From the NCBI GenBank assembly GCA_050250895.1, contig JBFWNU010000009.1, positions 198,488 through 262,487 on the forward strand: DNA of 64,000 nt, in the 5' to 3' direction. Shown in pieces: positions 1 through 64,000 of this stretch. The stretch's first letter is position 1. Every line of letters starts with the position of its first letter. Source of the stretch: Vulcanimicrobiota bacterium. Its GTDB lineage: Bacteria > Vulcanimicrobiota > Xenobia > Xenobiales > JADMJV01. Position numbers and translations under genes: made by a program. The notes below the pieces were generated by a model. The model made no database searches. It had not been told where the DNA came from and saw only the letters and a list, made by a program, of their open reading frames with translations.

Positions 1-151
1 AAACCAATCGTAGCGACGAGCCATCTGCTCGTTCCAATCGGCATGCGAAAGACCCCCCAGGCGCTCGGTCGGCTGCATCCGGCGCCTTTCGCGCTCAGGC
101 CACCGGCCGCCTGCGGCGGCCTCGCTGTCGGGGTGCGCTGTCGAGCTTACA

Positions 152-459
152 GTGGGCGCTTGAGAAGTAAAACCGCGGAGATAAGGAGGGCGCGGAGGGG
201 GTCGCGCAGGGCGTGGGGTGAGCGTCCTCGCGGATTTTATGGGTTGGGGCGTGGGACTCGTGAGGGTCCAGCCTGATTGTGGTCAGCCGAACTGGCTGTG
301 GATTCGGCAGTACGTGCCGAGGTGGGCGCTCGAAAATCAACCGCGGAGATAAGGAGGGCACGGAGAGGGTCGCGCAGGCGTGGGGTGAGCGTCCTCGCGA
401 ATTTATGGGTAGGCGTGGGAGACTCGTGGGGGTCCAGCGAGATTGGCCAGCCGAACTGG
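152..459. repeat. Two imperfect direct copies (period ~168-170 bp) carrying the AACCGCGGAG..GAGGGCRCGGAG motif
   Basis: aaccgcggagataaggagggc(g/a)cggag...gtcgcgcagg..gcgtggggtgagcgtcctcgcg at 171 and 339; tgg(t/c)cagccgaactgg at 280 and 444. Confidence 0.85.
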
Positions 460-662
460 GCCGGGTGGGGTTGCCGAGTCGGGGCCGGTTGGCCCTGCTC
501 GGCTGGCCGAGGCCCAGCGGCGCGGCGGGTTGGGTCATTCGGCAGCGTGGTACGCCGAATTCGGCAGTGTGTGCTGCCGAATCTCCGGCCTGGGCGAGGC
601 CGGGCCGGCAGCCCGGACTTCCGCGCGGAAGTTGGCCCAGTTCGGCCGGCCGAGGCTCGTCG

Positions 663-1344
663 GCGCTCCGAGAACGCCAGCCCTGGCGGCGCAGCCGCCT
701 AGGGATTACGACGCGAAGCGTCGAGTGCCTCAAAAACTCGAAGCGAGCCAAAGCGAGCTTCGCCCCTCCCTCGCCGACAAAGTCGGCGCTCCCATCTCCC
801 GGGCGAAGCCACGGGCTCCCCTCTCCGGCCGCAGGCCGGCTCCTTGGCGAGCCAAAGCGAGATAGCGCTCCGAGCACGCCAGCCCTGGCGGCGCAGCCGC
901 CTAGGGATTACGACGCGAAGCGTCGAGTGCCTCAAAAACTCGAAGCGAGCCAAAGCGAGCTTCGCCCCTCCCTCGCCGACAAAGTCGGCGCTCCCATCTC
1001 CCGGGCGAAGCCACGGGCTCCCCTCTCCGGCCGCAGGCCGGCTCCTTGGCGAGCCAAAGCGAGATAGCGCTCCGAGCACGCCAGCCCTGGCGGCGCAGCC
1101 GCCTAAGGATTACGACGCGAAGCGTCGAGTGCCTCAAAAACTCGAAGCGAGCCAAAGCGAGCTTCGCTCCTTCCTCGCCGACAAAGTCGGCGCTCCCATC
1201 TCCCGGGCGAAGCCACGGGCTCCCCTCTCCGGCCGCAGGCCGGCTCCTTGGCGAGCCTAAGCGAGATAGCGCTCCCATCTCCCGGGCGAAGCCACGGGCT
1301 CCCCTCTCCGGCCGCAGGCCGGCTCCTTGGCGAGCCAAAGCGAG
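663..1344. repeat. Tandem repeat, 202-bp unit x3 plus a partial fourth unit; hairpin-rich, non-coding
   Basis: gcgctccgag unit starts at 663, 865 and 1067; partial copy 1269-1344; unit length is not a multiple of 3. Confidence 0.95.
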
Positions 1345-1353
1345 CGCGCCCCC

Positions 1354-1381
1354 TTGCGCTCTTCGTGAGAATCGGTATAAT
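1354..1381 (+). promoter_or_regulatory. Sigma70-type promoter for rpmA-obgE
   Basis: TTGCGC (1354-1359), 16-nt spacer, TATAAT (1376-1381); SD GGAGGT at 1405-1410. Confidence 0.7.
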
Positions 1382-1415
1382 GGGAAGTCGAATCTTTAAA
1401 CCGTGGAGGTTTCCA

Positions 1416-1697
1416 ATGTTCTGGATGGACCTGACCCGCTTTGCCCACAAAAAGGGCATGGGTTCCACCAAAAACGGCCGTGATAGTAACGCCAAGCGAC
1501 TCGGTGTGAAGCGATACGGCGGTCAGGCTGTGCGCGCCGGCAACATTCTCGTTCGCCAGCGCGGCAACAAGTTCTACGCCGGAGACAACGTGATGGCTGG
1601 TCGTGACTTCACGCTCTTCGCCACCGTTGACGGTGTGGTGAAGTTCGAGACGCGCGCTGCCAAGCAGGTTGTCTCGGTCGTTCCTTCGGAAAACTAA
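1416..1697 (+). CDS. rpmA: 50S ribosomal protein L27 with 9-aa N-terminal extension
   Basis: [32 protein letters not shown]...GNILVRQRG; ATG at 1416 follows the SD. Confidence 0.97.
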
Positions 1698-1716
1698 GGA
1701 GCCCCCACCCGGTTGA

Positions 1717-3890
<2,174 letters not shown>

Positions 3891-5001
3891 CGCAGGCAAT
3901 GTCGGAAGGCGGTAACGCCAGTCATAGTCGACCTGGATAATGGCGTGCCAGCATGAAACGGTAAAGATGAATGCCAGGAGCATCCAGATCACCAGCGTCT
4001 GGCGTTGGCCAAGTCTCGACCCGGCCCACAATCTAACCAGTAGACACAGTACCCCCGCGTAGCACGGCAAGAAGAGGAACAAGTTTATGAGATTGTGCGA
4101 TAGACTGAAGCCCCTATAGACCGGGGCCCAAAACCAGAGCCATCGATCGAGCGTAATCTTTACCACGTCAAGTTTCGAAGCAGGCGGGGGGTGAGCCAAC
4201 TCAGGTCGGTCCCAGACGACTTCACCTAGATTGTAGTGGGCGGCCTGATGTTCGAGCTGACTCCTGAGGCTTATGGGTCTCGAAGAGACATCGCGCATCC
4301 AGTGGGCGTTCAATACGATCAAGAAGCATGCGGACAGAAGGCTGAGAGTCACAACCAGAGCGGGTCGAAAATGCGGTGGGAACTTGTCGCGCCGCTGAAA
4401 CAGGACGGCAAAGAGCGCCGTCGGCAACAACAGAAATCCCGTCGGTCGATAAAAAAACGCGATCAGGATGACGGCGCCTAGCTGAACCAGTCGAGCCCGT
4501 GTGCCTCCTTCGAGCACCACCAGCGAGGCTAACCAGAGACAAACTGTCGCCAAAGCGAGAAAAGTCGGGTCCGATAAGACATAGCGGCACCATTGAAAAA
4601 TATCGAAGCCCCCTAAAAACAGACAGAATGAAAAGAGAGTGGCCCTGGACGAGCCCGTCAGGCTCCAAACAAGACGGCACGCCAATCCGGTGACGAGACC
4701 AAACGCCAAGACATTCAACCCCACCAGGAAGGGTGCCCAATGGTCTGGCAAAGTCGTCTTGAGGAGGCCAAATAGCGTGATGACCCCCAGATATAACGCC
4801 GGTGGCGCGGTGGAGGTCGCCTCTCTCAAAAACGCAGGGTAGTTCCAGCCCTTAGAAATTAGCGAGTCAGCCCAAGCGGCAATAGTACGGCTGTCTGGCG
4901 ACAAATACACCCCCCTGCCCGCGCAGTAGAGCGATACGCTGCCTATCACCAACCCTAGGCAAACCCACTCGAGCTGTGGCCAACGAGTCTTCAAAACATG
5001 C

Positions 5002-5673
5002 CTACCGCTTTCTAAGCGAGCGGTTGGTGGCCGCTTCCGCCGCCATCTGCTTTTTGCTAGCAGCCCAGCTGCAGATGGGGCACTGGCTCAAATCGTGGTA
5101 AAGGGCGGGGCAGTATTCCCGGCCGAAGTAGATGATCTGCAAGTGCAGCTTGTTCCAGGTCTCCCGTGGGAACAGCTTTTTGAGGTCGGCCTCGGTGCGG
5201 GTGACGTTTTTGCCGTCCGACAGGCGCCAGCGGTGGGCCAGCCGGTGAATGTGGGTGTCGACTGGAAAGGCCGGCTGGTTGAAAGCCTGGCACATCACCA
5301 CCGAAGCCGTCTTGTGGCCCACTCCCGGCAAGGCCTCGAGTTCTTCCATGGTCTGGGGCACCTGGCCGTCGTGGCGCTCGAGCAAGAGCTGCGAGAGGGC
5401 CGCGATGTTCTTGGCCTTTTGAGGAGCCAGACCCAGCTGCCGGATGTGGTGGCGGATGACATCCACACCGAGGGCGGCCATTGCCTTCGGGTGGTTGGCG
5501 GCGGCGAAGAGTGCGGGAGTGACCTCGTTGACCTTTTTGTCGGTGGTCTGGGCTGACAACAAGACCGCGATCAGCAGAGTGAACGGGTCAGAATGGTCGA
5601 GTGGGATCGGAACCTCAGGATAGAGGTCCTCGAGAATTTCGTGGATTTTGGCGGCCCGCTCGGCCCGGGTCAT
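5002..5673 (-). CDS. nth: Endonuclease III
   Basis: LLIAVLLSAQTTD, HhH LPGVGHKTA, VDTH; ATGA overlap with the ispH stop. Confidence 0.95.
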   Translation of the reverse strand: MTRAERAAKIHEILEDLYPEVPIPLDHSDPFTLLIAVLLSAQTTDKKVNEVTPALFAAANHPKAMAALGVDVIRHHIRQLGLAPQKAKNIAALSQLLLERHDGQVPQTMEELEALPGVGHKTASVVMCQAFNQPAFPVDTHIHRLAHRWRLSDGKNVTRTEADLKKLFPRETWNKLHLQIIYFGREYCPALYHDLSQCPICSWAASKKQMAAEAATNRSLRKR

Positions 5674-6608
5674 TTGGCGCGAGTGACTCCGGCCAGTTCG
5701 CGGGGCAGGGTGAACTGCACGTCTTCTTCCACCACGTCGAGATCGGCGAATTCGACCTCGAAGTGCTGCTCGAGCCAGCGCACCACATCTTGCACCAGCA
5801 CCTCGGGAGCCGAGGCTCCGGCGGTGATGCCCAGGTGCTCGACCCCTTCGAGCAACTGCACGTCGAGTTCGTCGCGGTCGTTGATCAGGCGCGAACGGCA
5901 ACCTTTGCCGATGGCCACCTCGACCAGACGGTTCGAGTTCGAAGAAGTGGGCGAGCCCAGTACCAGAATCATGTCACACTTGCGGGCCATCTCCTTGACC
6001 GCCGCCTGGCGGTTGGTGGTGGCGTAGCAAATGTCGTCTTTGGGCGGGCTCTCGATGTGCGGAAAGCGTACCCGCAGAGCATCGATCACGGCCTGAGTGT
6101 CGTCGATGGAGAGGGTGGTCTGGGTCAGATAAACCACCTTTTCGGGAAAGGGTAGCTGGACGTTCTCGACATCGGCCGGAGACTCGACCAGCACCATGGC
6201 CTCGGGAGCCTCGCCCATGGTGCCCTCGACCTCGACATGATTACGGTGGCCGATAAGCACGATGGAATAGCCCTTCTTGGCGTAGCGAATGGCCTCGAGA
6301 TGCACTTTGGTGACCAGCGGACAGGTGGCGTCGATGACCTTGAGGTTGCGCTCGGTGGCGGCCTGGCGCACCGCCGGCGAAACGCCGTGGGCACTGAAGA
6401 TGGTCACCGAACCGTCAGGAATCTCGCTGACATCGTCGAGAAAGACCGCCCCCTTTTCGCGCAACTCGCTGACAACGTGATCGTTGTGCACGATTTCATG
6501 GCGAACGTAGACGGGAGGCCCGTAGATATCGAGGGCGATTTCGACCACGTCGATGGCCCGGTCGACGCCGGCGCAGAAACCGCGTGGTTTAGCGAGATAG
6601 ACTTTCAT
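5670..6608 (-). CDS. ispH: 4-hydroxy-3-methylbut-2-enyl diphosphate reductase
   Basis: PRGFCAGV, IVHN, SAHG, DATCPLV, ICYAT, SSNS, TAGASAP. Confidence 0.97.
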   Translation of the reverse strand: MKVYLAKPRGFCAGVDRAIDVVEIALDIYGPPVYVRHEIVHNDHVVSELREKGAVFLDDVSEIPDGSVTIFSAHGVSPAVRQAATERNLKVIDATCPLVTKVHLEAIRYAKKGYSIVLIGHRNHVEVEGTMGEAPEAMVLVESPADVENVQLPFPEKVVYLTQTTLSIDDTQAVIDALRVRFPHIESPPKDDICYATTNRQAAVKEMARKCDMILVLGSPTSSNSNRLVEVAIGKGCRSRLINDRDELDVQLLEGVEHLGITAGASAPEVLVQDVVRWLEQHFEVEFADLDVVEEDVQFTLPRELAGVTRAK

Positions 6609-6690
6609 ATGGCCTCCAATGCCCGGCCGGTTCGACGTTGTCTGTCCTACCCCTGCAGGTCAAACCCCTCACCACGGGAATTAGGCAAGC

Positions 6691-7452
6691 ATGCGACGCA
6701 GCCTTCTTTTTCTCTTGTTGCTCAGCTGTCTGGCCGGGGCCGAGACGAGCTATCGCTTCGACACGCCACCGATCATGGTCAACCAGAAGATCACCCTGGC
6801 TCAGGTCGGCGAAAAGGGCCGCGTCCACATCCAGTATGACGTGCGCCGCATCGGCGCCGCGGGCCTGAAGGTCTATCTCTATCGTCACGACGACGACCCC
6901 AAAGGCGAGCCGCTGAAAACCTGGCACTTCACGCATCCCGAGGGCCGCGAGCGGATCTCGCTCAACGACCTGCCCGTCTCGGTCTATTTCGTGTGGGGCC
7001 AGGCAGTTGACGAAGCTGGCGAACCGGTGGCCACCCCGACCCGGATGACCACCGTCGAGTATGGCGGCTGGCGGGCCTGGGAAGAGTTTCAGCAACCGGA
7101 GAGCGCCAACGACCAGGCTCCCGCTTTCACCGAGATGCCGGTCAAGACCAACATCCAGGGCCGCGATGTGCAGGTCATCGTCAGCCCCGCCGCCGTCTTG
7201 CTCAACCCCAAAGAGAAGGTCGAATTCCGCGTATTCTTCCAGGGCCTGCCCGAGACCGACAAGGTCGAGTGGAAGCTCGAGGGCCCCGGCAACCTGACCA
7301 AGACCGAGGGCAACACCATCATCTACGAGGCTCCCGACCTGGTGGGCAGCAAAATGTTCCGCCTGCGCGCCATCAGCGAACGTCACCCCGAAATCGAAGG
7401 CGGAGCCTCGATCCTGGTCACCACCCAGTCCAAAGACGAATTCATGCGCTGA
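6691..7452 (+). CDS. Hypothetical exported protein with Ig-like C-terminal region
   Basis: Signal peptide MRRSLLFLLLLSCLAGA; VxVSP...VEW...YEAP pattern; host-like codon use. Confidence 0.7.
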   Translation: MRRSLLFLLLLSCLAGAETSYRFDTPPIMVNQKITLAQVGEKGRVHIQYDVRRIGAAGLKVYLYRHDDDPKGEPLKTWHFTHPEGRERISLNDLPVSVYFVWGQAVDEAGEPVATPTRMTTVEYGGWRAWEEFQQPESANDQAPAFTEMPVKTNIQGRDVQVIVSPAAVLLNPKEKVEFRVFFQGLPETDKVEWKLEGPGNLTKTEGNTIIYEAPDLVGSKMFRLRAISERHPEIEGGASILVTTQSKDEFMR

Positions 7453-7464
7453 CCCCGGTCTGCG

Positions 7465-7835
7465 CCCGGCAGGGAGCCGCTTCGCGGAGATGTCGATGCA
7501 GCGCGTCGACAGGGAGCCGCTGCGCGAAGATCTCGACGCTGCGCGTCGACAGGGAGCGCCGACTTCGTCGTCGGGAAAGGAGCCGGGCGCTTCGCGCGGA
7601 GAGTCGGCCTGCGGCCGATAGGTGGATCTCGTCAGGCAGGCTTCCCGAAACCACACCCGTATCTGTGGGTCGTCCTGCCCATCCCCGGGCCTTCGGATGG
7701 CCTCTCCCTCCGCTCACCCTCTCCCGAACTGAGCGACAACTCAGTTCGCTCCCATCCCGGCCGAAGGCCGCTCCTTCTCCCGGCCCAAAGGGCCGCTCCT
7801 TTCCCGCGAGCGTAGCGAGCGCTCCCCTCTCTTTC
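7465..7835. repeat. Intergenic linker+mini-hairpin arrays in opposite orientations
   Basis: cagggagc repeated with ~40-bp period at 7470-7560; gctcc(c/t)-pyrimidine linkers separating hairpins ggcc-gaa-ggcc and ggccc-aaa-gggcc at 7748-7830. Confidence 0.6.
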
Positions 7836-7881
7836 ATGGATTTTTCACCCGAGCCTGGTAGCTTCAGGCTAAGGGACCAGC

Positions 7882-9027
7882 ATGCGGATACATTCACTAA
7901 GACAACCAAGAGTTTTTGCCAAGACCGTCACCACCGAGACCGGTCGCGAGATTCCTTATCACGGGCCTGCCGACGGTCGGTCGCATCCCAACGAGGCCAT
8001 CAAGGCCGTGACGAAACCTGTCGCCAAAGGCCTGGTCAACCTCGTCTATCGGGTCGAGCGCGAGGGCGAGATGCCCGAGGGCGGCGGCCACGTGCTGGCG
8101 GTCACCCATCCCAGCATCTTCGATCCGCCGATGGTGGGAATTCATGCCAAGCACGACACCCGCTTCGTAGCCGACGTGGGGCTCTTCCGTAGCAGCCTGG
8201 GAGCCAAGATTTTAACCGGCTCGGGAGCCTTTCCCGTCAATCGACGCGCCCCCGGGCCCAGCACCATCGGCCACATGGTCGAGGTGGTCGAAACCGGAAA
8301 GGACCTGTGCGTCTTTCCCGAGGGCGGCATGGCCCTCTCGGAGAAGCACGGCAAGCTCGGCCCCATCAAAAAGGGCGCTGCTTTTGCCGCCATCCGAGGC
8401 GGGGCGAAATCGGTCGTTCCGATCTCCATCACCTATCAGGACAACACCCAGGCCCATCCGGGCGAGAAAAGAATCAACACCGCCGTGGCCACCGCCATCG
8501 CGGCCGGCACTGTGCTGGGAGCGACCCTGGGCGGCCCCACCACCCGGGCCATCAGCCTGGGACTGGGGGCGGGCCTGACCGCCGCGTTCGCCACTGGCAA
8601 GACCATCTCCAACAAGATGGTCAACAAGAAGTGGTTCAATCCGTCACCCAAGATCCTGGCCATTCTGGGCGGAAGTCTGGGGGCCGGCATCGCCGGCGGC
8701 ACCGTGGTCGGTCTGACCCAATCGCTGTTGCCGGCTCCGGTTGGCCTGGCCCTCGGCGTCGGCCTGGGGGTCGCGGGAGGACTGGCTGCCAAGGCCATCG
8801 GCGAAAGTTATATCGATCGGCGAGTGGCTAAGATGACCATTGGCGAAGAGATTCCGGTGGCTCCCTATCTCGCCCAGGAAGATTCTCGCCAGGCCGTCAA
8901 CGATCTGAGCGTCGAGATCCATCGGCGCCTCGGTCAACTCAAGGCCGACCAGAGCGGCGTGCCTTACGACGATGAAGCCAACAAGTTCCTCAAGGGATTT
9001 GTGCTCCACGCGGAACTAGGGCACTAG
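7882..9027 (+). CDS. PlsC-like lysophospholipid acyltransferase with Gly/Ala-rich membrane insertion
   Basis: HPSIFD (HX4D), GAFPVNR, FPEG, KKGA, VVPISI motifs. Confidence 0.8.
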   Translation: MRIHSLRQPRVFAKTVTTETGREIPYHGPADGRSHPNEAIKAVTKPVAKGLVNLVYRVEREGEMPEGGGHVLAVTHPSIFDPPMVGIHAKHDTRFVADVGLFRSSLGAKILTGSGAFPVNRRAPGPSTIGHMVEVVETGKDLCVFPEGGMALSEKHGKLGPIKKGAAFAAIRGGAKSVVPISITYQDNTQAHPGEKRINTAVATAIAAGTVLGATLGGPTTRAISLGLGAGLTAAFATGKTISNKMVNKKWFNPSPKILAILGGSLGAGIAGGTVVGLTQSLLPAPVGLALGVGLGVAGGLAAKAIGESYIDRRVAKMTIGEEIPVAPYLAQEDSRQAVNDLSVEIHRRLGQLKADQSGVPYDDEANKFLKGFVLHAELGH

Positions 9028-10160
9028 TGCTGAGCCAGGGCGCTAACCACCTGAGCCTGTTCGCCCTCGGTCATGCCGGCAAACAGCGGTAGGGCCAGCG
9101 ACAGGCGATCGGCCAGCGTCGCTCCTGGAAACTGCTCGGGGCGAAGCCCGTATTTTTCGCGGTAGTAGCCCAGCAAAACGGGAGCGTGGGTCCCCTGGCG
9201 GGTCGAGACTCCCTTTGCTTCCAGGCTCTGCATCAGGCGATTTCGCCCAGAGTAAAGCTGGTCTAAGCTAGACAGTAGCGGCTCTTCGGGAGCGTACAGG
9301 GTCACGAAAGACTGCCAACTGTGGCCTTCGCCGGCCTGGGGCAAGCGCAGCCAGGGCAACTCGAGGCGCTCGAGATAGCCCGACGCCACCCGTTTTCGCT
9401 CAGCCAGCAGGTGGTCTGCCTGGCGTAGTTGGGCCAGACCAAGGGCGGCCTGCAAGTCGGTGAGGCGATAGTTGTAGCCCGCCTCGGGGTAGTCGGGCAG
9501 CAAAAAGGGAGCGCTGGCCGGTCCGGCCCCGTGGTTTCTCAGGCTGCGCAGGCGGCCCGCCAGGGCAGCGTCGTCGGTCACGATCATGCCGCCCTCCCCG
9601 GTGGTGATCGACTTGCGCGGGTGAAAACTGAAGCAGCCGGCTCGCCCGAGCGTTCCCGCCGGTTGTCCTTGATAGGTCGAGCCAAAGGCACAGGCCGCGT
9701 CCTCTACCAGCCAGAGGCCGCGCTGACTTGCGAGGACAAGCAGGGACTCGAGTGGGGCGCAAAGACCGAACAGATGGACCGGCAGCAGGCCGACCGTGTG
9801 GGGCGTGATGAGGCTCTCGACCTGAGCCACATCGAGGTTGAACGTGTCCAGATCGATGTCGCAGAAGACGGCTTTGCCCCCCAGGTGCTCGACCACATTG
9901 GCCGTCGAGCACCAGGTGAAGGCCGGCACGATGACCTCGTCACCGGGGCCTACCCCGAGGGCGGCCAGGGTCAGATGCAGGGCGGTGGTGCATGAGGTGA
10001 CGGCCACGCAGTGGGCAGCCTGGCAGAACTGGCCGAATTCTTGCTCGAACCGCTCGACCATCGGACCCTGGGCCACCCAGCCTGAACGCAGGGCCGCCAG
10101 CACCAGCTCCTCTTCCTCGGGGCCGAAGCTACAGCGGGCGATGGGAATCATGTCCGTCAC
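9024..10160 (-). CDS. DegT/DnrJ/EryC1/StrS sugar aminotransferase
   Basis: SCTTALH, VHLFG, EDAAC, SFHPRKSITTGEGG, YNYRLTD. Confidence 0.93.
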   Translation of the reverse strand: MTDMIPIARCSFGPEEEELVLAALRSGWVAQGPMVERFEQEFGQFCQAAHCVAVTSCTTALHLTLAALGVGPGDEVIVPAFTWCSTANVVEHLGGKAVFCDIDLDTFNLDVAQVESLITPHTVGLLPVHLFGLCAPLESLLVLASQRGLWLVEDAACAFGSTYQGQPAGTLGRAGCFSFHPRKSITTGEGGMIVTDDAALAGRLRSLRNHGAGPASAPFLLPDYPEAGYNYRLTDLQAALGLAQLRQADHLLAERKRVASGYLERLELPWLRLPQAGEGHSWQSFVTLYAPEEPLLSSLDQLYSGRNRLMQSLEAKGVSTRQGTHAPVLLGYYREKYGLRPEQFPGATLADRLSLALPLFAGMTEGEQAQVVSALAQH

Positions 10161-11074
10161 TTCGAGCGGCTCGAGGCGGGGCCTTCACGAGCCAGATCCA
10201 ACACGATTCCGCGATGGTCCGAAGAAGTGGTGTCCAGAAGTCGCCACGACTGCGGCACCAGCTCTCGTGAACAAAAAACGTGGTCAAGACTCAGCACAGG
10301 AAACCGAGCAGGAAAGGTCTTATCCCAAAGGATTCCTCCGGCCACCCGAGTGTCTTGCAGGCGAGCCGCCAGTGGCACCACGGCGGGCGAGCGGGCGGGG
10401 GCGTTGAAGTCGCCTGCCACCACCACCGGGCCGGGGATCTGCTCGAGCAGACGCATCAGGGTCTCGATAGTGTCGGTCTGCTCGCGGATGGTGCGGTAGG
10501 GGTGGCGCATCCCCCGCAGCCCTCCGGTAGGGCGGTAGAGGTGGACGTTGACGATGGTCAGGCCGTCGTCTTGCTGGGCCACCAGCAATCCGGGGCGGCG
10601 GCAACCGGCGAATAGCCGCTTCAGGGGACGTCGCGAGAGGATTACCAGGTCGCAGCTCTCGGAGACGTCGGTGAACTCGGGACCGCCGGACACCGAGTGA
10701 AAATCGGGGAAGCGGTCCTGGATGGCCTCGTGGTTGGCTGGAAGCCACAGCTCTTGAAGCACCAGGACATCGGGCCGCTGCTCGACCAGTTGGCGGCCGA
10801 CCCCGTCGAGATCGCTCGACCAACTCTCGGCGTTGAGGCTGGCCACGCGAAACGTGGGAGTTAGACGTTGCGGCTTGACCAAAGGGACGACCTCGGCGGC
10901 GATCAATAAACCGAGAGAGAGAGTCCAGAAGAGCCCGCTCAGGGTAAGGACCCAACGGTTGGTGGCCCAGCCGGCCATGCCCAGCCCCACCCAGACCCCC
11001 AGGATAAGTACTCCCGGCAGATAGCAGAAGATGGAAAGCGGCCCCAGAGGAAAGCAAAAACCCAGGGCCACCAC
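10157..11074 (-). CDS. Endonuclease/exonuclease/phosphatase family membrane protein
   Basis: N-terminal TMs; SLN, LQE, VHL, GDFN, LDHV, SDH. Confidence 0.85.
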   Translation of the reverse strand: MVALGFCFPLGPLSIFCYLPGVLILGVWVGLGMAGWATNRWVLTLSGLFWTLSLGLLIAAEVVPLVKPQRLTPTFRVASLNAESWSSDLDGVGRQLVEQRPDVLVLQELWLPANHEAIQDRFPDFHSVSGGPEFTDVSESCDLVILSRRPLKRLFAGCRRPGLLVAQQDDGLTIVNVHLYRPTGGLRGMRHPYRTIREQTDTIETLMRLLEQIPGPVVVAGDFNAPARSPAVVPLAARLQDTRVAGGILWDKTFPARFPVLSLDHVFCSRELVPQSWRLLDTTSSDHRGIVLDLAREGPASSRSK

Positions 11075-11099
11075 CCCCCAGACCAGGGCCAGGACGTGA

Positions 11100-11642
11100 C
11101 TACTCTTCAGGCGCTTCTTCGGTCTCTTCGGCTTCTTCGTCTTCGACCGGAGCCGGCTCGACCGCCCCGTTGAGCCACTTGACGCTCAGCGTCATCGCCT
11201 TGAAGGCCTCGAGATCGCGGCCGAAGTCGGCTCGGGGCGAAAAGGCCCGAATCAGATACAGGTCTTTGCCCCGGGGCAAAAGGGCGCGAAAATAGCCGTT
11301 CTCACGGTCTTGAAAAATCAGTCGACGGCCGCGGGCGCCGTCTACGGTGAGCCCCGCGTCGGAGAGGATCTCGCCCCCCAGGCGAACGATCACATCATAG
11401 CGCAGCGAGTGCCAGGCGCCTTTGAGGGTGCGGCTGTCACCCAGATTCTCGATAGAGAAGAAGCCCTTGGCCGAGCGGTCTTTGGGAAAGACCCAGACCG
11501 CCGGGCCCTTTTCGGCCGGCGGATTGTCGACCACCCAACCGGTGCTGGGCACCACGCTCACTCCCACGGCGTCGGTTGCGACGGGCTCTTGAGCCAGAAC
11601 GGGAAGTGCCAACAGAAGCAGCAGGCAAAGGCGAACGATCAT
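11100..11642 (-). CDS. Hypothetical exported protein
   Basis: Signal peptide MIVRLCLLLLLALPVLA; acidic tail; operon position. Confidence 0.65.
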   Translation of the reverse strand: MIVRLCLLLLLALPVLAQEPVATDAVGVSVVPSTGWVVDNPPAEKGPAVWVFPKDRSAKGFFSIENLGDSRTLKGAWHSLRYDVIVRLGGEILSDAGLTVDGARGRRLIFQDRENGYFRALLPRGKDLYLIRAFSPRADFGRDLEAFKAMTLSVKWLNGAVEPAPVEDEEAEETEEAPEE

Positions 11643-11678
11643 GCTCGGAAGTTTTTCCCGACGGGCGGATCTCCTGCC

Positions 11679-12989
11679 CTACTTCTTGGTCAACAGGGCC
11701 AGCAACTCGAGATGGCGAGTGTTGGGAAAGAAGTCGTAAGCGCGGCACTTCTCGACCCGGTAGCGCTGGCCCAGAGTGGCCAACTCGTCGACCAGGCGGG
11801 CCGGGTTGCACGAGATGTAAAGCAGCCGCTCGGGACCCTCCTGGGCCACCCGCTCGACCAACCTGGGATGGCAGCCCGAGCGGGGCGGGTCCAACACCAA
11901 CAGATCGCAGCCACCCAGGGGCCAGCGGCCGGCGTCGGCGCAGTGAAACTCGGCCTGGCGACCGTTGCGCAAAGCGCTGGCTCGGGCATCGTCGACGGCT
12001 GCCTCGACCGACTCGACACCGGTCAGGCGACCGGCCCCGCGGGTGAGAAAGAGCCCGATCGTGCCAATGCCGCAGAACAGGTCTAGCACACGCGTGTCCG
12101 GCTCGAGCTCAAGCCAGTCGCGGGCCTCGCCCAGCATCGCCTCGTAGGCCGGCGGGTTGGTCTGAAAGAACGACCGCCACGAGAGCTGGAACGAAAGATC
12201 CTCGAGTCGCTCTTCGATATATGGCTGTCCAGCCAGCAGGCGTTCGGAGTCGGGCACTACCGCCCCGGCCACCGAGGTCTGGCGAAGCAGCACCACGCCG
12301 GTGGCGCCCAGGCTCATCAGTTCGCCGGCCAGTTCTTCGAACGACGACTCGTCGGGCTGGGGAGTCACCACGAGGCAGGCCAACCATTGGCCCGTGGCCG
12401 ACGAGCGACGCAAGATCAGATAGCGCAGGTGGCCGGCGTGGCCGCGGGGGTCCCAGCCCCGCAAGCCATGGCGAGCGGCCCAGCTGCGCACCAGCGCCAG
12501 CACCTCGGCGTTCTCGGGCGGTCCGATGTAGCAGCGGGCCACCTCGACCAGCCAGTCGAACTTGCCACGGCGATTGAAGCCAACTTCGAGCCCGCGGCGA
12601 CTCTGCAGCAGGCTGAACTCGACCTTGCTGCGATAAAACCAGGGCGTGGGCGCGGCCACCGGGGGCAAACAGGGCACGTCGGGCAGCATCGAATAGACCT
12701 GAGCCGCTTTGTCGGCCAGTTGACGGGGATAGTCCAAATGCTGATGGGTGCAACCGCCACAGATGCCAAAGTGCGGGCAGCGAGGCTCGACCCGATCGGG
12801 GCTGGGCTCGAGCACCTCGCTAATCCAGGCCTGGCGGCCGCCTTTGCGCTTGCGACCAATCCAACAACGAGCCTGTTCGCCGGGCACTCCCCCGGCCGCC
12901 AGCACCGCGCCGTTCTGGCCCCGAGCCCGGGTTTCTCCGCGGGGGGACCAGTCGTCGAAAGTCACCAGTTGCGAGCGAAGTTTGCTCAC
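11679..12989 (-). CDS. RlmD/TrmA-family RNA (uracil-5)-methyltransferase
   Basis: CPHFGICGGC, SFFQTN, DLFCGIG, LDPPRSG, YISCNP, DFFPNTRHLE; GTG start overlaps the upstream stop. Confidence 0.92.
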   Translation of the reverse strand: MSKLRSQLVTFDDWSPRGETRARGQNGAVLAAGGVPGEQARCWIGRKRKGGRQAWISEVLEPSPDRVEPRCPHFGICGGCTHQHLDYPRQLADKAAQVYSMLPDVPCLPPVAAPTPWFYRSKVEFSLLQSRRGLEVGFNRRGKFDWLVEVARCYIGPPENAEVLALVRSWAARHGLRGWDPRGHAGHLRYLILRRSSATGQWLACLVVTPQPDESSFEELAGELMSLGATGVVLLRQTSVAGAVVPDSERLLAGQPYIEERLEDLSFQLSWRSFFQTNPPAYEAMLGEARDWLELEPDTRVLDLFCGIGTIGLFLTRGAGRLTGVESVEAAVDDARASALRNGRQAEFHCADAGRWPLGGCDLLVLDPPRSGCHPRLVERVAQEGPERLLYISCNPARLVDELATLGQRYRVEKCRAYDFFPNTRHLELLALLTKK

Positions 12990-15037
12990 TCGCTGGCCGA
13001 CTCGGTCACGCTCACCACCGCATAACGCCGGGCCGAGGCAAAATCGCCTTTGTAGGCCGCCGCTGCTAGCAGGGTCGGCTTGATGGTGACCGCCTTCTCT
13101 TCGGCGTCGAGCGCCTCGAAGAGGCCGCTGAGCAAATCGCCGTTCGGCTGATAGAGCAAGTGCTGGCGCAGCCCTCCCGGCCACACCTGCCAGTGCTCGC
13201 CATCAAAGCGCAACACCGTCAGTTGATGAGTATAGTCGGGCAGTTCAGAGAGGTGGCCCAGGGTGGCGAAAGTGGGCTCGACGGCATGGCGACGAATCCA
13301 GGTGGCGCAATAGAGGTCACCGTCCCAGACCGTCACGTCCTGGCCCGACCCCGCCAGGCCGAGCGAAACGGTGGTGCGCGGCACCATCGTGCGGTCCTCG
13401 AGACCGCCTTCCAGACCGGGGATCTTGCCGATCACCTCGGGTGCTTCATAAGCCAGGCCTTTGGCCGGGTCGATCACCTGCCCGCCCTCGAGGGCGGTCA
13501 GAGCCAGGCGGGGTCGATGCTCGAAATCCCAATAGCCGGCCTGGCTCCAGTAGAAAATCTTGTCGCGATAAGCGACCAGCGAGTGGACCGGCGTTTCTTG
13601 ACTCGACACGCGGTTGAAGCCCTGGGGCACGGCCTTCACGATGCCTCGCTCGTCACCCTCATGAAAGGTATATAGTTCGCCGCTTTCGGTTGCCACCAGC
13701 ACCGACTTGTCACCCTCGGGACCCAACAGGACCTGGGGGGTGACGCTGGGATCGGCCTCGTTGACCCGCAGCATATCGGTCACTACCGACCATTTCTCGT
13801 CGCTGATGTCATAGCAGAGTACGGCCGGAGATTGATAGACGATCGACTCGTAGAGGGGCGTGCCAAACTCCTTCTGCTCGCCGCGCATGTCGACGTGTCC
13901 GTAGAAATAGTGGGTGGCGTGGCTATAGACCTTATCGCCCCGGGCGGCCAGGCCTTTGCCGTCGAGAGAATACCAGTTGAGGTAGATTTTGGGCTCGGTG
14001 ATCTCTTCCCAGGTGATGGTCAGCTCTTCGGGAGACTTGGCGATATCCCAGGCGCTACTCCAGGGCTTGGTGGTCAGGTCGGCCGTGAAATCGTCGTAGC
14101 TGCTCTTCCAGCGCACCGTCTTGAATTCGATGCTTTCGATGACCTTGCGACCGTCCTGAGTCTTGCCGCGCAACTGCAGGTCGAGCTTGTGCCAGGGCTC
14201 TTCGGGAGGCGCCTCCTCGGCGTCCTCAGGAAAGAGCGTGATGCGCGGCAGAGTGCGGGTGCCGTCGCTGTCCTCGACCAGACCGTTCCAGCTGCCCAGC
14301 TGGGGCCCGGGCTCGGGAATGTCGACCCACTGGGTGACGCCGCCATCGAGATTGAGATAAACCAGGTGCTCACCCGGCGGGCAGATCTCGAGGCGGACCT
14401 GAGGCCCGTCGATCGCCTCGCCGCTCTCGTCAAAAAATGGGAGGGTCGACAAAATCGCCGGCGGGCGCTCGGCCGTGTCGGGAGGCCCGAAGGAAAAGAG
14501 CGGACCGCCCGAGGCCGACAGGGGAGCATCCTTGCGAGGAACGGCTCCCAACGAATGCCAGCGAAAATCGGGAGTCAGCATGATCAACTCATCGTTCTTT
14601 GAATAGCTGAAGAAGTGCGGCTGCAGCCCATCATCGCGGGCGCGGGCCATACGGACCTCTTCCACCACGACTTTGCGCACCCGGGTCACCGGCCCGGCCC
14701 GGCCGGTGCCCACCAGCTCGTAGAGATAAGGGCTGCCGTCGGGATCGGCATAGGGGTGCACTTCGAGTTCCCAGCTGCCGGTGCCGATCTCTTCGCTGGC
14801 TCCGGTGAGCTTGGCCTCCCAATCGGGCTCGCTGCGCATTACGGCCAGACCGTAGTTGGTAGCCGCCCGGGCGGCCATCTGGGCCTGCAGCCGATGGTCC
14901 ACCGACAAAGCCAGAGTGATGTCCATACGGTTCTGGGCTACCAGCGCCACCGACAGAAAAAAGAGAAAGACCGACATGAAGATGGCCATTACCAGGATGT
15001 TGCCTCGCTCTTTTCTCACCTGACGAGTGTAACTCAA
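12986..15037 (-). CDS. Hypothetical 683-aa protein with PilX/Tad-like N-terminal anchor
   Basis: RKERGNILVMAIFMSVFLFFLSVALV...QAQMAARAA, resembling PilX N-terminal pattern. Confidence 0.65.
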   Translation of the reverse strand: MSYTRQVRKERGNILVMAIFMSVFLFFLSVALVAQNRMDITLALSVDHRLQAQMAARAATNYGLAVMRSEPDWEAKLTGASEEIGTGSWELEVHPYADPDGSPYLYELVGTGRAGPVTRVRKVVVEEVRMARARDDGLQPHFFSYSKNDELIMLTPDFRWHSLGAVPRKDAPLSASGGPLFSFGPPDTAERPPAILSTLPFFDESGEAIDGPQVRLEICPPGEHLVYLNLDGGVTQWVDIPEPGPQLGSWNGLVEDSDGTRTLPRITLFPEDAEEAPPEEPWHKLDLQLRGKTQDGRKVIESIEFKTVRWKSSYDDFTADLTTKPWSSAWDIAKSPEELTITWEEITEPKIYLNWYSLDGKGLAARGDKVYSHATHYFYGHVDMRGEQKEFGTPLYESIVYQSPAVLCYDISDEKWSVVTDMLRVNEADPSVTPQVLLGPEGDKSVLVATESGELYTFHEGDERGIVKAVPQGFNRVSSQETPVHSLVAYRDKIFYWSQAGYWDFEHRPRLALTALEGGQVIDPAKGLAYEAPEVIGKIPGLEGGLEDRTMVPRTTVSLGLAGSGQDVTVWDGDLYCATWIRRHAVEPTFATLGHLSELPDYTHQLTVLRFDGEHWQVWPGGLRQHLLYQPNGDLLSGLFEALDAEEKAVTIKPTLLAAAAYKGDFASARRYAVVSVTESASE

Positions 15038-15070
15038 GGGATCGCATCACGCAACGCGAACGGGCCCTGC

Positions 15071-16345
15071 ATGCGCCGTGCTGGCGGGATCGTTCTGACC
15101 CGCGAAAAACAGGTCTTTCTGGCCCGCCGGGGAGGGCGAGCCCCTTTTCTGCCGGGCTTTCACGTCTTTCCGGGGGGAGCCATCGAGCCCCAAGACCAGG
15201 GTTCGACCCTGGCCTGCGCCGTGCGAGAACTCTACGAAGAGACGGGCATCCGCCTACCTCCAGGAGAACTTCAACCAGCCGGATTGATGGTAACCCCCGA
15301 CTACTCGCTGTTGCGATTCGAGGCCCAGTTCTATCTGGCCGAATGCCCTACCGGCCAGACTCCCCAAATGCTCACCGAAGAGCTGGTGGAAGGCGATTGG
15401 TACGAGCCGGCAGCGGCCTTGCAGGCCTGGGAAGAAGGCCACCTGCTGCTGGCTCCTCCCACCCTGGCCAGCCTGCGCGCCTTCGCCGCTCACGGATTCG
15501 AAGAGGGGGCCCGCCAACTGCAAGCGCTGGGCCCCAGCAACGGCCTTCCCGGGCTGGCCATTCCTATGGCCCCGGGGTTGGCCTACTTGCCACTGGTTTC
15601 CCCCACCTTGCCGCCGGCTCGCCACACCCTCACCTATGTGGTGGGGGGCGATCGCCTGCTGGTGGTCGACCCCGGCAGCCCCGAGGTCGAGCCCATCGTC
15701 GCCCATCTCAAGAGCCTCGAACCCGCCCGGCCCCTCGAAGTGGTGCTCACCCACCATCACCCCGACCACATCCAGGGCGCAACGCGCCTGGGCTTACCCG
15801 TCGCCGCCCACCCCGAGACGGCCAGGCGGCTTCCCTTCGCAGTGGATCGCCTCATCGAAGAGGGCGAGCGCTGGCAGTTGGGCCGTGGTTGGAACCTCGA
15901 AGCGTTGCACACGCCCGGCCACGCCCCCGGGCACATGGCCCTGTGGCAGCCCGAGCGTCGCTTTCTGCTGGCCGGAGACCTGGTCAGCAGCATCAGCACT
16001 ATCGTCATCGAGCCCGGCGAAGGAGACATGGCCGCCTATTTCGACAGCCTTGAGCGAGTGCGGGCGCTCGAGCCCAGACTGGTGCTACCCGCCCACGGGC
16101 CCCCGTTGGGGCCGGGCTCGGACCCCTTCGGCCACCTGCTGGCCCACCGGCGCAAGCGCGAAGCCAAAGTACTGGCCAGTCTAACTCAGACGCCCCAAAG
16201 CCTCGAGCAAATCTTGAGCGTGGTGTATGACGACAAACCGGGAGTCGAAACGATCGCCCGGCTGGCCCTCGAGAGCCATCTTGAAAAGCTGCTCCGCGAG
16301 GGGCTGGTCGTCGCCATCGACGGCGGCTGGACTATTTCCAGCTGA
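15071..16345 (+). CDS. NUDIX hydrolase fused to metallo-beta-lactamase-fold hydrolase
   Basis: VFPGG..AVRELYEETG; THHHPDH, HTPGHAPGH, AGD, PAHG. Confidence 0.88.
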   Translation: MRRAGGIVLTREKQVFLARRGGRAPFLPGFHVFPGGAIEPQDQGSTLACAVRELYEETGIRLPPGELQPAGLMVTPDYSLLRFEAQFYLAECPTGQTPQMLTEELVEGDWYEPAAALQAWEEGHLLLAPPTLASLRAFAAHGFEEGARQLQALGPSNGLPGLAIPMAPGLAYLPLVSPTLPPARHTLTYVVGGDRLLVVDPGSPEVEPIVAHLKSLEPARPLEVVLTHHHPDHIQGATRLGLPVAAHPETARRLPFAVDRLIEEGERWQLGRGWNLEALHTPGHAPGHMALWQPERRFLLAGDLVSSISTIVIEPGEGDMAAYFDSLERVRALEPRLVLPAHGPPLGPGSDPFGHLLAHRRKREAKVLASLTQTPQSLEQILSVVYDDKPGVETIARLALESHLEKLLREGLVVAIDGGWTISS

Positions 16346-17231
16346 CCCGCTTGTCGAGTTCGTCAAAGACCGGCTCGGTGCCCTCGACGGTGATGGGGAA
16401 GCCCAACCCCAACTCGAGGATCGCGTCGAAATTCTTTCGACCGATCTGACCTTCGAGACCGGCCTTTTGCAGCAGAGCATGGGCAGCCTGGACCGGGTTG
16501 GACTTGCGATAGACGTCGTTGAAAGTGATCACATAGATGCGACCGTCGCGGCCCCGCCCCAGTTTGGCCGTCTCGTATTCGATGCGAACCGGCCAGCCCA
16601 CCTGGACCTTCTCGTACAGCTCGCGCACGTTCTCGGGATACATCCGCATGCAGCCGTGGGTCACGCTGTTGCCGATATTGTAGGGGTCGTTGGTGCCGTG
16701 AAAGCCGGTGCGCTCGAGCGAGAGTCCGATCCAGCGGTCGCCCAGAGGGTTGTCGGGTCCCGGACCGACCGGTCCTTTGATCTCGGACCAGGAGGGCGGA
16801 TACCAGATGGGATTCTTCACCTTTTCGATCACGGCATAGCTGCCCCAGCGCGTCCAGAAGCGACCCTTCTGCTCGATCTCGTCCCCGATACTGATGGGAT
16901 AGAACCCGTCGTACTGGCCGTTGCGAAAAAGATAAACCCCGCGTTCAGGCAGGTTGACCACCAGCCCGTTGTGGGGCGGATTCGAGGGCAGCACCCTGGC
17001 AAAGGGCACGATCACCTTGGTGCCGGGCTTGGCCTTCATGGTGGTAATGGGAAAACCGTTGGCGTAGGCCAGGTGATCTACAGCCAGTCGGTTAGAAAAG
17101 GCGATGTCGAAAAGATCCTCGCCCTCTTTCACCACATGACCAATGACCTCGTCGGCCACCGGGCGAATGGTCTGGGCCCAGCCAGAAACGGTGAGCAGCA
17201 ATACTAGGCAAATCGCGGACAAGAGACGCAT
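16332..17231 (-). CDS. L,D-transpeptidase family protein with LysM-like N-terminus
   Basis: VVNLPE, NPIW.PP, PGPDNPLG, GFHGTN...THGCMRM. Confidence 0.9.
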   Translation of the reverse strand: MRLLSAICLVLLLTVSGWAQTIRPVADEVIGHVVKEGEDLFDIAFSNRLAVDHLAYANGFPITTMKAKPGTKVIVPFARVLPSNPPHNGLVVNLPERGVYLFRNGQYDGFYPISIGDEIEQKGRFWTRWGSYAVIEKVKNPIWYPPSWSEIKGPVGPGPDNPLGDRWIGLSLERTGFHGTNDPYNIGNSVTHGCMRMYPENVRELYEKVQVGWPVRIEYETAKLGRGRDGRIYVITFNDVYRKSNPVQAAHALLQKAGLEGQIGRKNFDAILELGLGFPITVEGTEPVFDELDKRVSWK

Positions 17232-17291
17232 TCGGTCTCATTCCCAGCCAGGAAAGAGGACTCCTTCCCCGGTCTGAAGTACAAAAGCGGC

Positions 17292-18362
17292 ATGAGACGG
17301 GGCATATCGTTACTGCTACTGCTTCTGTGCACCTGGCCCGGTTGGGCAGATGTCAACGGAACCACCGACCGTATCGTGCTCGAGTGCGAAGTCATCGGAC
17401 CGCGCCAGGTCAAGGCCAGTTGGAGGGTGCGCACGACCCAGCCCACCCAGGTGCGCATCCTGCGCACTCCCGCTCCCATCGACTGTAAGAACCTCTGGCA
17501 ATGGCGCTATCCCGTGCTCGAACTACCGCCGCCCCCCGGCACCGAGGGCGTCTATGTCGACGGCACCCTGGCCGAAGGCACCACCTATTACTACTGGGTT
17601 CAAGCCGAACTCGACGGAGTGATGCATTACAGCAAGCGGGCTAAGGTGACTCTGCCCAATCATCGCCTACCCCGCCTGTCTCGCCCCAGCTTTCTCATCG
17701 ACAAGCTCAACTACTACCTCGAGGTGCGCGACGGCTCGGCCGCGGTCAAGCGCTATCCCGTCTCGTTCGGACGCGACCCCCTGACTCGCAAACTGCACCA
17801 GGACAACAGCACCACCCCCGAAGGCACCTATCAGATCTGCGGCCTGCAGGACCCGGCCACCTATTATCGGGCCTTCGACCTCGATTATCCCAACGCGTTC
17901 GACAAAATCCGCTATCGCTTCGCCAAAAAGGCCGGCCTCTTGCCTCGCCGCGACCCCGAGATCGGGGGCGCCATCCAGATTCACGGCGACATCAAAGATC
18001 GAGTCGAGGTCTTCTCGAACTGGACCGAAGGCTGCATCGCGATGCGCAACGATGACCTCGACGAACTGTTCGCCGACCCCTCGATCTGTGAAGGCGTCTA
18101 CGTGTTCATCGTGGGCGAAAACTTGACCCGCGAGGATCTGGCCAGCATCCTCAAGCCGTGGAGCCGCGAAGACATGCTCTTCGTCGAGCGCAAGCTGCAG
18201 TGGTTGGGCTTTCCTCCTGGCGAAGTCGACGGCGAGCTAGATGAGGCCACGATGGAGGCCCTGGGCTGGTTTCAGCTACGCAACAGGCTGCCGCTGACCT
18301 GCGAACTCGATACCCGCACGGTGAAGCTACTCTGGACCGACCCGCCTACTGGGGGGCGCTAG
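17292..18362 (+). CDS. L,D-transpeptidase family protein with FN3-like and PG-binding domains
   Basis: TPEG, LDYPN, IQIHG...NWTEGCIAM; LQWLGF.PGEVDG...T..AL..FQ. Confidence 0.85.
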   Translation: MRRGISLLLLLLCTWPGWADVNGTTDRIVLECEVIGPRQVKASWRVRTTQPTQVRILRTPAPIDCKNLWQWRYPVLELPPPPGTEGVYVDGTLAEGTTYYYWVQAELDGVMHYSKRAKVTLPNHRLPRLSRPSFLIDKLNYYLEVRDGSAAVKRYPVSFGRDPLTRKLHQDNSTTPEGTYQICGLQDPATYYRAFDLDYPNAFDKIRYRFAKKAGLLPRRDPEIGGAIQIHGDIKDRVEVFSNWTEGCIAMRNDDLDELFADPSICEGVYVFIVGENLTREDLASILKPWSREDMLFVERKLQWLGFPPGEVDGELDEATMEALGWFQLRNRLPLTCELDTRTVKLLWTDPPTGGR

Positions 18363-18379
18363 CTGAGGGGCGTTTGTTG

Positions 18380-19316
18380 AAACCGCAGAGGCACCGAGGC
18401 GCTGAGGGGCGCGTCTAATTCGGAACGGGGCGATAGAATGAACCGCGGGGTTCCGCGGGGGACGCGGGGAGGTGAGTGAGGCGTCAGGGGTGGCGCCCTC
18501 GTTGAAGGGTTGCGCTTCTGGTTCGTGGCTTGGTTAATGAGACTATTTGGAGGTGCTTGGCGGTGAGGGTCCTTCGATTTTTTCCCAGCGAGGAATTCCC
18601 TTACGGCTCGCCCACCCTCTGGGCCTTCGCGTCTCTGGCGGTTTCACGTCACGTCGACCACGGCGACGTGTAAACCGCAGAGGCACCGAGGCGCTGAGAG
18701 GGCGTCTTGAACCGGAACGGGGGCGATAGAATGAACCGCGGGGTTCCGCGGAGGACGCGGGGAGGTGAGTGAGGCGTCAGGGGTAGGTGGCGCTTTGTGG
18801 AAGGGTTGCGCTTCTGGTTTGTGGCTTTGTTAATAAAATTATTTGGAGGTGCTTGGTCCTGGTCGGTGAGCGTCCTTCGATTTTCGATTTTGAGCCAGCG
18901 AGCGTACACTCCGGCGGGAATGGTTCCCCTTACCCCCACGGCTCGCCGACCCCTTTGCGCCTTCGCGTATCTCGACGGTTTTCACGTCGACCGTCGACTG
19001 CGGCGAGGCCGTGTGTGTGTATGCGTCTTCGATGCTCCGAAGTGGCCCAGACCCAGGACGTTCCCGTCGTCGTTGAGCCGTGAGCCCTCGAGCCGCTCGG
19101 CCTCACCAAGCCGCGGGCCGAACGTTCGCTAGCTATCGCCCGGCGGGTGTGCGCCGCACAAGCGGATTTGGCCACGCCCGATCGAAAGCTCAAGCTCCTC
19201 GGCCAAACGCCCACTCCTCCGCGGCCCTCCGCGGAACTCCGCGGTTTCCTCAATTCGGGCGCCCACCCTTCGAGGTACACAGCCCCCTCGGCGCCTTCGC
19301 GAACTCGGCGGTTTTC
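18380..19316. repeat. Cluster of MITE/REP-like elements with AAACCGC(A/G)GAG-type inverted termini; ~290-bp duplicated unit
   Basis: Forward motifs at 18380, 18441, 18672, 18734; inverted motifs ending about 18645, 18982, 19247, 19316; lies between convergent genes. Confidence 0.8.
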
Positions 19317-19330
19317 ACAACGCGCACCCC

Positions 19331-20425
19331 TCAGGGAGCGCAGGTCTGGTCGACGAGAGTCCGTTCGGCGGCGGTGAGTTGGGTGGGGGTTTTGGCGAAG
19401 AGCAAACTGGCCGCGCTCTCTTCGTCTAGCGGAGGCTCGGCCCAGAGCTTCCTTTCGCCCTTCCCGATTTTACAGTGCAGCAGAGTCTGGCCGGCTTGAT
19501 GGTGACCCACCATTGGTCCTGGCCCGGCCTCGAAGGTGAACTGGACCCGGCCCAACTGGAACCGGCCTTCGGAGTGGGAGATCTGGCCGCCCTCTTCCTC
19601 CACCACGCCGTAAATATGGGACAAGGCTTCTTCGCTTACGTAGTCGGCCGGAGAGAGGTTGCGGAAGGTCCAGCGACAGAAATCGTTGCGCGCGTCCAAG
19701 CTTAGAGTACCGTCGATGTCCGAGCCACGGACGGCCATTTGACCGGGAGCGTGGGAGTAGGTGAAGGTGGCGGCGACGGGTTTCAGCAAGCCCTCGAGGG
19801 CGGATGGTTCGACCTTGAAGGTGACGATGGCGGTCGATTCCGCTTCGGGAAACAGGGGTGCTTCGGTTGAGTCTTGCCAGTTGAAGTCGATACCGCTTCC
19901 TGCCAACTGAACCTCGTCGACAGTTGCTTGACCGTCGTGCGTTTCCAGGCCCAGAACCTTGAGATGGTCCAGATGGAACTCCACTCCTTCGAACGAGACA
20001 TCGGAGATCGTCAGTTCGTCGACCCGCACATCTCTTGTCTGCTTCTCGACCGAAGGAGAGTCGGACCGAGTGGGCGACTTTGGTCGCTCGGTCTCGTCCG
20101 GGTGGATCTGGAACGAGGCTCGTCCCACCTTGATCTGGTTGAGCACCAGGGTGTCCGAGCCGAACAATCCCCAGAAGCTCGGATATCGGAGGGCCATGTC
20201 TCCGAGTTCGATCCGCTGGTCGTCGGGCAGATAGAGCGTCACGCTGTCCACCTGGGGACCTGAGGCAATAGAGCCATGGCAGGCTCCCACATCGATCATG
20301 GAACTCTGGGACATCAGCCCTGCCAACAGGGTAAAGGGGACCGGTGTGTGCATGACCAGAACGTATAGACCCACCACGACCAGCACCAAGAAACCGAGAC
20401 ATCCGAGCAAGATGCGTTTTGCCAT
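19331..20425 (-). CDS. Hypothetical membrane-anchored protein (beta-rich, AsmA/TamB-like?)
   Basis: N-terminal TM MAKRILLGCLGFLVLVVVGLYV; no clear catalytic motif. Confidence 0.55.
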   Translation of the reverse strand: MAKRILLGCLGFLVLVVVGLYVLVMHTPVPFTLLAGLMSQSSMIDVGACHGSIASGPQVDSVTLYLPDDQRIELGDMALRYPSFWGLFGSDTLVLNQIKVGRASFQIHPDETERPKSPTRSDSPSVEKQTRDVRVDELTISDVSFEGVEFHLDHLKVLGLETHDGQATVDEVQLAGSGIDFNWQDSTEAPLFPEAESTAIVTFKVEPSALEGLLKPVAATFTYSHAPGQMAVRGSDIDGTLSLDARNDFCRWTFRNLSPADYVSEEALSHIYGVVEEEGGQISHSEGRFQLGRVQFTFEAGPGPMVGHHQAGQTLLHCKIGKGERKLWAEPPLDEESAASLLFAKTPTQLTAAERTLVDQTCAP

Positions 20426-20523
20426 TGCTGCTCTATTCGCCAAGTTCGTGGCCCCGCCCTCGCCCCGGAGGAGTCCCGAGCTGGCTGGAGTAGTTGACCC
20501 CATCCCTTAAGGACGCAAACACT

Positions 20524-21597
20524 TTGGCTGATACCGTCGCCATCCTGGCGGGAGGCACCGGAACTCGCTTCTGGCCGGCTTCAAAGCAAGACAAACCCAA
20601 GCAGTTCCTGGCCCTGACCGGCCCCGAGACGATGCTTCAGCTGACTTACCAACGGGCCTGCGAACTGGTGGCCCCGGAGAGAATCCTGGTTTTGACCAAC
20701 CAGGACTATGTGCCCCTGGTGCGCGAGCAGCTTCCTCAGTTGCCCTCCAGCAACGTGGTGGGTGAGCCTTCGCGGCGGGATACGGCGGCGGCAGTCTGTC
20801 TGGCCAGTCTCATCGCCGAGCGTTGGGAGCCCGGGGGCGTGTTGGCCATCCTCACGGCCGACCACTGGATTCACCCCACCACCGCTTTTGTCCAGGCCAT
20901 CCGCTCGGCCAGCTGGGGGGCCCGCAAGTGGGAGTGCCTTTACACCTTCGGAGTGCGACCCGCCTATCCGGCCACCGGCTACGGCTATCTCGAGCTGGGT
21001 GAAGCGCTGGCTTCCGACAGCGACGAGCTCAAACATCACCGCCTGGCCGGTTTTAAAGAGAAGCCAAACCTGGCCACCGCGTCGAGCTACGTCGAATCTG
21101 GCCAATACTGCTGGAATAGCGGTATGTTCGTGTGGCGCACCAGCGATATCCTGGCTGAGTTTCGCAAGCATCTGCCGGCCCACCTCGAGCACCTCGAACC
21201 GATCATGCCGTTTTTGGCCACCTCAAAATTTGGTGCGGCTCTGTCGACAGCCTTCGACCCCTTGGAGCGGATCTCGGTGGATTATGCCATCCTGGAACGG
21301 GCCCGCCAGGTCCACACGGTGCTGGTCAACTTCGATTGGAGCGACCTGGGGGGCTGGTCGTCGCTGCGTCCGGTGCTGGCCTGCGACGCCTCTGGCAACG
21401 CCTATCGCGGCCGGATCTGTGCACTTCGAGCCGGCCAGAACATCGTCTTTTCGGAAGACGAAGACGAGCTGGTCGCCCTGATTGGCGTCTCCAATCTGGC
21501 CGTCGTGCGTAGTGAGAAAACCACTCTGGTGGCCTCGCTGGCCAACGTCGAAGAGGTCAAGCAACTGGTCGAGCGCCTGGAGTCACGCGATCGGTGA
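20524..21597 (+). CDS. manC: Mannose-1-phosphate guanylyltransferase
   Basis: ILAGGTGTRFWPAS..KPKQFL, EP.RRDTA, ADH, TGYGY, FKEKP, WNSGMF, WSDLG; TTG start approximate. Confidence 0.93.
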   Translation: MADTVAILAGGTGTRFWPASKQDKPKQFLALTGPETMLQLTYQRACELVAPERILVLTNQDYVPLVREQLPQLPSSNVVGEPSRRDTAAAVCLASLIAERWEPGGVLAILTADHWIHPTTAFVQAIRSASWGARKWECLYTFGVRPAYPATGYGYLELGEALASDSDELKHHRLAGFKEKPNLATASSYVESGQYCWNSGMFVWRTSDILAEFRKHLPAHLEHLEPIMPFLATSKFGAALSTAFDPLERISVDYAILERARQVHTVLVNFDWSDLGGWSSLRPVLACDASGNAYRGRICALRAGQNIVFSEDEDELVALIGVSNLAVVRSEKTTLVASLANVEEVKQLVERLESRDR

Positions 21598-22961
21598 AGC
21601 CTGCTTGCTTCAAAACCTACGACATCCGTGGGCGAGTTCCATCCGAGTTCAACCAGCCTCTGGCCCAGCGCGTAGGCCGGGCCTTTGCCCGCCTGCTGAG
21701 CCCCACTCAGGTGGCCGTCGGCTGGGATGCGCGCCTCTCGAGCCCTGAGCTGGCCGAGGCCGTGACCGCCGGCTTGCGCTCGCAGGGCGTGAACGTGCTC
21801 AAACTCGGTCTGTGCGGAACCGAGACCGTCTATTTCGCGGTTCACAGCCTGAGCTTGGGCGGCGGCGTCATGGTCACCGCCAGCCACAACCCGGCCGACT
21901 ACAACGGCCTCAAGTTTGTTGGTCCCAGGGCGGTGCCGCTGAGCAACCAGCAGTTCGAGCAGCTGGCCGCAGCCACTCGGCAGGAATGGCCCGACACGAA
22001 CCGGGGCGGGGTGGAAGAACGCGATATCACCGACGCTTTCCTGGACCGACTGGTCGAACTCTTCGCCCCGGCCAGCCTGGGCGCCTGGAGAATCGTGGCC
22101 GACGCTGGCAACGGCGCCATCGGTCCCACCCTTTGTCACCTGGCCAAGCGCTATCCCGACCTTGAACTACTGGTCCTCCACGGTCAACCCGATGGCACGT
22201 TTCCCAACGGCGTGCCCAACCCGCTCTTGCCCGAAAACCGCGCCGCCACCGCCGCCGCCGTGCGCGAGCACCAGGCCGAGCTGGGGGTGGCCTGGGACGG
22301 CGATTTCGACCGCTGCTTTCTCTTCGACCACCGAGGAGAATTCGTCGACAACTATTACCTTCTGGCCGCCCTGGCCGGCCATTATCTCGAGCGCGAACCG
22401 GGCGGAATCATCGTCCACGACCCCCGCCTGACCTGGCACACCATCGAAGCCGTCACCCGGTTGGGTGGAACGCCGCGACTCAGTCGCACCGGGCACGCCT
22501 TCGTCAAGGCCGCCATGCGCGAGAGCGAGGCCATCTACGGAGCCGAGATGTCAGGCCATCACTACTTTCGCGACTTCGGCTACTGCGACTCGGGGCTGTT
22601 GCCTTTTCTGGCGACCCTGCAGATGCTGCACCGCCGGGGACGTAGCCTGGCCGACCTTTTGGACGGGGGCCGCGCAAGATTCCCTATCAGTGGCGAGATC
22701 AACCGCGAGGTAGCCGACTCCGAAGCCGTGCTGGCCGCGGCCGCGACCGAGTTCGGGCCTCAGGCCCTGCGCCGTTGCGACCTGGACGGTCTGAGCCTGG
22801 ACTTCGCCGATTGGCGCTTCAACCTGCGGCGCTCCAACACCGAACCCCTCATCCGTCTTAACGTCGAAAGCCGTGGGGACGCCGACCTGGTGGAGCGCAT
22901 GACGCAGAGGTTGCTGGCGCTGGTGGAGGGCGTCGGAAAGAATAAACCGCAGAGATTATGA
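21594..22961 (+). CDS. manB: Phosphomannomutase
   Basis: YDIRG, TASHNP.DYNGLK, DGDFDR, EMSGHHYF, SNTEP. Confidence 0.93.
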   Translation: MKPACFKTYDIRGRVPSEFNQPLAQRVGRAFARLLSPTQVAVGWDARLSSPELAEAVTAGLRSQGVNVLKLGLCGTETVYFAVHSLSLGGGVMVTASHNPADYNGLKFVGPRAVPLSNQQFEQLAAATRQEWPDTNRGGVEERDITDAFLDRLVELFAPASLGAWRIVADAGNGAIGPTLCHLAKRYPDLELLVLHGQPDGTFPNGVPNPLLPENRAATAAAVREHQAELGVAWDGDFDRCFLFDHRGEFVDNYYLLAALAGHYLEREPGGIIVHDPRLTWHTIEAVTRLGGTPRLSRTGHAFVKAAMRESEAIYGAEMSGHHYFRDFGYCDSGLLPFLATLQMLHRRGRSLADLLDGGRARFPISGEINREVADSEAVLAAAATEFGPQALRRCDLDGLSLDFADWRFNLRRSNTEPLIRLNVESRGDADLVERMTQRLLALVEGVGKNKPQRL

Positions 22962-23511
22962 GGCGCTGAGGGGTGGAGTGAACTTCGGTGTCGTCGTTCT
23001 ATAGTTGAGGCTTGTAGTTATTGACTACGCGCTTGAGGCCCCGGCGCAGCGTGGGTTCGTGAAAATTCAGGAGTAGGCCAACCGAGCGTCCCGACAACTT
23101 CAAATAGGATAACAATTGAGCTTGATGAACGGCGTTCAGAGACTCGACGGCCTTCACTTCCACAACCAAAACATCGTCCACCAAAAGATCGATTCGATAA
23201 CCCGCGTCCAATTCAACGCCTTTATAAACTATTGGCAGCGGCACCTGTCTCGATGTTTGATGGCCCCTCAGAGAAAGTTCATAAGCCAGGCACTTTTCAT
23301 AGGCAGACTCTAGCAATCCCGGTCCCAGTTCTCGATGGACTTCAATGGCCCCACCGATCACGCTTTGAGTAATTTCATCGATGTCTCTCCTCTTGTTCAC
23401 GCCCCCAGCCTAACGGACCGTAGCGCGAGGAGCAGTGACCATCGACACCGTTCGGGCACCCAACCTTCCAGGTGCTCCGCCCCCCTCAGCGCCTCTGCGT
23501 CTCGGCGGTTT
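22944..23511. mobile_element. Putative GxxExxY cassette bounded by ~30-bp imperfect inverted repeats
   Basis: Left aaaccgcagagattatgaggcgctgagggg (22944-22973); right reverse complement aaaccgccgagacgcagaggcgctgaggggg (23481-23511). Confidence 0.6.
22999..23400 (-). CDS. GxxExxY protein (PD-(D/E)XK-like nuclease family)
   Basis: GPGLLESAYE, RIDLLV..VEVKAV, HQAQLLSYLK, GLLLNF; more AT-rich than flanks. Confidence 0.93.
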   Translation of the reverse strand: MNKRRDIDEITQSVIGGAIEVHRELGPGLLESAYEKCLAYELSLRGHQTSRQVPLPIVYKGVELDAGYRIDLLVDDVLVVEVKAVESLNAVHQAQLLSYLKLSGRSVGLLLNFHEPTLRRGLKRVVNNYKPQL

Positions 23512-23542
23512 CCCCATCGAGCGCTCACCCCGACGCGCCCAC

Positions 23543-24565
<1,023 letters not shown>

Positions 24566-24569
24566 GTTT

Positions 24570-24690
24570 TCACGTGGCCGACAGCTGGCACAGCTGAGTG
24601 GGGCGCGCCGGGCAGGGGCCCTCGACCGCGGTTAGGGTCAACTGAGCTGGCCCTCCGCGAACGGCATGCTGGGGTCGGTCAGGCCAAAGG
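24570..24690 (-). pseudogene. Decayed, internally deleted copy of the 3' part of the methyltransferase gene at 25524-26645
   Basis: 24570-24607 matches 25556-25597; 24617-24683 matches 25877-25945. Confidence 0.7.
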
Positions 24691-24704
24691 CATCCGCCCT
24701 GGCT

Positions 24705-25030
24705 TTACTCGGAGGTTGCGCCGCCGCCCAACTCTTCCGGTCGCAGTCCCGTCATCCTGAGAGCTTCGTCTAAGGCCATTCCAGAGTCGACCAGCTTCTG
24801 GACCGTCTCGCGTAGCGCCAGCAATCGGCCCTCCTCGCGACCCTCCTTGAATCCTCTCTCGCGCCCGAGCAGCCTGGCCTCCTCCAGTTCGGTGGCAGCA
24901 TCGCACATCGCCCTGTGACGCGCTGCCATGATGTTTCGGACCTGCTCACTCGCGCTCGCTGAGCGCTTCGTTGTAAAGGCCACTTCAACGCCTCCTCTTC
25001 CTATCAGTGACTCCGGAATGGAGCCTTCTC
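24705..25030 (-). pseudogene. Rpn/YhgA-like (PD-(D/E)XK transposase family) C-terminal fragment, copy 2
   Basis: SASASEQVRNIMAARHRAMCDAATELEEAR..EGREEGR..KLVDSGMALDEALRMTGL. Confidence 0.7.
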
Positions 25031-25054
25031 CGACTAGGGGATCCGACACTGGCT

Positions 25055-25552
25055 CTATCCGGGGCACCCAGAAGTTTCGCCGCCGCCCAAGTCCTCCGGT
25101 CGCAGTCCGGTGATCCTGAGAGCTTCGTCCAAGGCCATTCCAGAATCGACCAGCTTCTGGACCGTCTCGCGTAGCGCCAGCAATCGACCCTCCTCGCGGC
25201 CCTCCTCGCGGCCCTCCTCGCGCCCGCCCAGCCTGGCCTCCTCCAGTTGGGTGGCAGCATCGCACATCGCTTTGTGGCGCGCTTCCATGATCTCTCGAAC
25301 TTGCTCACTCGCGCTCGCCGAGCGCATCGTTCTCAGGGCCACTTCAATGCCCTCCTCTTCCTTGAGTGATTTCGGGATGGGAGCCTCCTCCCGAGTATAA
25401 AACTCGCCGAATTTCAAGACGTGCAACCACTTCTCGAAGGGCGACCTCAGACTGCGGGGCTTGTCCCTGCGAAACTTGGCTAGCTCGATGAAGTGGAACT
25501 CTAGTATATCAGACAAGACCAGGTCATGTTCGGGGTCGTGGAGTCGAAGGCG
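25055..25552 (-). pseudogene. Rpn/YhgA-like C-terminal fragment, copy 1; N-terminal nuclease domain absent
   Basis: LEFHFIELAKF, EKWLHVLK, GREEGREEGREEG, ITGL; no credible start codon. Confidence 0.75.
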
Positions 25553-26645
25553 TGTCACGCGTGGCCGACAGTTGGCACAGCTGAGGGTGGGGCGCGGCCC
25601 GCAAACCGGGCAGCGCCCAGCGCCGCAGTCGCTCGACCAGCCTGGGCCAACGAAGGTCACGCCGCCCCTGGCCGTCGCGGCGGATCATGAGCTGGACGTG
25701 GCGCAACTTGGTGCGCAAAGGGTCGGCCAGCCGATACTCCTGGCGAATCAGATAGTCCAGACTGAAATCTTGGCTCAGCACCCGCTGCAACATCTCGTAG
25801 AGGGTGTCCCTGCCGTCACGAACGGCCGAGAAGACCAGAAAGATGCAGACTCCCTCGGGTGCCAGGCGGGTCTCGAGGCCCTCGACCGCGGCCCGGGTCA
25901 ACTCGGGCGGTCCCACCGCGAACCGCATGGCCGGGTCGGCCAGGTCGGGCGGCAGGGCGGGAGGGTTGCCGATGATGAGTTGCCATTCCCCCTCGGCCTT
26001 CTGGTAGAGGTCGCTGACCTCGAATCTGGCCGAACTGTGGTTGAGTCGGGCGTTGGAGTAGGCCAGGGCGATGGCGTCGGTGTTGATGTCGAGTCCCACG
26101 ACTTCGGCGAAGCCCGGGGGCAGGGTCAAGCCCACCACCCCGCAGCCGCAGCAAAGGTCCAGCGCTCTACCGCGACCCCGGGGGAACTGTTCGAGAGCCA
26201 GCCGGCGCAAGTGAGCCGAATCATCGCCGAGATAGACGAACTCACCGGGAGAGCGTCCGGGGATCGAGCTGAGTATGTAGCGCCCGCCCACGCAGGTGAG
26301 TTGCACGATGGCCCGCACCCCCTCGGGCACCACCTCGAGAAAAGCCTCGGGAACCTGGCTACAGGCTTCGGGCTCGAGGGTGTGATGGAGGAAAAAGAGG
26401 CGAAAGAGAGTCCAGGCGGCCGGCTGCCGCTGAGAAAACTGACGATAAAGACGCTCGGGGAAGGCCACCATCGAGAGAGGCTCGACGCCCCCCTGGCGCC
26501 GCTCCCACCAGGTCCGCATCTCATGGATGGGATAGATCTTGCGGGTAGAATAGGCCGGCAACCCTTCGGTCAAGCCATAGCGACTCTCATCGAGCACCCC
26601 CCTCAGTTGCTCGAGCGCATCACCCCCAAAATCTCCCCAACTCAA
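25524..26645 (-). CDS. Class I SAM-dependent methyltransferase (HemK/PrmC-like)
   Basis: VYLGDDS, LDLCCGCG, GLDIN, SDLY, IGNPP. Confidence 0.85.
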   Translation of the reverse strand: MSWGDFGGDALEQLRGVLDESRYGLTEGLPAYSTRKIYPIHEMRTWWERRQGGVEPLSMVAFPERLYRQFSQRQPAAWTLFRLFFLHHTLEPEACSQVPEAFLEVVPEGVRAIVQLTCVGGRYILSSIPGRSPGEFVYLGDDSAHLRRLALEQFPRGRGRALDLCCGCGVVGLTLPPGFAEVVGLDINTDAIALAYSNARLNHSSARFEVSDLYQKAEGEWQLIIGNPPALPPDLADPAMRFAVGPPELTRAAVEGLETRLAPEGVCIFLVFSAVRDGRDTLYEMLQRVLSQDFSLDYLIRQEYRLADPLRTKLRHVQLMIRRDGQGRRDLRWPRLVERLRRWALPGLRAAPHPQLCQLSATRDTPSTPRPRT

Positions 26646-26757
26646 AACTGCTACCGTCTACCGTCTGAAAACTACTGTCTGACTCTTTACCTTTGGTTCA
26701 CACCCTTTCCCAGGCTGCCAACTATGCTCCTGGATGGACGGAGGAATAGAAATAAAG

Positions 26758-28287
26758 ATGTCCATCAATATACAGACAAACAGATTAGCACGAAACGTGG
26801 TGGTGATGCCCACCAAAGCCCTGGATCGCGACCAGGCAAACCAGCAGCTCGAAGAAGCCCGCCCGATGATCGAGGATCTGGGTATCGAGATCACCCGCAG
26901 CCTCGCCTCGGCCGGCGCCGTGGCCGCCCGGGCTACCGAAGACCAGCAAGCGGCTCTCAAGAAGGCCGGCTTCCAGGTCATCAGCGACCAGAAGATTCGC
27001 CTGCTGCCCAAGGGCTGGCTCAAGAGCCCCAAAGCCCTCGAAGCCCTGGCAACCTTTGACTTTTTCGACCCCTTCGCTCCTTTCCGGCGCCCCGCGCCCC
27101 GGCCGGTCGAGCAGCCTCGCAGCGGCGAGGGCGCCAGCGACTATATCGGTGAACTGCCCACCAGCGGCAAAGGCATCGGCATCGCCATCATCGACTCGGG
27201 CGTAGAGGCTCATCCCGACTTCGGCGAGCGCTTCTTGGGCAACGTCAGCCCCATCCAGGCCAATCGTCCTTATAAGGTAGGCAAAGACCCGGTGGGGCAC
27301 GGCACCCACGTGGCCGGCGACGCGGCTGGCGATGGTCGCCTGTCGGGCGGTCGCTTTCGCGGACCGGCCCACGACGCCAACATCATCGGCATTCAGGTGC
27401 TCGACGAGAGCGAGTATCAGACCGACATGTCCCAGGCCCTCGAAGAGTTCACCTCGGGCATCGACTGGATGGTCAATAACCGCGAGAAATACAACATCAA
27501 GGTGGCCAACCTGTCCCTGAGCATGCCGTTGCTAGCCGAGGGCGGGGGTTTCTACGGCCCCGAACTGCTCTATGACCCCATCGGAGCGGCCATCAACCGG
27601 GCCGTCCAGGCCGGCATCACGGTGGTGGCCGCGGCCGGCAACTCGGGCCCCGACCAGGGGAGTATCGACGGCACCCCGGCCATCAATGACAACGTGATCA
27701 CGGTGGGTGCACTCGACACCAACGGCACGCCCCAGGACCGGCGCGACGACTCGGTGGCCGAGTTCTCGAGCCGCGGGCCCACTCCGGATGGCCGGCTCAA
27801 GCCTGATATTCTGGCTCCCGGCGTGAAAATCGTGGCCCCCAACGCGCCCGGCAGCGAGATCGATTCGCAGAACTCGCTGTTCGCCAAGGTGCGCGAGGCT
27901 GTGCCTCACATGAACGGCCGTCAATTGGCCGGGGTGGCCTACAAGATGGTTCAGGCCGGTGTGCTGCCCGAGGACGTCCTATATATGGACGTTCGTGACC
28001 TGCAAGACCTCTTCGCCTATGGCCTCGACGTGCAACCCACCGAGGGACAGTGGAAAGATGGAGCCGCCTATATCGGAATGGACGGCACTTCGATGGCTTC
28101 GCCGATCGTCACCGGTGTGGTGGCGGCCATGCTCGAAGCCAACCCTGACTTGACTCCGGCCCAGGTGAAGCAGATCCTGGTCGGCACCGCCGACCCGGTG
28201 GGCGGCGAGTCGCGGGTGGCTCAGGGCGCGGGAGCCATCAACGCTCGCAAGGCGGTGGAGGTGGCTCTGCGCAGCCGGGGAGCCTAG
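26758..28287 (+). CDS. S8 subtilisin-like serine peptidase (AprX-like, no signal peptide)
   Basis: IIDSG, GHGTHVAG, AAGNSG, FSSRGPT..KPD, GTSMASP. Confidence 0.93.
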   Translation: MSINIQTNRLARNVVVMPTKALDRDQANQQLEEARPMIEDLGIEITRSLASAGAVAARATEDQQAALKKAGFQVISDQKIRLLPKGWLKSPKALEALATFDFFDPFAPFRRPAPRPVEQPRSGEGASDYIGELPTSGKGIGIAIIDSGVEAHPDFGERFLGNVSPIQANRPYKVGKDPVGHGTHVAGDAAGDGRLSGGRFRGPAHDANIIGIQVLDESEYQTDMSQALEEFTSGIDWMVNNREKYNIKVANLSLSMPLLAEGGGFYGPELLYDPIGAAINRAVQAGITVVAAAGNSGPDQGSIDGTPAINDNVITVGALDTNGTPQDRRDDSVAEFSSRGPTPDGRLKPDILAPGVKIVAPNAPGSEIDSQNSLFAKVREAVPHMNGRQLAGVAYKMVQAGVLPEDVLYMDVRDLQDLFAYGLDVQPTEGQWKDGAAYIGMDGTSMASPIVTGVVAAMLEANPDLTPAQVKQILVGTADPVGGESRVAQGAGAINARKAVEVALRSRGA

Positions 28288-28329
28288 CCAGAAGGAGATT
28301 CCGCCCGCAAACACAAGGGTTGGGCCGTC

Positions 28330-28809
28330 ATGATAGGCAAGACCGAGAAGGGGGATCTGCTGCTGGGCCTGCTGGCGCTTTTGGTCGCCTCGGTTGCCCT
28401 CGGCGTGGGCAGCAACCATCTGGCGTCCGAGGACCGGTTGGCCCTCGGACGCCCCCTACCGGCCAAACGAAACTATGAGCTTTTTCCCGCGGTGGCCCTC
28501 GACTACAGCAAGAAAGAGACTTTTCTCTTTCTTGATGTGCGAGCTCGCCCCAACTATCTGCTCGGACACATCCCAGGAGCGATCAACGTGCCCGTCCACG
28601 AGCTTGGTCGAAAGTTCCCAGACCTTAAGCACCGTATCATGACCAGCGGCGTGGTCGTCTATTGCGACAATGCCCACTGCCCGAAGGCAGACCAGGCTCG
28701 GGCAGGACTGCGCCGGCTAGGGCGAGAGGGCACGATCTGGATTGTCCTGGGTGGTTTCGAGGCCTGGCAGAGGGCTGGGTATCCGATCGAGAGCGGAGAG
28801 CCGCGATGA
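28330..28809 (+). CDS. Membrane-anchored rhodanese-like domain protein
   Basis: LDVR..GHIPGAINVP, VVYCDNAHC, GGFEAW. Confidence 0.88.
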   Translation: MIGKTEKGDLLLGLLALLVASVALGVGSNHLASEDRLALGRPLPAKRNYELFPAVALDYSKKETFLFLDVRARPNYLLGHIPGAINVPVHELGRKFPDLKHRIMTSGVVVYCDNAHCPKADQARAGLRRLGREGTIWIVLGGFEAWQRAGYPIESGEPR

Positions 28810-29249
28810 AGCCTACGGCCATCACGGCGGTCAGAGCTGTTCTCGGTGGCCTTTTCGTTGCCAGCGGCTGGGAAAAGGTACACTACCCGTTTCTGTTCGC
28901 CAAGGCATTGGCCGACTACAGAATCCTGCCGGCGCGCTCCGTCACGCTGGTAGCGGTTACTTTGCCCTGGCTCGAGATTCTGGTGGGCTTGTGTTTGTTG
29001 ACGGGCTTTTTAATCCGAAGCGCGGCCGTGCTGGAAGTTGTGCTCAGCTCAGGATTCGCTTTCGCTGTTGGCTCGGCGGTAGTGCGAGGAAAAGTCGTTC
29101 CATGCGGCTGCTTCGTTTCGCTCGGCTGGGAAGTCAGCCCCCTCCATCTTGCGCTCGATCTAGTCCTGGTAGGCCTCGGCGTTCTAGCCTATCTGACCGC
29201 CGACCGTGGTCTGGGTATCGACGGCTGGACGCGCAAGGCGGACGAATAG
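28806..29249 (+). CDS. MauE/DoxX family membrane protein
   Basis: R..LGGLF..SG..K, LPWLE, CGCF motif. Confidence 0.88.
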   Translation: MKPTAITAVRAVLGGLFVASGWEKVHYPFLFAKALADYRILPARSVTLVAVTLPWLEILVGLCLLTGFLIRSAAVLEVVLSSGFAFAVGSAVVRGKVVPCGCFVSLGWEVSPLHLALDLVLVGLGVLAYLTADRGLGIDGWTRKADE

Positions 29250-30155
29250 GTGCCTGCCTTCTTCTATAAAGGCTTTGGGCTCACGTTTTGCTCCGACCTG
29301 GAACTGCCGGAGCTACACCCGATAGAAGCGGTTGATTGCGATGTGGTCATCGAGCGCCAGCCCATCGAGGAGGAACTCGAACCGATCGACGGTCACAAGC
29401 TTCGCTACAAGGTCAGGAACGAAGAGATCTACCTGGGCCGTCCTAATCTGGGCCTCATTCGCATCGCAGGTGGGTCCATCCTGAACTATGACCCATCCCA
29501 GACCTGCTGCCGAAAACAGCTGCGAGCGGTCATCCTGGGCTCGGGGATTGCCGCCATCCTCTATCAGCGAGGGCAGCTCGCCCTCCACGCTAGCTGCGTG
29601 GTGGTCGACGGACAGGCCATTCTGCTGGCCGGCAACTCAGGAGTAGGCAAGTCCACCCTTGCGGCCGCCTTCCACCAGCGGGGCTATGCGGTCATCGCCG
29701 ATGACCTGCTGACCCTGCGGCCAGATGGTAACCGCCTTTTGGTAGAGCCTTCGGTGGTGCGGCTCAAGCTCTGGTCCGACAGCGCCAGAGCGCTCGGTAT
29801 CTCTACTTCCAGGCTCGAAGTCTTCAGCAACGGGCCGCGCCCCCGCTATCTCCTTCCCCTTCCGGCCACAGACCTCTCGTCAAAACCTGTGGCCGCGCTC
29901 GTGACTCTCGGACTTTCGGGTGACGGGAGTCTGGGGAGCGAGCGGGCCGAAGGGGCGCGCGTAGCTAATCTGCTGTACAGAATCACCTTCCGTCACGGGT
30001 TCTTGCGAACCCCACAGGTCCATCAAGAACACTTTCAAGCGGTGACCCAATGCGCCGAAAGATTGCGTTCCTATCTAGTCTGGAGACCTAATACCGGCTG
30101 GCCACCCGACCGATTGGTAGACTACATCCTGCACGTGATGGGCAAGGCTTCCTGA
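29250..30155 (+). CDS. HPr-kinase-like protein 1 (lasso-cluster tailoring kinase family)
   Basis: LHASCV, GNSGVGKST, ADD, LKLW. Confidence 0.85.
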   Translation: MPAFFYKGFGLTFCSDLELPELHPIEAVDCDVVIERQPIEEELEPIDGHKLRYKVRNEEIYLGRPNLGLIRIAGGSILNYDPSQTCCRKQLRAVILGSGIAAILYQRGQLALHASCVVVDGQAILLAGNSGVGKSTLAAAFHQRGYAVIADDLLTLRPDGNRLLVEPSVVRLKLWSDSARALGISTSRLEVFSNGPRPRYLLPLPATDLSSKPVAALVTLGLSGDGSLGSERAEGARVANLLYRITFRHGFLRTPQVHQEHFQAVTQCAERLRSYLVWRPNTGWPPDRLVDYILHVMGKAS

Positions 30156-30156
30156 C

Positions 30157-31953
30157 GTGATCTTCGCAGAGCTATGGCGACTGGTCTGGAGGGTCATCCC
30201 TCCGTCGGCCCGCCCCTATGCCGCGCTCTACCTGCCGGCCTCGCTGCTGTCCGGCTTGCTCGACCTGACCAGTGTGGCTATCTTCTTTCCGTTCCTGGTC
30301 GCCATCACCAATCGCCGCGCTCTCGAACACCACCGCTATTTCATCAAAATACAACAGGTGCTGGGGGTGAGTTCGAGCAAGGATTTGCTAGTCTTTCTCG
30401 GTGTGCTGATTCTGTTGTCCCTGGTGCTGCGCGAAGTCTACTCCGTCGTCCTCTCCTACTACACCGTCCGACTTAACGGGCAGATTCAGCACGCTCTGTC
30501 AGAGCGACTGCTGCAGGTCTACCTCACCCGCTCTTACCGCTTCTTTCTAACGCGCCACTCCAGCGACCTCAGCCAGAATGTTCTGGTTCGGGTCAACGGC
30601 TTTTTGACGGGAATCTTCCAGCCCATGCTGGCATTGGTCCAGTCGGTGGCGACATTTTTCGTTTTTTTGGCCGGCCTACTCTATCTTCAGCCGATCCTGG
30701 CCCTGATCAGCCTGGTCACCTTCGGCCTCATCCATCTGGCCATTCACCTTCGGCTCGAACCCTGGCTCACCGAGTTGGTCCGCCGGGTCAGAGACCTGAA
30801 CATGGCTCGCTACCGCACGGCCCAGGAGGTTATCCAGGGCATTCGAGAAGCCAAGCTACTGGGTTGCGAAGGCTTCTTTCTCGAATCTTTCGCCCGCTAC
30901 AACCAGGAAGTGCATACCTTGATGCTGCGGCGCACGCTGGTCAACCAATTGCCCCGCCTGGTCTCTCGAACGACCCTCATGCTATTGGTGGTGGCCGCCG
31001 CCCTCGGGTTGGTAGTGGCCGGACAAGAACAGCACCTCGTGCCGATCATGTTACTCTATGTGATGCTGCTGTTTCGCACGCTTCCGCGTATTCGCGGTCT
31101 TTTCGGCTCGTTTACGGGTCTTAAGACCGAAATGGCTCAACTGGAAGACATCGCCGCCGACCTGGGACTCGAGCGGCCCGATGATCGAGCCATCGCCGCC
31201 CCGGTTGAAGCGATGCCTTTTCACGGACGACTGGAACTGCGCGGTGTCGGACTGTCCTACGATCAAGCCCGCCGGGCCGCCCTGGCCGATGTCAATCTAA
31301 CTATCGAGGCTGGGCAGAAGGTAGCGGTCGTAGGCCGGACGGGAGCGGGGAAGACTACCCTTCTCGACATCCTGACCGGCCTGCTCGCTCCCTCTCAAGG
31401 TGAGGTATGGGTGGACGGAACGGTGCTGGCCGACGAACCCAAAGAGTGGCGGGCCAACATCGGCTATGTCTCTCAAGTGAACTACATCATCGACGCCCCA
31501 TTGGCCCACAACATCGCTTTTGGTGTCTCGGACGAAGCCATCGACCTCGACCGTGTTCGGCGCGCCTGTTGGTTGGCGGCCCTCGACGAGTTCGTCGAAA
31601 CCGAACTGCCCGAGGGATACAAAACCATAGTGGGTGACCGCGGGGTAGCCCTTAGCCAGGGTCAGCGCCAGCGCGTGGGAATCGCCCGGGCCCTCTACCG
31701 CGACCCCAGCGTGGTTGTGCTCGACGAGGCTACCAGCAACCTCGACCCCGTGACCGAACGCCTGGTGCTCGAACGGATCTCGGCGCTTGAGCCATCGCGA
31801 ACGGTCATCTTCGTCAGTCACCGCATCAAGACAGTGTTGCGGTTCGAGAGAATCTTCGTGGTGGTCGAAGGGCGACTGGTCGGTCAAGGCGACGAGGCTT
31901 CTCTAACACAGACCTGCCCCGAGTTCGTCGAACTGTTAGCCGGTTCGGACTGA
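30157..31953 (+). CDS. ABC transporter, fused permease/ATPase
   Basis: TM N-half; GRTGAGKTT, LSQGQRQR, LDEATSNLD, SHR. Confidence 0.93.
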   Translation: MIFAELWRLVWRVIPPSARPYAALYLPASLLSGLLDLTSVAIFFPFLVAITNRRALEHHRYFIKIQQVLGVSSSKDLLVFLGVLILLSLVLREVYSVVLSYYTVRLNGQIQHALSERLLQVYLTRSYRFFLTRHSSDLSQNVLVRVNGFLTGIFQPMLALVQSVATFFVFLAGLLYLQPILALISLVTFGLIHLAIHLRLEPWLTELVRRVRDLNMARYRTAQEVIQGIREAKLLGCEGFFLESFARYNQEVHTLMLRRTLVNQLPRLVSRTTLMLLVVAAALGLVVAGQEQHLVPIMLLYVMLLFRTLPRIRGLFGSFTGLKTEMAQLEDIAADLGLERPDDRAIAAPVEAMPFHGRLELRGVGLSYDQARRAALADVNLTIEAGQKVAVVGRTGAGKTTLLDILTGLLAPSQGEVWVDGTVLADEPKEWRANIGYVSQVNYIIDAPLAHNIAFGVSDEAIDLDRVRRACWLAALDEFVETELPEGYKTIVGDRGVALSQGQRQRVGIARALYRDPSVVVLDEATSNLDPVTERLVLERISALEPSRTVIFVSHRIKTVLRFERIFVVVEGRLVGQGDEASLTQTCPEFVELLAGSD

Positions 31954-31990
31954 AGGAATTTTCGAGCAGGTCTGGCAACTAGGTGGCCCG

Positions 31991-32881
31991 ATGAGCTTTC
32001 GTTACCAAGAGGCCGGCCTCAAAATCAGCTCGGAAATCGAGCTGCCCGAAGCCCGTTCTTTCTCGTTTGACGGCGATCCCGACCTGATCATCAGGCGCGG
32101 TCCGGTGCCCGAGCTGGACCAACCCTACCTTCAGGGAGGAGTCTTTCAGGCCGCCCGCGGGCTACTGCGCCTGGAACTAGACGGCGTCGCTCGTTACCTG
32201 GTGGAGCCAGGACAAATCCTGGTCGAACAGGCGGAACAGGCCGAAGATGCCGACATGCGGGTCTTTCTCCTGGGCTCTTGCCTGGGTGCGGCCCTCTACC
32301 TGGCAGGTCGCCTGGTATTGCACGCGAGTGCCGTCCGCCACCGGGGCAGGGCCCACCTTTTCGTCGGCCGCTCGAGCGTCGGCAAATCCGCTCTCGCCCT
32401 GGGCCTGAAGACCCACGGCTTGGAGCCTTTGACCGACGAATTGGCGGTCCTCCGGATTATTGACGGACACCCCCACCTCGAACCGACATTTGGCCATCTC
32501 AAGGTTTGGCACGATGTGCTGGTGCGAGAGAACTACCAACCCGACCAACTCCAGAGGGTGCGCAGCGGAGTGCTTCATCGCTACAAAGTGCCTTTCGAGC
32601 CGGCCGACGAAGCGTTACCAGTGGGGGCCATCCACCAATTGGGATGGTGGAACCAGGCTCACTTCGACTATCAGGAGATAGCCCCTCTGGAGCGCTTTAA
32701 TCGTCTGCTCCGAAACACATATCGTGGTGTCTATGCCGAAGGCCTGGGCCCGTCACGCCCGTATTTCGAAACCCTCAAGAGGGTTGCCGAGGTGATAACC
32801 GTTACTTCGCTCATCCGCCCCGACGCCGGAATCGACCGGCTGCGAGATTTTCCTGACTTCGTGGTGGAGAAGGTTCTATGA
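31991..32881 (+). CDS. HPr-kinase-like protein 2
   Basis: LHASAV, GRSSVGKS, TDE, LKVW; paralogous to 29250-30155. Confidence 0.82.
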   Translation: MSFRYQEAGLKISSEIELPEARSFSFDGDPDLIIRRGPVPELDQPYLQGGVFQAARGLLRLELDGVARYLVEPGQILVEQAEQAEDADMRVFLLGSCLGAALYLAGRLVLHASAVRHRGRAHLFVGRSSVGKSALALGLKTHGLEPLTDELAVLRIIDGHPHLEPTFGHLKVWHDVLVRENYQPDQLQRVRSGVLHRYKVPFEPADEALPVGAIHQLGWWNQAHFDYQEIAPLERFNRLLRNTYRGVYAEGLGPSRPYFETLKRVAEVITVTSLIRPDAGIDRLRDFPDFVVEKVL

Positions 32882-33747
32882 TCGTCTGGCTAGCTTCGTA
32901 CCCGAAGTCGGGCAACACCTGGTTTCGGGCTCTGCTTTCCAACTACTTGTCCGACTCGGATGAACCTGTAGATATCAACAAGATGGCCACCGGCCCCATC
33001 GCCAGTGCCAGGGTCTACTTCGACGAATGCATCGGAGTGGCGGCTTCGGATCTGACCTTCCCGGAAGTGGTGCGCCTACGTCCTCAGGTTTATCGGCAAC
33101 TGGCTCAGGGTCGCTCTTTTCCTCTCTTTGTGAAAGCCCACGATGCCTATCTCTACTCGCTCGAGGGCGACCCGGTCTTCCCCCCGGAAGCGACCCGAGC
33201 CGCACTCTACCTGGTGCGTAATCCGCTCGACGTTTGCATCTCTTATGCTCATCATAATGATTGCCCTATCGAGCAAGCCATCACGATGATGGCCGACCCA
33301 AAACACCAGTTGGCTCCCCGAGGCGGCGGACTTCCCGGCCAACTGCCCCAGCGGTTGGGTAGCTGGAGCGGCCACGTCCGAAGTTGGTTGCGTTCGAAAC
33401 TGCCTGTTCAGGTGATTCGCTACGAGGATCTCAAAGCCGACACTCAAGCCGTTTTCTCGAATGCCCTCGCCTTCTGCGGCCTCGAGTGCGACCCTGGTCG
33501 GGTGCGCAAAGCGGTCGAGTTCGCCGACTTCAAGAAACTCAAGCAACAAGAGAGCGAAAAGGGATTTCAGGAGAAACCCATCAACGCCAAGAGCTTTTTT
33601 CGCCAGGGCCGGAGCGGCGGTTGGCGAGACCAACTCACCCCCAACCAGGTGGAACAGATCGTCAGCGACCATAGCGAAGTGATGGCCGAACTCGGATATG
33701 AACTTCCGCAGGTCTTGCCAGGTTGCCGGGAGGGAAACAAAGAGTGA
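32878..33747 (+). CDS. PAPS-dependent sulfotransferase
   Basis: WLASYPKSGNTW, K.H, VRNPLD...S, RYEDL, FFRQG..GGW. Confidence 0.92.
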   Translation: MIVWLASYPKSGNTWFRALLSNYLSDSDEPVDINKMATGPIASARVYFDECIGVAASDLTFPEVVRLRPQVYRQLAQGRSFPLFVKAHDAYLYSLEGDPVFPPEATRAALYLVRNPLDVCISYAHHNDCPIEQAITMMADPKHQLAPRGGGLPGQLPQRLGSWSGHVRSWLRSKLPVQVIRYEDLKADTQAVFSNALAFCGLECDPGRVRKAVEFADFKKLKQQESEKGFQEKPINAKSFFRQGRSGGWRDQLTPNQVEQIVSDHSEVMAELGYELPQVLPGCREGNKE

Positions 33748-33763
33748 TGTCAAAAGGGCAGCG

Positions 33764-34045
33764 ATGAAATTAGACCTGTCTTCTATCCTTCGTAAGAGCG
33801 ACTCTCTTCTCGAGAGCGATCTTGGGGAAGAGAAGGTTATGATGAGTATCGAACGGGGGGAGTACTTCGGGCTCAACCACTCTGGCCGGTACTTGTTTGA
33901 TCTTTGTGATGGACAGAAGACCGTTGGCGAGATACTGGAGTGCGTTTCGGGGCAATACGACACTGCAGCAACCGATTGGCGCGATCAAAGCCACGCCTTC
34001 TTGAGCAGATTACTGCGAGATGGTATGGTCGAAATCGCCGACTAA
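33764..34045 (+). CDS. PqqD-family RiPP recognition element (lasso B1)
   Basis: DLGEEKVMMSIERGEYFGLN..G...DG..TV.EI...Y...FL..L...G. Confidence 0.9.
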   Translation: MKLDLSSILRKSDSLLESDLGEEKVMMSIERGEYFGLNHSGRYLFDLCDGQKTVGEILECVSGQYDTAATDWRDQSHAFLSRLLRDGMVEIAD

Positions 34046-34070
34046 GCAGTTCGAAAGGACGTTTTAGAAA

Positions 34071-34352
34071 ATGAAACGCAAGTGGGAAAATCCTATTGTC
34101 TATCGGATGGGTGTGCCTGGCACATTGGGCGGCATGTCCAAGATGGTCAACGAGGGCGGCCACGTGACGGCCACCACCGGCGCGGGCAAGGTCACTGCCT
34201 ATTGCCACGACAACTATGGTATTGGCAAGTCGAACGTCGGCTACACCAAGGTGCTGGTAACCGGGGGCGCGGGAGCTTCGGCCATGGTGCCGACCCTAAT
34301 CATGGCGCAGACCACCTGTGACGGCATCGGAACCGTTCCCGGTACCAGCTAG
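34071..34352 (+). CDS. Lasso-type precursor peptide, 93 aa (19-aa leader + 74-aa core)
   Basis: MKRK-WxxP leader, Thr at -2, core G1...E9, C-terminal Ser; AAGGA upstream; located between B1 and B2. Confidence 0.8.
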   Translation: MKRKWENPIVYRMGVPGTLGGMSKMVNEGGHVTATTGAGKVTAYCHDNYGIGKSNVGYTKVLVTGGAGASAMVPTLIMAQTTCDGIGTVPGTS

Positions 34353-34377
34353 AGGCTGACCGATCGCGGGCGCGAAG

Positions 34378-34806
34378 TTGTTCAAGCGCTTCGCAAGATT
34401 TCTTGGTCGCCCGTGGCGCGAAAAATCGCTCGCGCTTGAGGCCACTGTCTTTATGACTGTGGCCTTTTGCCTTGTGAAGGTCGTTCCGTTTCGAATCTAC
34501 TGCCGCCTTCTGGGCCAGGAGGGCATAGAGTGCGACCGCGAAGCCGACCTTTCCTTACTTCAACGGGTCGTCTGGGCCGTGAAGTTTGCCGACAGGCTGT
34601 TCTTGCGTCGCAGTGCGTGCCTGTCGCAAGCCATTACCGGAAAGTGGCTGCTGCAGCGTCGGCAGGTCGCCTCTACTCTCTATCTGGGCGTGGCTTTACA
34701 ACCTCAGGCCGGCATCAAAGCTCACGCCTGGTTGCGCTGTGGTAGTTACATCGTCACCGGCGGAGCAGGTAGAGAGGAATTCTCGGTTGTCGCTCGCTTT
34801 ACCTGA
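34378..34806 (+). CDS. Lasso peptide leader protease B2 (transglutaminase-like)
   Basis: CLSQA..LL.RR...LYLGV..IKAHAW...VTG. Confidence 0.92.
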   Translation: MFKRFARFLGRPWREKSLALEATVFMTVAFCLVKVVPFRIYCRLLGQEGIECDREADLSLLQRVVWAVKFADRLFLRRSACLSQAITGKWLLQRRQVASTLYLGVALQPQAGIKAHAWLRCGSYIVTGGAGREEFSVVARFT

Positions 34807-36469
34807 GCTGGCCGTGTTTGCGGGACATCTCGGTCCGGGTCAGGTCGAGTTGACCGCCCCGCTGGGGCAGCACTACGGATTCTCCTTCTTTAGCCATCGT
34901 CCGACCGAGCAACTGACCATCGCCCAGAGCGTTCCCAGCGGTTCTACCTTTGCCGGTGTAGCTCGGGCCCGCCTGGATAATCTTGAGGCGGTGAAGAGAC
35001 GCCTGGGTCTACCAGCCCCTGCCGACCTGGAACAAGTAATTTCGCACGGCTTTCGCTCGGACCAGGAGCGTTTCCCCGACGCCCTGCTGGGCGAGTTTTC
35101 ACTAGCCGTCTTCGACCAGGCCAACCACACCCTATGGTGTGCCCGAGACGCAGTCGGCGTCTTTCCTTTTTTCTACTGCCAGGCCGGTGAATCGTTCTTT
35201 TTTGCCTCCCACCTCGAGGCCTTGCTGGCTATACCCGCAGTTCCCGTCGAAGTCGACGAGGAGACGATAGCACGCTTTTTGCAACACCACCACTTTTTCC
35301 GGCCGCAGGCCACCTTTTTCAGACACATCAAGAGGCTACCTGCCGGCCATGCGCTGGCATTACGAGGGTGCAACCTCAAAATCACTCGCTATTTCCGGCC
35401 CGACGAGATCCCCGCCGTGCAACTGCCCAGCGAGGCGGACTATGTCCACCTGATCCACACCACCGTAGAGAAGGCGGTAGCGCGCCGGGCCACCGGGGCG
35501 GCTCACCTGGGGACCCACCTCAGCGGTGGGTTGGATAGCTCGCTACTGACGGTCTTTGCTGCCCAGGCCAATCCCAAGAAGCTGACCGGTTTCTCATGGT
35601 CTTTCCCTCCTCCTGATGGTGATGAGGCGCTGCCCGCCGAGGATGAGCGCTCCCGCGTCCTGGCCCTGGCCAAAAGACTTGAGATCGGATGCGAGTTCAC
35701 CGTTCGCTACGCCCATGAGATTCGCCACCATCTGCTTCAGGACCCCAGCCTGGAGCGCTCAGTGATGACTCACACCGAAGAACCGGTGGCTCGCCGAGCA
35801 TCTGAGCTAGGAGTGCAGGTCATCCTTTCCGGCTGGGGAGGCGACGAGTTTCTCAGCAGCAACGGCCGGGGGGTGTTAGCGCGGCAGTTGCTCAGGGGTC
35901 GCCTGCTGGAGGTTTTTCGCGAATGTCGAGCGGCGGCCAGGCGCAACGCTAGCACAATCGCACGCGAGGCCTGGGCTCGAGTGCTGCCCCCGCTACTACC
36001 CGACGCCCTCTATCGAAGGCGTTATCCAAATCAAACCGGAAAGACCTTCATCGACGCCGAATTTGCCGCCCGCATGCCGGTCGAAGAGCCGATGATTCGA
36101 GACCACATCGGGCTACGCGAAAACATGTTGCAACTATGGCGGCTCGGGCACCTCGGCCAGCGGGTCGAAAGCTGGGCAGCCCAGGGCCAACCGCTCGGGA
36201 TTGTTTACCGGTATCCCCTGCTGGATCGACAAGTGGTCGAACTGGCCTTCGCTCTCCCCGAGACGCTCTTTTTCCGAGCAGGCTTTTCTCGCTATATCTT
36301 CAGGAAGTTTGCCGAGCCGATGCTGGGATCAGATTGGGCATGGGGACGCCCCAAGCACGAAGTCACGCCCCTGCAGTTTCGCAAGGTACCCAACCTCGAT
36401 CCGAGTCCCGGCCTGGTAAGAGATTCGGTGCAGGCTCTGGCTGAGGCCCCCCCCGCATCACTACATTGA
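34787..36469 (+). CDS. Lasso cyclase (asparagine synthetase-like); probably continues to 36578 via a frameshift at a C8 run
   Basis: ARLDN, LLGEF, ARDAVG..P, LSGGLDSS, SGWGGDE, YPLLDR; TTG start at 34787 after GAGAGGA. Confidence 0.88.
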   Translation: MSLALPELAVFAGHLGPGQVELTAPLGQHYGFSFFSHRPTEQLTIAQSVPSGSTFAGVARARLDNLEAVKRRLGLPAPADLEQVISHGFRSDQERFPDALLGEFSLAVFDQANHTLWCARDAVGVFPFFYCQAGESFFFASHLEALLAIPAVPVEVDEETIARFLQHHHFFRPQATFFRHIKRLPAGHALALRGCNLKITRYFRPDEIPAVQLPSEADYVHLIHTTVEKAVARRATGAAHLGTHLSGGLDSSLLTVFAAQANPKKLTGFSWSFPPPDGDEALPAEDERSRVLALAKRLEIGCEFTVRYAHEIRHHLLQDPSLERSVMTHTEEPVARRASELGVQVILSGWGGDEFLSSNGRGVLARQLLRGRLLEVFRECRAAARRNASTIAREAWARVLPPLLPDALYRRRYPNQTGKTFIDAEFAARMPVEEPMIRDHIGLRENMLQLWRLGHLGQRVESWAAQGQPLGIVYRYPLLDRQVVELAFALPETLFFRAGFSRYIFRKFAEPMLGSDWAWGRPKHEVTPLQFRKVPNLDPSPGLVRDSVQALAEAPPASLH

Positions 36470-36582
36470 TTGGAAATCTCTTTTGGCCAGTTGGGAGGAT
36501 CCCACCGTTCGTGGAGAACTTCGCTCTCGCGCGCTACAAATGGCATTCTTGAATCCACAGCACAGGAGGAGGTGCTAGCCTG

Positions 36583-37749
36583 GTGTACAGTATCCACCAC
36601 TTCGGCCGCATGATGGTCGATCACGTTCGGACCCGCGAATTCAGAAAGGCCTTGGAGACAAACCTAAAGCCCGGTCAGGTCGTGTTGGACCTGGGGGCAG
36701 GCACCGGAATCTGGGCGCTGTTGGCCGCCAAAGCAGGGGCTGGCAAGGTCTACGCAGTCGAACCCAACGCGGCCATCGAGATCGGCCGCAGACTGGCGGC
36801 CGAGAATGGGCTTGCCGACAAGATTGAGTTCATCCAGGGGTTGTCGACCGACATCGAGTTGCCTCAGAAAGCTGATGGGGTGATCAGCGACCTCCGCGGG
36901 GTCATCCCCATCATCCAGGGCCACCTGGGCAGCATTGTCGACGCGCGGGCCCGACTGCTCAAGCCTGGCGCCTGGCAAATCGCCGAGAAAGACACGCTAT
37001 ATGCTTGCCTGGTCGAAAACCAGGCTGTACATGACAGCTTCGCCAGGCCCTGGAACGATCGTCGCTTCGAGCTCGATTTGCGGCTGGTTCTACCCTACGT
37101 CATGAACCAGCATCGAGCCTATCGTCGCAACCCCAGCGAGCGGCGCACTGAGCCCCGCGAACTCGCAACGCTGGATTATCGCTGCGATCTTGAGACCACC
37201 ATCCATGCCGAGGCCACCTGGCAGCTTGAATCGGATCTGATGGTCCACGGGGCGGTACTCTGGTTTGAGTCAGAACTGGGTGGAGGGGCACGCTTTAGCA
37301 CCTGCCCCTTTCTAGAGCCGAACGAACGAGCCTGGATCTATGGAAACATGCTGTTGCCCTTCGAAGAGCCGTTGGCCCTGAAGGCGGGAGATACCGCAGA
37401 CTTCCAATTCAAGGCTCTCGACTCCCAGAATGGGTATCAGTATTTCTGGCAGCTTGAATCGGGCTCCGAACGCCGTCGCCAGAGTACCTTTCTGGGCCAG
37501 TTGCGAGTTCCGGGCGAGAGTCATAGGATCTCCGAGAACTTTCGCCCGCAGCTCAACCGCAGGGCTGAACTTGAGCGGTGCGCCCTCAACCTACTTGCGG
37601 AAGGAGCCTCCACCCAGGAGGTGGCAATGCGTCTGCAGGAGGAATTTCCCCGCAACTTCAAAGACTACCAGGCCGCCCTAAATCATGTCTGCCGGCTTGG
37701 GGCGAAATGGTTCAGCAACACTCAAATCGACGACCAGAGCCACAGCTAG
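36583..37749 (+). CDS. PRMT-like class I SAM methyltransferase
   Basis: MMVDHVR, VLDLGAGTGI, VYAVE, ADGVISD, LLKPG, HG..LWF beta-barrel motif. Confidence 0.82.
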   Translation: MYSIHHFGRMMVDHVRTREFRKALETNLKPGQVVLDLGAGTGIWALLAAKAGAGKVYAVEPNAAIEIGRRLAAENGLADKIEFIQGLSTDIELPQKADGVISDLRGVIPIIQGHLGSIVDARARLLKPGAWQIAEKDTLYACLVENQAVHDSFARPWNDRRFELDLRLVLPYVMNQHRAYRRNPSERRTEPRELATLDYRCDLETTIHAEATWQLESDLMVHGAVLWFESELGGGARFSTCPFLEPNERAWIYGNMLLPFEEPLALKAGDTADFQFKALDSQNGYQYFWQLESGSERRRQSTFLGQLRVPGESHRISENFRPQLNRRAELERCALNLLAEGASTQEVAMRLQEEFPRNFKDYQAALNHVCRLGAKWFSNTQIDDQSHS

Positions 37750-38064
37750 CCAGGGCGACGTCGTCTTGAATCTTGGCTTCGGGGCCTGCAACGGCTCGGC
37801 CAGCAAGCCTGCTCCGGCAAGCGAATGCAGGGCTAGAAGCGTCACCTTGCGGGCGTCCGCAAAGGGAAGCGGCAGCTGCAAACGTTCGACCAACTGATAG
37901 AGGGGCTGAGCCTGATCACAAGCCTGCAGACACTTCCCTAGCCAGCCTGGCAGCGCAATCAATCGACTGACTCGAGGTAGATAGGCCAGCATTTCGTCGT
38001 CGCCATCCCAACAAAAGACGTCGCGGCAAGTCGGAGGGACCATGATGGGTTCAGGCATAAGCAT
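37678..38064 (-). CDS. Divergent PqqD/RRE-like protein
   Basis: DEMLAY..SRLIAL...CLQACD...LYQLVERL...LLALHSLAGAGLL resembles RRE topology. Confidence 0.5.
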   Translation of the reverse strand: MLMPEPIMVPPTCRDVFCWDGDDEMLAYLPRVSRLIALPGWLGKCLQACDQAQPLYQLVERLQLPLPFADARKVTLLALHSLAGAGLLAEPLQAPKPRFKTTSPWLAVALVVDLSVAEPFRPKPADMI

Positions 38065-38887
38065 CTTGGCCCGGACTGATGCGCTTGACTCGGGTCGGAG
38101 AGTCAAACAACGAACACTGCTGGAATAGTTTTTGCTCTCCTGAAAAACCCAGCCACGTCCAGGTGTAGCCCTCTCGGGTTAGATTGCCGCTCAGCGAAAG
38201 TCTGAGCCTCTGTCCGGCAGTCACCTGCACGGGACCGCATAGCGGCAGGCGAAGGCAGACGCCGAACAGATCGGCGCCTCGAAGACGAAGCACCAGAGAA
38301 CCGATGGTCGCGGGTCGTTCGGCCTCAAGGCAAGCCTGGCGCGAAAAGCGACTCAGGCGTTCATCTCGCAAGCTGAGGCTTCTCAGAGAACGGAACTCCA
38401 GGTCGGGCGGTGGGTCCAAAGGGGAAACGCGATTGGCCAGGTAGGACTTCCAACCGTCATAGCATAGCTCGCCCGCGGGAAACGGGACGGTTTCTTCGAG
38501 CAGGGCCACTTCGAGAGTCATCTGGTCCGCCAGAAGATTAGGCTCGGCCCCGATCTGCTCGAAGGCTTGAATCAGAAATGGGTCAAGCCCTCCCCGAGCG
38601 AGGGGCCAGTAGAAAACACAGTGAAAGGTCTCGGACGGATAGAGAGCGGGCAGCCCGGTCCGACCCTCGAAGCGAGCCTCTACATTGTTGTCTCTTGCCA
38701 ACACCCTGGCCATCTCGACCTGCTCTGATGATCCGTAGAAGACTGCTTTCTCGGCCCCGGCCCGAAGAGCCACTACCGAGGCCAGGCCCGCGCCGCAACT
38801 CAGCTCGAGCAGCTTCGTGCTGGGCTCGATGCGGGCTCGCAAACGGTCGAGACAACCAGCTTGAGGAAGAGCGAATGGATGCACCAT
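38051..38887 (-). CDS. Degenerate PRMT-like methyltransferase paralogue
   Basis: LLELSCGAGL..VALRAGAEK, MARVLARDN; C-terminal GYTWTW..FQQCSLF parallels GYQYFW..RQSTFL of 36583-37749. Confidence 0.6.
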   Translation of the reverse strand: MVHPFALPQAGCLDRLRARIEPSTKLLELSCGAGLASVVALRAGAEKAVFYGSSEQVEMARVLARDNNVEARFEGRTGLPALYPSETFHCVFYWPLARGGLDPFLIQAFEQIGAEPNLLADQMTLEVALLEETVPFPAGELCYDGWKSYLANRVSPLDPPPDLEFRSLRSLSLRDERLSRFSRQACLEAERPATIGSLVLRLRGADLFGVCLRLPLCGPVQVTAGQRLRLSLSGNLTREGYTWTWLGFSGEQKLFQQCSLFDSPTRVKRISPGQDAYA

Positions 38888-41508
38888 CAGGGTTTACCCA
38901 TGGGAGCGTGCCAGAGAATCTCGGACAGAGCGGGGGGGTGGGTGAAGACGGCCAGAAGATGCCCCTGATCGTCTCCCAGAAGGGCCGAAGTGGCTGGGGC
39001 TGCCCCAAATTTCTGACACAGCTGCTCGAATCGGACCTTCTCAAAGCGCGGATTCTTCGGTCCCACCAGTTCGAGCGAAGGCAATGGCGATTCTGCGGCG
39101 GCCCGCAGCAACCACAACTGCAGCGGTTTGTCGGTGTGACCCAAGACCAGAGGTCGTTCTTCGGGGCGGGAAGCGGCCAGGGTTCGCACCTCCAGTCGGC
39201 CGGTTCGCTCGGACAGGTCATAGTGATGGCCGGCTGCAACCTGGTCAAATCGCTGGACTCGCCCCGACGGCCAGCGCACCGTCAAGCGAACGGGGCCATT
39301 GGCCAGCGCGAGCGTCTGAACAAAGCTGTTCTGCCCCCCGAAACCATTGCCGACCGTCACCTGGCTGGTTTGACGCCGTTTGCCCTGCTCGACTGTCAGG
39401 ACGGCCCCGACCGCGTCCCGATTCGACCAGGACCGGCGGTCGCCCGGGGTGGCCCCACCCTGTAAACGCAGGCTCAGCCACGATGCCCCTCGCGTCTGGT
39501 TGCGATAGAGAGCTAGCGAGGGCCGATTGAGGCTCACCACGGCCAGATCGGGCCGACCATCGGCGTCCAGGTCGGAGATAGCGCATCCCCGTCCGTCCGC
39601 CACAGAATTGAGGCCGCTCAAACCAGACACAGACAGAAAACGTCCGTCTTCAGTCTGGGCGAAGGCGTGATTCTCTTCGAGCCCTCGACGCGTCCTGCCC
39701 AGGGGGCCGCGGCTCTTGCCCGGCGCCGTATAGAGCCCGGCCGGAAAGAAGATATCCTGGCGACCGTCACTATTGAGATCGACGAATTGCCCACCAGAGC
39801 CATAGTCGACCTCTTCGAGCCAGGGTCCATCGACTGCCCGGAATCCGTCTGCCGTGTTGCGATACAAGCGATTGCCGCGCAGACATTGGGTCGAATAGGG
39901 GGCGTGGGCGAAGGCTCTGCGATTGAGGGTCGTGTTGGTCACCAGCAGGTCCAGACGGCCGTCGCCGTCATAGTCGGCAACCGACGCGCCACGGGGATTG
40001 AGCAGCTTCTGCTCGACTCCGCCGCCCAGCGGGTTGAAGCCACCGGCCCCGGTGCTGTAGAAAAGCGGGCTGCGCTCCAGAGCCGGCACGACGAGGTCCT
40101 GATGGCCGTCGCCGTCCATATCGGCGCACACGCCCGCCAGAGCATAGAATGGAGTCGGGTTGGAACCGGTCACCTCGAATTTCTGGCCCAGGTTGTGTAG
40201 CAACAAGCACTTGGGCTGGCTAAAGGAGAACACGATCAGGTCTAGCCGGCCGTCACGGTCTGCGTCGGTCGGTATGATGTTGGAAACGTCCCTCAAGGCT
40301 GGTAGCACGCTGCCGGGGCGGAATTTTCCCTGCTCGTTCGCCAGCAACAAGAGAGAGCGGGCTCCACCGAGCACGAGGTCGCGGTCGCCGTCGTTATCGA
40401 GGTCGGCGAAGACGCAAGCCCCGTAGAACTCGGGAAGGTCGAGGCCGGCCTCCTGGTCGCCGCGCCGAAACCCCCCGCCAACATTCTTCAACCAGAAACT
40501 GCCGCCGGTCCGTCGCGAGACGAACAGATCGTCGAGCCCGTCGAGGTCGATGTCGGCAGCCACGATGGTTGGTTTGCGCTTAAGGCCCAGGTACATTGGC
40601 ACATCCACGTCTGAACCGCTGCGGTCGGCTTGCAGAATCAGGGCTTCATAGGGCGATTGCTCTGACCAACCGAGGGTCTCGAGTGAAGGGACCCATTGAC
40701 TGGTGGCCTGCTCGAACCAGGGTTGATCCGTCTCAGCCTGGCGAAGTGCGACCCGAGGAAGGCCCACGAGACGCCAGTTGCCGGCTTGTTCTCGGCGGTA
40801 GCGAAACCAGAGGTTGCCGGCCACCACCCTGAATCGACCATCCTTGGTGCGAAGCTCGAGTGAAACACGCGCCTGACCATCCCACTCGCGCTCGCTTGGG
40901 TCCAGGAAGCGACCATCGACGAAGGTGGCGCGAACGTTGTGGAAACAGGCCACATCGTCCAGCAATCGCCCCAAGATTGCAGCCGGGTCAAACGCGCGCA
41001 CCTCGGTGCCAGGCATGGTCTCGATCACCTGCCAGGAGCAGCCGAGTGCCTGCTCGACCGAGGTGTCGAGGGAAGGGCCGAAGAGTTGAGGCTGAGCCCG
41101 AAGCCCGAGCAACTTCGTTGGCAAGCGCAGCTCCATCAGGGCCCTGGCGGCGGCCTGTAAATCGGGTTCTAGCTCGTCGCAGAGCAGGAGAGCCTCGGCG
41201 GCGGGAATTCGCCAGGTTGCCTCGATGCCTGAGTAGATTAGAGCCCGGCCGTAGAGCGCCCCCGAGAGCGGGAGCAAAAAGGCCACTGTCAGAGCCGTCT
41301 GGCGTTGTCCAGGCAGACGCCATCTCCAGCACAGCAGAAGACCCAAGACCACCAGAAACAGGCGCAGGGCCGCAATCAACCACAACACCTTGCGATTTTC
41401 GACCTCGGGTTCATCCAAGACCCACAGTCCCACCACGGGACCGGATAGCAGGGCCCCGGTGAAGACAAGCACCAGGCCCAACAAGCGATCGCGGGTCCAA
41501 AATTTCAT
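38887..41508 (-). CDS. CRTAC1-like protein: N-terminal TMs, FG-GAP repeats, ASPIC/UnbV domain
   Basis: Repeated DxDxDGxxDL motifs (DIDLDGLDDL, DLDNDGDRDL, DYDGDGRLDL); NRDAVGA, VRWPSG. Confidence 0.88.
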   Translation of the reverse strand: MKFWTRDRLLGLVLVFTGALLSGPVVGLWVLDEPEVENRKVLWLIAALRLFLVVLGLLLCWRWRLPGQRQTALTVAFLLPLSGALYGRALIYSGIEATWRIPAAEALLLCDELEPDLQAAARALMELRLPTKLLGLRAQPQLFGPSLDTSVEQALGCSWQVIETMPGTEVRAFDPAAILGRLLDDVACFHNVRATFVDGRFLDPSEREWDGQARVSLELRTKDGRFRVVAGNLWFRYRREQAGNWRLVGLPRVALRQAETDQPWFEQATSQWVPSLETLGWSEQSPYEALILQADRSGSDVDVPMYLGLKRKPTIVAADIDLDGLDDLFVSRRTGGSFWLKNVGGGFRRGDQEAGLDLPEFYGACVFADLDNDGDRDLVLGGARSLLLLANEQGKFRPGSVLPALRDVSNIIPTDADRDGRLDLIVFSFSQPKCLLLHNLGQKFEVTGSNPTPFYALAGVCADMDGDGHQDLVVPALERSPLFYSTGAGGFNPLGGGVEQKLLNPRGASVADYDGDGRLDLLVTNTTLNRRAFAHAPYSTQCLRGNRLYRNTADGFRAVDGPWLEEVDYGSGGQFVDLNSDGRQDIFFPAGLYTAPGKSRGPLGRTRRGLEENHAFAQTEDGRFLSVSGLSGLNSVADGRGCAISDLDADGRPDLAVVSLNRPSLALYRNQTRGASWLSLRLQGGATPGDRRSWSNRDAVGAVLTVEQGKRRQTSQVTVGNGFGGQNSFVQTLALANGPVRLTVRWPSGRVQRFDQVAAGHHYDLSERTGRLEVRTLAASRPEERPLVLGHTDKPLQLWLLRAAAESPLPSLELVGPKNPRFEKVRFEQLCQKFGAAPATSALLGDDQGHLLAVFTHPPALSEILWHAPMGKP

Positions 41509-41561
41509 CGCCCCCAATTCTGCCCGGCAGGACTAAACCCTACCGCGGTAAACGCTGGCGC

Positions 41562-42308
41562 GTGAGCCAGGTCTGGGAGGCTATCGAGGAATATCAACAA
41601 GCGCTAGGCTGGAGCACGGTGCTCGATGCCGGCACGGGACACAGCTCCTTAGGGTGGCTGACCAGGCTGGAATGCCAGGTCTGGACGGCGGTGACGGCAA
41701 GCCCCAAGCGATATGCAGACCTTCAGGCCGACCTGGGTGCTTCGATTCGCTTGCAAGACCGCCTCGTTCTAGGCAACTGGCTCGACGAGCAACTGCTCGA
41801 CCGGCAATGCTTCGACGTAGTGGTGGCTCACTATCTCTTGGGCGCGCTCGAGCGTTACAGCCCATATTTCGAGTTCGCACTCCTCAAGCGCCTTCGTCGC
41901 CACGCATCGGGTCGGCTCTACTTTGTGGGGATGGAGCCGTCGCGCAAGTTCGCTAGTCAGGAAGAGCATCTGATGCACCAGCTTTTCTGTTTTCGCGACG
42001 CCTGCTACCTGCACGCCGGCTCTCGGGGTTATCGAGAATACCCGATGAACTGGGTGCAAGAGCGCCTGGGCGAATGCGGATTTCGCACCCTAGAAACGGC
42101 GGTCTTTCCAAACATTTACGGCGAGAATTATCTCGAACAGTTCTTCAACGCTTGTCGCTACCAGTTAGCCGAGATCGGCTGCCCCGAACTCAGAGCAGTG
42201 CTCGAGCAGCGAGCCGACAGCCTGCACGCTTCGACTCTGGAGGCAGTCCAGCGCCACCATCGCTTGCGCGCGGGCTTTGACTATCTCATCGTGGCCGAGG
42301 CAGTGTGA
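41562..42308 (+). CDS. Class I SAM methyltransferase-like protein
   Basis: VLDAGTG, FDVVVAHYLLGA, GRLYFVG.EP. Confidence 0.75.
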   Translation: MSQVWEAIEEYQQALGWSTVLDAGTGHSSLGWLTRLECQVWTAVTASPKRYADLQADLGASIRLQDRLVLGNWLDEQLLDRQCFDVVVAHYLLGALERYSPYFEFALLKRLRRHASGRLYFVGMEPSRKFASQEEHLMHQLFCFRDACYLHAGSRGYREYPMNWVQERLGECGFRTLETAVFPNIYGENYLEQFFNACRYQLAEIGCPELRAVLEQRADSLHASTLEAVQRHHRLRAGFDYLIVAEAV

Positions 42309-43348
42309 GCCGGGCTTTCGCCACCGTCTTGCGAGCCGCCCGGGGTCAGCCAGTCGGACCGCCCGAACTTCTCGAGGGCGAGTGGGGCCGCCTGACCGAG
42401 TTGCTGGTCCACCATGGCTTGCTGGTGCCGGTGGCCCGAGAGTGGCTCGCTGAGGAAGTCACACTGCCGGGGCGCGTGCGCGATTTCTTGCTCCGGGCGC
42501 AGCGGCAGCACGCTCTGCGGGCTAGCCAGCAGCTACAGGTGCTAACCAGTTTGGCGGAGCAGTCACCGATCCCAATATTGGCATACAAAGGCTTGCCCCT
42601 ATCAGCTCTACTCTACGGAGACCCGTTGGAGCGAAGCTCGAGCGACATCGACATCTTGATTCACCCCGCCGACCTGCAACCCGCTGTCAAGTTTCTAGAG
42701 CGACTTGGCTTTCGCCAGCGCCTGCCCCGTCCTCTCGAGGGCGAGCTACTCGCCCTGCTGGCCCGGACGGGAAACGAGCTCAGCCTGGAGTGGGAGGGCG
42801 TCAGCCTCGACCTTCACTGGCGACTGCTGCCCACCTATCTGAGCTGTCTTACCACCGAAGAGCTTTTCGAGCGCAGCCAGGTCTGGCAGTGTGGCTCAAC
42901 CGCGGTCCGAGTGCTATCCCCCCGAGACCGGGTGGCCGCGATCTGCCTGCACGCCACTAAGAGCTGCTGGGAGAAACTGCGCTGGCTGCGCGATCTGGAT
43001 GCCGCCAGAGAGGTGGCTCAGGTGAACAGCCCCAGTGGAAGGGCCGAAGAGCTCGGCTGGAGATTGCTCAATTTGCTCGAGCGCTCTCCCGCGGACCCCT
43101 GGGAGAGTTCGCTGCTCGAGTCCTGGTGTCACCCGCGGGGGCGCGGCCCCGGCCAGCGACGCCTGATGATCGCACACTCGCTCGGTCGCCGATGGAGTGC
43201 TCTCCGATTTCTGACGGGCTTTGCGGTCACTCCGACGGCGCTCGATTACTCGAGCCGACAGCTTCCCCGCGCCCTCTGGGGTCTCTATCCCTTCCTGCGC
43301 CTCTGGTCGCTGGTTGTCAAAGGCTCAGAAACGCAGGAAAAGCTCTGA
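42305..43348 (+). CDS. Nucleotidyltransferase family protein (NTP_transf_5-like, lasso-cluster associated)
   Basis: YKG..L...LYG...RSSSDIDILI, LDLHWRL, LHATK..W.KLRWLRD. Confidence 0.87.
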   Translation: MSRAFATVLRAARGQPVGPPELLEGEWGRLTELLVHHGLLVPVAREWLAEEVTLPGRVRDFLLRAQRQHALRASQQLQVLTSLAEQSPIPILAYKGLPLSALLYGDPLERSSSDIDILIHPADLQPAVKFLERLGFRQRLPRPLEGELLALLARTGNELSLEWEGVSLDLHWRLLPTYLSCLTTEELFERSQVWQCGSTAVRVLSPRDRVAAICLHATKSCWEKLRWLRDLDAAREVAQVNSPSGRAEELGWRLLNLLERSPADPWESSLLESWCHPRGRGPGQRRLMIAHSLGRRWSALRFLTGFAVTPTALDYSSRQLPRALWGLYPFLRLWSLVVKGSETQEKL

Positions 43349-43350
43349 AG

Positions 43351-44604
43351 GTGCCGCAAGTGGTCGCCATGACGGAGTGCAACACGCTGACCGCATTCTG
43401 GAGCGACTTTTGCCGCAACCACTGGGAGTCCAGACCCGGACAGTTTCCGGGCTTCTTCTCGAGCCCCATCGCCAGCCCCACAGAACTCTTTCAGGCCTGC
43501 TTGGACAAATCCGGAGCCGGTGCCTCGGATCGCATCTGGGTGGCCAGCCAGGACAGCTATCAAAAGGTTGACTATAGCAAGTTTGGGCCGCGCACCGAGG
43601 ATGTCGATCTGGATGGCTTCTTCGAACGGATAGATCAGAACCTGAAAGGAAGGCCTTTCGGTCTCAATCGCCACGCTCTCCAGCTAGGCTCGGCCGAGCT
43701 GTGGTTTCGCTTTCGCCAGTTCCTGCGCGATTTTCATGAGCTTCTCGGGTTGCCTACCGGACGCTGGGATATCGATACCTTCTGGGGCACCTACGCCGCT
43801 ACTCCGTTCGGTATCCATGTCGACAACGCCAGCGTGTTCGCCATCGGAGTCAAGGGCTATCGCACCTACTACACCTGGCCCCGAGACTACTTCGAGGAGG
43901 ATGACCCAGCCCTGCACAGTCCCGACCCCGGGGTTATCGACCCCCACAAAGCCGAGGCCGTTCGCCTGGAACTGGGCCCCGGTGATATGGTCTATTGGCC
44001 GTCGAGCCATTGGCACGTAGTGACCTCCGACGGCAGCCCGTCGGCGGTGATCCAGCTCAGTTGCTATTTTGACTTCGACCTGGCCCAGGTGGTGGGCAAC
44101 CTGTGCCAACGGCTGGTGAAGACCCAGGCCGATCGATTCTACGGACAGGGTAGCGACCTTCCAACCTGCCTGGCCGAGGCGGGGCGCTGCGTCGAGGAGA
44201 GCCTGGGCGAGCAGTTAGAAACATTTTGGCTCAAGCGGTATACCGCCGACGCATTCTGGCAATACCCGGCCATGGAGCCGGCCGGCGGATTACCATCCTC
44301 ACTTCGCCTGGAAGAACGGGGACGAATAGCCTGGCGCGAGAGTGGCGGGGGCTCGCTGGTTGGCTGCAACGGCCACGTTCTACGCTCAGCCCTCAAGCCC
44401 GCGGACCTCGAGGCCGGGTTGAGGGACATCGCTAGCCTTCCGGCCGGGTTACAGACGATGCTCTATCGCGCCCGCGGGCTGCGACCTGACGATAAGTCGA
44501 GCCGCGCCGACAACTGTGGACTCTTACGCGAAGACGTCGACCTTCGGGAAATGCGTCGTGGGTGGACGCGCAGGGAGGAACGTGACGGGTCGCCCGGTCG
44601 ATAG
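43351..44604 (+). CDS. JmjC/cupin-like Fe(II)/2-oxoglutarate oxygenase
   Basis: FGIHVD (HxD), G.R.Y..WP, LGPGDMVYWPSSHWH; start 43351 or 43369. Confidence 0.8.
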   Translation: MPQVVAMTECNTLTAFWSDFCRNHWESRPGQFPGFFSSPIASPTELFQACLDKSGAGASDRIWVASQDSYQKVDYSKFGPRTEDVDLDGFFERIDQNLKGRPFGLNRHALQLGSAELWFRFRQFLRDFHELLGLPTGRWDIDTFWGTYAATPFGIHVDNASVFAIGVKGYRTYYTWPRDYFEEDDPALHSPDPGVIDPHKAEAVRLELGPGDMVYWPSSHWHVVTSDGSPSAVIQLSCYFDFDLAQVVGNLCQRLVKTQADRFYGQGSDLPTCLAEAGRCVEESLGEQLETFWLKRYTADAFWQYPAMEPAGGLPSSLRLEERGRIAWRESGGGSLVGCNGHVLRSALKPADLEAGLRDIASLPAGLQTMLYRARGLRPDDKSSRADNCGLLREDVDLREMRRGWTRREERDGSPGR

Positions 44605-44632
44605 TGACATTCGCCAACGCGACCCTATGGAA

Positions 44633-45100
44633 TCACTTCTTGCCGAGCAAGCCACTAAAGGGGATGTGAGTGCCGAACTCGGTCAGGCTGTTGACGAAGC
44701 TCTTGAGGGCGCTCTCCTTGGAGGGGTCGAAGGCTTTGCCGTTGTGGTGCACCTGGACGACCTTGCCCACTAACGCCGACTTGGGCAAGATTTGGGCTTT
44801 GCGCTGGCCGTCGTGGGTGACGGCGAGAAAGCTGTCTTCAGCGGTGATCTTGAGCTTGATGAAGCGGCGCAGCATCAGGTCTTTGCCTGAGCGCACATAG
44901 ATGACATCGCCGGCTTTGAGCTTGGTGAAGACAGTGGGCTGGAGTTCGATCTCCGATCCCGGGGGCACCAGCGTCTTGAGGTCGGAGTGGGTGATGCGGA
45001 GCTTTTTCGACTTGCCCGATTGAAAGGCTTGGGCAGCGATGGATGCAGTGTTGAGATCGCGAGCCACGCTCGCCTGGAAGGTTGAATAGTCGTTCGCCAT
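44633..45100 (-). CDS. S24/S26 peptidase-like fold protein, catalytic motifs degenerate
   Basis: LRITHSDLKTLVPPGS...LKAGDVIYVR...LRRFI...LVGKV; SD AGGAGA. Confidence 0.55.
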   Translation of the reverse strand: MANDYSTFQASVARDLNTASIAAQAFQSGKSKKLRITHSDLKTLVPPGSEIELQPTVFTKLKAGDVIYVRSGKDLMLRRFIKLKITAEDSFLAVTHDGQRKAQILPKSALVGKVVQVHHNGKAFDPSKESALKSFVNSLTEFGTHIPFSGLLGKK

Positions 45101-45305
45101 ATCTTTCTCTCCTGGTGGCCTTACCCATCGCCCCTGGCGGCCGATAATAGGATAGCATGGGACTTTGGGGCTAGTCGACCCGAAATTCCTACTATGCCAG
45201 ACGTATGCCTCCGAACGAACCGCTCGGTTTAAGCCGCAATCGAGCAGGGCAAAGGTATCTGTTGCTAAAAGGTTGCCAGGCCCAAAACTGAGTTCGGAGG
45301 TACAA

Positions 45306-46337
45306 ATGTCCCAAGGCAAACTGGTCACGCTGACCCGCCATATCCTCGAGGAGCAGACGAAATTTCCCGAGTCGCGGGGTGCCTTCACCAGAATCCTGTG
45401 GGATCTGACCCTGGCCTTCAAGATCGTCAGCCGCGAGGTCAACAAAGCCGGACTGGTCGAGATCCTGGGCGAGACCGACGACAACAACGTCCACGGCGAG
45501 ACCGTGATGAAGCTCGATCGCTTTGCCGACGACCGCATCTTCAAGGCTATGGACCACGGCGGCCAGCTGTGTTGTATGGCCTCGGAGGAGTGCGAACATC
45601 TGATCAAGATTCCGGCCCGCTTCGAAAAAGGCGACTATGTGCTGGTGTTCGACCCCCTCGACGGCTCGTCGAACATCGACAAGAACGTCTCGATCGGCAC
45701 CATCTTCTCGATCTTCAAGCGCCTGGGCGGCAGCGGCGACGGTGAACTGGCCGATGCCCTGCAGGCAGGCGTCAAGCAGGTCGGAGCCGGATATGTCATC
45801 TACGGCTCGTCGACGATGTTGGTCTACACCACCGGCCGCGGCGTGCACGGGTTCACCCTCGACCCTTCGGTAGGCGAGTTCTTGCTCAGCCATCCCGACA
45901 TCAAGATTCCCGAGCGAGGCAAGGTCTATAGCATCAACGAGGGCAATTACAACTATTGGGACCAGGGCACGCGCGACTTCGTCGATTATCTCAAGACTCC
46001 CGACGCGACCGATGGTCGTCCTTATTCGTTGCGCTACATTGGTTCGCTGGTGGCCGACTTCCACCGCAATCTTCTGGCCGGCGGAATTTTCCTGTATCCG
46101 ACCGACTACAAGGACCCGGACAACCCCAGGCCGAAGCTGCGCCTCCTCTACGAAGCCGCCCCGCTGGCTTTCATCGTGGAACAGGCCGGAGGCCTGGCCA
46201 CCACGGGTGAGCAGCGAATCATGGAACTCACACCGGGCTCGCTACATGAACGGGTTCCGCTGATTATCGGCAGCAAGTGGGAAGTCGAGAAATACTGCGA
46301 GTTCTTTCAGCGAGCAAAGAGCGCTACCACTGCATAG
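45306..46337 (+). CDS. fbp: Fructose-1,6-bisphosphatase class 1
   Basis: NVHGETVMKLD, SEE, FDPLDGSSNID, SINEGN, RYIGSLVADFHR, KLRLLYE. Confidence 0.97.
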   Translation: MSQGKLVTLTRHILEEQTKFPESRGAFTRILWDLTLAFKIVSREVNKAGLVEILGETDDNNVHGETVMKLDRFADDRIFKAMDHGGQLCCMASEECEHLIKIPARFEKGDYVLVFDPLDGSSNIDKNVSIGTIFSIFKRLGGSGDGELADALQAGVKQVGAGYVIYGSSTMLVYTTGRGVHGFTLDPSVGEFLLSHPDIKIPERGKVYSINEGNYNYWDQGTRDFVDYLKTPDATDGRPYSLRYIGSLVADFHRNLLAGGIFLYPTDYKDPDNPRPKLRLLYEAAPLAFIVEQAGGLATTGEQRIMELTPGSLHERVPLIIGSKWEVEKYCEFFQRAKSATTA

Positions 46338-46348
46338 CCGGAGCCTAG

Positions 46349-47698
46349 ATGCCCAAGAGAACCAAGATCTACCTGCTCGACACGAGCGTCCTCCTTCATC
46401 GTCCTGAAGCCATCTTCTCGTTCGGAGAACACGATGTGGTCATTCCCATCGTGGTGCTCGACGAGCTCGACAACTTCAAGAAAGGCTCGATGGAGATCAA
46501 CCGCAATTCGCGCCAGGTCATCGGCCTGTTTGACGACCTGCGCAATCGCGGCCCGGTGAGCCAGGGTATCGAACTCGAGACCGGAGGCACACTCAAGGTC
46601 GATGTGGTCTATATTCGCAAGGCCGGCGAGCAAATGCCGCCCGGCTTCGGCAACAACGTCGACAACCTGATCCTGGCCACGGCCGTCGGTATCAAGAACG
46701 ACAACCCCGGTCGCAAGGTGGTGCTGGTCACTAAAGACATCAACATGCGGGTCAAGGCCGAGGCGCTGGGGCTGGTGGCCGAAGACTATCGGGCCGACCA
46801 GATTGTCGAGATCAACGAGCTCTACACCGGTCATCAAGACCTTACGGTCGAGTCCGGGCTGGTCTCGCGCATCTATGAAGAGCGCGAACTGCCCATCGAT
46901 GCCCTCAATCTCAACGGCCACAAGCTCTACCCCAACCAGTTTGTGATGCTAGCCGCGGCCGAATCGTCGTCGACCGCCCTCACCCAATTCGACGGCGAGA
47001 GCCTGCAGCTGCTGCGCGACCCGCGCCACGACATCTGGGGTATCCGACCGCTCAACCGCGAGCAACGCTATGCCATGGAGATACTGCTCGACGACCAGAT
47101 TCCGCTGGTCACCCTGGCCGGCAAGGCCGGCACGGGCAAGACCATCCTGGCCATCGCCTCGGGCCTGCAGAAGGTCATGAATGACAAGATCTATCGGCGC
47201 CTGGCCATTTATCGCCCGGTCATTCCCATGGGTCGCGATATTGGCTATCTGCCGGGCACCGAGCAAGAGAAGCTCTCGCCCTGGATGCAACCGATTTTCG
47301 ACAACCTCGAGTTCTTGCTCAACGAAGGCGACCGGGGCAACAAAAAGGGCGGCACCAGCAAGCTCGACTATCTCATCGACTCGAACGTGCTCGACATTCG
47401 CGCCCTGACCTATATTCGTGGTCGCAGCTTGCCGCAGCAGTTCATCGTGGTGGACGAAGCCCAGAACCTGACCCCCCACGAGGTGAAGACCATCATCACC
47501 CGAGCCGGCCACGGCACCAAGCTGGTACTCACCGGCGACCCGTACCAGATCGATAGCCCCTATCTCGACGCCACCTCGAACGGGCTGACCCACGTGGTCG
47601 AGAAATTCCGCGGCCAGAAGATGGCCGCCCACGTCACCCTGGTCAAAGGCGAGCGTTCGCCCCTGGCCGAGCTCGCCTCGACCTTGATGGAACGCTAG
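46349..47698 (+). CDS. PIN-PhoH (PhoH2/YlaK-like) protein
   Basis: LLDTSVLL PIN motif, DN.IL, TKDINMR; GKAGTGKT, RGRS, DEAQN, GDP.QID. Confidence 0.92.
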   Translation: MPKRTKIYLLDTSVLLHRPEAIFSFGEHDVVIPIVVLDELDNFKKGSMEINRNSRQVIGLFDDLRNRGPVSQGIELETGGTLKVDVVYIRKAGEQMPPGFGNNVDNLILATAVGIKNDNPGRKVVLVTKDINMRVKAEALGLVAEDYRADQIVEINELYTGHQDLTVESGLVSRIYEERELPIDALNLNGHKLYPNQFVMLAAAESSSTALTQFDGESLQLLRDPRHDIWGIRPLNREQRYAMEILLDDQIPLVTLAGKAGTGKTILAIASGLQKVMNDKIYRRLAIYRPVIPMGRDIGYLPGTEQEKLSPWMQPIFDNLEFLLNEGDRGNKKGGTSKLDYLIDSNVLDIRALTYIRGRSLPQQFIVVDEAQNLTPHEVKTIITRAGHGTKLVLTGDPYQIDSPYLDATSNGLTHVVEKFRGQKMAAHVTLVKGERSPLAELASTLMER

Positions 47699-48160
47699 AT
47701 GCCGGCCCACGAGAAAGCCTTATACGCCTTCGCTGAAGAGGCCGAGACCCAGTATCGCCGCCTGGCCGAGTTCGCTCGCTCGCTGGGGGTCGAATCGGCG
47801 GCCGAGATGTTGGGCGAAAAGGCCGGCTGGATGCGCACCATCCTCGATGACCGCGATTCGGCCGAGCGCCCCTCGGCCGAAGAGCAACTCATCAAAGCCG
47901 AAGCCCTGTCCGAAGCGCGCCCCATTCTGGTCGAGCTGCAACAGCGGCTGCAAGCGGCCCTCGAGAACTGGCCCCCTGATGGACCCGAAGCCTTCCAGCA
48001 ACTGGCTCGCCAGGTAGGCCAGGCGGCCGACCGCATGGCCAGCTTGTCGGCTCAGCGCACCCACGGCACCCAGGCCATCAAGAAAAAGCGCCGCCGCTGG
48101 GGCGCCGAGCCGCCAGCCGCCACCGAGCCGCCCATCTTTCGCCCCCCCACCAAGCGTTGA
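47699..48160 (+). CDS. Hypothetical helical protein
   Basis: ATG directly after the PhoH stop; host-like codon use. Confidence 0.55.
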   Translation: MPAHEKALYAFAEEAETQYRRLAEFARSLGVESAAEMLGEKAGWMRTILDDRDSAERPSAEEQLIKAEALSEARPILVELQQRLQAALENWPPDGPEAFQQLARQVGQAADRMASLSAQRTHGTQAIKKKRRRWGAEPPAATEPPIFRPPTKR

Positions 48161-48396
48161 TCTTGCCGTATCGCTACGAGGTTATCGAGGGGAAGCTTTA
48201 CGCGACGGCCCCGCCCACCATCATTCACCAGATCCTGTCGAAGCGGCTTCTCTTCCAACTCTACGAACTCGAGTTGGCCGGCGACGGCTATCGTATCGAC
48301 ACGGTTCTGGGCGCCGAGGATCGTCACTGTCCGCCCGACCTGGCCGGGGTGGAGTTCGATATGCGGAAACTGTTTGCGGACCTCCCCGCGGATTGA
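48157..48396 (+). pseudogene. Uma2-family endonuclease remnant with central in-frame deletion
   Basis: RYEVIEGKL..PPTIIHQ (N-term) joined to C-terminal LAGVEFDMRKLF; PD/EV.S core absent. Confidence 0.65.
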
Positions 48397-48400
48397 ACCT

Positions 48401-49135
48401 CTACGGGACCGAATCGAAGGGATGCATGGTGTCGGCCTGGTGCATCTGATCAAAGGGATGCATCGGGCCGTACGGCGTCAAGTGCCCGCAAGGAAAGCGA
48501 TGAGCGCAGGGCATCAGGTGCTGGCACGGCACTCGCCTCACCGTGGGTGTCGGGGCCGGACCACCCCCACGATAGCCTGTTAGAACGAGTTCTGCTCGCA
48601 CGTGGCCTGGACTATGCGTGTCCCAAGCCGGTGAGGGAGGCAGGGAGCGCAGGTATCCCAAGACGGGTTCAACATCATACCCCGCGGCGGCCAGAAAGCG
48701 CCCCGCGTAGACGTCGGCTTCATCCTCGTCCTGAGTGTGCGTAAACCGCATGCGCCATTGGTTGCCCTGTGGGTTATAGATGTTCGGGACGTGTCCCAGG
48801 GCCTGATGACCCCATTCGTGGGCAAACTTGTAAGCGTGGATCGGTCTTGGCTTCTGCATCGTCGAGACATCCAAGATGATCACTCCCCCCGGCCTGGCTT
48901 CCCCCCAGCGGAAGGTTTGCCCAAAGACCACCTGAAATTCCTGACCCGAGAATTGGCGTAGCTCTTGATAGATTTCCCAAGCTTCTTGCTGGTTGGGGCC
49001 CAGATTTCTCAAACCGTTATAGTAGTCGGACCACTCTTGCAGTTCGTAGCCCGAGCCCTGGGCCAGGCATGGCCCGGACGAAGAAAGCAGAACAAAGAAA
49101 ACCAGAACACCAATGAAGAACCTACTCAAGTACAT
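48401..49135 (-). CDS. Exported M48-like zinc metallopeptidase with Cys/His repeat tail
   Basis: Signal peptide; AHEWGH, EDEADVYA, GYD, THSPG..R. Confidence 0.75.
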   Translation of the reverse strand: MYLSRFFIGVLVFFVLLSSSGPCLAQGSGYELQEWSDYYNGLRNLGPNQQEAWEIYQELRQFSGQEFQVVFGQTFRWGEARPGGVIILDVSTMQKPRPIHAYKFAHEWGHQALGHVPNIYNPQGNQWRMRFTHTQDEDEADVYAGRFLAAAGYDVEPVLGYLRSLPPSPAWDTHSPGHVRAELVLTGYRGGGPAPTPTVRRVPCQHLMPCAHRFPCGHLTPYGPMHPFDQMHQADTMHPFDSVP

Positions 49136-49251
49136 TCGATACCCCCGAAAGAAGAATGGATAATCTACACTTTTCACCCGGAGCCAGAGTTCCTGCCCTG
49201 CGCGTCCGGGTGGCCCTGGATCTCGGGCCGTCGAGTCGCTATAATAAAAGG

Positions 49252-49674
49252 ATGAAGAGGCGATTTGACCAACTTGCAGCCAGTGTAGCTTTCCTACTTC
49301 TCTCGATAGCCGTCTACCACGCCGGCATCGACTATCTCCACACCAAGACCCAAGACTCACCCGCTGGCGTCTGGAAACAGTACGTCGAATACGACGGCGA
49401 AACGTTCTATCTCGCGACCTTCCGCTTTGACGAGCACAACCAAGATTTTCAGGTCGAATGCCTCGATGTGTCGCCAATGGCCTATCCCCAGTCCGGCTTT
49501 CGCACCTTCGGACACTACTACGACGGCACCAACTGGATGTTCCACTCGGATTGGCACGAGCACGGTGTCGCCCTGTTCCAACTGACGAAGGTCGAAGATG
49601 GTCGCTTCGAAGGATGGGCTTATCTACACGGCAAGAAACGCCCTTACAAGCACATCCTCGTCAGAGCAGAGTAG
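49252..49674 (+). CDS. Hypothetical membrane-anchored protein
   Basis: N-terminal TM; TATAAT 6 nt upstream; followed by a terminator. Confidence 0.65.
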   Translation: MKRRFDQLAASVAFLLLSIAVYHAGIDYLHTKTQDSPAGVWKQYVEYDGETFYLATFRFDEHNQDFQVECLDVSPMAYPQSGFRTFGHYYDGTNWMFHSDWHEHGVALFQLTKVEDGRFEGWAYLHGKKRPYKHILVRAE

Positions 49675-49687
49675 AACAACGCCAAGG

Positions 49688-49720
49688 AACGCCGGGTCAC
49701 CAGGTGGCCCGGCGTTTTTT
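49688..49720 (+). terminator. Intrinsic terminator
   Basis: aacgccgggtcacc/ggtggcccggcgtt stem followed by a T-run. Confidence 0.8.
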
Positions 49721-49804
49721 CTATGGCCGCGCGCAGGAGTCCGGGGCTGCGCCTAGTAGTCTGCACGATATTTTTTCGCGGAATCGCCGCCAGAAAGGCA
49801 CCCC

Positions 49805-50953
49805 ATGGCCAGGCCGGAAGTTCAGATGGTCGATCTCAAGACCGAATACCAGCAGATCAAGGAAGAAGTGGATCAGGCCGTGCTTGCCTGTCTCGAGTCG
49901 ACGGCCTTCATCAAAGGCCCCGATGTGGTCAGCTTCGAGGCTGAATTTGCCGAATATCTCGGCGTCAAGCACGTCATTAGCTGTGCCAACGGCACCGATG
50001 CCCTGCAACTGGCCCTGATGGCCCTTGAGCTCAAGCCGGGTGACGAAGTGATCGTGCCAGCCTTCACCTACGTAGCCACCGCCGAAGTCGTCTCTCTGTT
50101 GGGCTTGACGCCGGTCATGGTCGATGTCGACCCTGACACCTTCAACGTCGAGCGGGTTCACGTCGAGCGGGCCATAACCCAGGCCACCAAAGCCATCGTA
50201 CCGGTTCATCTCTTCGGCCAGTGTGTCGACATGGATCCGTTGCTCGAGGTAGCCAAAGAGCACGGAATTCCGGTCATCGAAGACACGGCCCAGGCCATCG
50301 GCGCCGACTATACGGGCGCCGACGGCGTGCCGCGCAAGGCCGGCACGATTGGCACCATCGGATGCACCTCGTTCTTCCCGACCAAAAACCTGGGATGTTA
50401 TGGCGATGGCGGGGCCATCATGACCAATGACGACGAACTGGCCCATCGGCTGCGGATGATCTCGAATCACGGGCAAGAGCGCAAGTATTATCACGATATC
50501 GTAGGCGTCAATTCTCGTCTAGATACCCTTCAGGCGGCCATTTTACGAATAAAGCTACGCCGCCTGAAAGAGTATGTGGCGGCCCGCCAGCGGGCGGCCG
50601 CCCACTATGACAAGGTCTTGGCCGACTGCCCCGGCATTCAGGCTCCGGCTCGCCATCCGCGCTCGAGCCACAGCTTCCACCAATACACGCTCAAAGTCGA
50701 ACGTGAGCGGCGGGATGCCATGCAGGCCTACCTGCAAGAAAAGGGCGTGCCGACCAACGTCTACTATCCGCTGCCGCTGCATCATCAGAAGGCGTTTGCC
50801 GACCTGCGGGGTACCCAGCCGCTGACCGTCTCTGAGCAGCTGTCTGAAGAGGTGGTCTCCCTGCCCATGCACACCCAGTTGACCCAGGAACAGCTCGAGC
50901 ACGTCACTTCGAATGTCGCTGAATACTGCACACGGGAGTTGGGGCGTGTCTGA
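49805..50953 (+). CDS. DegT-family aminotransferase (WbpE-like)
   Basis: ANGTDAL, VHLFGQ, EDTAQA, SFFPTKNLGCYGDGG, NSRLD. Confidence 0.92.
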   Translation: MARPEVQMVDLKTEYQQIKEEVDQAVLACLESTAFIKGPDVVSFEAEFAEYLGVKHVISCANGTDALQLALMALELKPGDEVIVPAFTYVATAEVVSLLGLTPVMVDVDPDTFNVERVHVERAITQATKAIVPVHLFGQCVDMDPLLEVAKEHGIPVIEDTAQAIGADYTGADGVPRKAGTIGTIGCTSFFPTKNLGCYGDGGAIMTNDDELAHRLRMISNHGQERKYYHDIVGVNSRLDTLQAAILRIKLRRLKEYVAARQRAAAHYDKVLADCPGIQAPARHPRSSHSFHQYTLKVERERRDAMQAYLQEKGVPTNVYYPLPLHHQKAFADLRGTQPLTVSEQLSEEVVSLPMHTQLTQEQLEHVTSNVAEYCTRELGRV

Positions 50954-51992
50954 ACGTCATCACGGACCGGTCCGTTTTGCTATCGTTGGTTGTGGCCACA
51001 TCGGAAAACGGCACGCTCAGATGGTGGTCGACCATCCCGAGGCCGAGCTGACCGCGCTGTGCGACATCCGTCCGCGCACCGAGTTGGCCCTCGAGCCGTT
51101 TGATGTTCCTTTCTATCACGATCTCGAAGACATGTTGGCCGAAGAATTCGACGTGCTGTGTGTCTGTACGCCCAACGGCTATCATGCCAGTCAGGCGCTC
51201 AAAGGCCTCGAAGCCCGCAGGCATGTCGTTTGCGAAAAACCTATGGGACTGACCCGGGCCGAGTGCGAAAACGTCATCTACAAGGCTCTCAACAAGTCGC
51301 GGCACGTGTTCTGCGTCATGCAGAATCGCTACTCTCCCCCCTCGGTCTGGCTCAAGGATGTCATCGAAGAGGGTGTTCTGGGCGACATCTACATGGTTCA
51401 GCTCAACTGCTATTGGAACCGCGACGACCGCTACTATCGCCCGGACGGCAGGCCGCATCCCTGGAAAGGGAAACGCGCTCTTGACGGCGGCCCGTTGTAC
51501 ACGCAGTTTTCGCACTTCATCGATATCATGTACTGGCTCTTCGGCGATATCACCGACATCCAGGCCCGCTTTGACAACTTCAATCATCACGACAACACCG
51601 AGTTCGAAGACTCGGGGCTGGTCAGCTTCAAGTTCGTCAACGGTGGTATCGGCTGCCTCAACTACTCGACCTCGGTCTGGGGCAGCAACCTCGAAAGCAG
51701 CCTGCAGGTCATCGGCAGCCGTGGCAGCCTCAAGGTCGGTGGACAGTATATGAACGCCGTCGAAACCTGCAATATCGAAAACTACCAGATGCCGGTGCTA
51801 CCCGAAGGACAGCCGGCGAATCAGTACCAGGGCTACACCGGCTCGGCCGCCAACCATGTCTTCGTCATCGAGAACGTCATCGACGTCATTCGGGGACGCA
51901 AGACCATCACCACCAACGCCCTCGAGGGCCTGAAGGTGGTCGACATCATCGAGCGCATCTATGCGGTGAGGCCCGATTTCGTCAGGGTTTAG
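50946..51992 (+). CDS. Gfo/Idh/MocA oxidoreductase (WbpB-like)
   Basis: GCGHIG, TPNGYH, CEKPM, QNRY, DGG...QFSHFID. Confidence 0.9.
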   Translation: MSERHHGPVRFAIVGCGHIGKRHAQMVVDHPEAELTALCDIRPRTELALEPFDVPFYHDLEDMLAEEFDVLCVCTPNGYHASQALKGLEARRHVVCEKPMGLTRAECENVIYKALNKSRHVFCVMQNRYSPPSVWLKDVIEEGVLGDIYMVQLNCYWNRDDRYYRPDGRPHPWKGKRALDGGPLYTQFSHFIDIMYWLFGDITDIQARFDNFNHHDNTEFEDSGLVSFKFVNGGIGCLNYSTSVWGSNLESSLQVIGSRGSLKVGGQYMNAVETCNIENYQMPVLPEGQPANQYQGYTGSAANHVFVIENVIDVIRGRKTITTNALEGLKVVDIIERIYAVRPDFVRV

Positions 51993-53173
51993 TCGCCTAC
52001 GATGACGGTCACGTCGGGCAAGCCCGCTCGGGCCGGCTCGTGCTCGATGGCTAGATCCCCCAGAAAGAGTTTGAGTTGCTTTTCTATACCGGGATGTTCG
52101 GTGCGCACGATAGCGGTGTTGCGGGTATAGACCCTCGCCCCGCCCAATCTCGAGCGCGATAGGGCAAAGCCGGCTTGGTGCAGTTTGATGGCCACGGCGG
52201 CGCTGGCTCCGGGCACCTGGGTGCCGTTGACCACTTCGGTGTCGAGTTCTCCCAACGACGGGTCGGGCACCAGGGTGAAGAGTTGGCGGACCAGATCGTG
52301 GGTCTCTTCTTCGTAGGGGATGAGATAGGCGATGTCGTCGATCCAGGCGTCACCACATGGCACCGTGCCCTTGCGAAGGCGAGAGAGGGGAAAGCTCCGA
52401 TAGAGGTTGCCCAGGCCCATCATCTGTTCGGTGGTCAGGTCGGTCTCGAGGTTTTCACGAGCCAGCTCGGCGAACTGGGGAATTCGCTTGAGATTGGCTG
52501 GTTTCTTCAGCTCTCGTACCAGAGCGGTCAAGAACTGCTGCTGGCGCCGCATGCGGCCGAAGTCTCCTTCTTCGTCGTGGCGAAAGCGACAGTATCCCAC
52601 CACCTGCTTGCCGTTGAGGCGCTGGGGGCCGGGCTCGAGATGCACGTGAAAATGGGCCCAGTTGTCGTCGTAGTGCATCTCTTTTTCGACCGTGAGCGGC
52701 ACGCCGCCCAGGGTATCGACCAGTTTCGCGGCCGCATCGACCTTGACCAGGATATGGTGGTCGATCTTGATCCCCAGGAAATCCTCGACGGTGGCCCGGG
52801 CGGCCCACGGCCCGCCCAGGGCGAAGGCATCGTTGATCTTGGTGTATTGGCCAGCGGCCTCGACATAAACGCGGCTATCGCGCGGCACCGACAACATGGA
52901 AAGCGCACTGCCAAACCGGTCGACGCGAACCACCACGATCGTGTCCGAGCGTGCCCCCTTGGTGTAGCGGATCGCCCGGTTGGTGTAATTATAGTCCACG
53001 CCCAGCAGCAGGATATTCATGCTGGTGCGCTCGCCAAACGCCGCCTTGCCGGGGTCAAAAACGGCGGCGGTTACCGCCTCGCCCGTCTCGGAGCGCAAGA
53101 GAGCATAAGCCCCGATGGCCAGAAACACCACCCAGACAGCGCACAAAATCAAAAGCCAGCGCCATTGACGCAT
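51989..53173 (-). CDS. LCP (LytR-CpsA-Psr) family protein with LytR_C domain
   Basis: NILLLGVD, RSDT, SVPRD, RFRH...DFGR.RRQQ; EVVNGT..G. Confidence 0.92.
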   Translation of the reverse strand: MRQWRWLLILCAVWVVFLAIGAYALLRSETGEAVTAAVFDPGKAAFGERTSMNILLLGVDYNYTNRAIRYTKGARSDTIVVVRVDRFGSALSMLSVPRDSRVYVEAAGQYTKINDAFALGGPWAARATVEDFLGIKIDHHILVKVDAAAKLVDTLGGVPLTVEKEMHYDDNWAHFHVHLEPGPQRLNGKQVVGYCRFRHDEEGDFGRMRRQQQFLTALVRELKKPANLKRIPQFAELARENLETDLTTEQMMGLGNLYRSFPLSRLRKGTVPCGDAWIDDIAYLIPYEEETHDLVRQLFTLVPDPSLGELDTEVVNGTQVPGASAAVAIKLHQAGFALSRSRLGGARVYTRNTAIVRTEHPGIEKQLKLFLGDLAIEHEPARAGLPDVTVIVGD

Positions 53174-53270
53174 GGGAACTAAGGTTCTGCTGCCCCGGGC
53201 TAGCTCCTCTCCGAAGGAGGCCTTGGTCTAATCGGCGAAACCTCGGCCAATTCAGGAGGTGGCCAAATCC

Positions 53271-54767
53271 ATGACCCTAGCAAGTCCGAAAACCAAGAAG
53301 TTCACGAGCTATATCGGAGGGGAGTGGGTCGAGCCCGAGTCGGGCAAGTCGGTTCCCAACATCAATCCCGCCAACGGCGAGTCGCTGGGCGACGTGATGC
53401 TGGCCAGCCGTGCCGACACCAAGCGAGCCATCGAACTGGCCGCCAAAGCCTTCCCCGGCTGGAAGGCCACGCCGGCACCAGTGCGAGGCAACTACTTCTT
53501 CAAAGTGGTCCGTCTGATGGAAGAGCGCCGCGAAGAGCTGGCTCGCGCCCTGACCCTGGAAGAGGGTAAGCTATACAAAGAAGCCCTGGGCGAGGTGCAA
53601 AAGACCATCAACATCGTCGAGTTCATCGCCGGCGAAGGCCGACGTATGAGCGGCGAGACCACCCCGTCCGAGATGCCCAACACGTTTGCCTACACCATCA
53701 AGCAGCCCCTGGGCGTGGTTGGGCTCATCACTCCCTGGAACTTCCCGGTGGCGATTCCGATGTGGAAAATCGCTCCCGCGCTGGTGGCGGGCAACACGGT
53801 GGTCTTGAAACCGGCCACCAACACCCCCTGGACAGCCAGCTTGCTGATGGAAATCATGCACGACGCCGGCATTCCGGCCGGGGTCATCAACATGGTGGTG
53901 GGCAAGGGCAGCGAGGTGGGCGACGAGATCGTCAATAATCCCACCGTGCGGGCCCTCTCCTTCACGGGCTCGAACGAGGTCGGCCAGGGGCTCTACCTGC
54001 AGGGTGCCCAGCGTGGCGTCAAGGTCCAGTGCGAGATGGGCGGCAAAAACCCCATTGTGGTGCTGGAAGACGCCGATATCGACCTGGCCGTGGAAGCCAC
54101 GGTGCAGGGCGCTTTCGGTTCGACCGGCCAGCGCTGTACCGCCACTTCGCGAGCTATCGTGGTCCATCAGATTGCTGATGAGTTCGTCGAGAAACTGGTG
54201 GCTCGGACCAAGAAGTTCGTAGTGGGTGACGGCATGAAGGACGGGGTCCATATGGGTCCTAGCGTCGATGAGGGCCAGATGAACACCGTGCTCGAGGGGA
54301 TCGAGAAAGCCAAAGAATCTAAGGCGAAGCTGCTCTTGGGCGGCGGCCGCCTAACCGATGGCGAGTTTTCCAAAGGCTATTTCATCCAGCCCACTCTCTT
54401 CGACCATGTGAGCCGCGACGATTTTCTGGCCAACGAAGAGCTCTTCGGCCCGGTGCTGGCGGTCATTCGCGTCAAAGACCTGCACGAGGCGCTCGAAGTG
54501 GCCAACTCGGTGCGCTACGGTCTGTCGTCTTCGATCTACACCTATGACACCAACCGGGTCTTCCGCTTCATCGACGAAATCGAGACGGGGATCACCCACG
54601 TCAACTCACCCACTATGGGCGGCGAAGCCCAACTGCCCTTCGGCGGCGTGAAAGCCACCGGTGTGGGCACCCGCGAGCAGGGCAAGGTGGCCATCGACTT
54701 CTTTACCGAACTCAAGACCGTTTACGTCGACTACACCGGCGAAAAGCGCGAAACCAACATTTACTAG
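53271..54767 (+). CDS. Aldehyde dehydrogenase (KGSADH/YcbD-like)
   Basis: ITPWNFP, FTGS, EMGGKN, GQRCTA, EELFGP, PFGG.K. Confidence 0.93.
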
Positions 54768-55660
54768 TGACCCAAACGCCCCCACGCCGGCACCAGAGCG
54801 GGCAGCCGCTCAGTCCGGCCATGGAAGACTATCTTAAGACCATTTACCTCATCACCCGCGACGAGGACAAGGTGACGACCCAGTCGTTGGCTGAGCGGCT
54901 CGAGGTGTCGCCCGCCTCGGTGACCAACATGCTCAAGCGATTGTCGGAACTGCAGTTGGTCGACTACACGAAGTACAAGCCGGTCGAACTGACTGACGCC
55001 GGACGCAAGGTGGCCATGGAGATGATCCGCCACCATCGGTTGCTCGAACTCTATCTGACCGAGGCGCTGGGCTTCTCGTGGGACGAGGTCCACGCCGAGG
55101 CAGAATTGCTAGAACACTTCATCTCGGAGAAGCTCGAGGCCAAAATCGATGAAGCTTTGGGCTTTCCGTCGCATGACCCCCACGGCTCGCCGATACCTAC
55201 CCTCGACGGCGAAATCTCGGCCCGGCCTTCGGGCCTGCTCTCAGAACAGAGTGCTGGCCAACTGGTGGAAGTGATTCAAGTGGTCGACACCGCCGCCGAG
55301 ATGCTGCGCCGCCTGGAAGAAGTCGGAATCGTGCCGGGGGTGACCATCCGGGTGCTGGGCATGCCAGAGGGCGGTTCGGCTCATTTGCGCGTCGGAGTGA
55401 CCGAGCGCCTGCTCGAACCCGACCTGTGCGCCTATGTCAGGGTTGGGCCGGTGGAAGCCGAATGGGGGTCTCGCCTGTGCGCTAACGACTTGCCGACGGG
55501 TAGCCGCGCCGTGGTCGTTAGAGTTCGCGCCCAACTGGAAGCCTCGGGCTTCAAGCTAGGCGCCAGCGTCGAGCGCGACCAGGACGCATTCCTGGTCGAC
55601 GGAGAGGCTATTCCTCTGACGCCGACTCAGGCTCGCTGGTTGGTGGTGGAGCTTCGCTGA
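54767..55660 (+). CDS. DtxR/MntR metal-dependent regulator with FeoA-like domains
   Basis: EDYLK.IY, SVTNML, RHHRLLE, EAE.LEH, DPHGSPIP. Confidence 0.92.
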   Translation: MTQTPPRRHQSGQPLSPAMEDYLKTIYLITRDEDKVTTQSLAERLEVSPASVTNMLKRLSELQLVDYTKYKPVELTDAGRKVAMEMIRHHRLLELYLTEALGFSWDEVHAEAELLEHFISEKLEAKIDEALGFPSHDPHGSPIPTLDGEISARPSGLLSEQSAGQLVEVIQVVDTAAEMLRRLEEVGIVPGVTIRVLGMPEGGSAHLRVGVTERLLEPDLCAYVRVGPVEAEWGSRLCANDLPTGSRAVVVRVRAQLEASGFKLGASVERDQDAFLVDGEAIPLTPTQARWLVVELR

Positions 55661-55994
55661 CGACCTCCGGCGGGTCGGGCACGCCGAAGCCGGCGTCGAC
55701 CCCTGAGACCACCCACAATAATGCCGACAGCGCCAGCGCGCCGAGAATCTTCGGCAGCAGACCGGTAATGGGTGCGAAATCCAGGGTAGTGGTGAGGGTG
55801 TCATAGAAGGTCTTGATGTTGCTCAGAGTGACGAAGAGAAAGCCGCCGAACGTCAGCGAGAACGAGGTGATGAAGAAGTAGGCTTTGCCGCGCTGCCCGT
55901 TGACCCATTGACCGGCCCCGGGATAGACCAATAGCGACAGGGCCACCGCTTTGGCAACCCGGTTTGACTTGGTGTCTATTTGTGGCTCCCCCAT
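55608..55994 (-). CDS. Hypothetical membrane protein
   Basis: LSLLVYPGAGQ..NGQ..K motif, three TMs. Confidence 0.6.
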   Translation of the reverse strand: MGEPQIDTKSNRVAKAVALSLLVYPGAGQWVNGQRGKAYFFITSFSLTFGGFLFVTLSNIKTFYDTLTTTLDFAPITGLLPKILGALALSALLWVVSGVDAGFGVPDPPEVVSEAPPPTSEPESASEE

Positions 55995-56083
55995 GTTAGA
56001 AGAGTTGGCTGAAACTGGGCGTTCCCCTCTAAGGCCGGTAGAGCCCGCGTTTAAAATACGGGTTCAACGGGAATGCGGGGGGG

Positions 56084-57121
56084 GTGAAGCCTGTCAGGAT
56101 GGCGGTCGTTGGTCTCGGCTATTGGGGACCGAACCTGGCCCGAAACATTTCCATCTGCCCCAACACGACTCTGACTTATCTGGTCGAACTCGACCCGGAG
56201 CGCTTGGCTCGTAATGCCCGGCTCTATCCGGCCGCCAATGCTATATCCGACCTGGAACAGGCCCTCAACGACCCAGAACTCGAGGTGGTGGCCATCGCCA
56301 CTCCGGTAGAGTCCCATTATCCTCTGGCCAAAGCCTGCTTAGAGGCCGGCAAGCACGTTCTCGTGGAAAAACCGATGACGAAGTCGGTGGCCGAGGCCGA
56401 GGAGTTGGTCGCGCTCGCCGGGCGCAAATCTCTCAAACTGATGGTCGACCACACCTATAATTACACCTCGGCCGTGCAGAAGATTCGCGAAATCGTGAGG
56501 AACGGAGAGCTTGGTGACATTCTCTATTGGGACTCGGTGCGGATCAACCTGGGTCTGTTCAACCACGACGTCAACGTGGTCTGGGACCTGGCTCCCCATG
56601 ACCTGGCCGTGCTTGATTACGTATTGGGTGAGAGCCCCGTATCCCTTCAAGCCAAAGGCGTAGCACACTATGCGGACAAGTTGGAAAACATCGCCTATCT
56701 TACTCTGAACTTTGAAAGTCACCCGATCGCCCATTTTCACTTCAACTGGTTGGCGCCGGTCAAGGTACGCACCACCATGATCGGCGGCACCCGGAAAATG
56801 ATCGTTTACGACGACATGGAGCCCTCCGAGAAGGTGAAAGTCTATGACAAGGGAGTGGATCTCAACGGTGGGGACGCCGGGCGCTATACCACCCTCGTCC
56901 AATACCGTGTGGGGGACATGTACGCTCCGCACATCGCCAACATAGAGGCCCTTCAGGTAGAGATCGCCCATGTGGCCCGGGTCATTCGGGGCGAAGAAGA
57001 ACCCCTGACGAGTGGTGAACTGGGGCTACGAGTCGTCAGAATTCTCGAAGCCGCCCAGCGAAGCATCGAACGCAACGGTGAAACCGTCCATTTGCAACCG
57101 CTTACGACCGCAACCCACTAG
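56084..57121 (+). CDS. Gfo/Idh/MocA oxidoreductase
   Basis: GLGYWGPNLARN, VEKP, DHTY, WDLAPHD. Confidence 0.92.
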   Translation: MKPVRMAVVGLGYWGPNLARNISICPNTTLTYLVELDPERLARNARLYPAANAISDLEQALNDPELEVVAIATPVESHYPLAKACLEAGKHVLVEKPMTKSVAEAEELVALAGRKSLKLMVDHTYNYTSAVQKIREIVRNGELGDILYWDSVRINLGLFNHDVNVVWDLAPHDLAVLDYVLGESPVSLQAKGVAHYADKLENIAYLTLNFESHPIAHFHFNWLAPVKVRTTMIGGTRKMIVYDDMEPSEKVKVYDKGVDLNGGDAGRYTTLVQYRVGDMYAPHIANIEALQVEIAHVARVIRGEEEPLTSGELGLRVVRILEAAQRSIERNGETVHLQPLTTATH

Positions 57122-57157
57122 CGGCGAGTAACCAACCTTTTGAAAAGGAGTCCTGCG

Positions 57158-57646
57158 ATGCCCATCGCTGAGTCTGTCACCCTCGGAAATAATGTCGCCA
57201 TCCCCCAACCCGACCTGGTCAACCTCTATGGCTGTAGTATTGGTGACGGCAGCAAGATCGGTGCCTTTGTCGAGATTCAAAAGAACGCCTACATCGGCGC
57301 ACGCTGCAAAGTCAGTTCACACTCTTTCCTTTGCGAGGGCGTGACCATTGAGGACGAGGTGTTCATAGGTCATGGCGTCATGTTCATCAACGATAAATAC
57401 CCCCGTGCCACCAACGAAGACGGCTCGCTTCAGACCGAGGAGCATTGGAGCGCGCTCGCCACCCAGGTGAAGCGGCGAGCGTCGATAGGGACCAACGCCA
57501 CGATCTCGGGCGGTATCACCATCGGCGAAGGTGCCATTGTCGGCGCTGGAGCGATGGTTACCCGCGATGTACCAGACTATGCCGTCGTAGCTGGGGTACC
57601 TGCCAAGATTATCGGCAATGTATGGTCCACCAATAAGACACTGTAG
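57158..57646 (+). CDS. Hexapeptide-repeat sugar N-acetyltransferase (WbpD/FdtC-like)
   Basis: VNLYGC.IG, FVEIQK, FIGHGV.F.ND.YPR, GVPAK; SD AGGAG. Confidence 0.9.
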   Translation: MPIAESVTLGNNVAIPQPDLVNLYGCSIGDGSKIGAFVEIQKNAYIGARCKVSSHSFLCEGVTIEDEVFIGHGVMFINDKYPRATNEDGSLQTEEHWSALATQVKRRASIGTNATISGGITIGEGAIVGAGAMVTRDVPDYAVVAGVPAKIIGNVWSTNKTL

Positions 57647-57724
57647 TCCTGACCAAATCTTGACAGGGAAGCGTTATCCTCCATTGAAGAAGCGGCGCGG
57701 CACCCCGTTCAACGAGGAGGCAGT

Positions 57725-58870
57725 GTGAGAATCCTGTATTTGACCACGTTGATGTCCACAGGCGGCATCGAAAGAAACCTGATTCGCTTATGTCAAGAAC
57801 TTACGAAGCGGGGCCACGATGTCCATTTAGGATCGGCCAAAGGCAGCCTGGTCAAGGAGTTTGAGGAGGCTGGGGGTAGACACTATGATCTGTTCGCCAG
57901 AACCAAGCTGGGATTGGTGGGGCGACTCTTGGAAACCGTCAGGGCCGCTCCCCGATTGCTTCGCTTGCTCAAGAGCCTGCAACCTGATGTCGTCCACACG
58001 CAATCGGCTCTGACCAACGCGACCCTTTTTGCCATCAGTCCTTTCTGGCCCGCTCGCAAAAGAACACCCATCATTTCAAGCGTAATGGGCCTCGAAGACC
58101 GACCGGGGGAGTCCAAGTTCGTCGTTCAACTTCGCAATTTCTTCCTCACCATGGGAGTGGATCGGACTCTAATCATTGCACCCGCGATCCAGGCCTTCCT
58201 CGAACAGCTACCCATTCCGCCAGAACGAATGGTTTGGCGGGATGTAGTAGGAATTGAGGTCCCCAGACTGGAGGCAGAACGAGTGGAAAAGGTTCGTCGC
58301 GCACTTGGTGTTTTGCCCGGCGAAAAAGCGGTGATTACGGTGGGCGCTCTTGCGCCCCGCAAGAGCCACGAACTCTTTATTGACACTGCGGCCATCATTT
58401 GTCGCCGACGCAAAGACGTCAAGTTCTTTATCGCCGGAGACGGCTGGAGAAGGGACGAACACGCCCGCCATATCAAAGCCCTGGGCTTGAAGGGGAGTAT
58501 AAGACTACTAGGTGTCCGCAAGGACATCCTCGATGTCATCGCCGCTTGCGATGTTTTGGTCAAGCCCGGCATTGTGGAAGGGTTCATCGGCATCACGGTC
58601 CTCGAAGCGCAGTCACTCAAAGTGCCTACCGCTGCATTTGAAACCGAAGATGTAAAGCTGGCCATCGTCAACGGAGAGACCGGTCTGACCGTGCCCAAGA
58701 AAGACATTCACGGAATGGCTGAAGCCATCACCAGGTTGCTGGAAGACTCTGACCTGCGCCACAAGGTCGTAGAGGCTGGATATCAAAGAGTCTGCGAACG
58801 TTTTTCCATCGAAAGCGTAGTGGACGGCCTGGTAGAGCAATACGAGCAAGAACGAGCGTTGCGACACTAA
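57725..58870 (+). CDS. Glycosyltransferase family 4
   Basis: GGIE, VG.L.PRK, GDG, EGF.GITVLEA, GETGL. Confidence 0.9.
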   Translation: MRILYLTTLMSTGGIERNLIRLCQELTKRGHDVHLGSAKGSLVKEFEEAGGRHYDLFARTKLGLVGRLLETVRAAPRLLRLLKSLQPDVVHTQSALTNATLFAISPFWPARKRTPIISSVMGLEDRPGESKFVVQLRNFFLTMGVDRTLIIAPAIQAFLEQLPIPPERMVWRDVVGIEVPRLEAERVEKVRRALGVLPGEKAVITVGALAPRKSHELFIDTAAIICRRRKDVKFFIAGDGWRRDEHARHIKALGLKGSIRLLGVRKDILDVIAACDVLVKPGIVEGFIGITVLEAQSLKVPTAAFETEDVKLAIVNGETGLTVPKKDIHGMAEAITRLLEDSDLRHKVVEAGYQRVCERFSIESVVDGLVEQYEQERALRH

Positions 58871-60205
58871 CTAGAGCAGGCGACCATAAGCCTCGCGCTC
58901 CGTGGCCACGAGCTTCTCCAGGTCCATGTGGTCGAGCATCTTCTCTCGCAGGCGTCTCCCACAAGTTCGGGCATAGTCCTGGTCTTCGAGCAACTTTCGG
59001 GCCCCTTCAGCCATCGCCTCAATATCATCGACCGGTACCAGCTCGCCTGTCATACCCGTTATGATCACATCGCTGTGCCAATCGACATCATAAGCCACGA
59101 CGGGCACGCCAGCCAGTGCTGTCTCTGTGAGCGCCCTACCCGCAAGCGGGGAAAGCATGGCACTAGCCCCCGGCAGCACCTCCGCTAACCACTCCTGAGA
59201 ACGATTTCCGGCGAATAATACCAGCTCATCGACGTCGAGTTCCTCGGCGCGAGCCTGCATCTGCTCGCGGAGCTCGCCGTCGCCCACAATTAGAAGCGAG
59301 CAATCCACTCCCCACTGCCTGAGTCGACCCATGACTTCGACCAGGTCACTGGACTTCTTGACGGGCGTGAGGCGCCCGACGGCCACGACGAAGCGGCCAC
59401 GAAGGGTTGCAAACTCGCCGAGATCGGGTGCAGGTCGGGCATCGGGCGGGCTGTAGTGCATCGGGTGGATCGCAATACCATAAGGAAAAACGACCGTCCG
59501 ACGAGGATCAGCGCCGTTTTGGATCGCGAAGTCGAGATAGTCCTGGGTCGCACCGGCTACCAGATCCACTCGAGGAATCGTTTGCCGTTGAACCCACTGC
59601 TCAAGCTCGATGCTTGGGAACAATCGGGGCTGGACCGGCCGACCTGTCATCTCTCGAACCCGGTCGTAGTGGGCGCCAAGGCGCAGGGCCACTGGAATAC
59701 CGTTGGTGCGGGCCAGGATCAGACCTAGAAAACTTAGAAAATAAGGGTCTCCGGAGCGAATCACCGAGATTCCCTCGCAGCGAATAACCCGATCAAGTCG
59801 GGCCAACAGAGCCGTCTGGCTCAAGAGAAAGTTGAAGAGCTGAAAGCCGGCCAAAACTCTTAACAGGCCGAGCTTTCCCTCAATGACCACATGTCGATCA
59901 CTCAGAGGCGTGACGGTCGGTCCTCCAAAGGCGTCTTCAGGGTTGTCAGGAGTGATCACCGTGGCGACGGGATGGCAAAACCAAACCTTCTCGAAAAAGC
60001 CGCCCAGGTCGTGGCAGGTGACAAAGACCTCGAGCTTGCGGCGCTGAATAATCTCGAGAGTATAGGCCATGTCGAAAACCAGAATCCGCCGACCGGGAGC
60101 ATCCTTGCGCGGGCAAGTGAGCCGGTTGACGAGCAGTACTAGACCCACCAACGGCAGCGCAGCCAGAGTAGCCAAAAGGTCAAGGAGCAACAGCAGGTTC
60201 TTCAT
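58871..60205 (-). CDS. Glycosyltransferase family 4
   Basis: VGRL..VK, VGDG, G.ALTE.AL.GVPVVA, TGELV. Confidence 0.85.
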   Translation of the reverse strand: MKNLLLLLDLLATLAALPLVGLVLLVNRLTCPRKDAPGRRILVFDMAYTLEIIQRRKLEVFVTCHDLGGFFEKVWFCHPVATVITPDNPEDAFGGPTVTPLSDRHVVIEGKLGLLRVLAGFQLFNFLLSQTALLARLDRVIRCEGISVIRSGDPYFLSFLGLILARTNGIPVALRLGAHYDRVREMTGRPVQPRLFPSIELEQWVQRQTIPRVDLVAGATQDYLDFAIQNGADPRRTVVFPYGIAIHPMHYSPPDARPAPDLGEFATLRGRFVVAVGRLTPVKKSSDLVEVMGRLRQWGVDCSLLIVGDGELREQMQARAEELDVDELVLFAGNRSQEWLAEVLPGASAMLSPLAGRALTETALAGVPVVAYDVDWHSDVIITGMTGELVPVDDIEAMAEGARKLLEDQDYARTCGRRLREKMLDHMDLEKLVATEREAYGRLL

Positions 60206-60209
60206 CAGC

Positions 60210-60443
60210 TCAGTCGGACTGGGGTGCGAGGGCAAACTCGCGAACCTGACCGTGGTCACGCAATTGCTGCGCCACGGAATTCTCTGCGATATAGACCAGA
60301 ACCGGCGTTGCGCCAGCCGAGCCGTTACTGACAGCAACACATTGGCCTGTGCCGGTATCGGCGGCAAGCTCTGTCTCGAACGCTTCGACATCGGCCCGGA
60401 CGGCTTTCCATTGTGATGGCATGTCACAAAACGGAACTGTCAC
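60210..60443 (-). pseudogene. 77-aa internally deleted DegT aminotransferase remnant
   Basis: VPFCD, VEAFETELAA..CVAVSNG, AGATPVLV, LRDHGQ joined in one frame; SD GAAGGA before GTG. Confidence 0.7.
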
Positions 60444-60502
60444 GGTAGTCCTTCCAAAATTGGACGCGGTTTGGCCATAGGCGCGCATTCTCCTGCCTTT
60501 CT

Positions 60503-61423
60503 TTAAGCTCGCTTGCGAAAGACCGCGGCGAAGGTTGCACCCGAAAGGGGAAGAAGCCAACCCAAAAACCTCGACCAGAATCGGGTAAAGCAGTTGCGAT
60601 TCGTTAGACTATCCAGGTGACCATAGGTCGAGAAATATTCTCCAGCAAAGTTTGGCAAGTAGCGACGCCTCAACGCCTCGATGTCGATGCCGCGCCCGCG
60701 ATGGAAACGGCCACCGGCGAAAGGGGAATGAATATCGACGATCTCGTTGATTTGATTCTTGGTCATAGGTTGCTGGATGACGTCCTGTTCGAGCAACGTA
60801 TGGTTGACCTGTCGATAAAAGGTCTCGTCGGCCGCATTGACGGGTGCTCGCCGCCGGAACTTGTTGATAAGCTTCTCGGGATGGCAGAGCACGAAGAATA
60901 GGAAAAAGTTGGCAACCAGGATAGGATTGGTGTAGAAAGCTCGGTTGTGTTCGTGACAGATGATCAACCGACCACCCGGTTTGATTACGCGGTCGAGTTC
61001 ACGCAAAAAGCCAAAGTCTGGCAGATGGTGCAGTACCGAGTTCATGGTAACCACATCGAGGGAAGCGTCAGGTTGCTCGAGCCTTTTTCCGTCGAGATTT
61101 AGATACTCCACGGTAAGCCCGGGATACCGAGATGTCATCGTCTGCCTGCAGACATCGAGCATCCGTTCAGAAATGTCCGAACACACCAGCACATCGTTTG
61201 CGCCTAGAAGCGGACCGAGCTGGAGTGGAACGAAGCCTGTTCCCGAACCCAGGTCGAGCACCCGCAGCGGTCGCTTCATGCTGCCCACGAAACGCTGGCT
61301 GATTTGGCGCCATCGTTCGACCTCGTCCCGAATGATTTCAGGATGGGTTCTATCGTAAGAGGCCTGCTCGTAATCGTGAAACACACGATTGACCTCGAGC
61401 ACGAGCTCGGGCGCATATTGCAC
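60503..61423 (-). CDS. Class I SAM methyltransferase
   Basis: VLDLGSGTG, SDIS..ML, SVLHHL, IKPGG. Confidence 0.88.
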   Translation of the reverse strand: MQYAPELVLEVNRVFHDYEQASYDRTHPEIIRDEVERWRQISQRFVGSMKRPLRVLDLGSGTGFVPLQLGPLLGANDVLVCSDISERMLDVCRQTMTSRYPGLTVEYLNLDGKRLEQPDASLDVVTMNSVLHHLPDFGFLRELDRVIKPGGRLIICHEHNRAFYTNPILVANFFLFFVLCHPEKLINKFRRRAPVNAADETFYRQVNHTLLEQDVIQQPMTKNQINEIVDIHSPFAGGRFHRGRGIDIEALRRRYLPNFAGEYFSTYGHLDSLTNRNCFTRFWSRFLGWLLPLSGATFAAVFRKRA

Positions 61424-61428
61424 AACCG

Positions 61429-62436
61429 CTACACCGAAGCTGCTGAGGGCTGAATCTCGTAGGCTTCGAGATAGCCGATAAATTCGTCGACGGTGTCGGA
61501 CATACGGCCCCAGAAGTCGGTGTCGAAAACCATACCCAACTGCTCGCGAATCTTGCGATTATCCACATCAAAATACTTGATGTCACCCACAGCCCAATCA
61601 CTATGGACGATCGTTGAGGTAGTGCGAGAGCCCATCAGCCTGAGAATCCCCTCGGCGAGTTCTCCTACCGAGACCTGGATCCCAGAAGCGCAGTTGTACA
61701 CCTCGCCACTAGCACGGGGATCGATGGCCGCGAGAAGGTTAGCGTTCACCAGATCTTTGACCCAGGTGAAGCTACGCATTTGCGTGCCGTCGCCGTGCAC
61801 GGTGAGGTTCTTCTTCTCAAGTGCGTTGCGCAAGAAGATTGACACCACCCCCCCGAACTCATTGGATTCTTGCCGGGGTCCATAGACATGGAAATAGCGA
61901 AGAATGGTAGTGTCCAGGCCGTGCAACTGGTTGAAGGTGGCGACGTAGCGCTCACCGGCCAGATTGCTGACTCCGTAATAAGAACGCGGGTTGAGGGGGT
62001 GCTCCTCGTTGGTGGGGAAGATGACCGGCTCCCCGTAAACAGACCCTGTCGAAGCGTGAACGAACTTCTTGACGCCAAACTCTACCGACATGAGCAAGAG
62101 GTTGAGGGTGCCGCCGGCGTTGACATCGAGATCGCGGGCGGGGTCTCTCAGACAGACGGTCTTCTTCGACGCGGCGTTGTGGAAGATGATGTCGATGCCG
62201 TTCTCGAATAAGGGCCGTAGCGCCGAGGGGTCGGTTATATCAACGGTCTTATGGTGAAAGTGTGGATGGTTGCGATACGGAGCATAGTTATGCTCTTTTC
62301 CGGCCGAAAGATCGTCCACCGCCGTGACGCAGGCCCCGTGCTCCAACAGGGACTCGCAGAGATGACAGCCGATAAAGCCTGCGGAGCCAGTGACAACCAC
62401 GCGCTGGCCTGCCAGTTTGGAAGTATCAATGTTCAT
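61429..62436 (-). CDS. NAD-dependent epimerase/dehydratase (extended SDR); YxxxK reads YxxxN
   Basis: TGSAGFIG, HNAA, ST.SVYG, YGVSN, RYF.VYGPRQ, GDG.Q.R.F. Confidence 0.9.
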   Translation of the reverse strand: MNIDTSKLAGQRVVVTGSAGFIGCHLCESLLEHGACVTAVDDLSAGKEHNYAPYRNHPHFHHKTVDITDPSALRPLFENGIDIIFHNAASKKTVCLRDPARDLDVNAGGTLNLLLMSVEFGVKKFVHASTGSVYGEPVIFPTNEEHPLNPRSYYGVSNLAGERYVATFNQLHGLDTTILRYFHVYGPRQESNEFGGVVSIFLRNALEKKNLTVHGDGTQMRSFTWVKDLVNANLLAAIDPRASGEVYNCASGIQVSVGELAEGILRLMGSRTTSTIVHSDWAVGDIKYFDVDNRKIREQLGMVFDTDFWGRMSDTVDEFIGYLEAYEIQPSAASV

Positions 62437-62518
62437 TTCTCTCTGTCGCCTTTCATTCCCGGCCTCCCGACACCGTGGTATTCCCAATGTTAAGTTCGTA
62501 TCAAACCAGTGGTCTTGC

Positions 62519-64000
62519 CTAGAACCAGGCGGCAAACGTTGTTGCCTCGAGGGCCATGAGCTTCGTCTGGTGACCGGCGCTTGCGGCCGTCACGCGAAGA
62601 CCACCCCTGGTCAGTTCAAACGTCAGAGTCAGAGGGTCATCTGCGGCAGGTAGCAGCGCCTCCTTAAGCTTCTGGATTTCTGGATTCCACGAGCCATCGT
62701 CGAGGCGAATCCGGTCGTCGAGACCACGATTCTGTAATATGGTCAGCATTTGCGCACCGGCCGAAGCCTGAACGCCTGGGACACTCTTGGAAGTGACTTC
62801 TTCTCCGAATCGTGTTCCGGCGGGAAAGAGTTCTAGAAACCGGCCATGCATCTGAATGCCGAGAGAACCGACGAGCAGCTGCTCTGCCTGGCTGCACCGG
62901 GCAACTGCGTCGCCCAACACCAGGCCCTCCTGGGCCAGCACCCGCGGGTGACGCTGCGCTCCCAGAGCCACGCATCTTTTGGGGTCCGTGGCAGCCAGCT
63001 TGTCCGAGTCCAAAAAGCCTCGCTCCAGGGCACGCACCACCAACGGGAAGGACGAGGCGCGACCCGCTCTAACAATGGTATCAGGCCGCTCTAGACCCGC
63101 CCGCTGCACTAACCTTTGGGCGCAACGGATGCCCGCCTCCAGCGTGGGACCCAGCCAGTTCTCCAGGTCGTGGGCGGATAGGTCAAGCTCGGTGGCTGGC
63201 AAGGCCTCTAGGCCATTCTCACCGAGAAAATGTAGGTGCCCGGCGCCAAAGCGGAGGGTCTTCCATTCGGGTCTACCCTGACAGGCCTCGATAACCGCCT
63301 CCTCGGTGATGCCCCGAATTCTCATAAACTCTTCGAAAGCCTGATCGTCAGACAGGTCCGCGCAGGCCAGCAGTGGGGGCTGCCCTGGTAGCCCCCTAGA
63401 AAGGCCTTCGATAGCCAACATCGTGAGCTGGTCGATGACCCTCTCTCCCCCGATATCGGTGGCACCATCCACCCCTAACACACGCCATTTTAGAGCTTTG
63501 CCTTCCGCCCAAAACTCCAACAAACAAAGGTCCAGCGTCGTCCCTCCCAAATCGTAGACCAGAACCGTCCGGCGGCTTTTGGGGGCGGACGAGCCCGATA
63601 GAAATGAGAATGCTGCGGCTAGCGACTCGGGCAGGGCGACCAGTTCCAATTCATTGCGACGAGCCGTGGTGGTGGTCACCCATAAGGCCTCGCGCAGACA
63701 GGCGATCAGGGTGGCCTTCTCTTCCTCGGAACAACGCGCGGGGTGACACAGAAGTACTCGCGTAAAGTCGAGACCCGTCTCTCCCCGAGACCAAAGCTTG
63801 AGTTGCAAGCGTTGCAACCAAATTCTCAAGAAGTCTCCTAGAACTCGTCGAGGGGGCAAGTCGTAGGTGGCCAGGGGCTCCTCTCGGGGAATGACTCGCA
63901 GGCTGGCTGTTCCCATAAGCAAACTTCGTTTGGCTGCACCCACCACGGAGTGACGCGAGCAGGCCGATCTGCCCAGTTCTCTGGCCGGCGCCCCGATGCA
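62519..64000 (-). CDS. Divergent Hsp70-family protein, 5' part outside the window
   Basis: LPESLAAA, VYDLGGTTLD, GGE.ID, GRASS.P, DPK.CVALGA; frame open to the window edge. Confidence 0.75.
   Translation of the reverse strand, partial: CIGAPARELGRSACSRHSVVGAAKRSLLMGTASLRVIPREEPLATYDLPPRRVLGDFLRIWLQRLQLKLWSRGETGLDFTRVLLCHPARCSEEEKATLIACLREALWVTTTTARRNELELVALPESLAAAFSFLSGSSAPKSRRTVLVYDLGGTTLDLCLLEFWAEGKALKWRVLGVDGATDIGGERVIDQLTMLAIEGLSRGLPGQPPLLACADLSDDQAFEEFMRIRGITEEAVIEACQGRPEWKTLRFGAGHLHFLGENGLEALPATELDLSAHDLENWLGPTLEAGIRCAQRLVQRAGLERPDTIVRAGRASSFPLVVRALERGFLDSDKLAATDPKRCVALGAQRHPRVLAQEGLVLGDAVARCSQAEQLLVGSLGIQMHGRFLELFPAGTRFGEEVTSKSVPGVQASAGAQMLTILQNRGLDDRIRLDDGSWNPEIQKLKEALLPAADDPLTLTFELTRGGLRVTAASAGHQTKLMALEATTFAAWF

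Follow-up and report, generated by a model that had tools for sequence, protein, structure and literature searches.

A split-B lasso-peptide cluster, probably acquired by horizontal insertion, with proposed tailoring and graded gene membership in a Vulcanimicrobiota bacterium

The window, which is the whole 64,000-nucleotide stretch of DNA that we analysed, contains the genes B1, A, B2 and C in that order and an ABC exporter, surrounded by a series of candidate tailoring genes (Table 1). Gene families were called by Pfam and NCBIfam profile searches. A first-pass annotation of this DNA had proposed a split-B lasso-type locus with an unusually large tailoring set, and the family models support this. 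All the genes that it listed are present and 17 of its 20 labels are backed by the family searches, but its 'RRE-like' label is a lead only, its 'S26-like' label is unconfirmed and one methyltransferase call is motif-based. As it described, the genes are closely packed: neighbours from the rhodanese through C are -4 to 37 nt apart.

Table 1. Features of the lasso-peptide locus and its flanks (positions in the window).
Feature	Position	Strand	Evidence and remarks
Inserted island	28288..44632	.	16.3 kb, 17 genes, entire cluster within
HemK-like methyltransferase	25524..26645	-	family search
S8 protease	26734..28287	same as rhodanese	family search; 42 nt upstream of rhodanese
Rhodanese-domain protein	28330..28809	+	PF00581 6.7e-14; hydrophobic N-terminal segment and CxxxxC active-site loop (both by eye)
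MauE/DoxX-family membrane protein	28806..29249	+	PF07291 4.8e-23, PF07681 8.5e-8; CGC motif
HPr-kinase-like kinase 1 (K1)	29250..30155	+	PF07475 (Hpr_kinase_C) 1.1e-9; TIGR04352 (HprK_rel_A) 1.4e-10; Walker A
ABC exporter	30157..31953	+	PF00664 and PF00005; membrane and ATPase domains, without peptidase domain
HPr-kinase-like kinase 2 (K2)	31991..32881	+	TIGR04352 (HprK_rel_A) 6e-7 as the only family match; keeps GxxxxGKS
PAPS-type sulfotransferase	32878..33747	+	PF00685 (Sulfotransfer_1) 1.5e-27
B1, PqqD-type leader-recognition protein	33764..34045	+	PF05402 4.2e-14; NF033536 5.3e-14
Precursor A, 93 aa	34071..34352	+	19-aa leader, 74-aa core (G20 to S93); ORF between B1 and B2
B2 leader peptidase (transglutaminase-like Cys protease)	34378..34806	+	NF033537 82.3 bits (cut-off 33); PF13471 1.9e-21
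C, Asn-synthetase-like lasso cyclase	34814..36469	+	GTG start; PF00733 (Asn_synthase) 1.8e-26; SGGLDS motif in translation
PRMT-fold SAM methyltransferase	36583..37749	+	PDB PRMT1/6/8, E about 1e-20
orf142, possible second PqqD-like RRE	37678..38106	-	language-model features resemble PqqD 0.93 (23/30 matches); uncertain
Diverged PRMT-family paralogue (dPRMT), orphan	38051..38887	-	PrmA 1e-3; 64-residue match to PRMT-like gene, E 1e-6
FG-GAP/UnbV_ASPIC repeat protein	38887..41508	-	PF13517 3.2e-32, PF07593 1.9e-11; hydrophobic N-terminus
248-aa class-I SAM methyltransferase-like	41562..42308	+	Methyltransf_12 0.022; GxGxG SAM motif by eye
NTP_transf_5 nucleotidyltransferase	42305..43348	+	PF14907 3.7e-37
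JmjC/cupin Fe(II)/2-oxoglutarate oxygenase	43369..44604	+	PF08007 (JmjC_2) 2e-6

The cyclase matches the lasso-cyclase model NF033535 at 1.8e-59 with 201.9 bits, under the curated cut-off of 525. A complex prediction for B1 and the leader scored 0.44 against 0.00 for the best control. Of 157 solved complexes 116 reached that mark, as did 2 of 215 mismatches, but a pass of 0.60 or less counts as weak. Because RRE-leader complexes have already been solved, this pass may reflect likeness to known structures. The B1 open reading frame opens at 33698.

The leader of precursor A carries the lasso recognition pattern W5-x-x-P8-x-V10...G14...T18, with T18 at -2. The core begins with Gly, and its only Glu (E28), at core position 9, is placed for a nine-residue ring; the two Cys residues, C45 and C83, both lie C-terminal of the predicted ring. 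The composition reported earlier for the core (11 Thr, 4 Ser, 3 Tyr and a terminal Ser) holds exactly for residues 20-93, which contain no Arg. Only three relatives (P0003, P0013 and P0014) were found in billions of proteins, giving a family of four with lengths of 81-93 aa. In their alignment (A4) the leader motif, a GG start, E28, C45 and a C-terminal PGTS are invariant, and the second Cys is kept in all four as judged by eye. Residues 20-37, the ring region, are the most conserved part and the middle is variable; none of the core Tyr residues is invariant among the four, nor is core Ser4. The contig encoding the closest precursor homologue is 12,159 bp long. Neither MauE nor dPRMT has a close homologue in a database of 5.8 billion clusters, and because the same gene order would place one or the other whole on that contig, gene content must differ on at least one side of the homologue.

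The 74-residue core is the most unusual feature of the locus and was absent from the remarks of the first-pass annotation. It is more than twice the length of any characterised lasso peptide, the longest described in PMC13352647 having 33 residues. This core could be an intermediate whose tail is trimmed by housekeeping proteases after ring formation, leaving about 20-30 residues, a reading that we regard as possible but unlikely. It would bring the product into the characterised range of 33 residues or fewer, cellular carboxypeptidases often truncate lasso tails (PMC13352647), conservation is best in residues 20-37 with a variable middle, and the AlphaFold model of the core is of low confidence (pLDDT 35). 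However, all four precursors conserve PGTS and the T-x-C-x-G stretch preceding it, with both Cys kept, and because known kinases of the family act on a C-terminal Ser (PMC8498205), the far end of the precursor is under selection. Furthermore, the Pfam and NCBIfam searches found no protease gene within the island, and some lasso systems tolerate engineered C-terminal protein fusions (PMC13352647).

The two kinases share 28% identity over their full length (E 6e-27), and a sister cluster in the same genome (L025) carries both types, with a K1-type paralogue at 3.2e-19 and a K2-type at 1.5e-23. Paralogues of the sulfotransferase adjoin lasso cyclase homologues in L025 and at three further loci (L026, L041 and L042). 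The NTP_transf_5 family also occurs in three other lasso loci (L045, L046 and L053), plus L052. The precedents cited for these enzymes in the first-pass annotation are confirmed by a review: paeninodin-type kinases phosphorylate the C-terminal Ser, and pseudomycoidin offers the precedent for the nucleotidyltransferase (PMC8498205). The same review notes bioinformatically that kinase, sulfotransferase and nucleotidyltransferase occur together in Firmicutes lasso clusters. BsfK acts on Ser3 (PMC10368454).

In the PRMT-fold enzyme the double-E loop is non-canonical and reads D...Q in the PDB alignment, and since the core has no Arg it cannot be an arginine methyltransferase acting on the core. 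Among 60 relatives, the three homologues that match it over the greatest length are each found in a lasso or RRE context (L045, L053 and L052). The JmjC protein matches the YcfD-type L16 arginine hydroxylase in the PDB at 6e-4, and its H150/D152/H216 triad is invariant in three lasso-linked homologues; the 60 relatives contain a single JmjC homologue, located 1.5 kb away from a cyclase fragment. The 248-aa methyltransferase heads a sub-operon with the nucleotidyltransferase, which it overlaps by 4 nt, and the JmjC gene. Single-copy homologues of it occur in 14 of the 60 relatives, and at the 11 of these loci that we checked there was no cluster gene within about 1.5 kb.

The rhodanese and MauE genes overlap by 4 nt and the MauE stop abuts the start of kinase 1. 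The true MauE start is 28806, and a 147-aa form is on record. DoxX-family SviE is found in Cys-bearing class I lasso clusters (PMC9266682). The operon structure and the conservation of two Cys make the rhodanese/MauE pair a probable member of the cluster. Elsewhere in the genome there is a MauE-DUF1573-rhodanese triad with no adjacent RiPP genes.

We scored co-occurrence in 16 loci with a cyclase homologue, taken from the same genome and its relatives. Kinases were found in 9 loci, sulfotransferase and B2 in 5 each, nucleotidyltransferase in 3, and PRMT and JmjC in 2 each; these counts are not independent, because the loci are best cyclase matches, many on short contigs and from related genomes. 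Rhodanese/MauE, the ASPIC protein, dPRMT, orf142 and the 248-aa methyltransferase had no homologue in any of the 16. The idea that the accessory genes travel with lasso cores thus stands for the kinases, sulfotransferase, nucleotidyltransferase, PRMT-like enzyme and JmjC, whereas we found no such support in the case of rhodanese/MauE, the trio around the ASPIC gene and the 248-aa methyltransferase. Membership of K1, K2, the sulfotransferase, the PRMT-like methyltransferase, the nucleotidyltransferase and JmjC, along with the core genes, is well supported.

The extent of the locus was set by comparison with related genomes. In a genome of the same genus (G001) the 17 genes from rhodanese to JmjC are missing between the S8 protease and orf148, the gene labelled 'S26-like', and contig C313 there reads HemK-like methyltransferase, S8, about 195 bp, the orf148 homologue, FBPase and PhoH. 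The order PhoH-FBPase-orf148-HemK recurs in five sister-genus genomes. By these comparisons the island edges match the first and last cluster genes exactly; we looked for repeats at the boundaries and found none. Third-position GC is 0.60-0.77 in the island genes against 0.79-0.81 in S8, orf148 and FBPase. Because the island is missing between S8 and orf148 in G001, the S8 protease, the HemK-like methyltransferase and orf148 are conserved backbone and not members of the cluster; the first-pass annotation had placed them as its flanks, and they instead lie outside the 16.3-kb insertion. Profile searches gave no family match for orf148. The 324-aa 'S26-like' frame is an over-call: relatives are about 150-200 aa, and its upper part is antisense to the FBPase gene.

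The widest reading of that annotation takes every gene from the HemK-like methyltransferase through the 'S26-like' gene, S8 and the ASPIC-dPRMT-orf142 trio among them, as one peptide pathway. We consider this improbable. The genes do all fall within 20 kb, S8 lies 42 nt upstream on the same strand, and the trio sits inside the island; orf142 resembles PqqD by language-model features, dPRMT is paralogous to a lasso-linked methyltransferase family, and in L052 a PRMT homologue adjoins PqqD-domain proteins. However, S8, the HemK-like gene and orf148 are mutually adjacent in G001, which is without the cluster, HemK and orf148 are also adjacent in the five sister-genus genomes, and the third-position GC of all three matches the backbone. 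As for the trio, no ASPIC homologue was found at 1e-20 in 60 relatives and no further dPRMT homologue at E<=1e-5 in the 5.8 billion clusters. For orf142, whose codon-position GC looks coding, there was no Pfam or NCBIfam match, and hhalign against six B1 proteins gave a probability of 0.28%, which lends no support to an RRE. The trio and the 248-aa methyltransferase may be passengers of the same island, an assignment that is uncertain.

It is also conceivable that the island is decaying or silent, or that the true substrate is encoded somewhere other than in the 93-aa ORF or is missing altogether. dPRMT looks degenerate, and the closest JmjC relative adjoins a truncated cyclase with a toxin-antitoxin pair inserted. 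We nevertheless consider the lack of a working pathway very improbable, as all 17 island genes have open frames with coding-like codon-position GC and the catalytic motifs of K1, K2, C and JmjC are intact in the sequence. The ORF between B1 and B2 has a leader motif and is conserved over its full length in three other sequences, and a motif scan of the island for other precursors returned only an implausible 38-aa intergenic frame. Taken together, 28288-44632 is probably a horizontally inserted split-B lasso-peptide cluster, with proposed tailoring and with membership that is graded from gene to gene.

For this cluster we propose a pathway in which all the modification chemistry is inferred by analogy. 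B1 would bind the leader, and the two HPr-kinase-like kinases would phosphorylate Ser on the still-linear precursor. The likeliest site would be the invariant C-terminal Ser93, as with paeninodin-type kinases, and, as for BsfK, there may be a second one. The NTP_transf_5 enzyme may then decorate the phosphoserine, as in pseudomycoidin, and the sulfotransferase could place sulfate on a hydroxyl group or on an added sugar. The PRMT-fold enzyme might methylate a non-Arg residue and the JmjC oxygenase might hydroxylate a side chain. B2 would cleave after L19, C would join G20 to E28 to form a nine-residue ring around the tail, and the ABC pump would export the product. The membrane-bound rhodanese/MauE pair could oxidise C45 and C83 to a tail-tail disulfide.

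Several known systems share parts of this arrangement. Like the paeninodin-type clusters (PadeK, ThcoK, SyanK) and the Bradymonas bsf cluster (BsfK, BsfN), it has split B1/B2, a cyclase, an ABC exporter, an HPr-kinase-like kinase and a precursor whose last residue is Ser (PMC8498205); bsf further includes a nucleotidyltransferase and is accompanied by an FG-GAP neighbour (PMC10368454). In contrast to these, the present locus has two diverged kinases, a 74-residue core, and an additional sulfotransferase, PRMT-fold methyltransferase, JmjC oxygenase and rhodanese/MauE pair. Phospho-glycosylated pseudomycoidin from Bacillus pseudomycoides similarly combines a kinase and an NTP_transf_5-type nucleotidyltransferase in one cluster, a likeness at the family level (PMC8498205), whereas here the nucleotidyltransferase sits 5.8 kb from the cyclase in the separate three-gene sub-operon. 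Pandonodin, a class IV peptide and, at 33 residues, the longest characterised, has a tail-tail disulfide and an 18-residue tail (PMC13352647). The two Cys residues here could form the same kind of link in a long tail, but predicted tail plus loop come to 65 residues against 18 to about 24, and the predicted disulfide would have a dedicated DoxX/MauE and rhodanese pair. Sviceucin-type class I clusters also combine a DoxX/MauE-family membrane protein (SviE) with a Cys-bearing core (PMC9266682); the partner there is SviF, a thioredoxin-like protein, whereas here it is a rhodanese with a CxxxxC loop in place of a thioredoxin-fold CXXC protein. Sviceucin is still made when sviF is deleted (PMC9266682).

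Within the texts reached by a full-text literature search we found no characterised cluster with the same content, in agreement with the first-pass annotation, and no characterised sulfated lasso peptide. The sister clusters surround homologous cyclases with tailoring genes from a shared set of families: L025 has two kinases, four sulfotransferases and a GT8, L046 has a nucleotidyltransferase, sulfotransferases, GNAT, JmjC and a kinase, and L045 and L053 each have a nucleotidyltransferase, ABC, B2, C, a kinase and PRMT. None of the four unites all the families, and rhodanese/MauE and an ASPIC protein are absent from every one. L045 and L053 have short candidate precursors, with predicted cores of about 20 aa compared to 74 here, and precursor A has two residues fewer between the leader Pro and Thr(-2) than theirs do. 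Extensive tailoring is common among lasso clusters of this lineage.

Gene calls from a six-frame ORF listing, together with Pfam and NCBIfam scans of the window, agreed with the closely packed plus-strand run from rhodanese to PRMT-like methyltransferase described in the first-pass annotation. From the rhodanese gene to the cyclase gene C, neighbouring genes are separated by -4 to 37 nt, and the MauE gene ends directly at the start of K1, the first of two HPr-kinase-like kinases. A trio of minus-strand genes, encoding orf142, a diverged PRMT paralogue (dPRMT) and an ASPIC protein, converges on this run. The cyclase matches PF00733 and PF13537 above their cut-offs, carries an SGGLDS motif in its translation, and scores 201.9 bits against the curated lasso-cyclase model NF033535, which has a cut-off of 525. 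On sequence grounds, the locus can be classed at the gene level as a lasso biosynthetic gene cluster of both the kinase and the nucleotidyltransferase subtypes. A promoter and terminator scan of 26000-45500 gave 2 promoter-like and 17 terminator-like sites, not above shuffled sequences.

Genes of the lasso island, in window coordinates
Gene	Start	End	Strand	Remark
Rhodanese	28330	28809	+	
MauE/DoxX	28806	29249	+	
K1, HPr-kinase-like	29250	30155	+	
ABC exporter	30157	31953	+	
K2, second kinase	31991	32881	+	
Sulfotransfer_1 enzyme	32878	33747	+	
B1 (PqqD)	33764	34045	+	PF05402 4.2e-14
A, precursor	34071	34352	+	93-codon ORF between B1 and B2
B2	34378	34806	+	NF033537 82.3 bits vs cut-off 33; PF13471 1.9e-21
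C, cyclase	34814	36469	+	Asn-synthetase-like; GTG start
PRMT-fold methyltransferase	36583	37749	+	
orf142	37678	38106	-	
dPRMT	38051	38887	-	Diverged PRMT paralogue
FG-GAP/UnbV_ASPIC protein	38887	41508	-	
MT248	41562	42308	+	Methyltransferase-like; opens second + strand sub-operon
NT (NTP_transf_5)	42305	43348	+	PF14907 3.7e-37
JmjC oxygenase	43369		+	Likely ATG start; closes MT248-NT sub-operon

As a boundary test, we searched the window DNA against G001, the sole same-genus genome. One G001 contig carries a HemK-like methyltransferase, an S8 protease, ~195 bp, a homologue of the 44633-45079 gene (orf148), FBPase and PhoH, and the whole of 28288-44632 is absent between S8 and the small-gene homologue. 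Five sister-genus genomes (L060, L061, L063, L064 and L065) have the backbone order PhoH-FBPase-orf148-HemK. The G001 gap and this backbone order make insertion into the window's genome the simpler reading, and the two comparisons together define a unit of 17 genes and 16.3 kb. The island genes have a third-position GC of 0.60-0.77, compared to 0.79-0.81 in S8, orf148 and FBPase. Neither direct nor inverted repeats of more than 7 nt occur at the island ends, and no mobility genes were seen in the Pfam scan.

The first-pass annotation had listed three genes as flanking the cluster, namely an S8 protease, a HemK-like methyltransferase and an 'S26-like' gene. G001 places all three in the backbone, outside the 16.3-kb unit, and the five sister-genus genomes do so for the HemK-like methyltransferase and the small gene. 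The 'S26-like' label found no backing, as the small gene has no family match. A 324-aa minus-strand frame at 44633-45607 was rejected as an over-call, since relatives are ~150-200 aa and the real gene is ~148 aa. The upper 300 nt of this frame are antisense to the conserved FBPase gene (45165-46337, +), and this overlap accounts for its apparent full-length tblastn matches. An S8 gene (26734-28287) lies between the HemK-like methyltransferase and orf148 only in the two genomes of the window's genus. In the five sister-genus genomes the HemK-like methyltransferase is 0.5-0.9 kb from orf148 with no S8 match between them, so that this one intergenic spot seems, from sequence comparison, to have taken up two successive insertions, S8 first and the lasso island second. 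Further upstream, the backbone (21594-24529) encodes a phosphoglucomutase/phosphomannomutase, a PD-(D/E)XK nuclease (PDDEXK_3, 1.2e-42) and a GDP-mannose 4,6-dehydratase.

The A leader follows the pattern W5-x-x-P8-x-V10-x-x-x-G14-x-x-x-T18-L19, then G20-G21, and E28, at core position 9, is the sole acidic residue among the first 27 core residues. The 74-residue core, which ends in Ser, lacks Arg and has 11 Thr, 4 Ser, 3 Tyr and 2 Cys. Relatives of A are very rare, with four known members of 81-93 aa counting A itself. A word-indexed search of 5.8 billion protein clusters returned P0003 (93 aa, 75% identical to A) as the sole relative, and a full HMMER pass over 1.84 billion representatives returned P0013 (92 aa, E 1.9e-34) and P0014 (81 aa, E 4e-6); a 2167-aa repetitive protein from the HMMER pass (E 5e-4) was disregarded as a family member. 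Across all four precursors (alignment A4) the leader motif, T18 at position -2, G20, G21, E28, H31, C45, H46 and the C-terminal P-G-T-S ending in S93 are invariant, and the second Cys is also kept, as judged by eye. The precursor query gave only noise in 400 genomes of the phylum (E 0.004 or worse), P0003 and alignment A1 found no relatives in JGI metagenome contigs, and a cyclase query of genome contigs yielded no more family members or contexts. The one A4 match in species-representative genomes was rejected: an unrelated ORF follows a string that resembles the leader by chance, and no lasso genes adjoin it. An Atlas look-up of language-model features gave nothing above 0.87 for the precursor, and its AlphaFold2 model from a 2-row alignment (mean pLDDT 35) was too poor to interpret. 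MauE shares 38% identity with its best relative, and no dPRMT homologue was found at E <=1e-5 in the 5.8-billion-cluster database; collinear order would force a whole MauE or dPRMT gene onto the 12,159-bp contig that encodes P0003, so the content of this sister cluster probably differs on at least one side.

We also considered other ways of reading the precursor. A core starting at Met (M22), with a 7-residue ring, was rejected because two of the four homologues have Lys at this position, a multi-core precursor because A has no repeated leader-like site, and S8 as a dedicated tail-trimming protease because it is a backbone gene. The predicted complex of B1 with A residues 1-40 scored 0.44 against 0.00 for the best control, with runs agreeing in at least 77% of contacts and a partner pLDDT of at least 50. 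This weakly suggests that B1 binds the A leader, and since RRE-leader complexes have already been solved, the pass may reflect likeness to known structures.

Co-occurrence was assessed with phmmer, using the window proteins against all ORFs of their own genome and against the contexts around the best cyclase matches in relatives. Homologues of the kinases were found at 9 of 16 cyclase loci, of the sulfotransferase at 5, of B2 at 5, of NTP_transf_5 at 3, and of the PRMT-fold methyltransferase and JmjC at 2 each; these loci are the top cyclase matches, many on short contigs and from kin genomes, and the counts are descriptive, not statistical. None of the 16 has a homologue of rhodanese, MauE, ASPIC, MT248, dPRMT, orf142, S8 or HemK. 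The expected co-occurrence of accessory genes with the lasso core thus holds for kinase, sulfotransferase, NT, PRMT and JmjC, but does not extend to rhodanese/MauE, the trio or MT248.

Locus L045 has the order NT | ABC-B1-B2-C-kinase-PRMT-PhyH and locus L053 the order NT-ABC-B2 | C-PRMT-kinase; the NTP_transf_5 family recurs in both and in L046. Of the three PRMT homologues with the longest matches in 60 relatives, the third, at locus L052, adjoins two PqqD-domain proteins and an NT. The sole JmjC homologue in these relatives is 43% identical and lies 1.5 kb from a truncated cyclase, which ends after 320 aa. Between the two (L044; G043:C119, 4320-4977, -) are PIN-domain-like and AbrB/SpoVT-like ORFs, a toxin-antitoxin-like pair named by eye from their translations, and from its sequence this looks to be a sister cluster that has been disrupted. 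In L046, a more distant JmjC_2 gene is flanked by B1 and a kinase. This last locus (G009:C1) also has a phage tail-collar domain protein adjoining the cyclase, and a few kb from the B2 gene it encodes a protein of the animal-haem-peroxidase family (E 2.8e-147); the two side genes are at 6691-7215 (-) and 16246-17820 (-).

The window's own genome also carries a paralogous lasso locus (L025, G000:C1:3466000-3485999) with one K1-type and one K2-type kinase. Its content is a weak sulfotransferase, C, B1, a 2OG oxygenase with TPR, a kinase, three sulfotransferases, the second kinase and a GT8; the window B2 query did not find a B2 there. Two further kinase/sulfotransferase/Asn-synthetase-like loci, L026 (G000:C1:2156000-2175999) and L027 (G000:C1:3402000-3421999), the latter with B1, bring the total to at least four of this type in one genome when the island is included. 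At L029 (G000:C2:585000-602999), a GT2 glycosyltransferase, two NTP_transf_5 genes, an ABC exporter and a distant kinase-like ORF occur with no detectable cyclase, and this locus could represent a related, non-lasso pathway.

MT248 homologues are single-copy in 14 of 60 relatives, with no cluster gene within ~1.5 kb at the 11 loci checked, and no ASPIC homologue was found in the 60 at 1e-20. According to excerpts of the report on the Bradymonas bsf lasso cluster, which has a kinase and a nucleotidyltransferase, that cluster is bordered by an FG-GAP repeat protein that its authors judged unrelated (PMC10368454). Here an FG-GAP/ASPIC gene is located within the island, which may be a coincidence or the mark of a recurring neighbour.

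K2 scores weakly against family models, yet a full-length comparison gives 28% identity to K1 (E 6e-27), and the Walker A loop is retained in both kinases. Both paeninodin-type features are present, namely HPr-kinase-like kinases in the cluster and a C-terminal Ser (S93) on the precursor, and the pairing of an NTP_transf_5 nucleotidyltransferase with a kinase is like the pseudomycoidin type. The combination of kinase, sulfotransferase and nucleotidyltransferase was already noticed in Firmicutes lasso clusters, as excerpts of a review record (PMC8498205). Given this precedent, and because the lineage has many lasso clusters with heavy tailoring, the tailoring set alone adds no new kind of cluster. 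In line with the first-pass annotation, searches of open full text turned up no cluster of the same gene content; nor did they turn up a characterised sulfated lasso peptide. Nor does the searchable literature hold a characterised lasso example for the sulfotransferase, the PRMT-fold methyltransferase, the JmjC oxygenase or the rhodanese/MauE pair. The island gathers, in one transferable 16-kb unit, most of the tailoring families that are scattered over the lasso clusters of the lineage; what distinguishes the locus is its long-core precursor family, its dedicated rhodanese/MauE pair and the clean, transferable form of the island.

The PRMT-like protein aligns over residues 2-273 with eukaryotic PRMT1, PRMT6 and PRMT8 of the PDB (E ~1e-20), has a class-I SAM fold with the beta-barrel or oligomerisation region typical of PRMTs, and gives weak Pfam matches to PRMT5_C and PRMT_C. 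In the PRMT1 alignment, two Glu positions of the substrate-binding loop, which we take to be the double-E loop that holds the guanidinium in PRMTs, are Asp and Gln. This loop, together with a core in which none of the 74 residues is Arg, departs from what an arginine methyltransferase acting on A would show, and argues for a PRMT-fold enzyme with an acceptor other than Arg. The JmjC protein matches PF08007 (2e-6) and, in a weak alignment, YcfD-type ribosomal arginine hydroxylase in the PDB (6e-4); H150, D152 and H216, the HxD...H iron triad of the cupin fold, are invariant in all three aligned lasso-linked homologues.

By eye, a hydrophobic N-terminal segment and a CxxxxC loop can be made out in the rhodanese, and a CGC motif in MauE. 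The pair shares its DoxX/MauE member with the SviE/SviF type, but the partner here is a rhodanese rather than a thioredoxin-fold CXXC protein, and no thioredoxin-like gene is present in the island. DoxX-family SviE belongs to Cys-rich class I lasso clusters in the excerpted text of PMC9266682, which provides a precedent for a disulfide role of MauE/DoxX. Full-text searches turned up MauE together with lasso peptides in genome-mining papers alone. A MauE-DUF1573-rhodanese triad also occurs elsewhere in the genome (L030, G000:C2:703000-718999, ~7163-8858, -), beside a MatE transporter and a Ser/Thr kinase and with no RiPP genes, indicating that the MauE/rhodanese pairing exists apart from the lasso island. 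The reading of orf142 as 'RRE-like' survives as a lead only: its Atlas features score 0.93 to PqqD, but it has no Pfam match even at E 10 and an hhalign probability of 0.28% against six B1 proteins. BLASTP against the two L052 PqqD-domain proteins gave E 0.04 and 0.11, and the AlphaFold2 model of orf142 (pLDDT 45.7) was too poor to interpret.

From the observed gene identities, gene order, island and conservation pattern we infer the following chemistry as the likeliest course. B1 would dock the A leader, and K1 and K2 would phosphorylate Ser on the linear peptide, with the invariant Ser93 as the likeliest site. A second phosphorylation site is possible, as with BsfK, which excerpts of its report describe as acting on Ser3 (PMC10368454). 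The nucleotidyltransferase may then extend the phosphate, as reported for pseudomycoidin in the excerpted source (PMC8498205). The sulfotransferase, PRMT-fold methyltransferase and JmjC oxygenase could add sulfate, methyl and hydroxyl groups, B2 would cleave after L19, C would join G20 to E28, the ABC pump would export the product, and the rhodanese/MauE pair might oxidise C45-C83. The clean boundary makes the island a ready-made fragment for heterologous expression.

The characterised lasso record is 33 residues, held by pandonodin with an 18-residue tail, and some lasso systems tolerate engineered C-terminal fusions, as stated in excerpts of a 2026 review (PMC13352647). The 74-residue core of A exceeds this characterised range by a factor of more than two. 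Tentatively, and with the balance somewhat against it, the mature product may be a natural ~7.2 kDa lasso mini-protein comprising nearly the whole core, with a nine-residue ring, a 65-residue threaded tail and an extracytoplasmic tail-tail disulfide made by rhodanese/MauE, and decorated with phosphate, sugar, sulfate, methyl and hydroxyl groups. Calculated monoisotopic masses are 7217.47 Da for the linear core, 7199.46 Da for its macrolactam and 7197.44 Da once a disulfide is added to the macrolactam. If true, this would be a much bigger finding, a product over twice as large as any lasso peptide yet characterised, arising from a rare precursor family of four known members. Lasso peptides are prized as very stable scaffolds, and to our knowledge long lasso tails have so far been obtained only through engineered fusions. 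A natural system with a 74-residue core would show the reach of the B1/B2/C machinery and supply enzymes that tolerate protein-sized substrates. The candidate precursors of L045 and L053, in contrast, have cores of ~20 residues, and their leaders have two more residues from Pro to Thr(-2) than the A leader.

Follow-up and report, generated by a model that had tools for sequence, protein, structure and literature searches.

The precursor gene and its operon

The window, i.e., the whole stretch of 64,000 nt that was analyzed, contains an open reading frame on the plus strand at positions 34071–34352 that encodes a peptide of 93 aa (gene A). It starts with ATG and stops with TAG. An in-frame TAG is located two codons upstream of the ATG, which makes this ATG the first possible start, and the sequence AAAGGA is found 12–17 nt upstream of it. 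The frame has a GC3 of 0.77 compared with an overall GC of 0.60 for the ORF. Residues 1–19 represent the leader (34071–34127) and residues 20–93 the core of 74 aa (34128–34349). The leader displays the aromatic-x-x-P-x-aliphatic motif of lasso precursors (W5, P8 and V10) and has a Thr at position -2 (T18). The core starts with a small residue, Gly20 (core position 1), and there is a Glu at core position 9 (E28). Two Cys residues are present, Cys45 and Cys83 (core positions 26 and 64), and the C-terminal residue is Ser. The leader motif is at positions -15 to -10 (W-x-x-P at -15 to -12), two residues nearer the cut than in the Bradymonadales precursors, where it is reported at -17 to -12.

The gene order is B1-A-B2-C, with gaps of 25, 25 and -20 nt. 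B1 (33764–34045, plus strand, as are all genes described here) is a PqqD-like RRE protein and the predicted leader binder (PF05402, E 4e-14; NF033536, the lasso PqqD model, E 5e-14). Its start was placed at 33764, as an earlier start at 33698 would extend the ORF into the upstream sulfotransferase gene. The homology search with B1 gave 1 match among 2 candidates, the window's own protein, and no other B1 homologue. B2 (34378–34806) is a transglutaminase-like leader peptidase (NF033537, E 4e-23, 82 bits against a cut-off of 33 bits; PF13471, E 2e-21). C (34787–36469) is an Asn-synthetase-like lactam cyclase (NF033535, E 2e-59; PF00733, E 2e-26; PF13537). The start of C may be TTG 34787, GTG 34814, or a codon further upstream as in the 587-aa database version. 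C is one open frame with the SGGLDS motif, and 99% of it is covered by its nearest homologue, P0007, which is 46% identical. The single frame and this coverage rule out a frameshifted or broken cyclase, and the "repaired" C that the original prediction called for is an intact gene. The ORF, the residue numbering, the 74-aa core and the flanking PqqD/RRE, B2 and cyclase genes are as described originally. With the complete lasso machinery and residues W5xxP8, T18, G20 and E28, the interpretation as a lasso precursor is supported, and ORF 34071–34352 is probably the true substrate of the pathway.

The precursor gene is within a run of 12 plus-strand genes with gaps of -20 to +113 nt. The first gene of the run encodes an S8 subtilisin-like serine protease (26734–28287; PF00082, E 6e-47), a candidate second protease, and is 42 nt from the next gene. 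This gene (28330–28809) encodes a rhodanese-domain protein with a hydrophobic N-terminus (PF00581, E 7e-14) and overlaps by 4 nt the gene for a MauE/DoxX-family membrane protein (28806–29249; PF07291 MauE, E 2e-23; PF07681 DoxX, E 8e-8). The MauE stop abuts the start of HPr-kinase homologue 1 (29250–30155; gap of 0), which is of the lasso precursor kinase type (PF07475, E 1e-9, 38.5 bits against a cut-off of 33.3). It is followed by an ABC exporter with fused permease and ATPase, the D gene (30157–31953; PF00005, E 4e-29; PF00664, E 8e-16), HPr-kinase homologue 2 (31991–32881), and a PAPS-type sulfotransferase (32878–33747; PF00685, E 1.5e-27). Some kinase-type lasso clusters are reported to start with a putative sulfotransferase gene (PMC8498205). 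A PrmA/PRMT-like SAM methyltransferase gene is 113 nt downstream of C (36583–37749; PF06325, E 6e-10, with weak PRMT5_C and PRMT_C matches). Two more genes are found 8 kb further along the plus strand. One encodes a PF14907 nucleotidyltransferase, an N-type gene (42305–43348; E 4e-37), and probably belongs to the same cluster. The other encodes a JmjC/cupin-type protein that may be a tailoring hydroxylase (43126–44604; PF08007, E 3e-6); its real start is probably downstream of 43126.

The two kinase homologues are divergent paralogues, with 28% identity over 307 aa (blastp, E 6e-27). Homologue 1 has the complete His-Lys-Asp-Asp motif, at H113, K134 and D151-D152; the motif was taken from PMC9266682 and located in an alignment without a characterized kinase. 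Homologue 2 has His-Lys-Asp-Glu in the same alignment. It shows no Pfam match and a sub-threshold match to TIGR04352 (E 6e-7). Lasso kinases are reported to act on the linear precursor and to phosphorylate its C-terminal Ser largely irrespective of length or sequence (PMC8498205, PMC9266682). A kinase homologue with this motif is thus encoded together with a precursor that ends in Ser, as expected of a kinase-type cluster.

A family of four precursors

Three relatives of the precursor, of 93, 92 and 81 aa, were found in searches of about 15 billion proteins. The first search gave 2 matches among 4 candidates, one being the window's own precursor. The second gave 3 matches at E <= 0.001 among 1,835,955,588 representatives, and 2 of these are family members. 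The family consists of P0001 (the window's precursor), P0002, which is 75% identical to it, P0003 and P0004, and is very rare. A protein search of 61 kin genomes found no precursor relative better than E = 0.02 outside the own genome. A search with the precursor alignment gave 32 pattern stretches in genome contigs and 100 in metagenome contigs, none of which was confirmed. The cyclase homologue P0007 and precursor P0002 both come from ENA, in each case from a contig of 12,159 nt, which indicates that they are probably on one contig. P0003 is encoded on 9 contigs, the longest of 169,960 nt, and P0004 on a contig of 754 nt. The match in length between P0007 and P0002 is the single link of P0002, P0003 and P0004 to lasso genes.

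All four members maintain W-x-x-P, GVPGT, Thr at -2, Gly1, Glu9, the two tail Cys and a C-terminal PGTS. There are 30 invariant columns, which include W, P, GVPGT, G1, G2, K5, V7, E9, G11, H12 and PGTS. Glu9 is the sole Glu of each core, and in P0004 it is the sole acidic residue. The core identities to the window's precursor are 54/74 (P0002), 48/74 (P0003) and 29/75 (P0004), and the leader identities are 15/20, 11/20 and 11/23, respectively. The core is thus conserved about as well as the leader, which points to constraint along its whole length. The core lengths of 74, 73, 72 and 58 aa exceed the 14–33 aa that are typical, although not defining, of lasso peptides. Judged by its sequence, the peptide has every mark of a lasso precursor, with a core of roughly double the length of any lasso peptide studied.

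The frame is open over 81–93 aa in three independent homologues. These full-length relatives, together with the conservation of the core, exclude an early stop, a sequencing error and a short C-terminal core as explanations for the length. The original prediction had named loss of Thr(-2), Gly1 or Glu9, or an early stop, as findings that would speak against it; the three residues are invariant, and none of the homologues stops early. The proposed check in homologues showed conservation of the length, E9, both Cys and the terminal Ser in 3/3. A short core was also considered at the residue level. A cut after VPTL (residues 73–76) would give a long leader and a peptide of 17 aa that ends in Ser and has an Ile77-Asp84 ring; VPTL is similar to the VPGTL ahead of Gly20, and position 8 of the short core would be Asp84. 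This arrangement is highly improbable and is contradicted by the family alignment, as Asp84 is replaced by Gln, Ser or Gly and Thr75 by Ser, Ala or Gly in the three homologues. Furthermore, W-x-x-P would be about 70 residues from the VPTL cut, and Ile is atypical at core position 1.

Each core has exactly two Cys residues, and both are located after the ring (core positions 26/64, 26/63, 26/62 and 21/51). This is the arrangement of class IV lasso peptides, and it is found in 4/4 members. The Cys conservation and the MauE/DoxX and rhodanese genes point to a tail-tail disulfide, which is probably present in the product. The MauE/DoxX protein is a candidate helper for this bond, and a DoxX-family gene, sviE, is reported in class I lasso clusters with Cys-containing precursors (PMC9266682). 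The same source reports that disulfide helpers are dispensable in other lasso pathways, which makes the link between MauE and the disulfide a weak one. Among the related loci examined, MauE and rhodanese genes are found here only.

A B2 relative is present in 4 of 401 sampled genomes of the phylum. Precursors of normal length are recognized in two of the four related B2-bearing loci of other genomes (L018 and L020); both end in Ser and neither has a Cys. The long core is thus an exception even among kin. No precursor was recognized in L017, where the contig ends 478 nt past B2, or in L019, with leader regular expression and Ser-ending filters that may miss some. L019 has a PF14907 homologue between B2 and the kinase, and L020 has a weak JmjC homologue directly downstream of the precursor (24% identity over 233 aa, E 2e-6).

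The C-terminal PGTS, present in 4/4 members, bears on the question of whether the tail remains on the product. The operon, with its tightly spaced genes, begins with that of the S8 protease, and this enzyme may act as a second protease that trims the product. The 93-aa peptide would then be a lasso substrate that gives a mature peptide of ordinary size, and the tail would serve biosynthesis or export, e.g., as a kinase handle, before it is cut by S8 or host peptidases. Cellular carboxypeptidases are reported to truncate lasso tails, and characterized lasso peptides are all of 33 aa or less (PMC13352647). However, the PGTS end and the second Cys, which is 7–10 residues from the end, are kept in all members, and the middle of the tail is 65–73% identical in the two closest relatives, which is hard to explain for a spacer that is discarded. 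The mature peptides of characterized kinase-type pathways retain the phospho-Ser (PMC8498205, PMC9266682). A search of the five related loci for S8 homologues also gave no match. Trimming is considered unlikely, and it is rated below maturation of the whole core, since few parts of the peptide are as well conserved as its extreme C-terminus. Maturation of the whole core of 58–74 aa is the probable reading: a kinase-type lasso precursor that would be closed by a G1-E9 lactam, phosphorylated at the C-terminal Ser and probably bridged by the tail-tail disulfide.

Structural predictions and proposed maturation

AlphaFold2 modeling on the four-row alignment gives a mean pLDDT of 34 and a pTM of 0.21. 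An Atlas model of the precursor has a pLDDT of 0.31, with feature matches all at <= 0.87 to unnamed clusters and structure matches at TM < 0.5. An autonomous fold, as in the "mini-protein" of the original prediction, is not supported by these models, although low pLDDT values neither prove nor disprove a fold in a peptide that is modified after translation. Prediction of B1 with the leader gives a score of 0.47, compared with 0.01 for the best of 3 controls, with contact agreement of at least 74% between runs and partner pLDDT of at least 49. Of 80 solved complexes, 58 reach the mark applied to such scores, as do 2 of 110 mismatched pairs; only 7 of the 80, but both of the mismatches, do so with scores at or below 0.60. 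Thus, of the two modeling checks proposed originally, the precursor alone gave no confident fold, and the complex with B1 gave weak backing for leader binding. Structures of B1-leader complexes have been solved, and the B1-leader result may reflect likeness to them only.

The segments HVTATTGAG, KVTAY and KVLVTGGAG are present in the tail, and the original prediction described them as repeated units. They reflect a Gly/Thr/Val-rich composition and not repeats. An internal duplication of the tail is rejected, as the tail halves align no better than shuffled sequence in the three members analyzed (2000 shuffles each; p = 0.47 for P0001, 0.98 for P0002 and 0.92 for P0003). P0005, an RCC1-repeat protein, was matched at E 5e-4 in the search of 1,835,955,588 representatives, with local alignments. 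On the real protein the family profile scores 11.2 bits and the best of 300 shuffles reaches 6.6, whereas a core-only profile scores -0.3 bits. An hhalign comparison with the 22 repeats of P0005 gives a probability of 10.9% over 23 columns, and no Pfam family matches the 4 members at E <= 10. RCC1-repeat homology is rejected on these values. What is left of the resemblance is a 23-residue motif of strand-turn-strand-like appearance.

The peptide might also not be lassoed. It could lose its leader and be phosphorylated while remaining an unthreaded, branched-cyclic product or without any cyclization, or it could be a small protein with another role whose pathway is silent or decaying. The threading of a 65-residue tail is without precedent in a natural substrate, and the family is very rare, with four sequences in about 15 billion proteins. 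On the other hand, intact open frames encode B1, B2, C, the ABC exporter and both kinases. Most of these match curated family models, kinase homologue 2 having the sub-threshold TIGR04352 match only. Every residue class needed by the lasso enzymes is invariant in four diverged sequences. In addition, a regular expression for leader, cut site and ring has a single match in the six-frame translation of the 64-kb window, ORF 34071–34352, and no second candidate precursor was found there. A search of the own 9.5-Mb genome with the precursor as query found no second copy, the next match having E = 0.2. Long tails can be processed to maturity, as engineered fusions demonstrate (PMC13352647). An unlassoed product is regarded as improbable, more so than a trimmed one.

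The gene content and sequence features described above are observed; the chemical steps of whole-core maturation that follow are modeled on characterized relatives. The 93-aa peptide would be made first, and B1 would bind the leader via W5-x-x-P8-x-V10. The C-terminal Ser would be phosphorylated, and the PF14907 enzyme may add a sugar to the phosphate; PsmN, an annotated nucleotidyltransferase, is reported to place a hexose on the phospho-Ser of pseudomycoidin (PMC9266682, PMC8498205). B2 would cut after Leu19, guided by Thr18 at -2. C would then activate the side chain of Glu28 (core 9) and join it to the amine of Gly20 (core 1), so that a ring of 9 residues closes around a pre-folded tail of 65 residues. 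The product would be exported by the ABC transporter. Outside the cytoplasm, a Cys45-Cys83 tail-tail disulfide would form, possibly with help from the MauE/DoxX and rhodanese pair, and its loop of 39 residues below the ring would also block unthreading. Further modifications may be carried out by the sulfotransferase, the methyltransferases, the JmjC protein and the S8 protease. In a speculative sub-model, core positions 12–25 (GH...TA[Y/F]) would be a beta-hairpin loop above the ring, and a conserved aromatic-Cys-His triplet at the ring would act as a plug. With no confident predicted fold, the hairpin and plug, as well as a compact tail, are unsupported by prediction. The expected monoisotopic masses are 7217.470 Da for the linear core, 7199.459 Da with the lactam, 7197.444 Da with lactam and disulfide, and 7277.410 Da with one phosphate added to these; each hexose would add another 162 Da.

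The mature product may, more tentatively, represent a natural "lasso protein", a reading held at somewhat less than even chances. This would be an exported product of about 7.2 kDa with a 9-residue lactam threaded by the 65-residue tail, a 39-residue disulfide loop and a phospho-Ser cap, and it would perhaps be glycosylated. C-terminal extensions and protein fusions are reported to be tolerated by several lasso pathways (PMC13352647). Conservation of the precursor sequence equals or exceeds that of its own cyclase, and under the "lasso protein" reading this conservation implies a structure-dependent function for the long tail, e.g., target binding or uptake, and not a spacer.

Comparison with known lasso systems

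The cluster is close to those of the phosphorylated lasso peptides of the paeninodin, pseudomycoidin and SyanA type. Similarities are the split B1/B2, C, ABC exporter, HPr-kinase homologue with His-Lys-Asp-Asp and a precursor ending in Ser, with nucleotidyltransferase and sulfotransferase as extra genes (PMC8498205, PMC9266682). It differs in a core of 74 aa compared with roughly 20–25 aa, in two kinase paralogues and in two conserved tail Cys. MauE/DoxX, rhodanese, S8, PRMT-like and JmjC genes are also present here, and the producer genome is 9.5 Mb. The class I clusters of sviceucin and MS-271 likewise have a DoxX-family membrane protein (SviE) beside a Cys-containing precursor (PMC9266682). 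However, its partner there is the thioredoxin-like SviF and here a rhodanese, and the best Pfam match here is MauE. The Cys pattern here is tail-tail and not ring-tail, and the sviceucin/MS-271 helpers are reported to be dispensable (PMC9266682).

Pandonodin, a class IV peptide of 33 aa with an 18-aa tail, is described as the longest characterized lasso peptide (PMC13352647). Like the present family, it has a C-terminal tail of unusual length with a Cys pair inside the tail (PMC13352647), but there is no sequence similarity, and the predicted 65-residue tail, the 39-residue disulfide loop and the kinase-type cluster are found only here. Engineered fusions of astexin-1, pandonodin and others have long C-terminal extensions that are matured by lasso enzymes (PMC13352647). 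Unlike these artificial fusions, the long tail here is natural and conserved, and has its own predicted modification sites. Solved lasso structures are of 14–33 aa (PMC13352647, PMC12214591). The literature search found no characterized natural lasso peptide above 33 aa and no mention of the present family, although supplementary precursor lists might include long cores. The LassoPred database lists predicted lasso sequences of 12–160 aa, with those above 60 aa being scarce (PMC12214591), and predicted cores of such length are thus already on record. None of the long cores is characterized there, whereas the family described here is conserved across four diverged members.

The value of lasso peptides lies in their very stable, mechanically interlocked scaffold. 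The candidate tailoring set at this locus is unusually large, with two kinases, a nucleotidyltransferase, a sulfotransferase, methyltransferases, a JmjC protein, the MauE/rhodanese pair and an S8 protease, and several of these enzymes are without a known role in lasso biosynthesis. If the "lasso protein" reading is correct, the product would exceed every known lasso peptide more than twofold in size. A lasso knot on a chain of 58–74 residues would mean that tail length sets no limit to the enzymes, and would raise the question of the role of a conserved, Cys-bridged and Gly/Thr-rich tail. The family would then represent a natural template for lasso-capped proteins.

Precursor gene and conserved long core

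The precursor gene, A, is an ORF at positions 34071–34352 (+) and has 93 codons, an ATG start and a TAG stop. The start is fixed by an in-frame TAG two codons upstream of the ATG, and an AAAGGA is found 12–17 nt upstream. The frame has a GC3 of 0.77 vs an overall ORF GC of 0.60. Counted from Met1, the protein has W5, P8, T18, G20 and E28. With L19 as the last leader residue, the core is 74 residues, with Gly1, Glu9, Cys26, Cys64 and a C-terminal Ser, which agrees with the original prediction of a giant lasso precursor. Across the 64 kb translated in six frames, the regular expression aromatic-x-x-P-x-aliphatic ... G ... T-x-small ... D/E has a single match, namely this ORF. The tail is rich in Gly, Thr, Val and Ala (15, 11, 8 and 7 of 74 residues) and is basic (pI 8.0–9.6), with acidic residues nearly absent.

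Three homologues were found. A word-indexed search of 5.8 billion clusters gave two matches among four candidates, one being the window's own protein and the other P0002 (93 aa, 75% identical to the window precursor). Scanning all of 1.84 billion representatives with HMMER gave P0003 (92 aa, E 2e-34) and P0004 (81 aa, E 4e-6); the sole other match at E ≤ 0.001 is an RCC1-repeat protein, P0005. The four-way MAFFT alignment has 30 invariant columns. These are W5, E6, P8, Y11 and G14-V15-P16-G17-T18 in the leader, G20, G21, K24, V26, E28, G30 and H31 in the ring region, T42-A43, C45-H46, G52, G68, S70, P74, T81 and G85 in the tail, and P90-G91-T92-S93 at the C-terminus. All four members keep the second Cys, 7–10 residues before the end, with that of P0004 offset one column by MAFFT. 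Glu9 is the only Glu in each of the four cores and the only acidic residue in the core of P0004. The Thr at -2, Gly1 and Glu9 of the original prediction are invariant, and the Cys pair and terminal Ser are likewise kept in cores of 74, 73, 72 and 58 aa. An early stop, a read-through artefact and a chance ORF are dismissed, as the alignment retains the long core. A short lasso core formed by the C-terminal end, with cleavage after VPTL and a ring from Ile77 to Asp84, is extremely improbable because Asp84 and Thr75 vary across the homologues.

In RiPP precursors, variability is usually concentrated in the core. Judged from the aligned sequences, this does not hold for the present family: identities to the window peptide for P0002, P0003 and P0004 are 54/74, 48/74 and 29/75 in the core and 15/20, 11/20 and 11/23 in the leader. 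The nearest homologue of cyclase C is 46% identical. The contig given for it and the one given for P0002 are both from ENA and both 12,159 nt long. If the two proteins share one contig, conservation would be far stronger in the precursor (75%) than in the enzyme, contrary to what is usual for RiPPs. Indels between the four sequences are confined to three or four discrete places, which is compatible with a chain built of defined segments but is no proof of a fold.

The repeated strand-turn units originally perceived in the tail are no better than those of shuffled sequences (p = 0.47, 0.98 and 0.92) and are not upheld. AlphaFold2 modeling of the precursor with the four-row alignment gives a pLDDT of 34, and the Atlas model 0.31. 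The sole recurrent predicted element is a low-confidence hairpin of residues 32–36 and 40–44. A 23-residue stretch, residues 29–51 (positions 34155–34223), resembles the RCC1 strand-turn-strand consensus G-H-x-x-A-x-T-x-x-G-x-V-x-A-aromatic and hints at a beta-hairpin. Homology of the precursor to RCC1 proteins is not significant (hhalign 10.9%), the resemblance being that one motif.

Gene order and cluster composition

The precursor ORF is separated by 25 nt from the PqqD/RRE gene (B1) upstream and by 25 nt from the leader peptidase gene (B2) downstream; the Asn-synthetase-like cyclase gene (C) overlaps B2 by 20 nt. B1 matches PF05402 (E 4e-14) and NF033536, lasso peptide biosynthesis PqqD family chaperone. 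B2 matches NF033537, lasso peptide biosynthesis B2 protein, with 82 bits vs a curated cut-off of 33, and the best NCBIfam match of C is NF033535, lasso isopeptide cyclase (E 2e-59). The original prediction called for a repaired C, and no repair is needed: C is one open frame with a visible SGGLDS motif, 99% covered by its nearest homologue, and only its start codon is uncertain.

These four genes lie towards the end of a twelve-gene plus-strand run, in which intergenic distances are -20 to +113 nt. The run begins with an S8 protease gene, followed by a rhodanese gene translationally coupled to a MauE/DoxX membrane protein gene (PF07291, E 2e-23; the pair at 28330–29249), which abuts the first of two HPr-kinase homologues (29250–30155). 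An ABC exporter gene separates this from the second homologue (31991–32881), and a sulfotransferase gene lies between the latter and B1. A PrmA/PRMT-like methyltransferase gene (36583–37749) ends the run. Two minus-strand genes, a methyltransferase-like gene (38051–38887) and one for a large FG-GAP/ASPIC-repeat protein (38887–41517), separate it from a second plus-strand group. The PF14907 nucleotidyltransferase and JmjC-type genes of this group are counted as cluster members because their homologues are located inside the kinase-type lasso loci L019 and L020 of related genomes.

Up to four SAM-methyltransferase-like genes surround the cluster: 36583–37749, 38051–38887 (-), 25524–26645 (-) and 41562–42308. 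Two have PrmA/PRMT-like matches, one has a below-cut-off PrmA match only, and 41562–42308 has no significant family match. The core of the window peptide is devoid of Arg, which would leave Lys, the N-terminus or some other site as the target of any peptide methylation. A GDP-mannose 4,6-dehydratase gene (23543–24529 (-); PF16363, E 4e-126) is 2 kb upstream of the operon and might provide sugar-nucleotide or be unrelated.

Proposed maturation

From the observed gene content and motifs we infer all chemical steps of the following scheme. B1 would bind the leader. The predicted complex scores 0.47 vs 0.01 for the best control, with at least 74% of contacts shared between runs and a partner pLDDT of at least 49, and gives weak support to this step. 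Of the reference pairs, 58 of 80 solved ones and 2 of 110 mismatched ones pass the mark used, but only 7 of the solved ones, and both mismatched ones, pass it with a score ≤ 0.60. B1-leader complexes have already been solved, and the pass may reflect likeness to these only.

Ser93 would be phosphorylated by one or both kinases while the peptide is linear, with possible addition of a sugar to the phosphate by the PF14907 enzyme. B2 would then cleave after Leu19 and C would join Gly1 to Glu9 around the pre-folded tail, so that tail length presents no topological obstacle. Engineered lasso fusions with long C-terminal extensions are described as maturing in several systems (PMC13352647). The ABC transporter would export the product, and the two Cys would then form a tail-tail bridge, possibly aided by the MauE/DoxX and rhodanese proteins. 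The resulting loop of 39 residues would hold the thread in place. In a more speculative sub-model, core residues 12–25 lie above the ring as a hairpin loop, with the conserved aromatic-Cys-His as the plug. The 6-residue deletion in P0004 falls within this putative hairpin, as expected of a loop of variable length.

The product probably keeps the full core with a lasso ring. Later trimming, for which the S8 protease is the candidate, is unlikely; that no lasso is formed, or that the cluster is silent, is more unlikely still.

Comparison with kinase-type and related loci

Lasso clusters with an HPr-kinase homologue are reported to have precursors ending in Ser and a His-Lys-Asp-Asp catalytic motif in the kinase; in pseudomycoidin the nucleotidyltransferase PsmN attaches hexose to the phosphate, and some such clusters start with a sulfotransferase gene of unknown role (reviews PMC8498205, PMC9266682). 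The window cluster likewise has a Ser-ending precursor, HPr-kinase homologues, nucleotidyltransferase and sulfotransferase. Its first kinase homologue has H113, K134, D151 and D152. In the second, which is 28% identical to the first and has no Pfam match, the last Asp is replaced by Glu; possible roles are those of a kinase for a second site, a partner in polyphosphorylation or a subunit without catalytic activity. A DoxX-family gene of Cys-containing class I clusters has been proposed to function in disulfide formation and is reported to be dispensable there (PMC9266682).

B2 relatives are rare: at E ≤ 1e-8 they are found in 4 of 401 phylum-sample genomes, counting that of the window. A precursor is recognised in two of the four B2-bearing loci from other genomes, L018 (approximately 50 aa, with a 25-aa core) and L020 (47 aa, immediately downstream of B1). 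The two share Gly-Gly where the core is predicted to begin, an acidic residue at position 7–9 and a C-terminal Ser, and are without Cys. No precursor is recognised in L019, nor in L017, the contig of which ends 478 nt past B2. In this very small sample the long two-Cys core is the exception among its kin. Among the loci examined, homologues of the MauE, rhodanese and S8 genes occur only with that core, and the rhodanese and MauE/DoxX pair at the operon head only with a two-Cys precursor.

The closest B2 relative (41%; L017, 473–1215 (-)) directly follows a B1 gene with no space for a precursor between. Beside this pair is an FG-GAP/ASPIC protein gene (1307–4282, G009:C222), 30% identical to that of the window over 368 aa (E 1e-18). 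The family is common in large environmental bacterial genomes, and its position beside lasso genes in both loci may be a coincidence. The window's own genome has a second B2-like transglutaminase-core gene, 37% identical (G000:C1:933505–933906; loci L014 and L016), with no cyclase or B1 homologue detected in the 16 kb around it.

By every sequence-level criterion tested, the window precursor belongs to the lasso class, in the kinase-type subgroup and with a class IV-like Cys pattern; what sets it apart from the known class is its size. The longest characterised lasso peptide according to a 2026 review is pandonodin (33 aa; PMC13352647). Solved structures are described as 14–33 aa, and the LassoPred database as covering 12–160 aa with those above 60 aa "scarce" (PMC12214591); long lasso cores are thus already known in silico. 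In the literature searched, neither a characterised natural lasso peptide above 33 aa nor this precursor family is described. The novelty is in the combination of ordinary lasso machinery with an extraordinary conserved substrate and an unusually rich set of tailoring genes.
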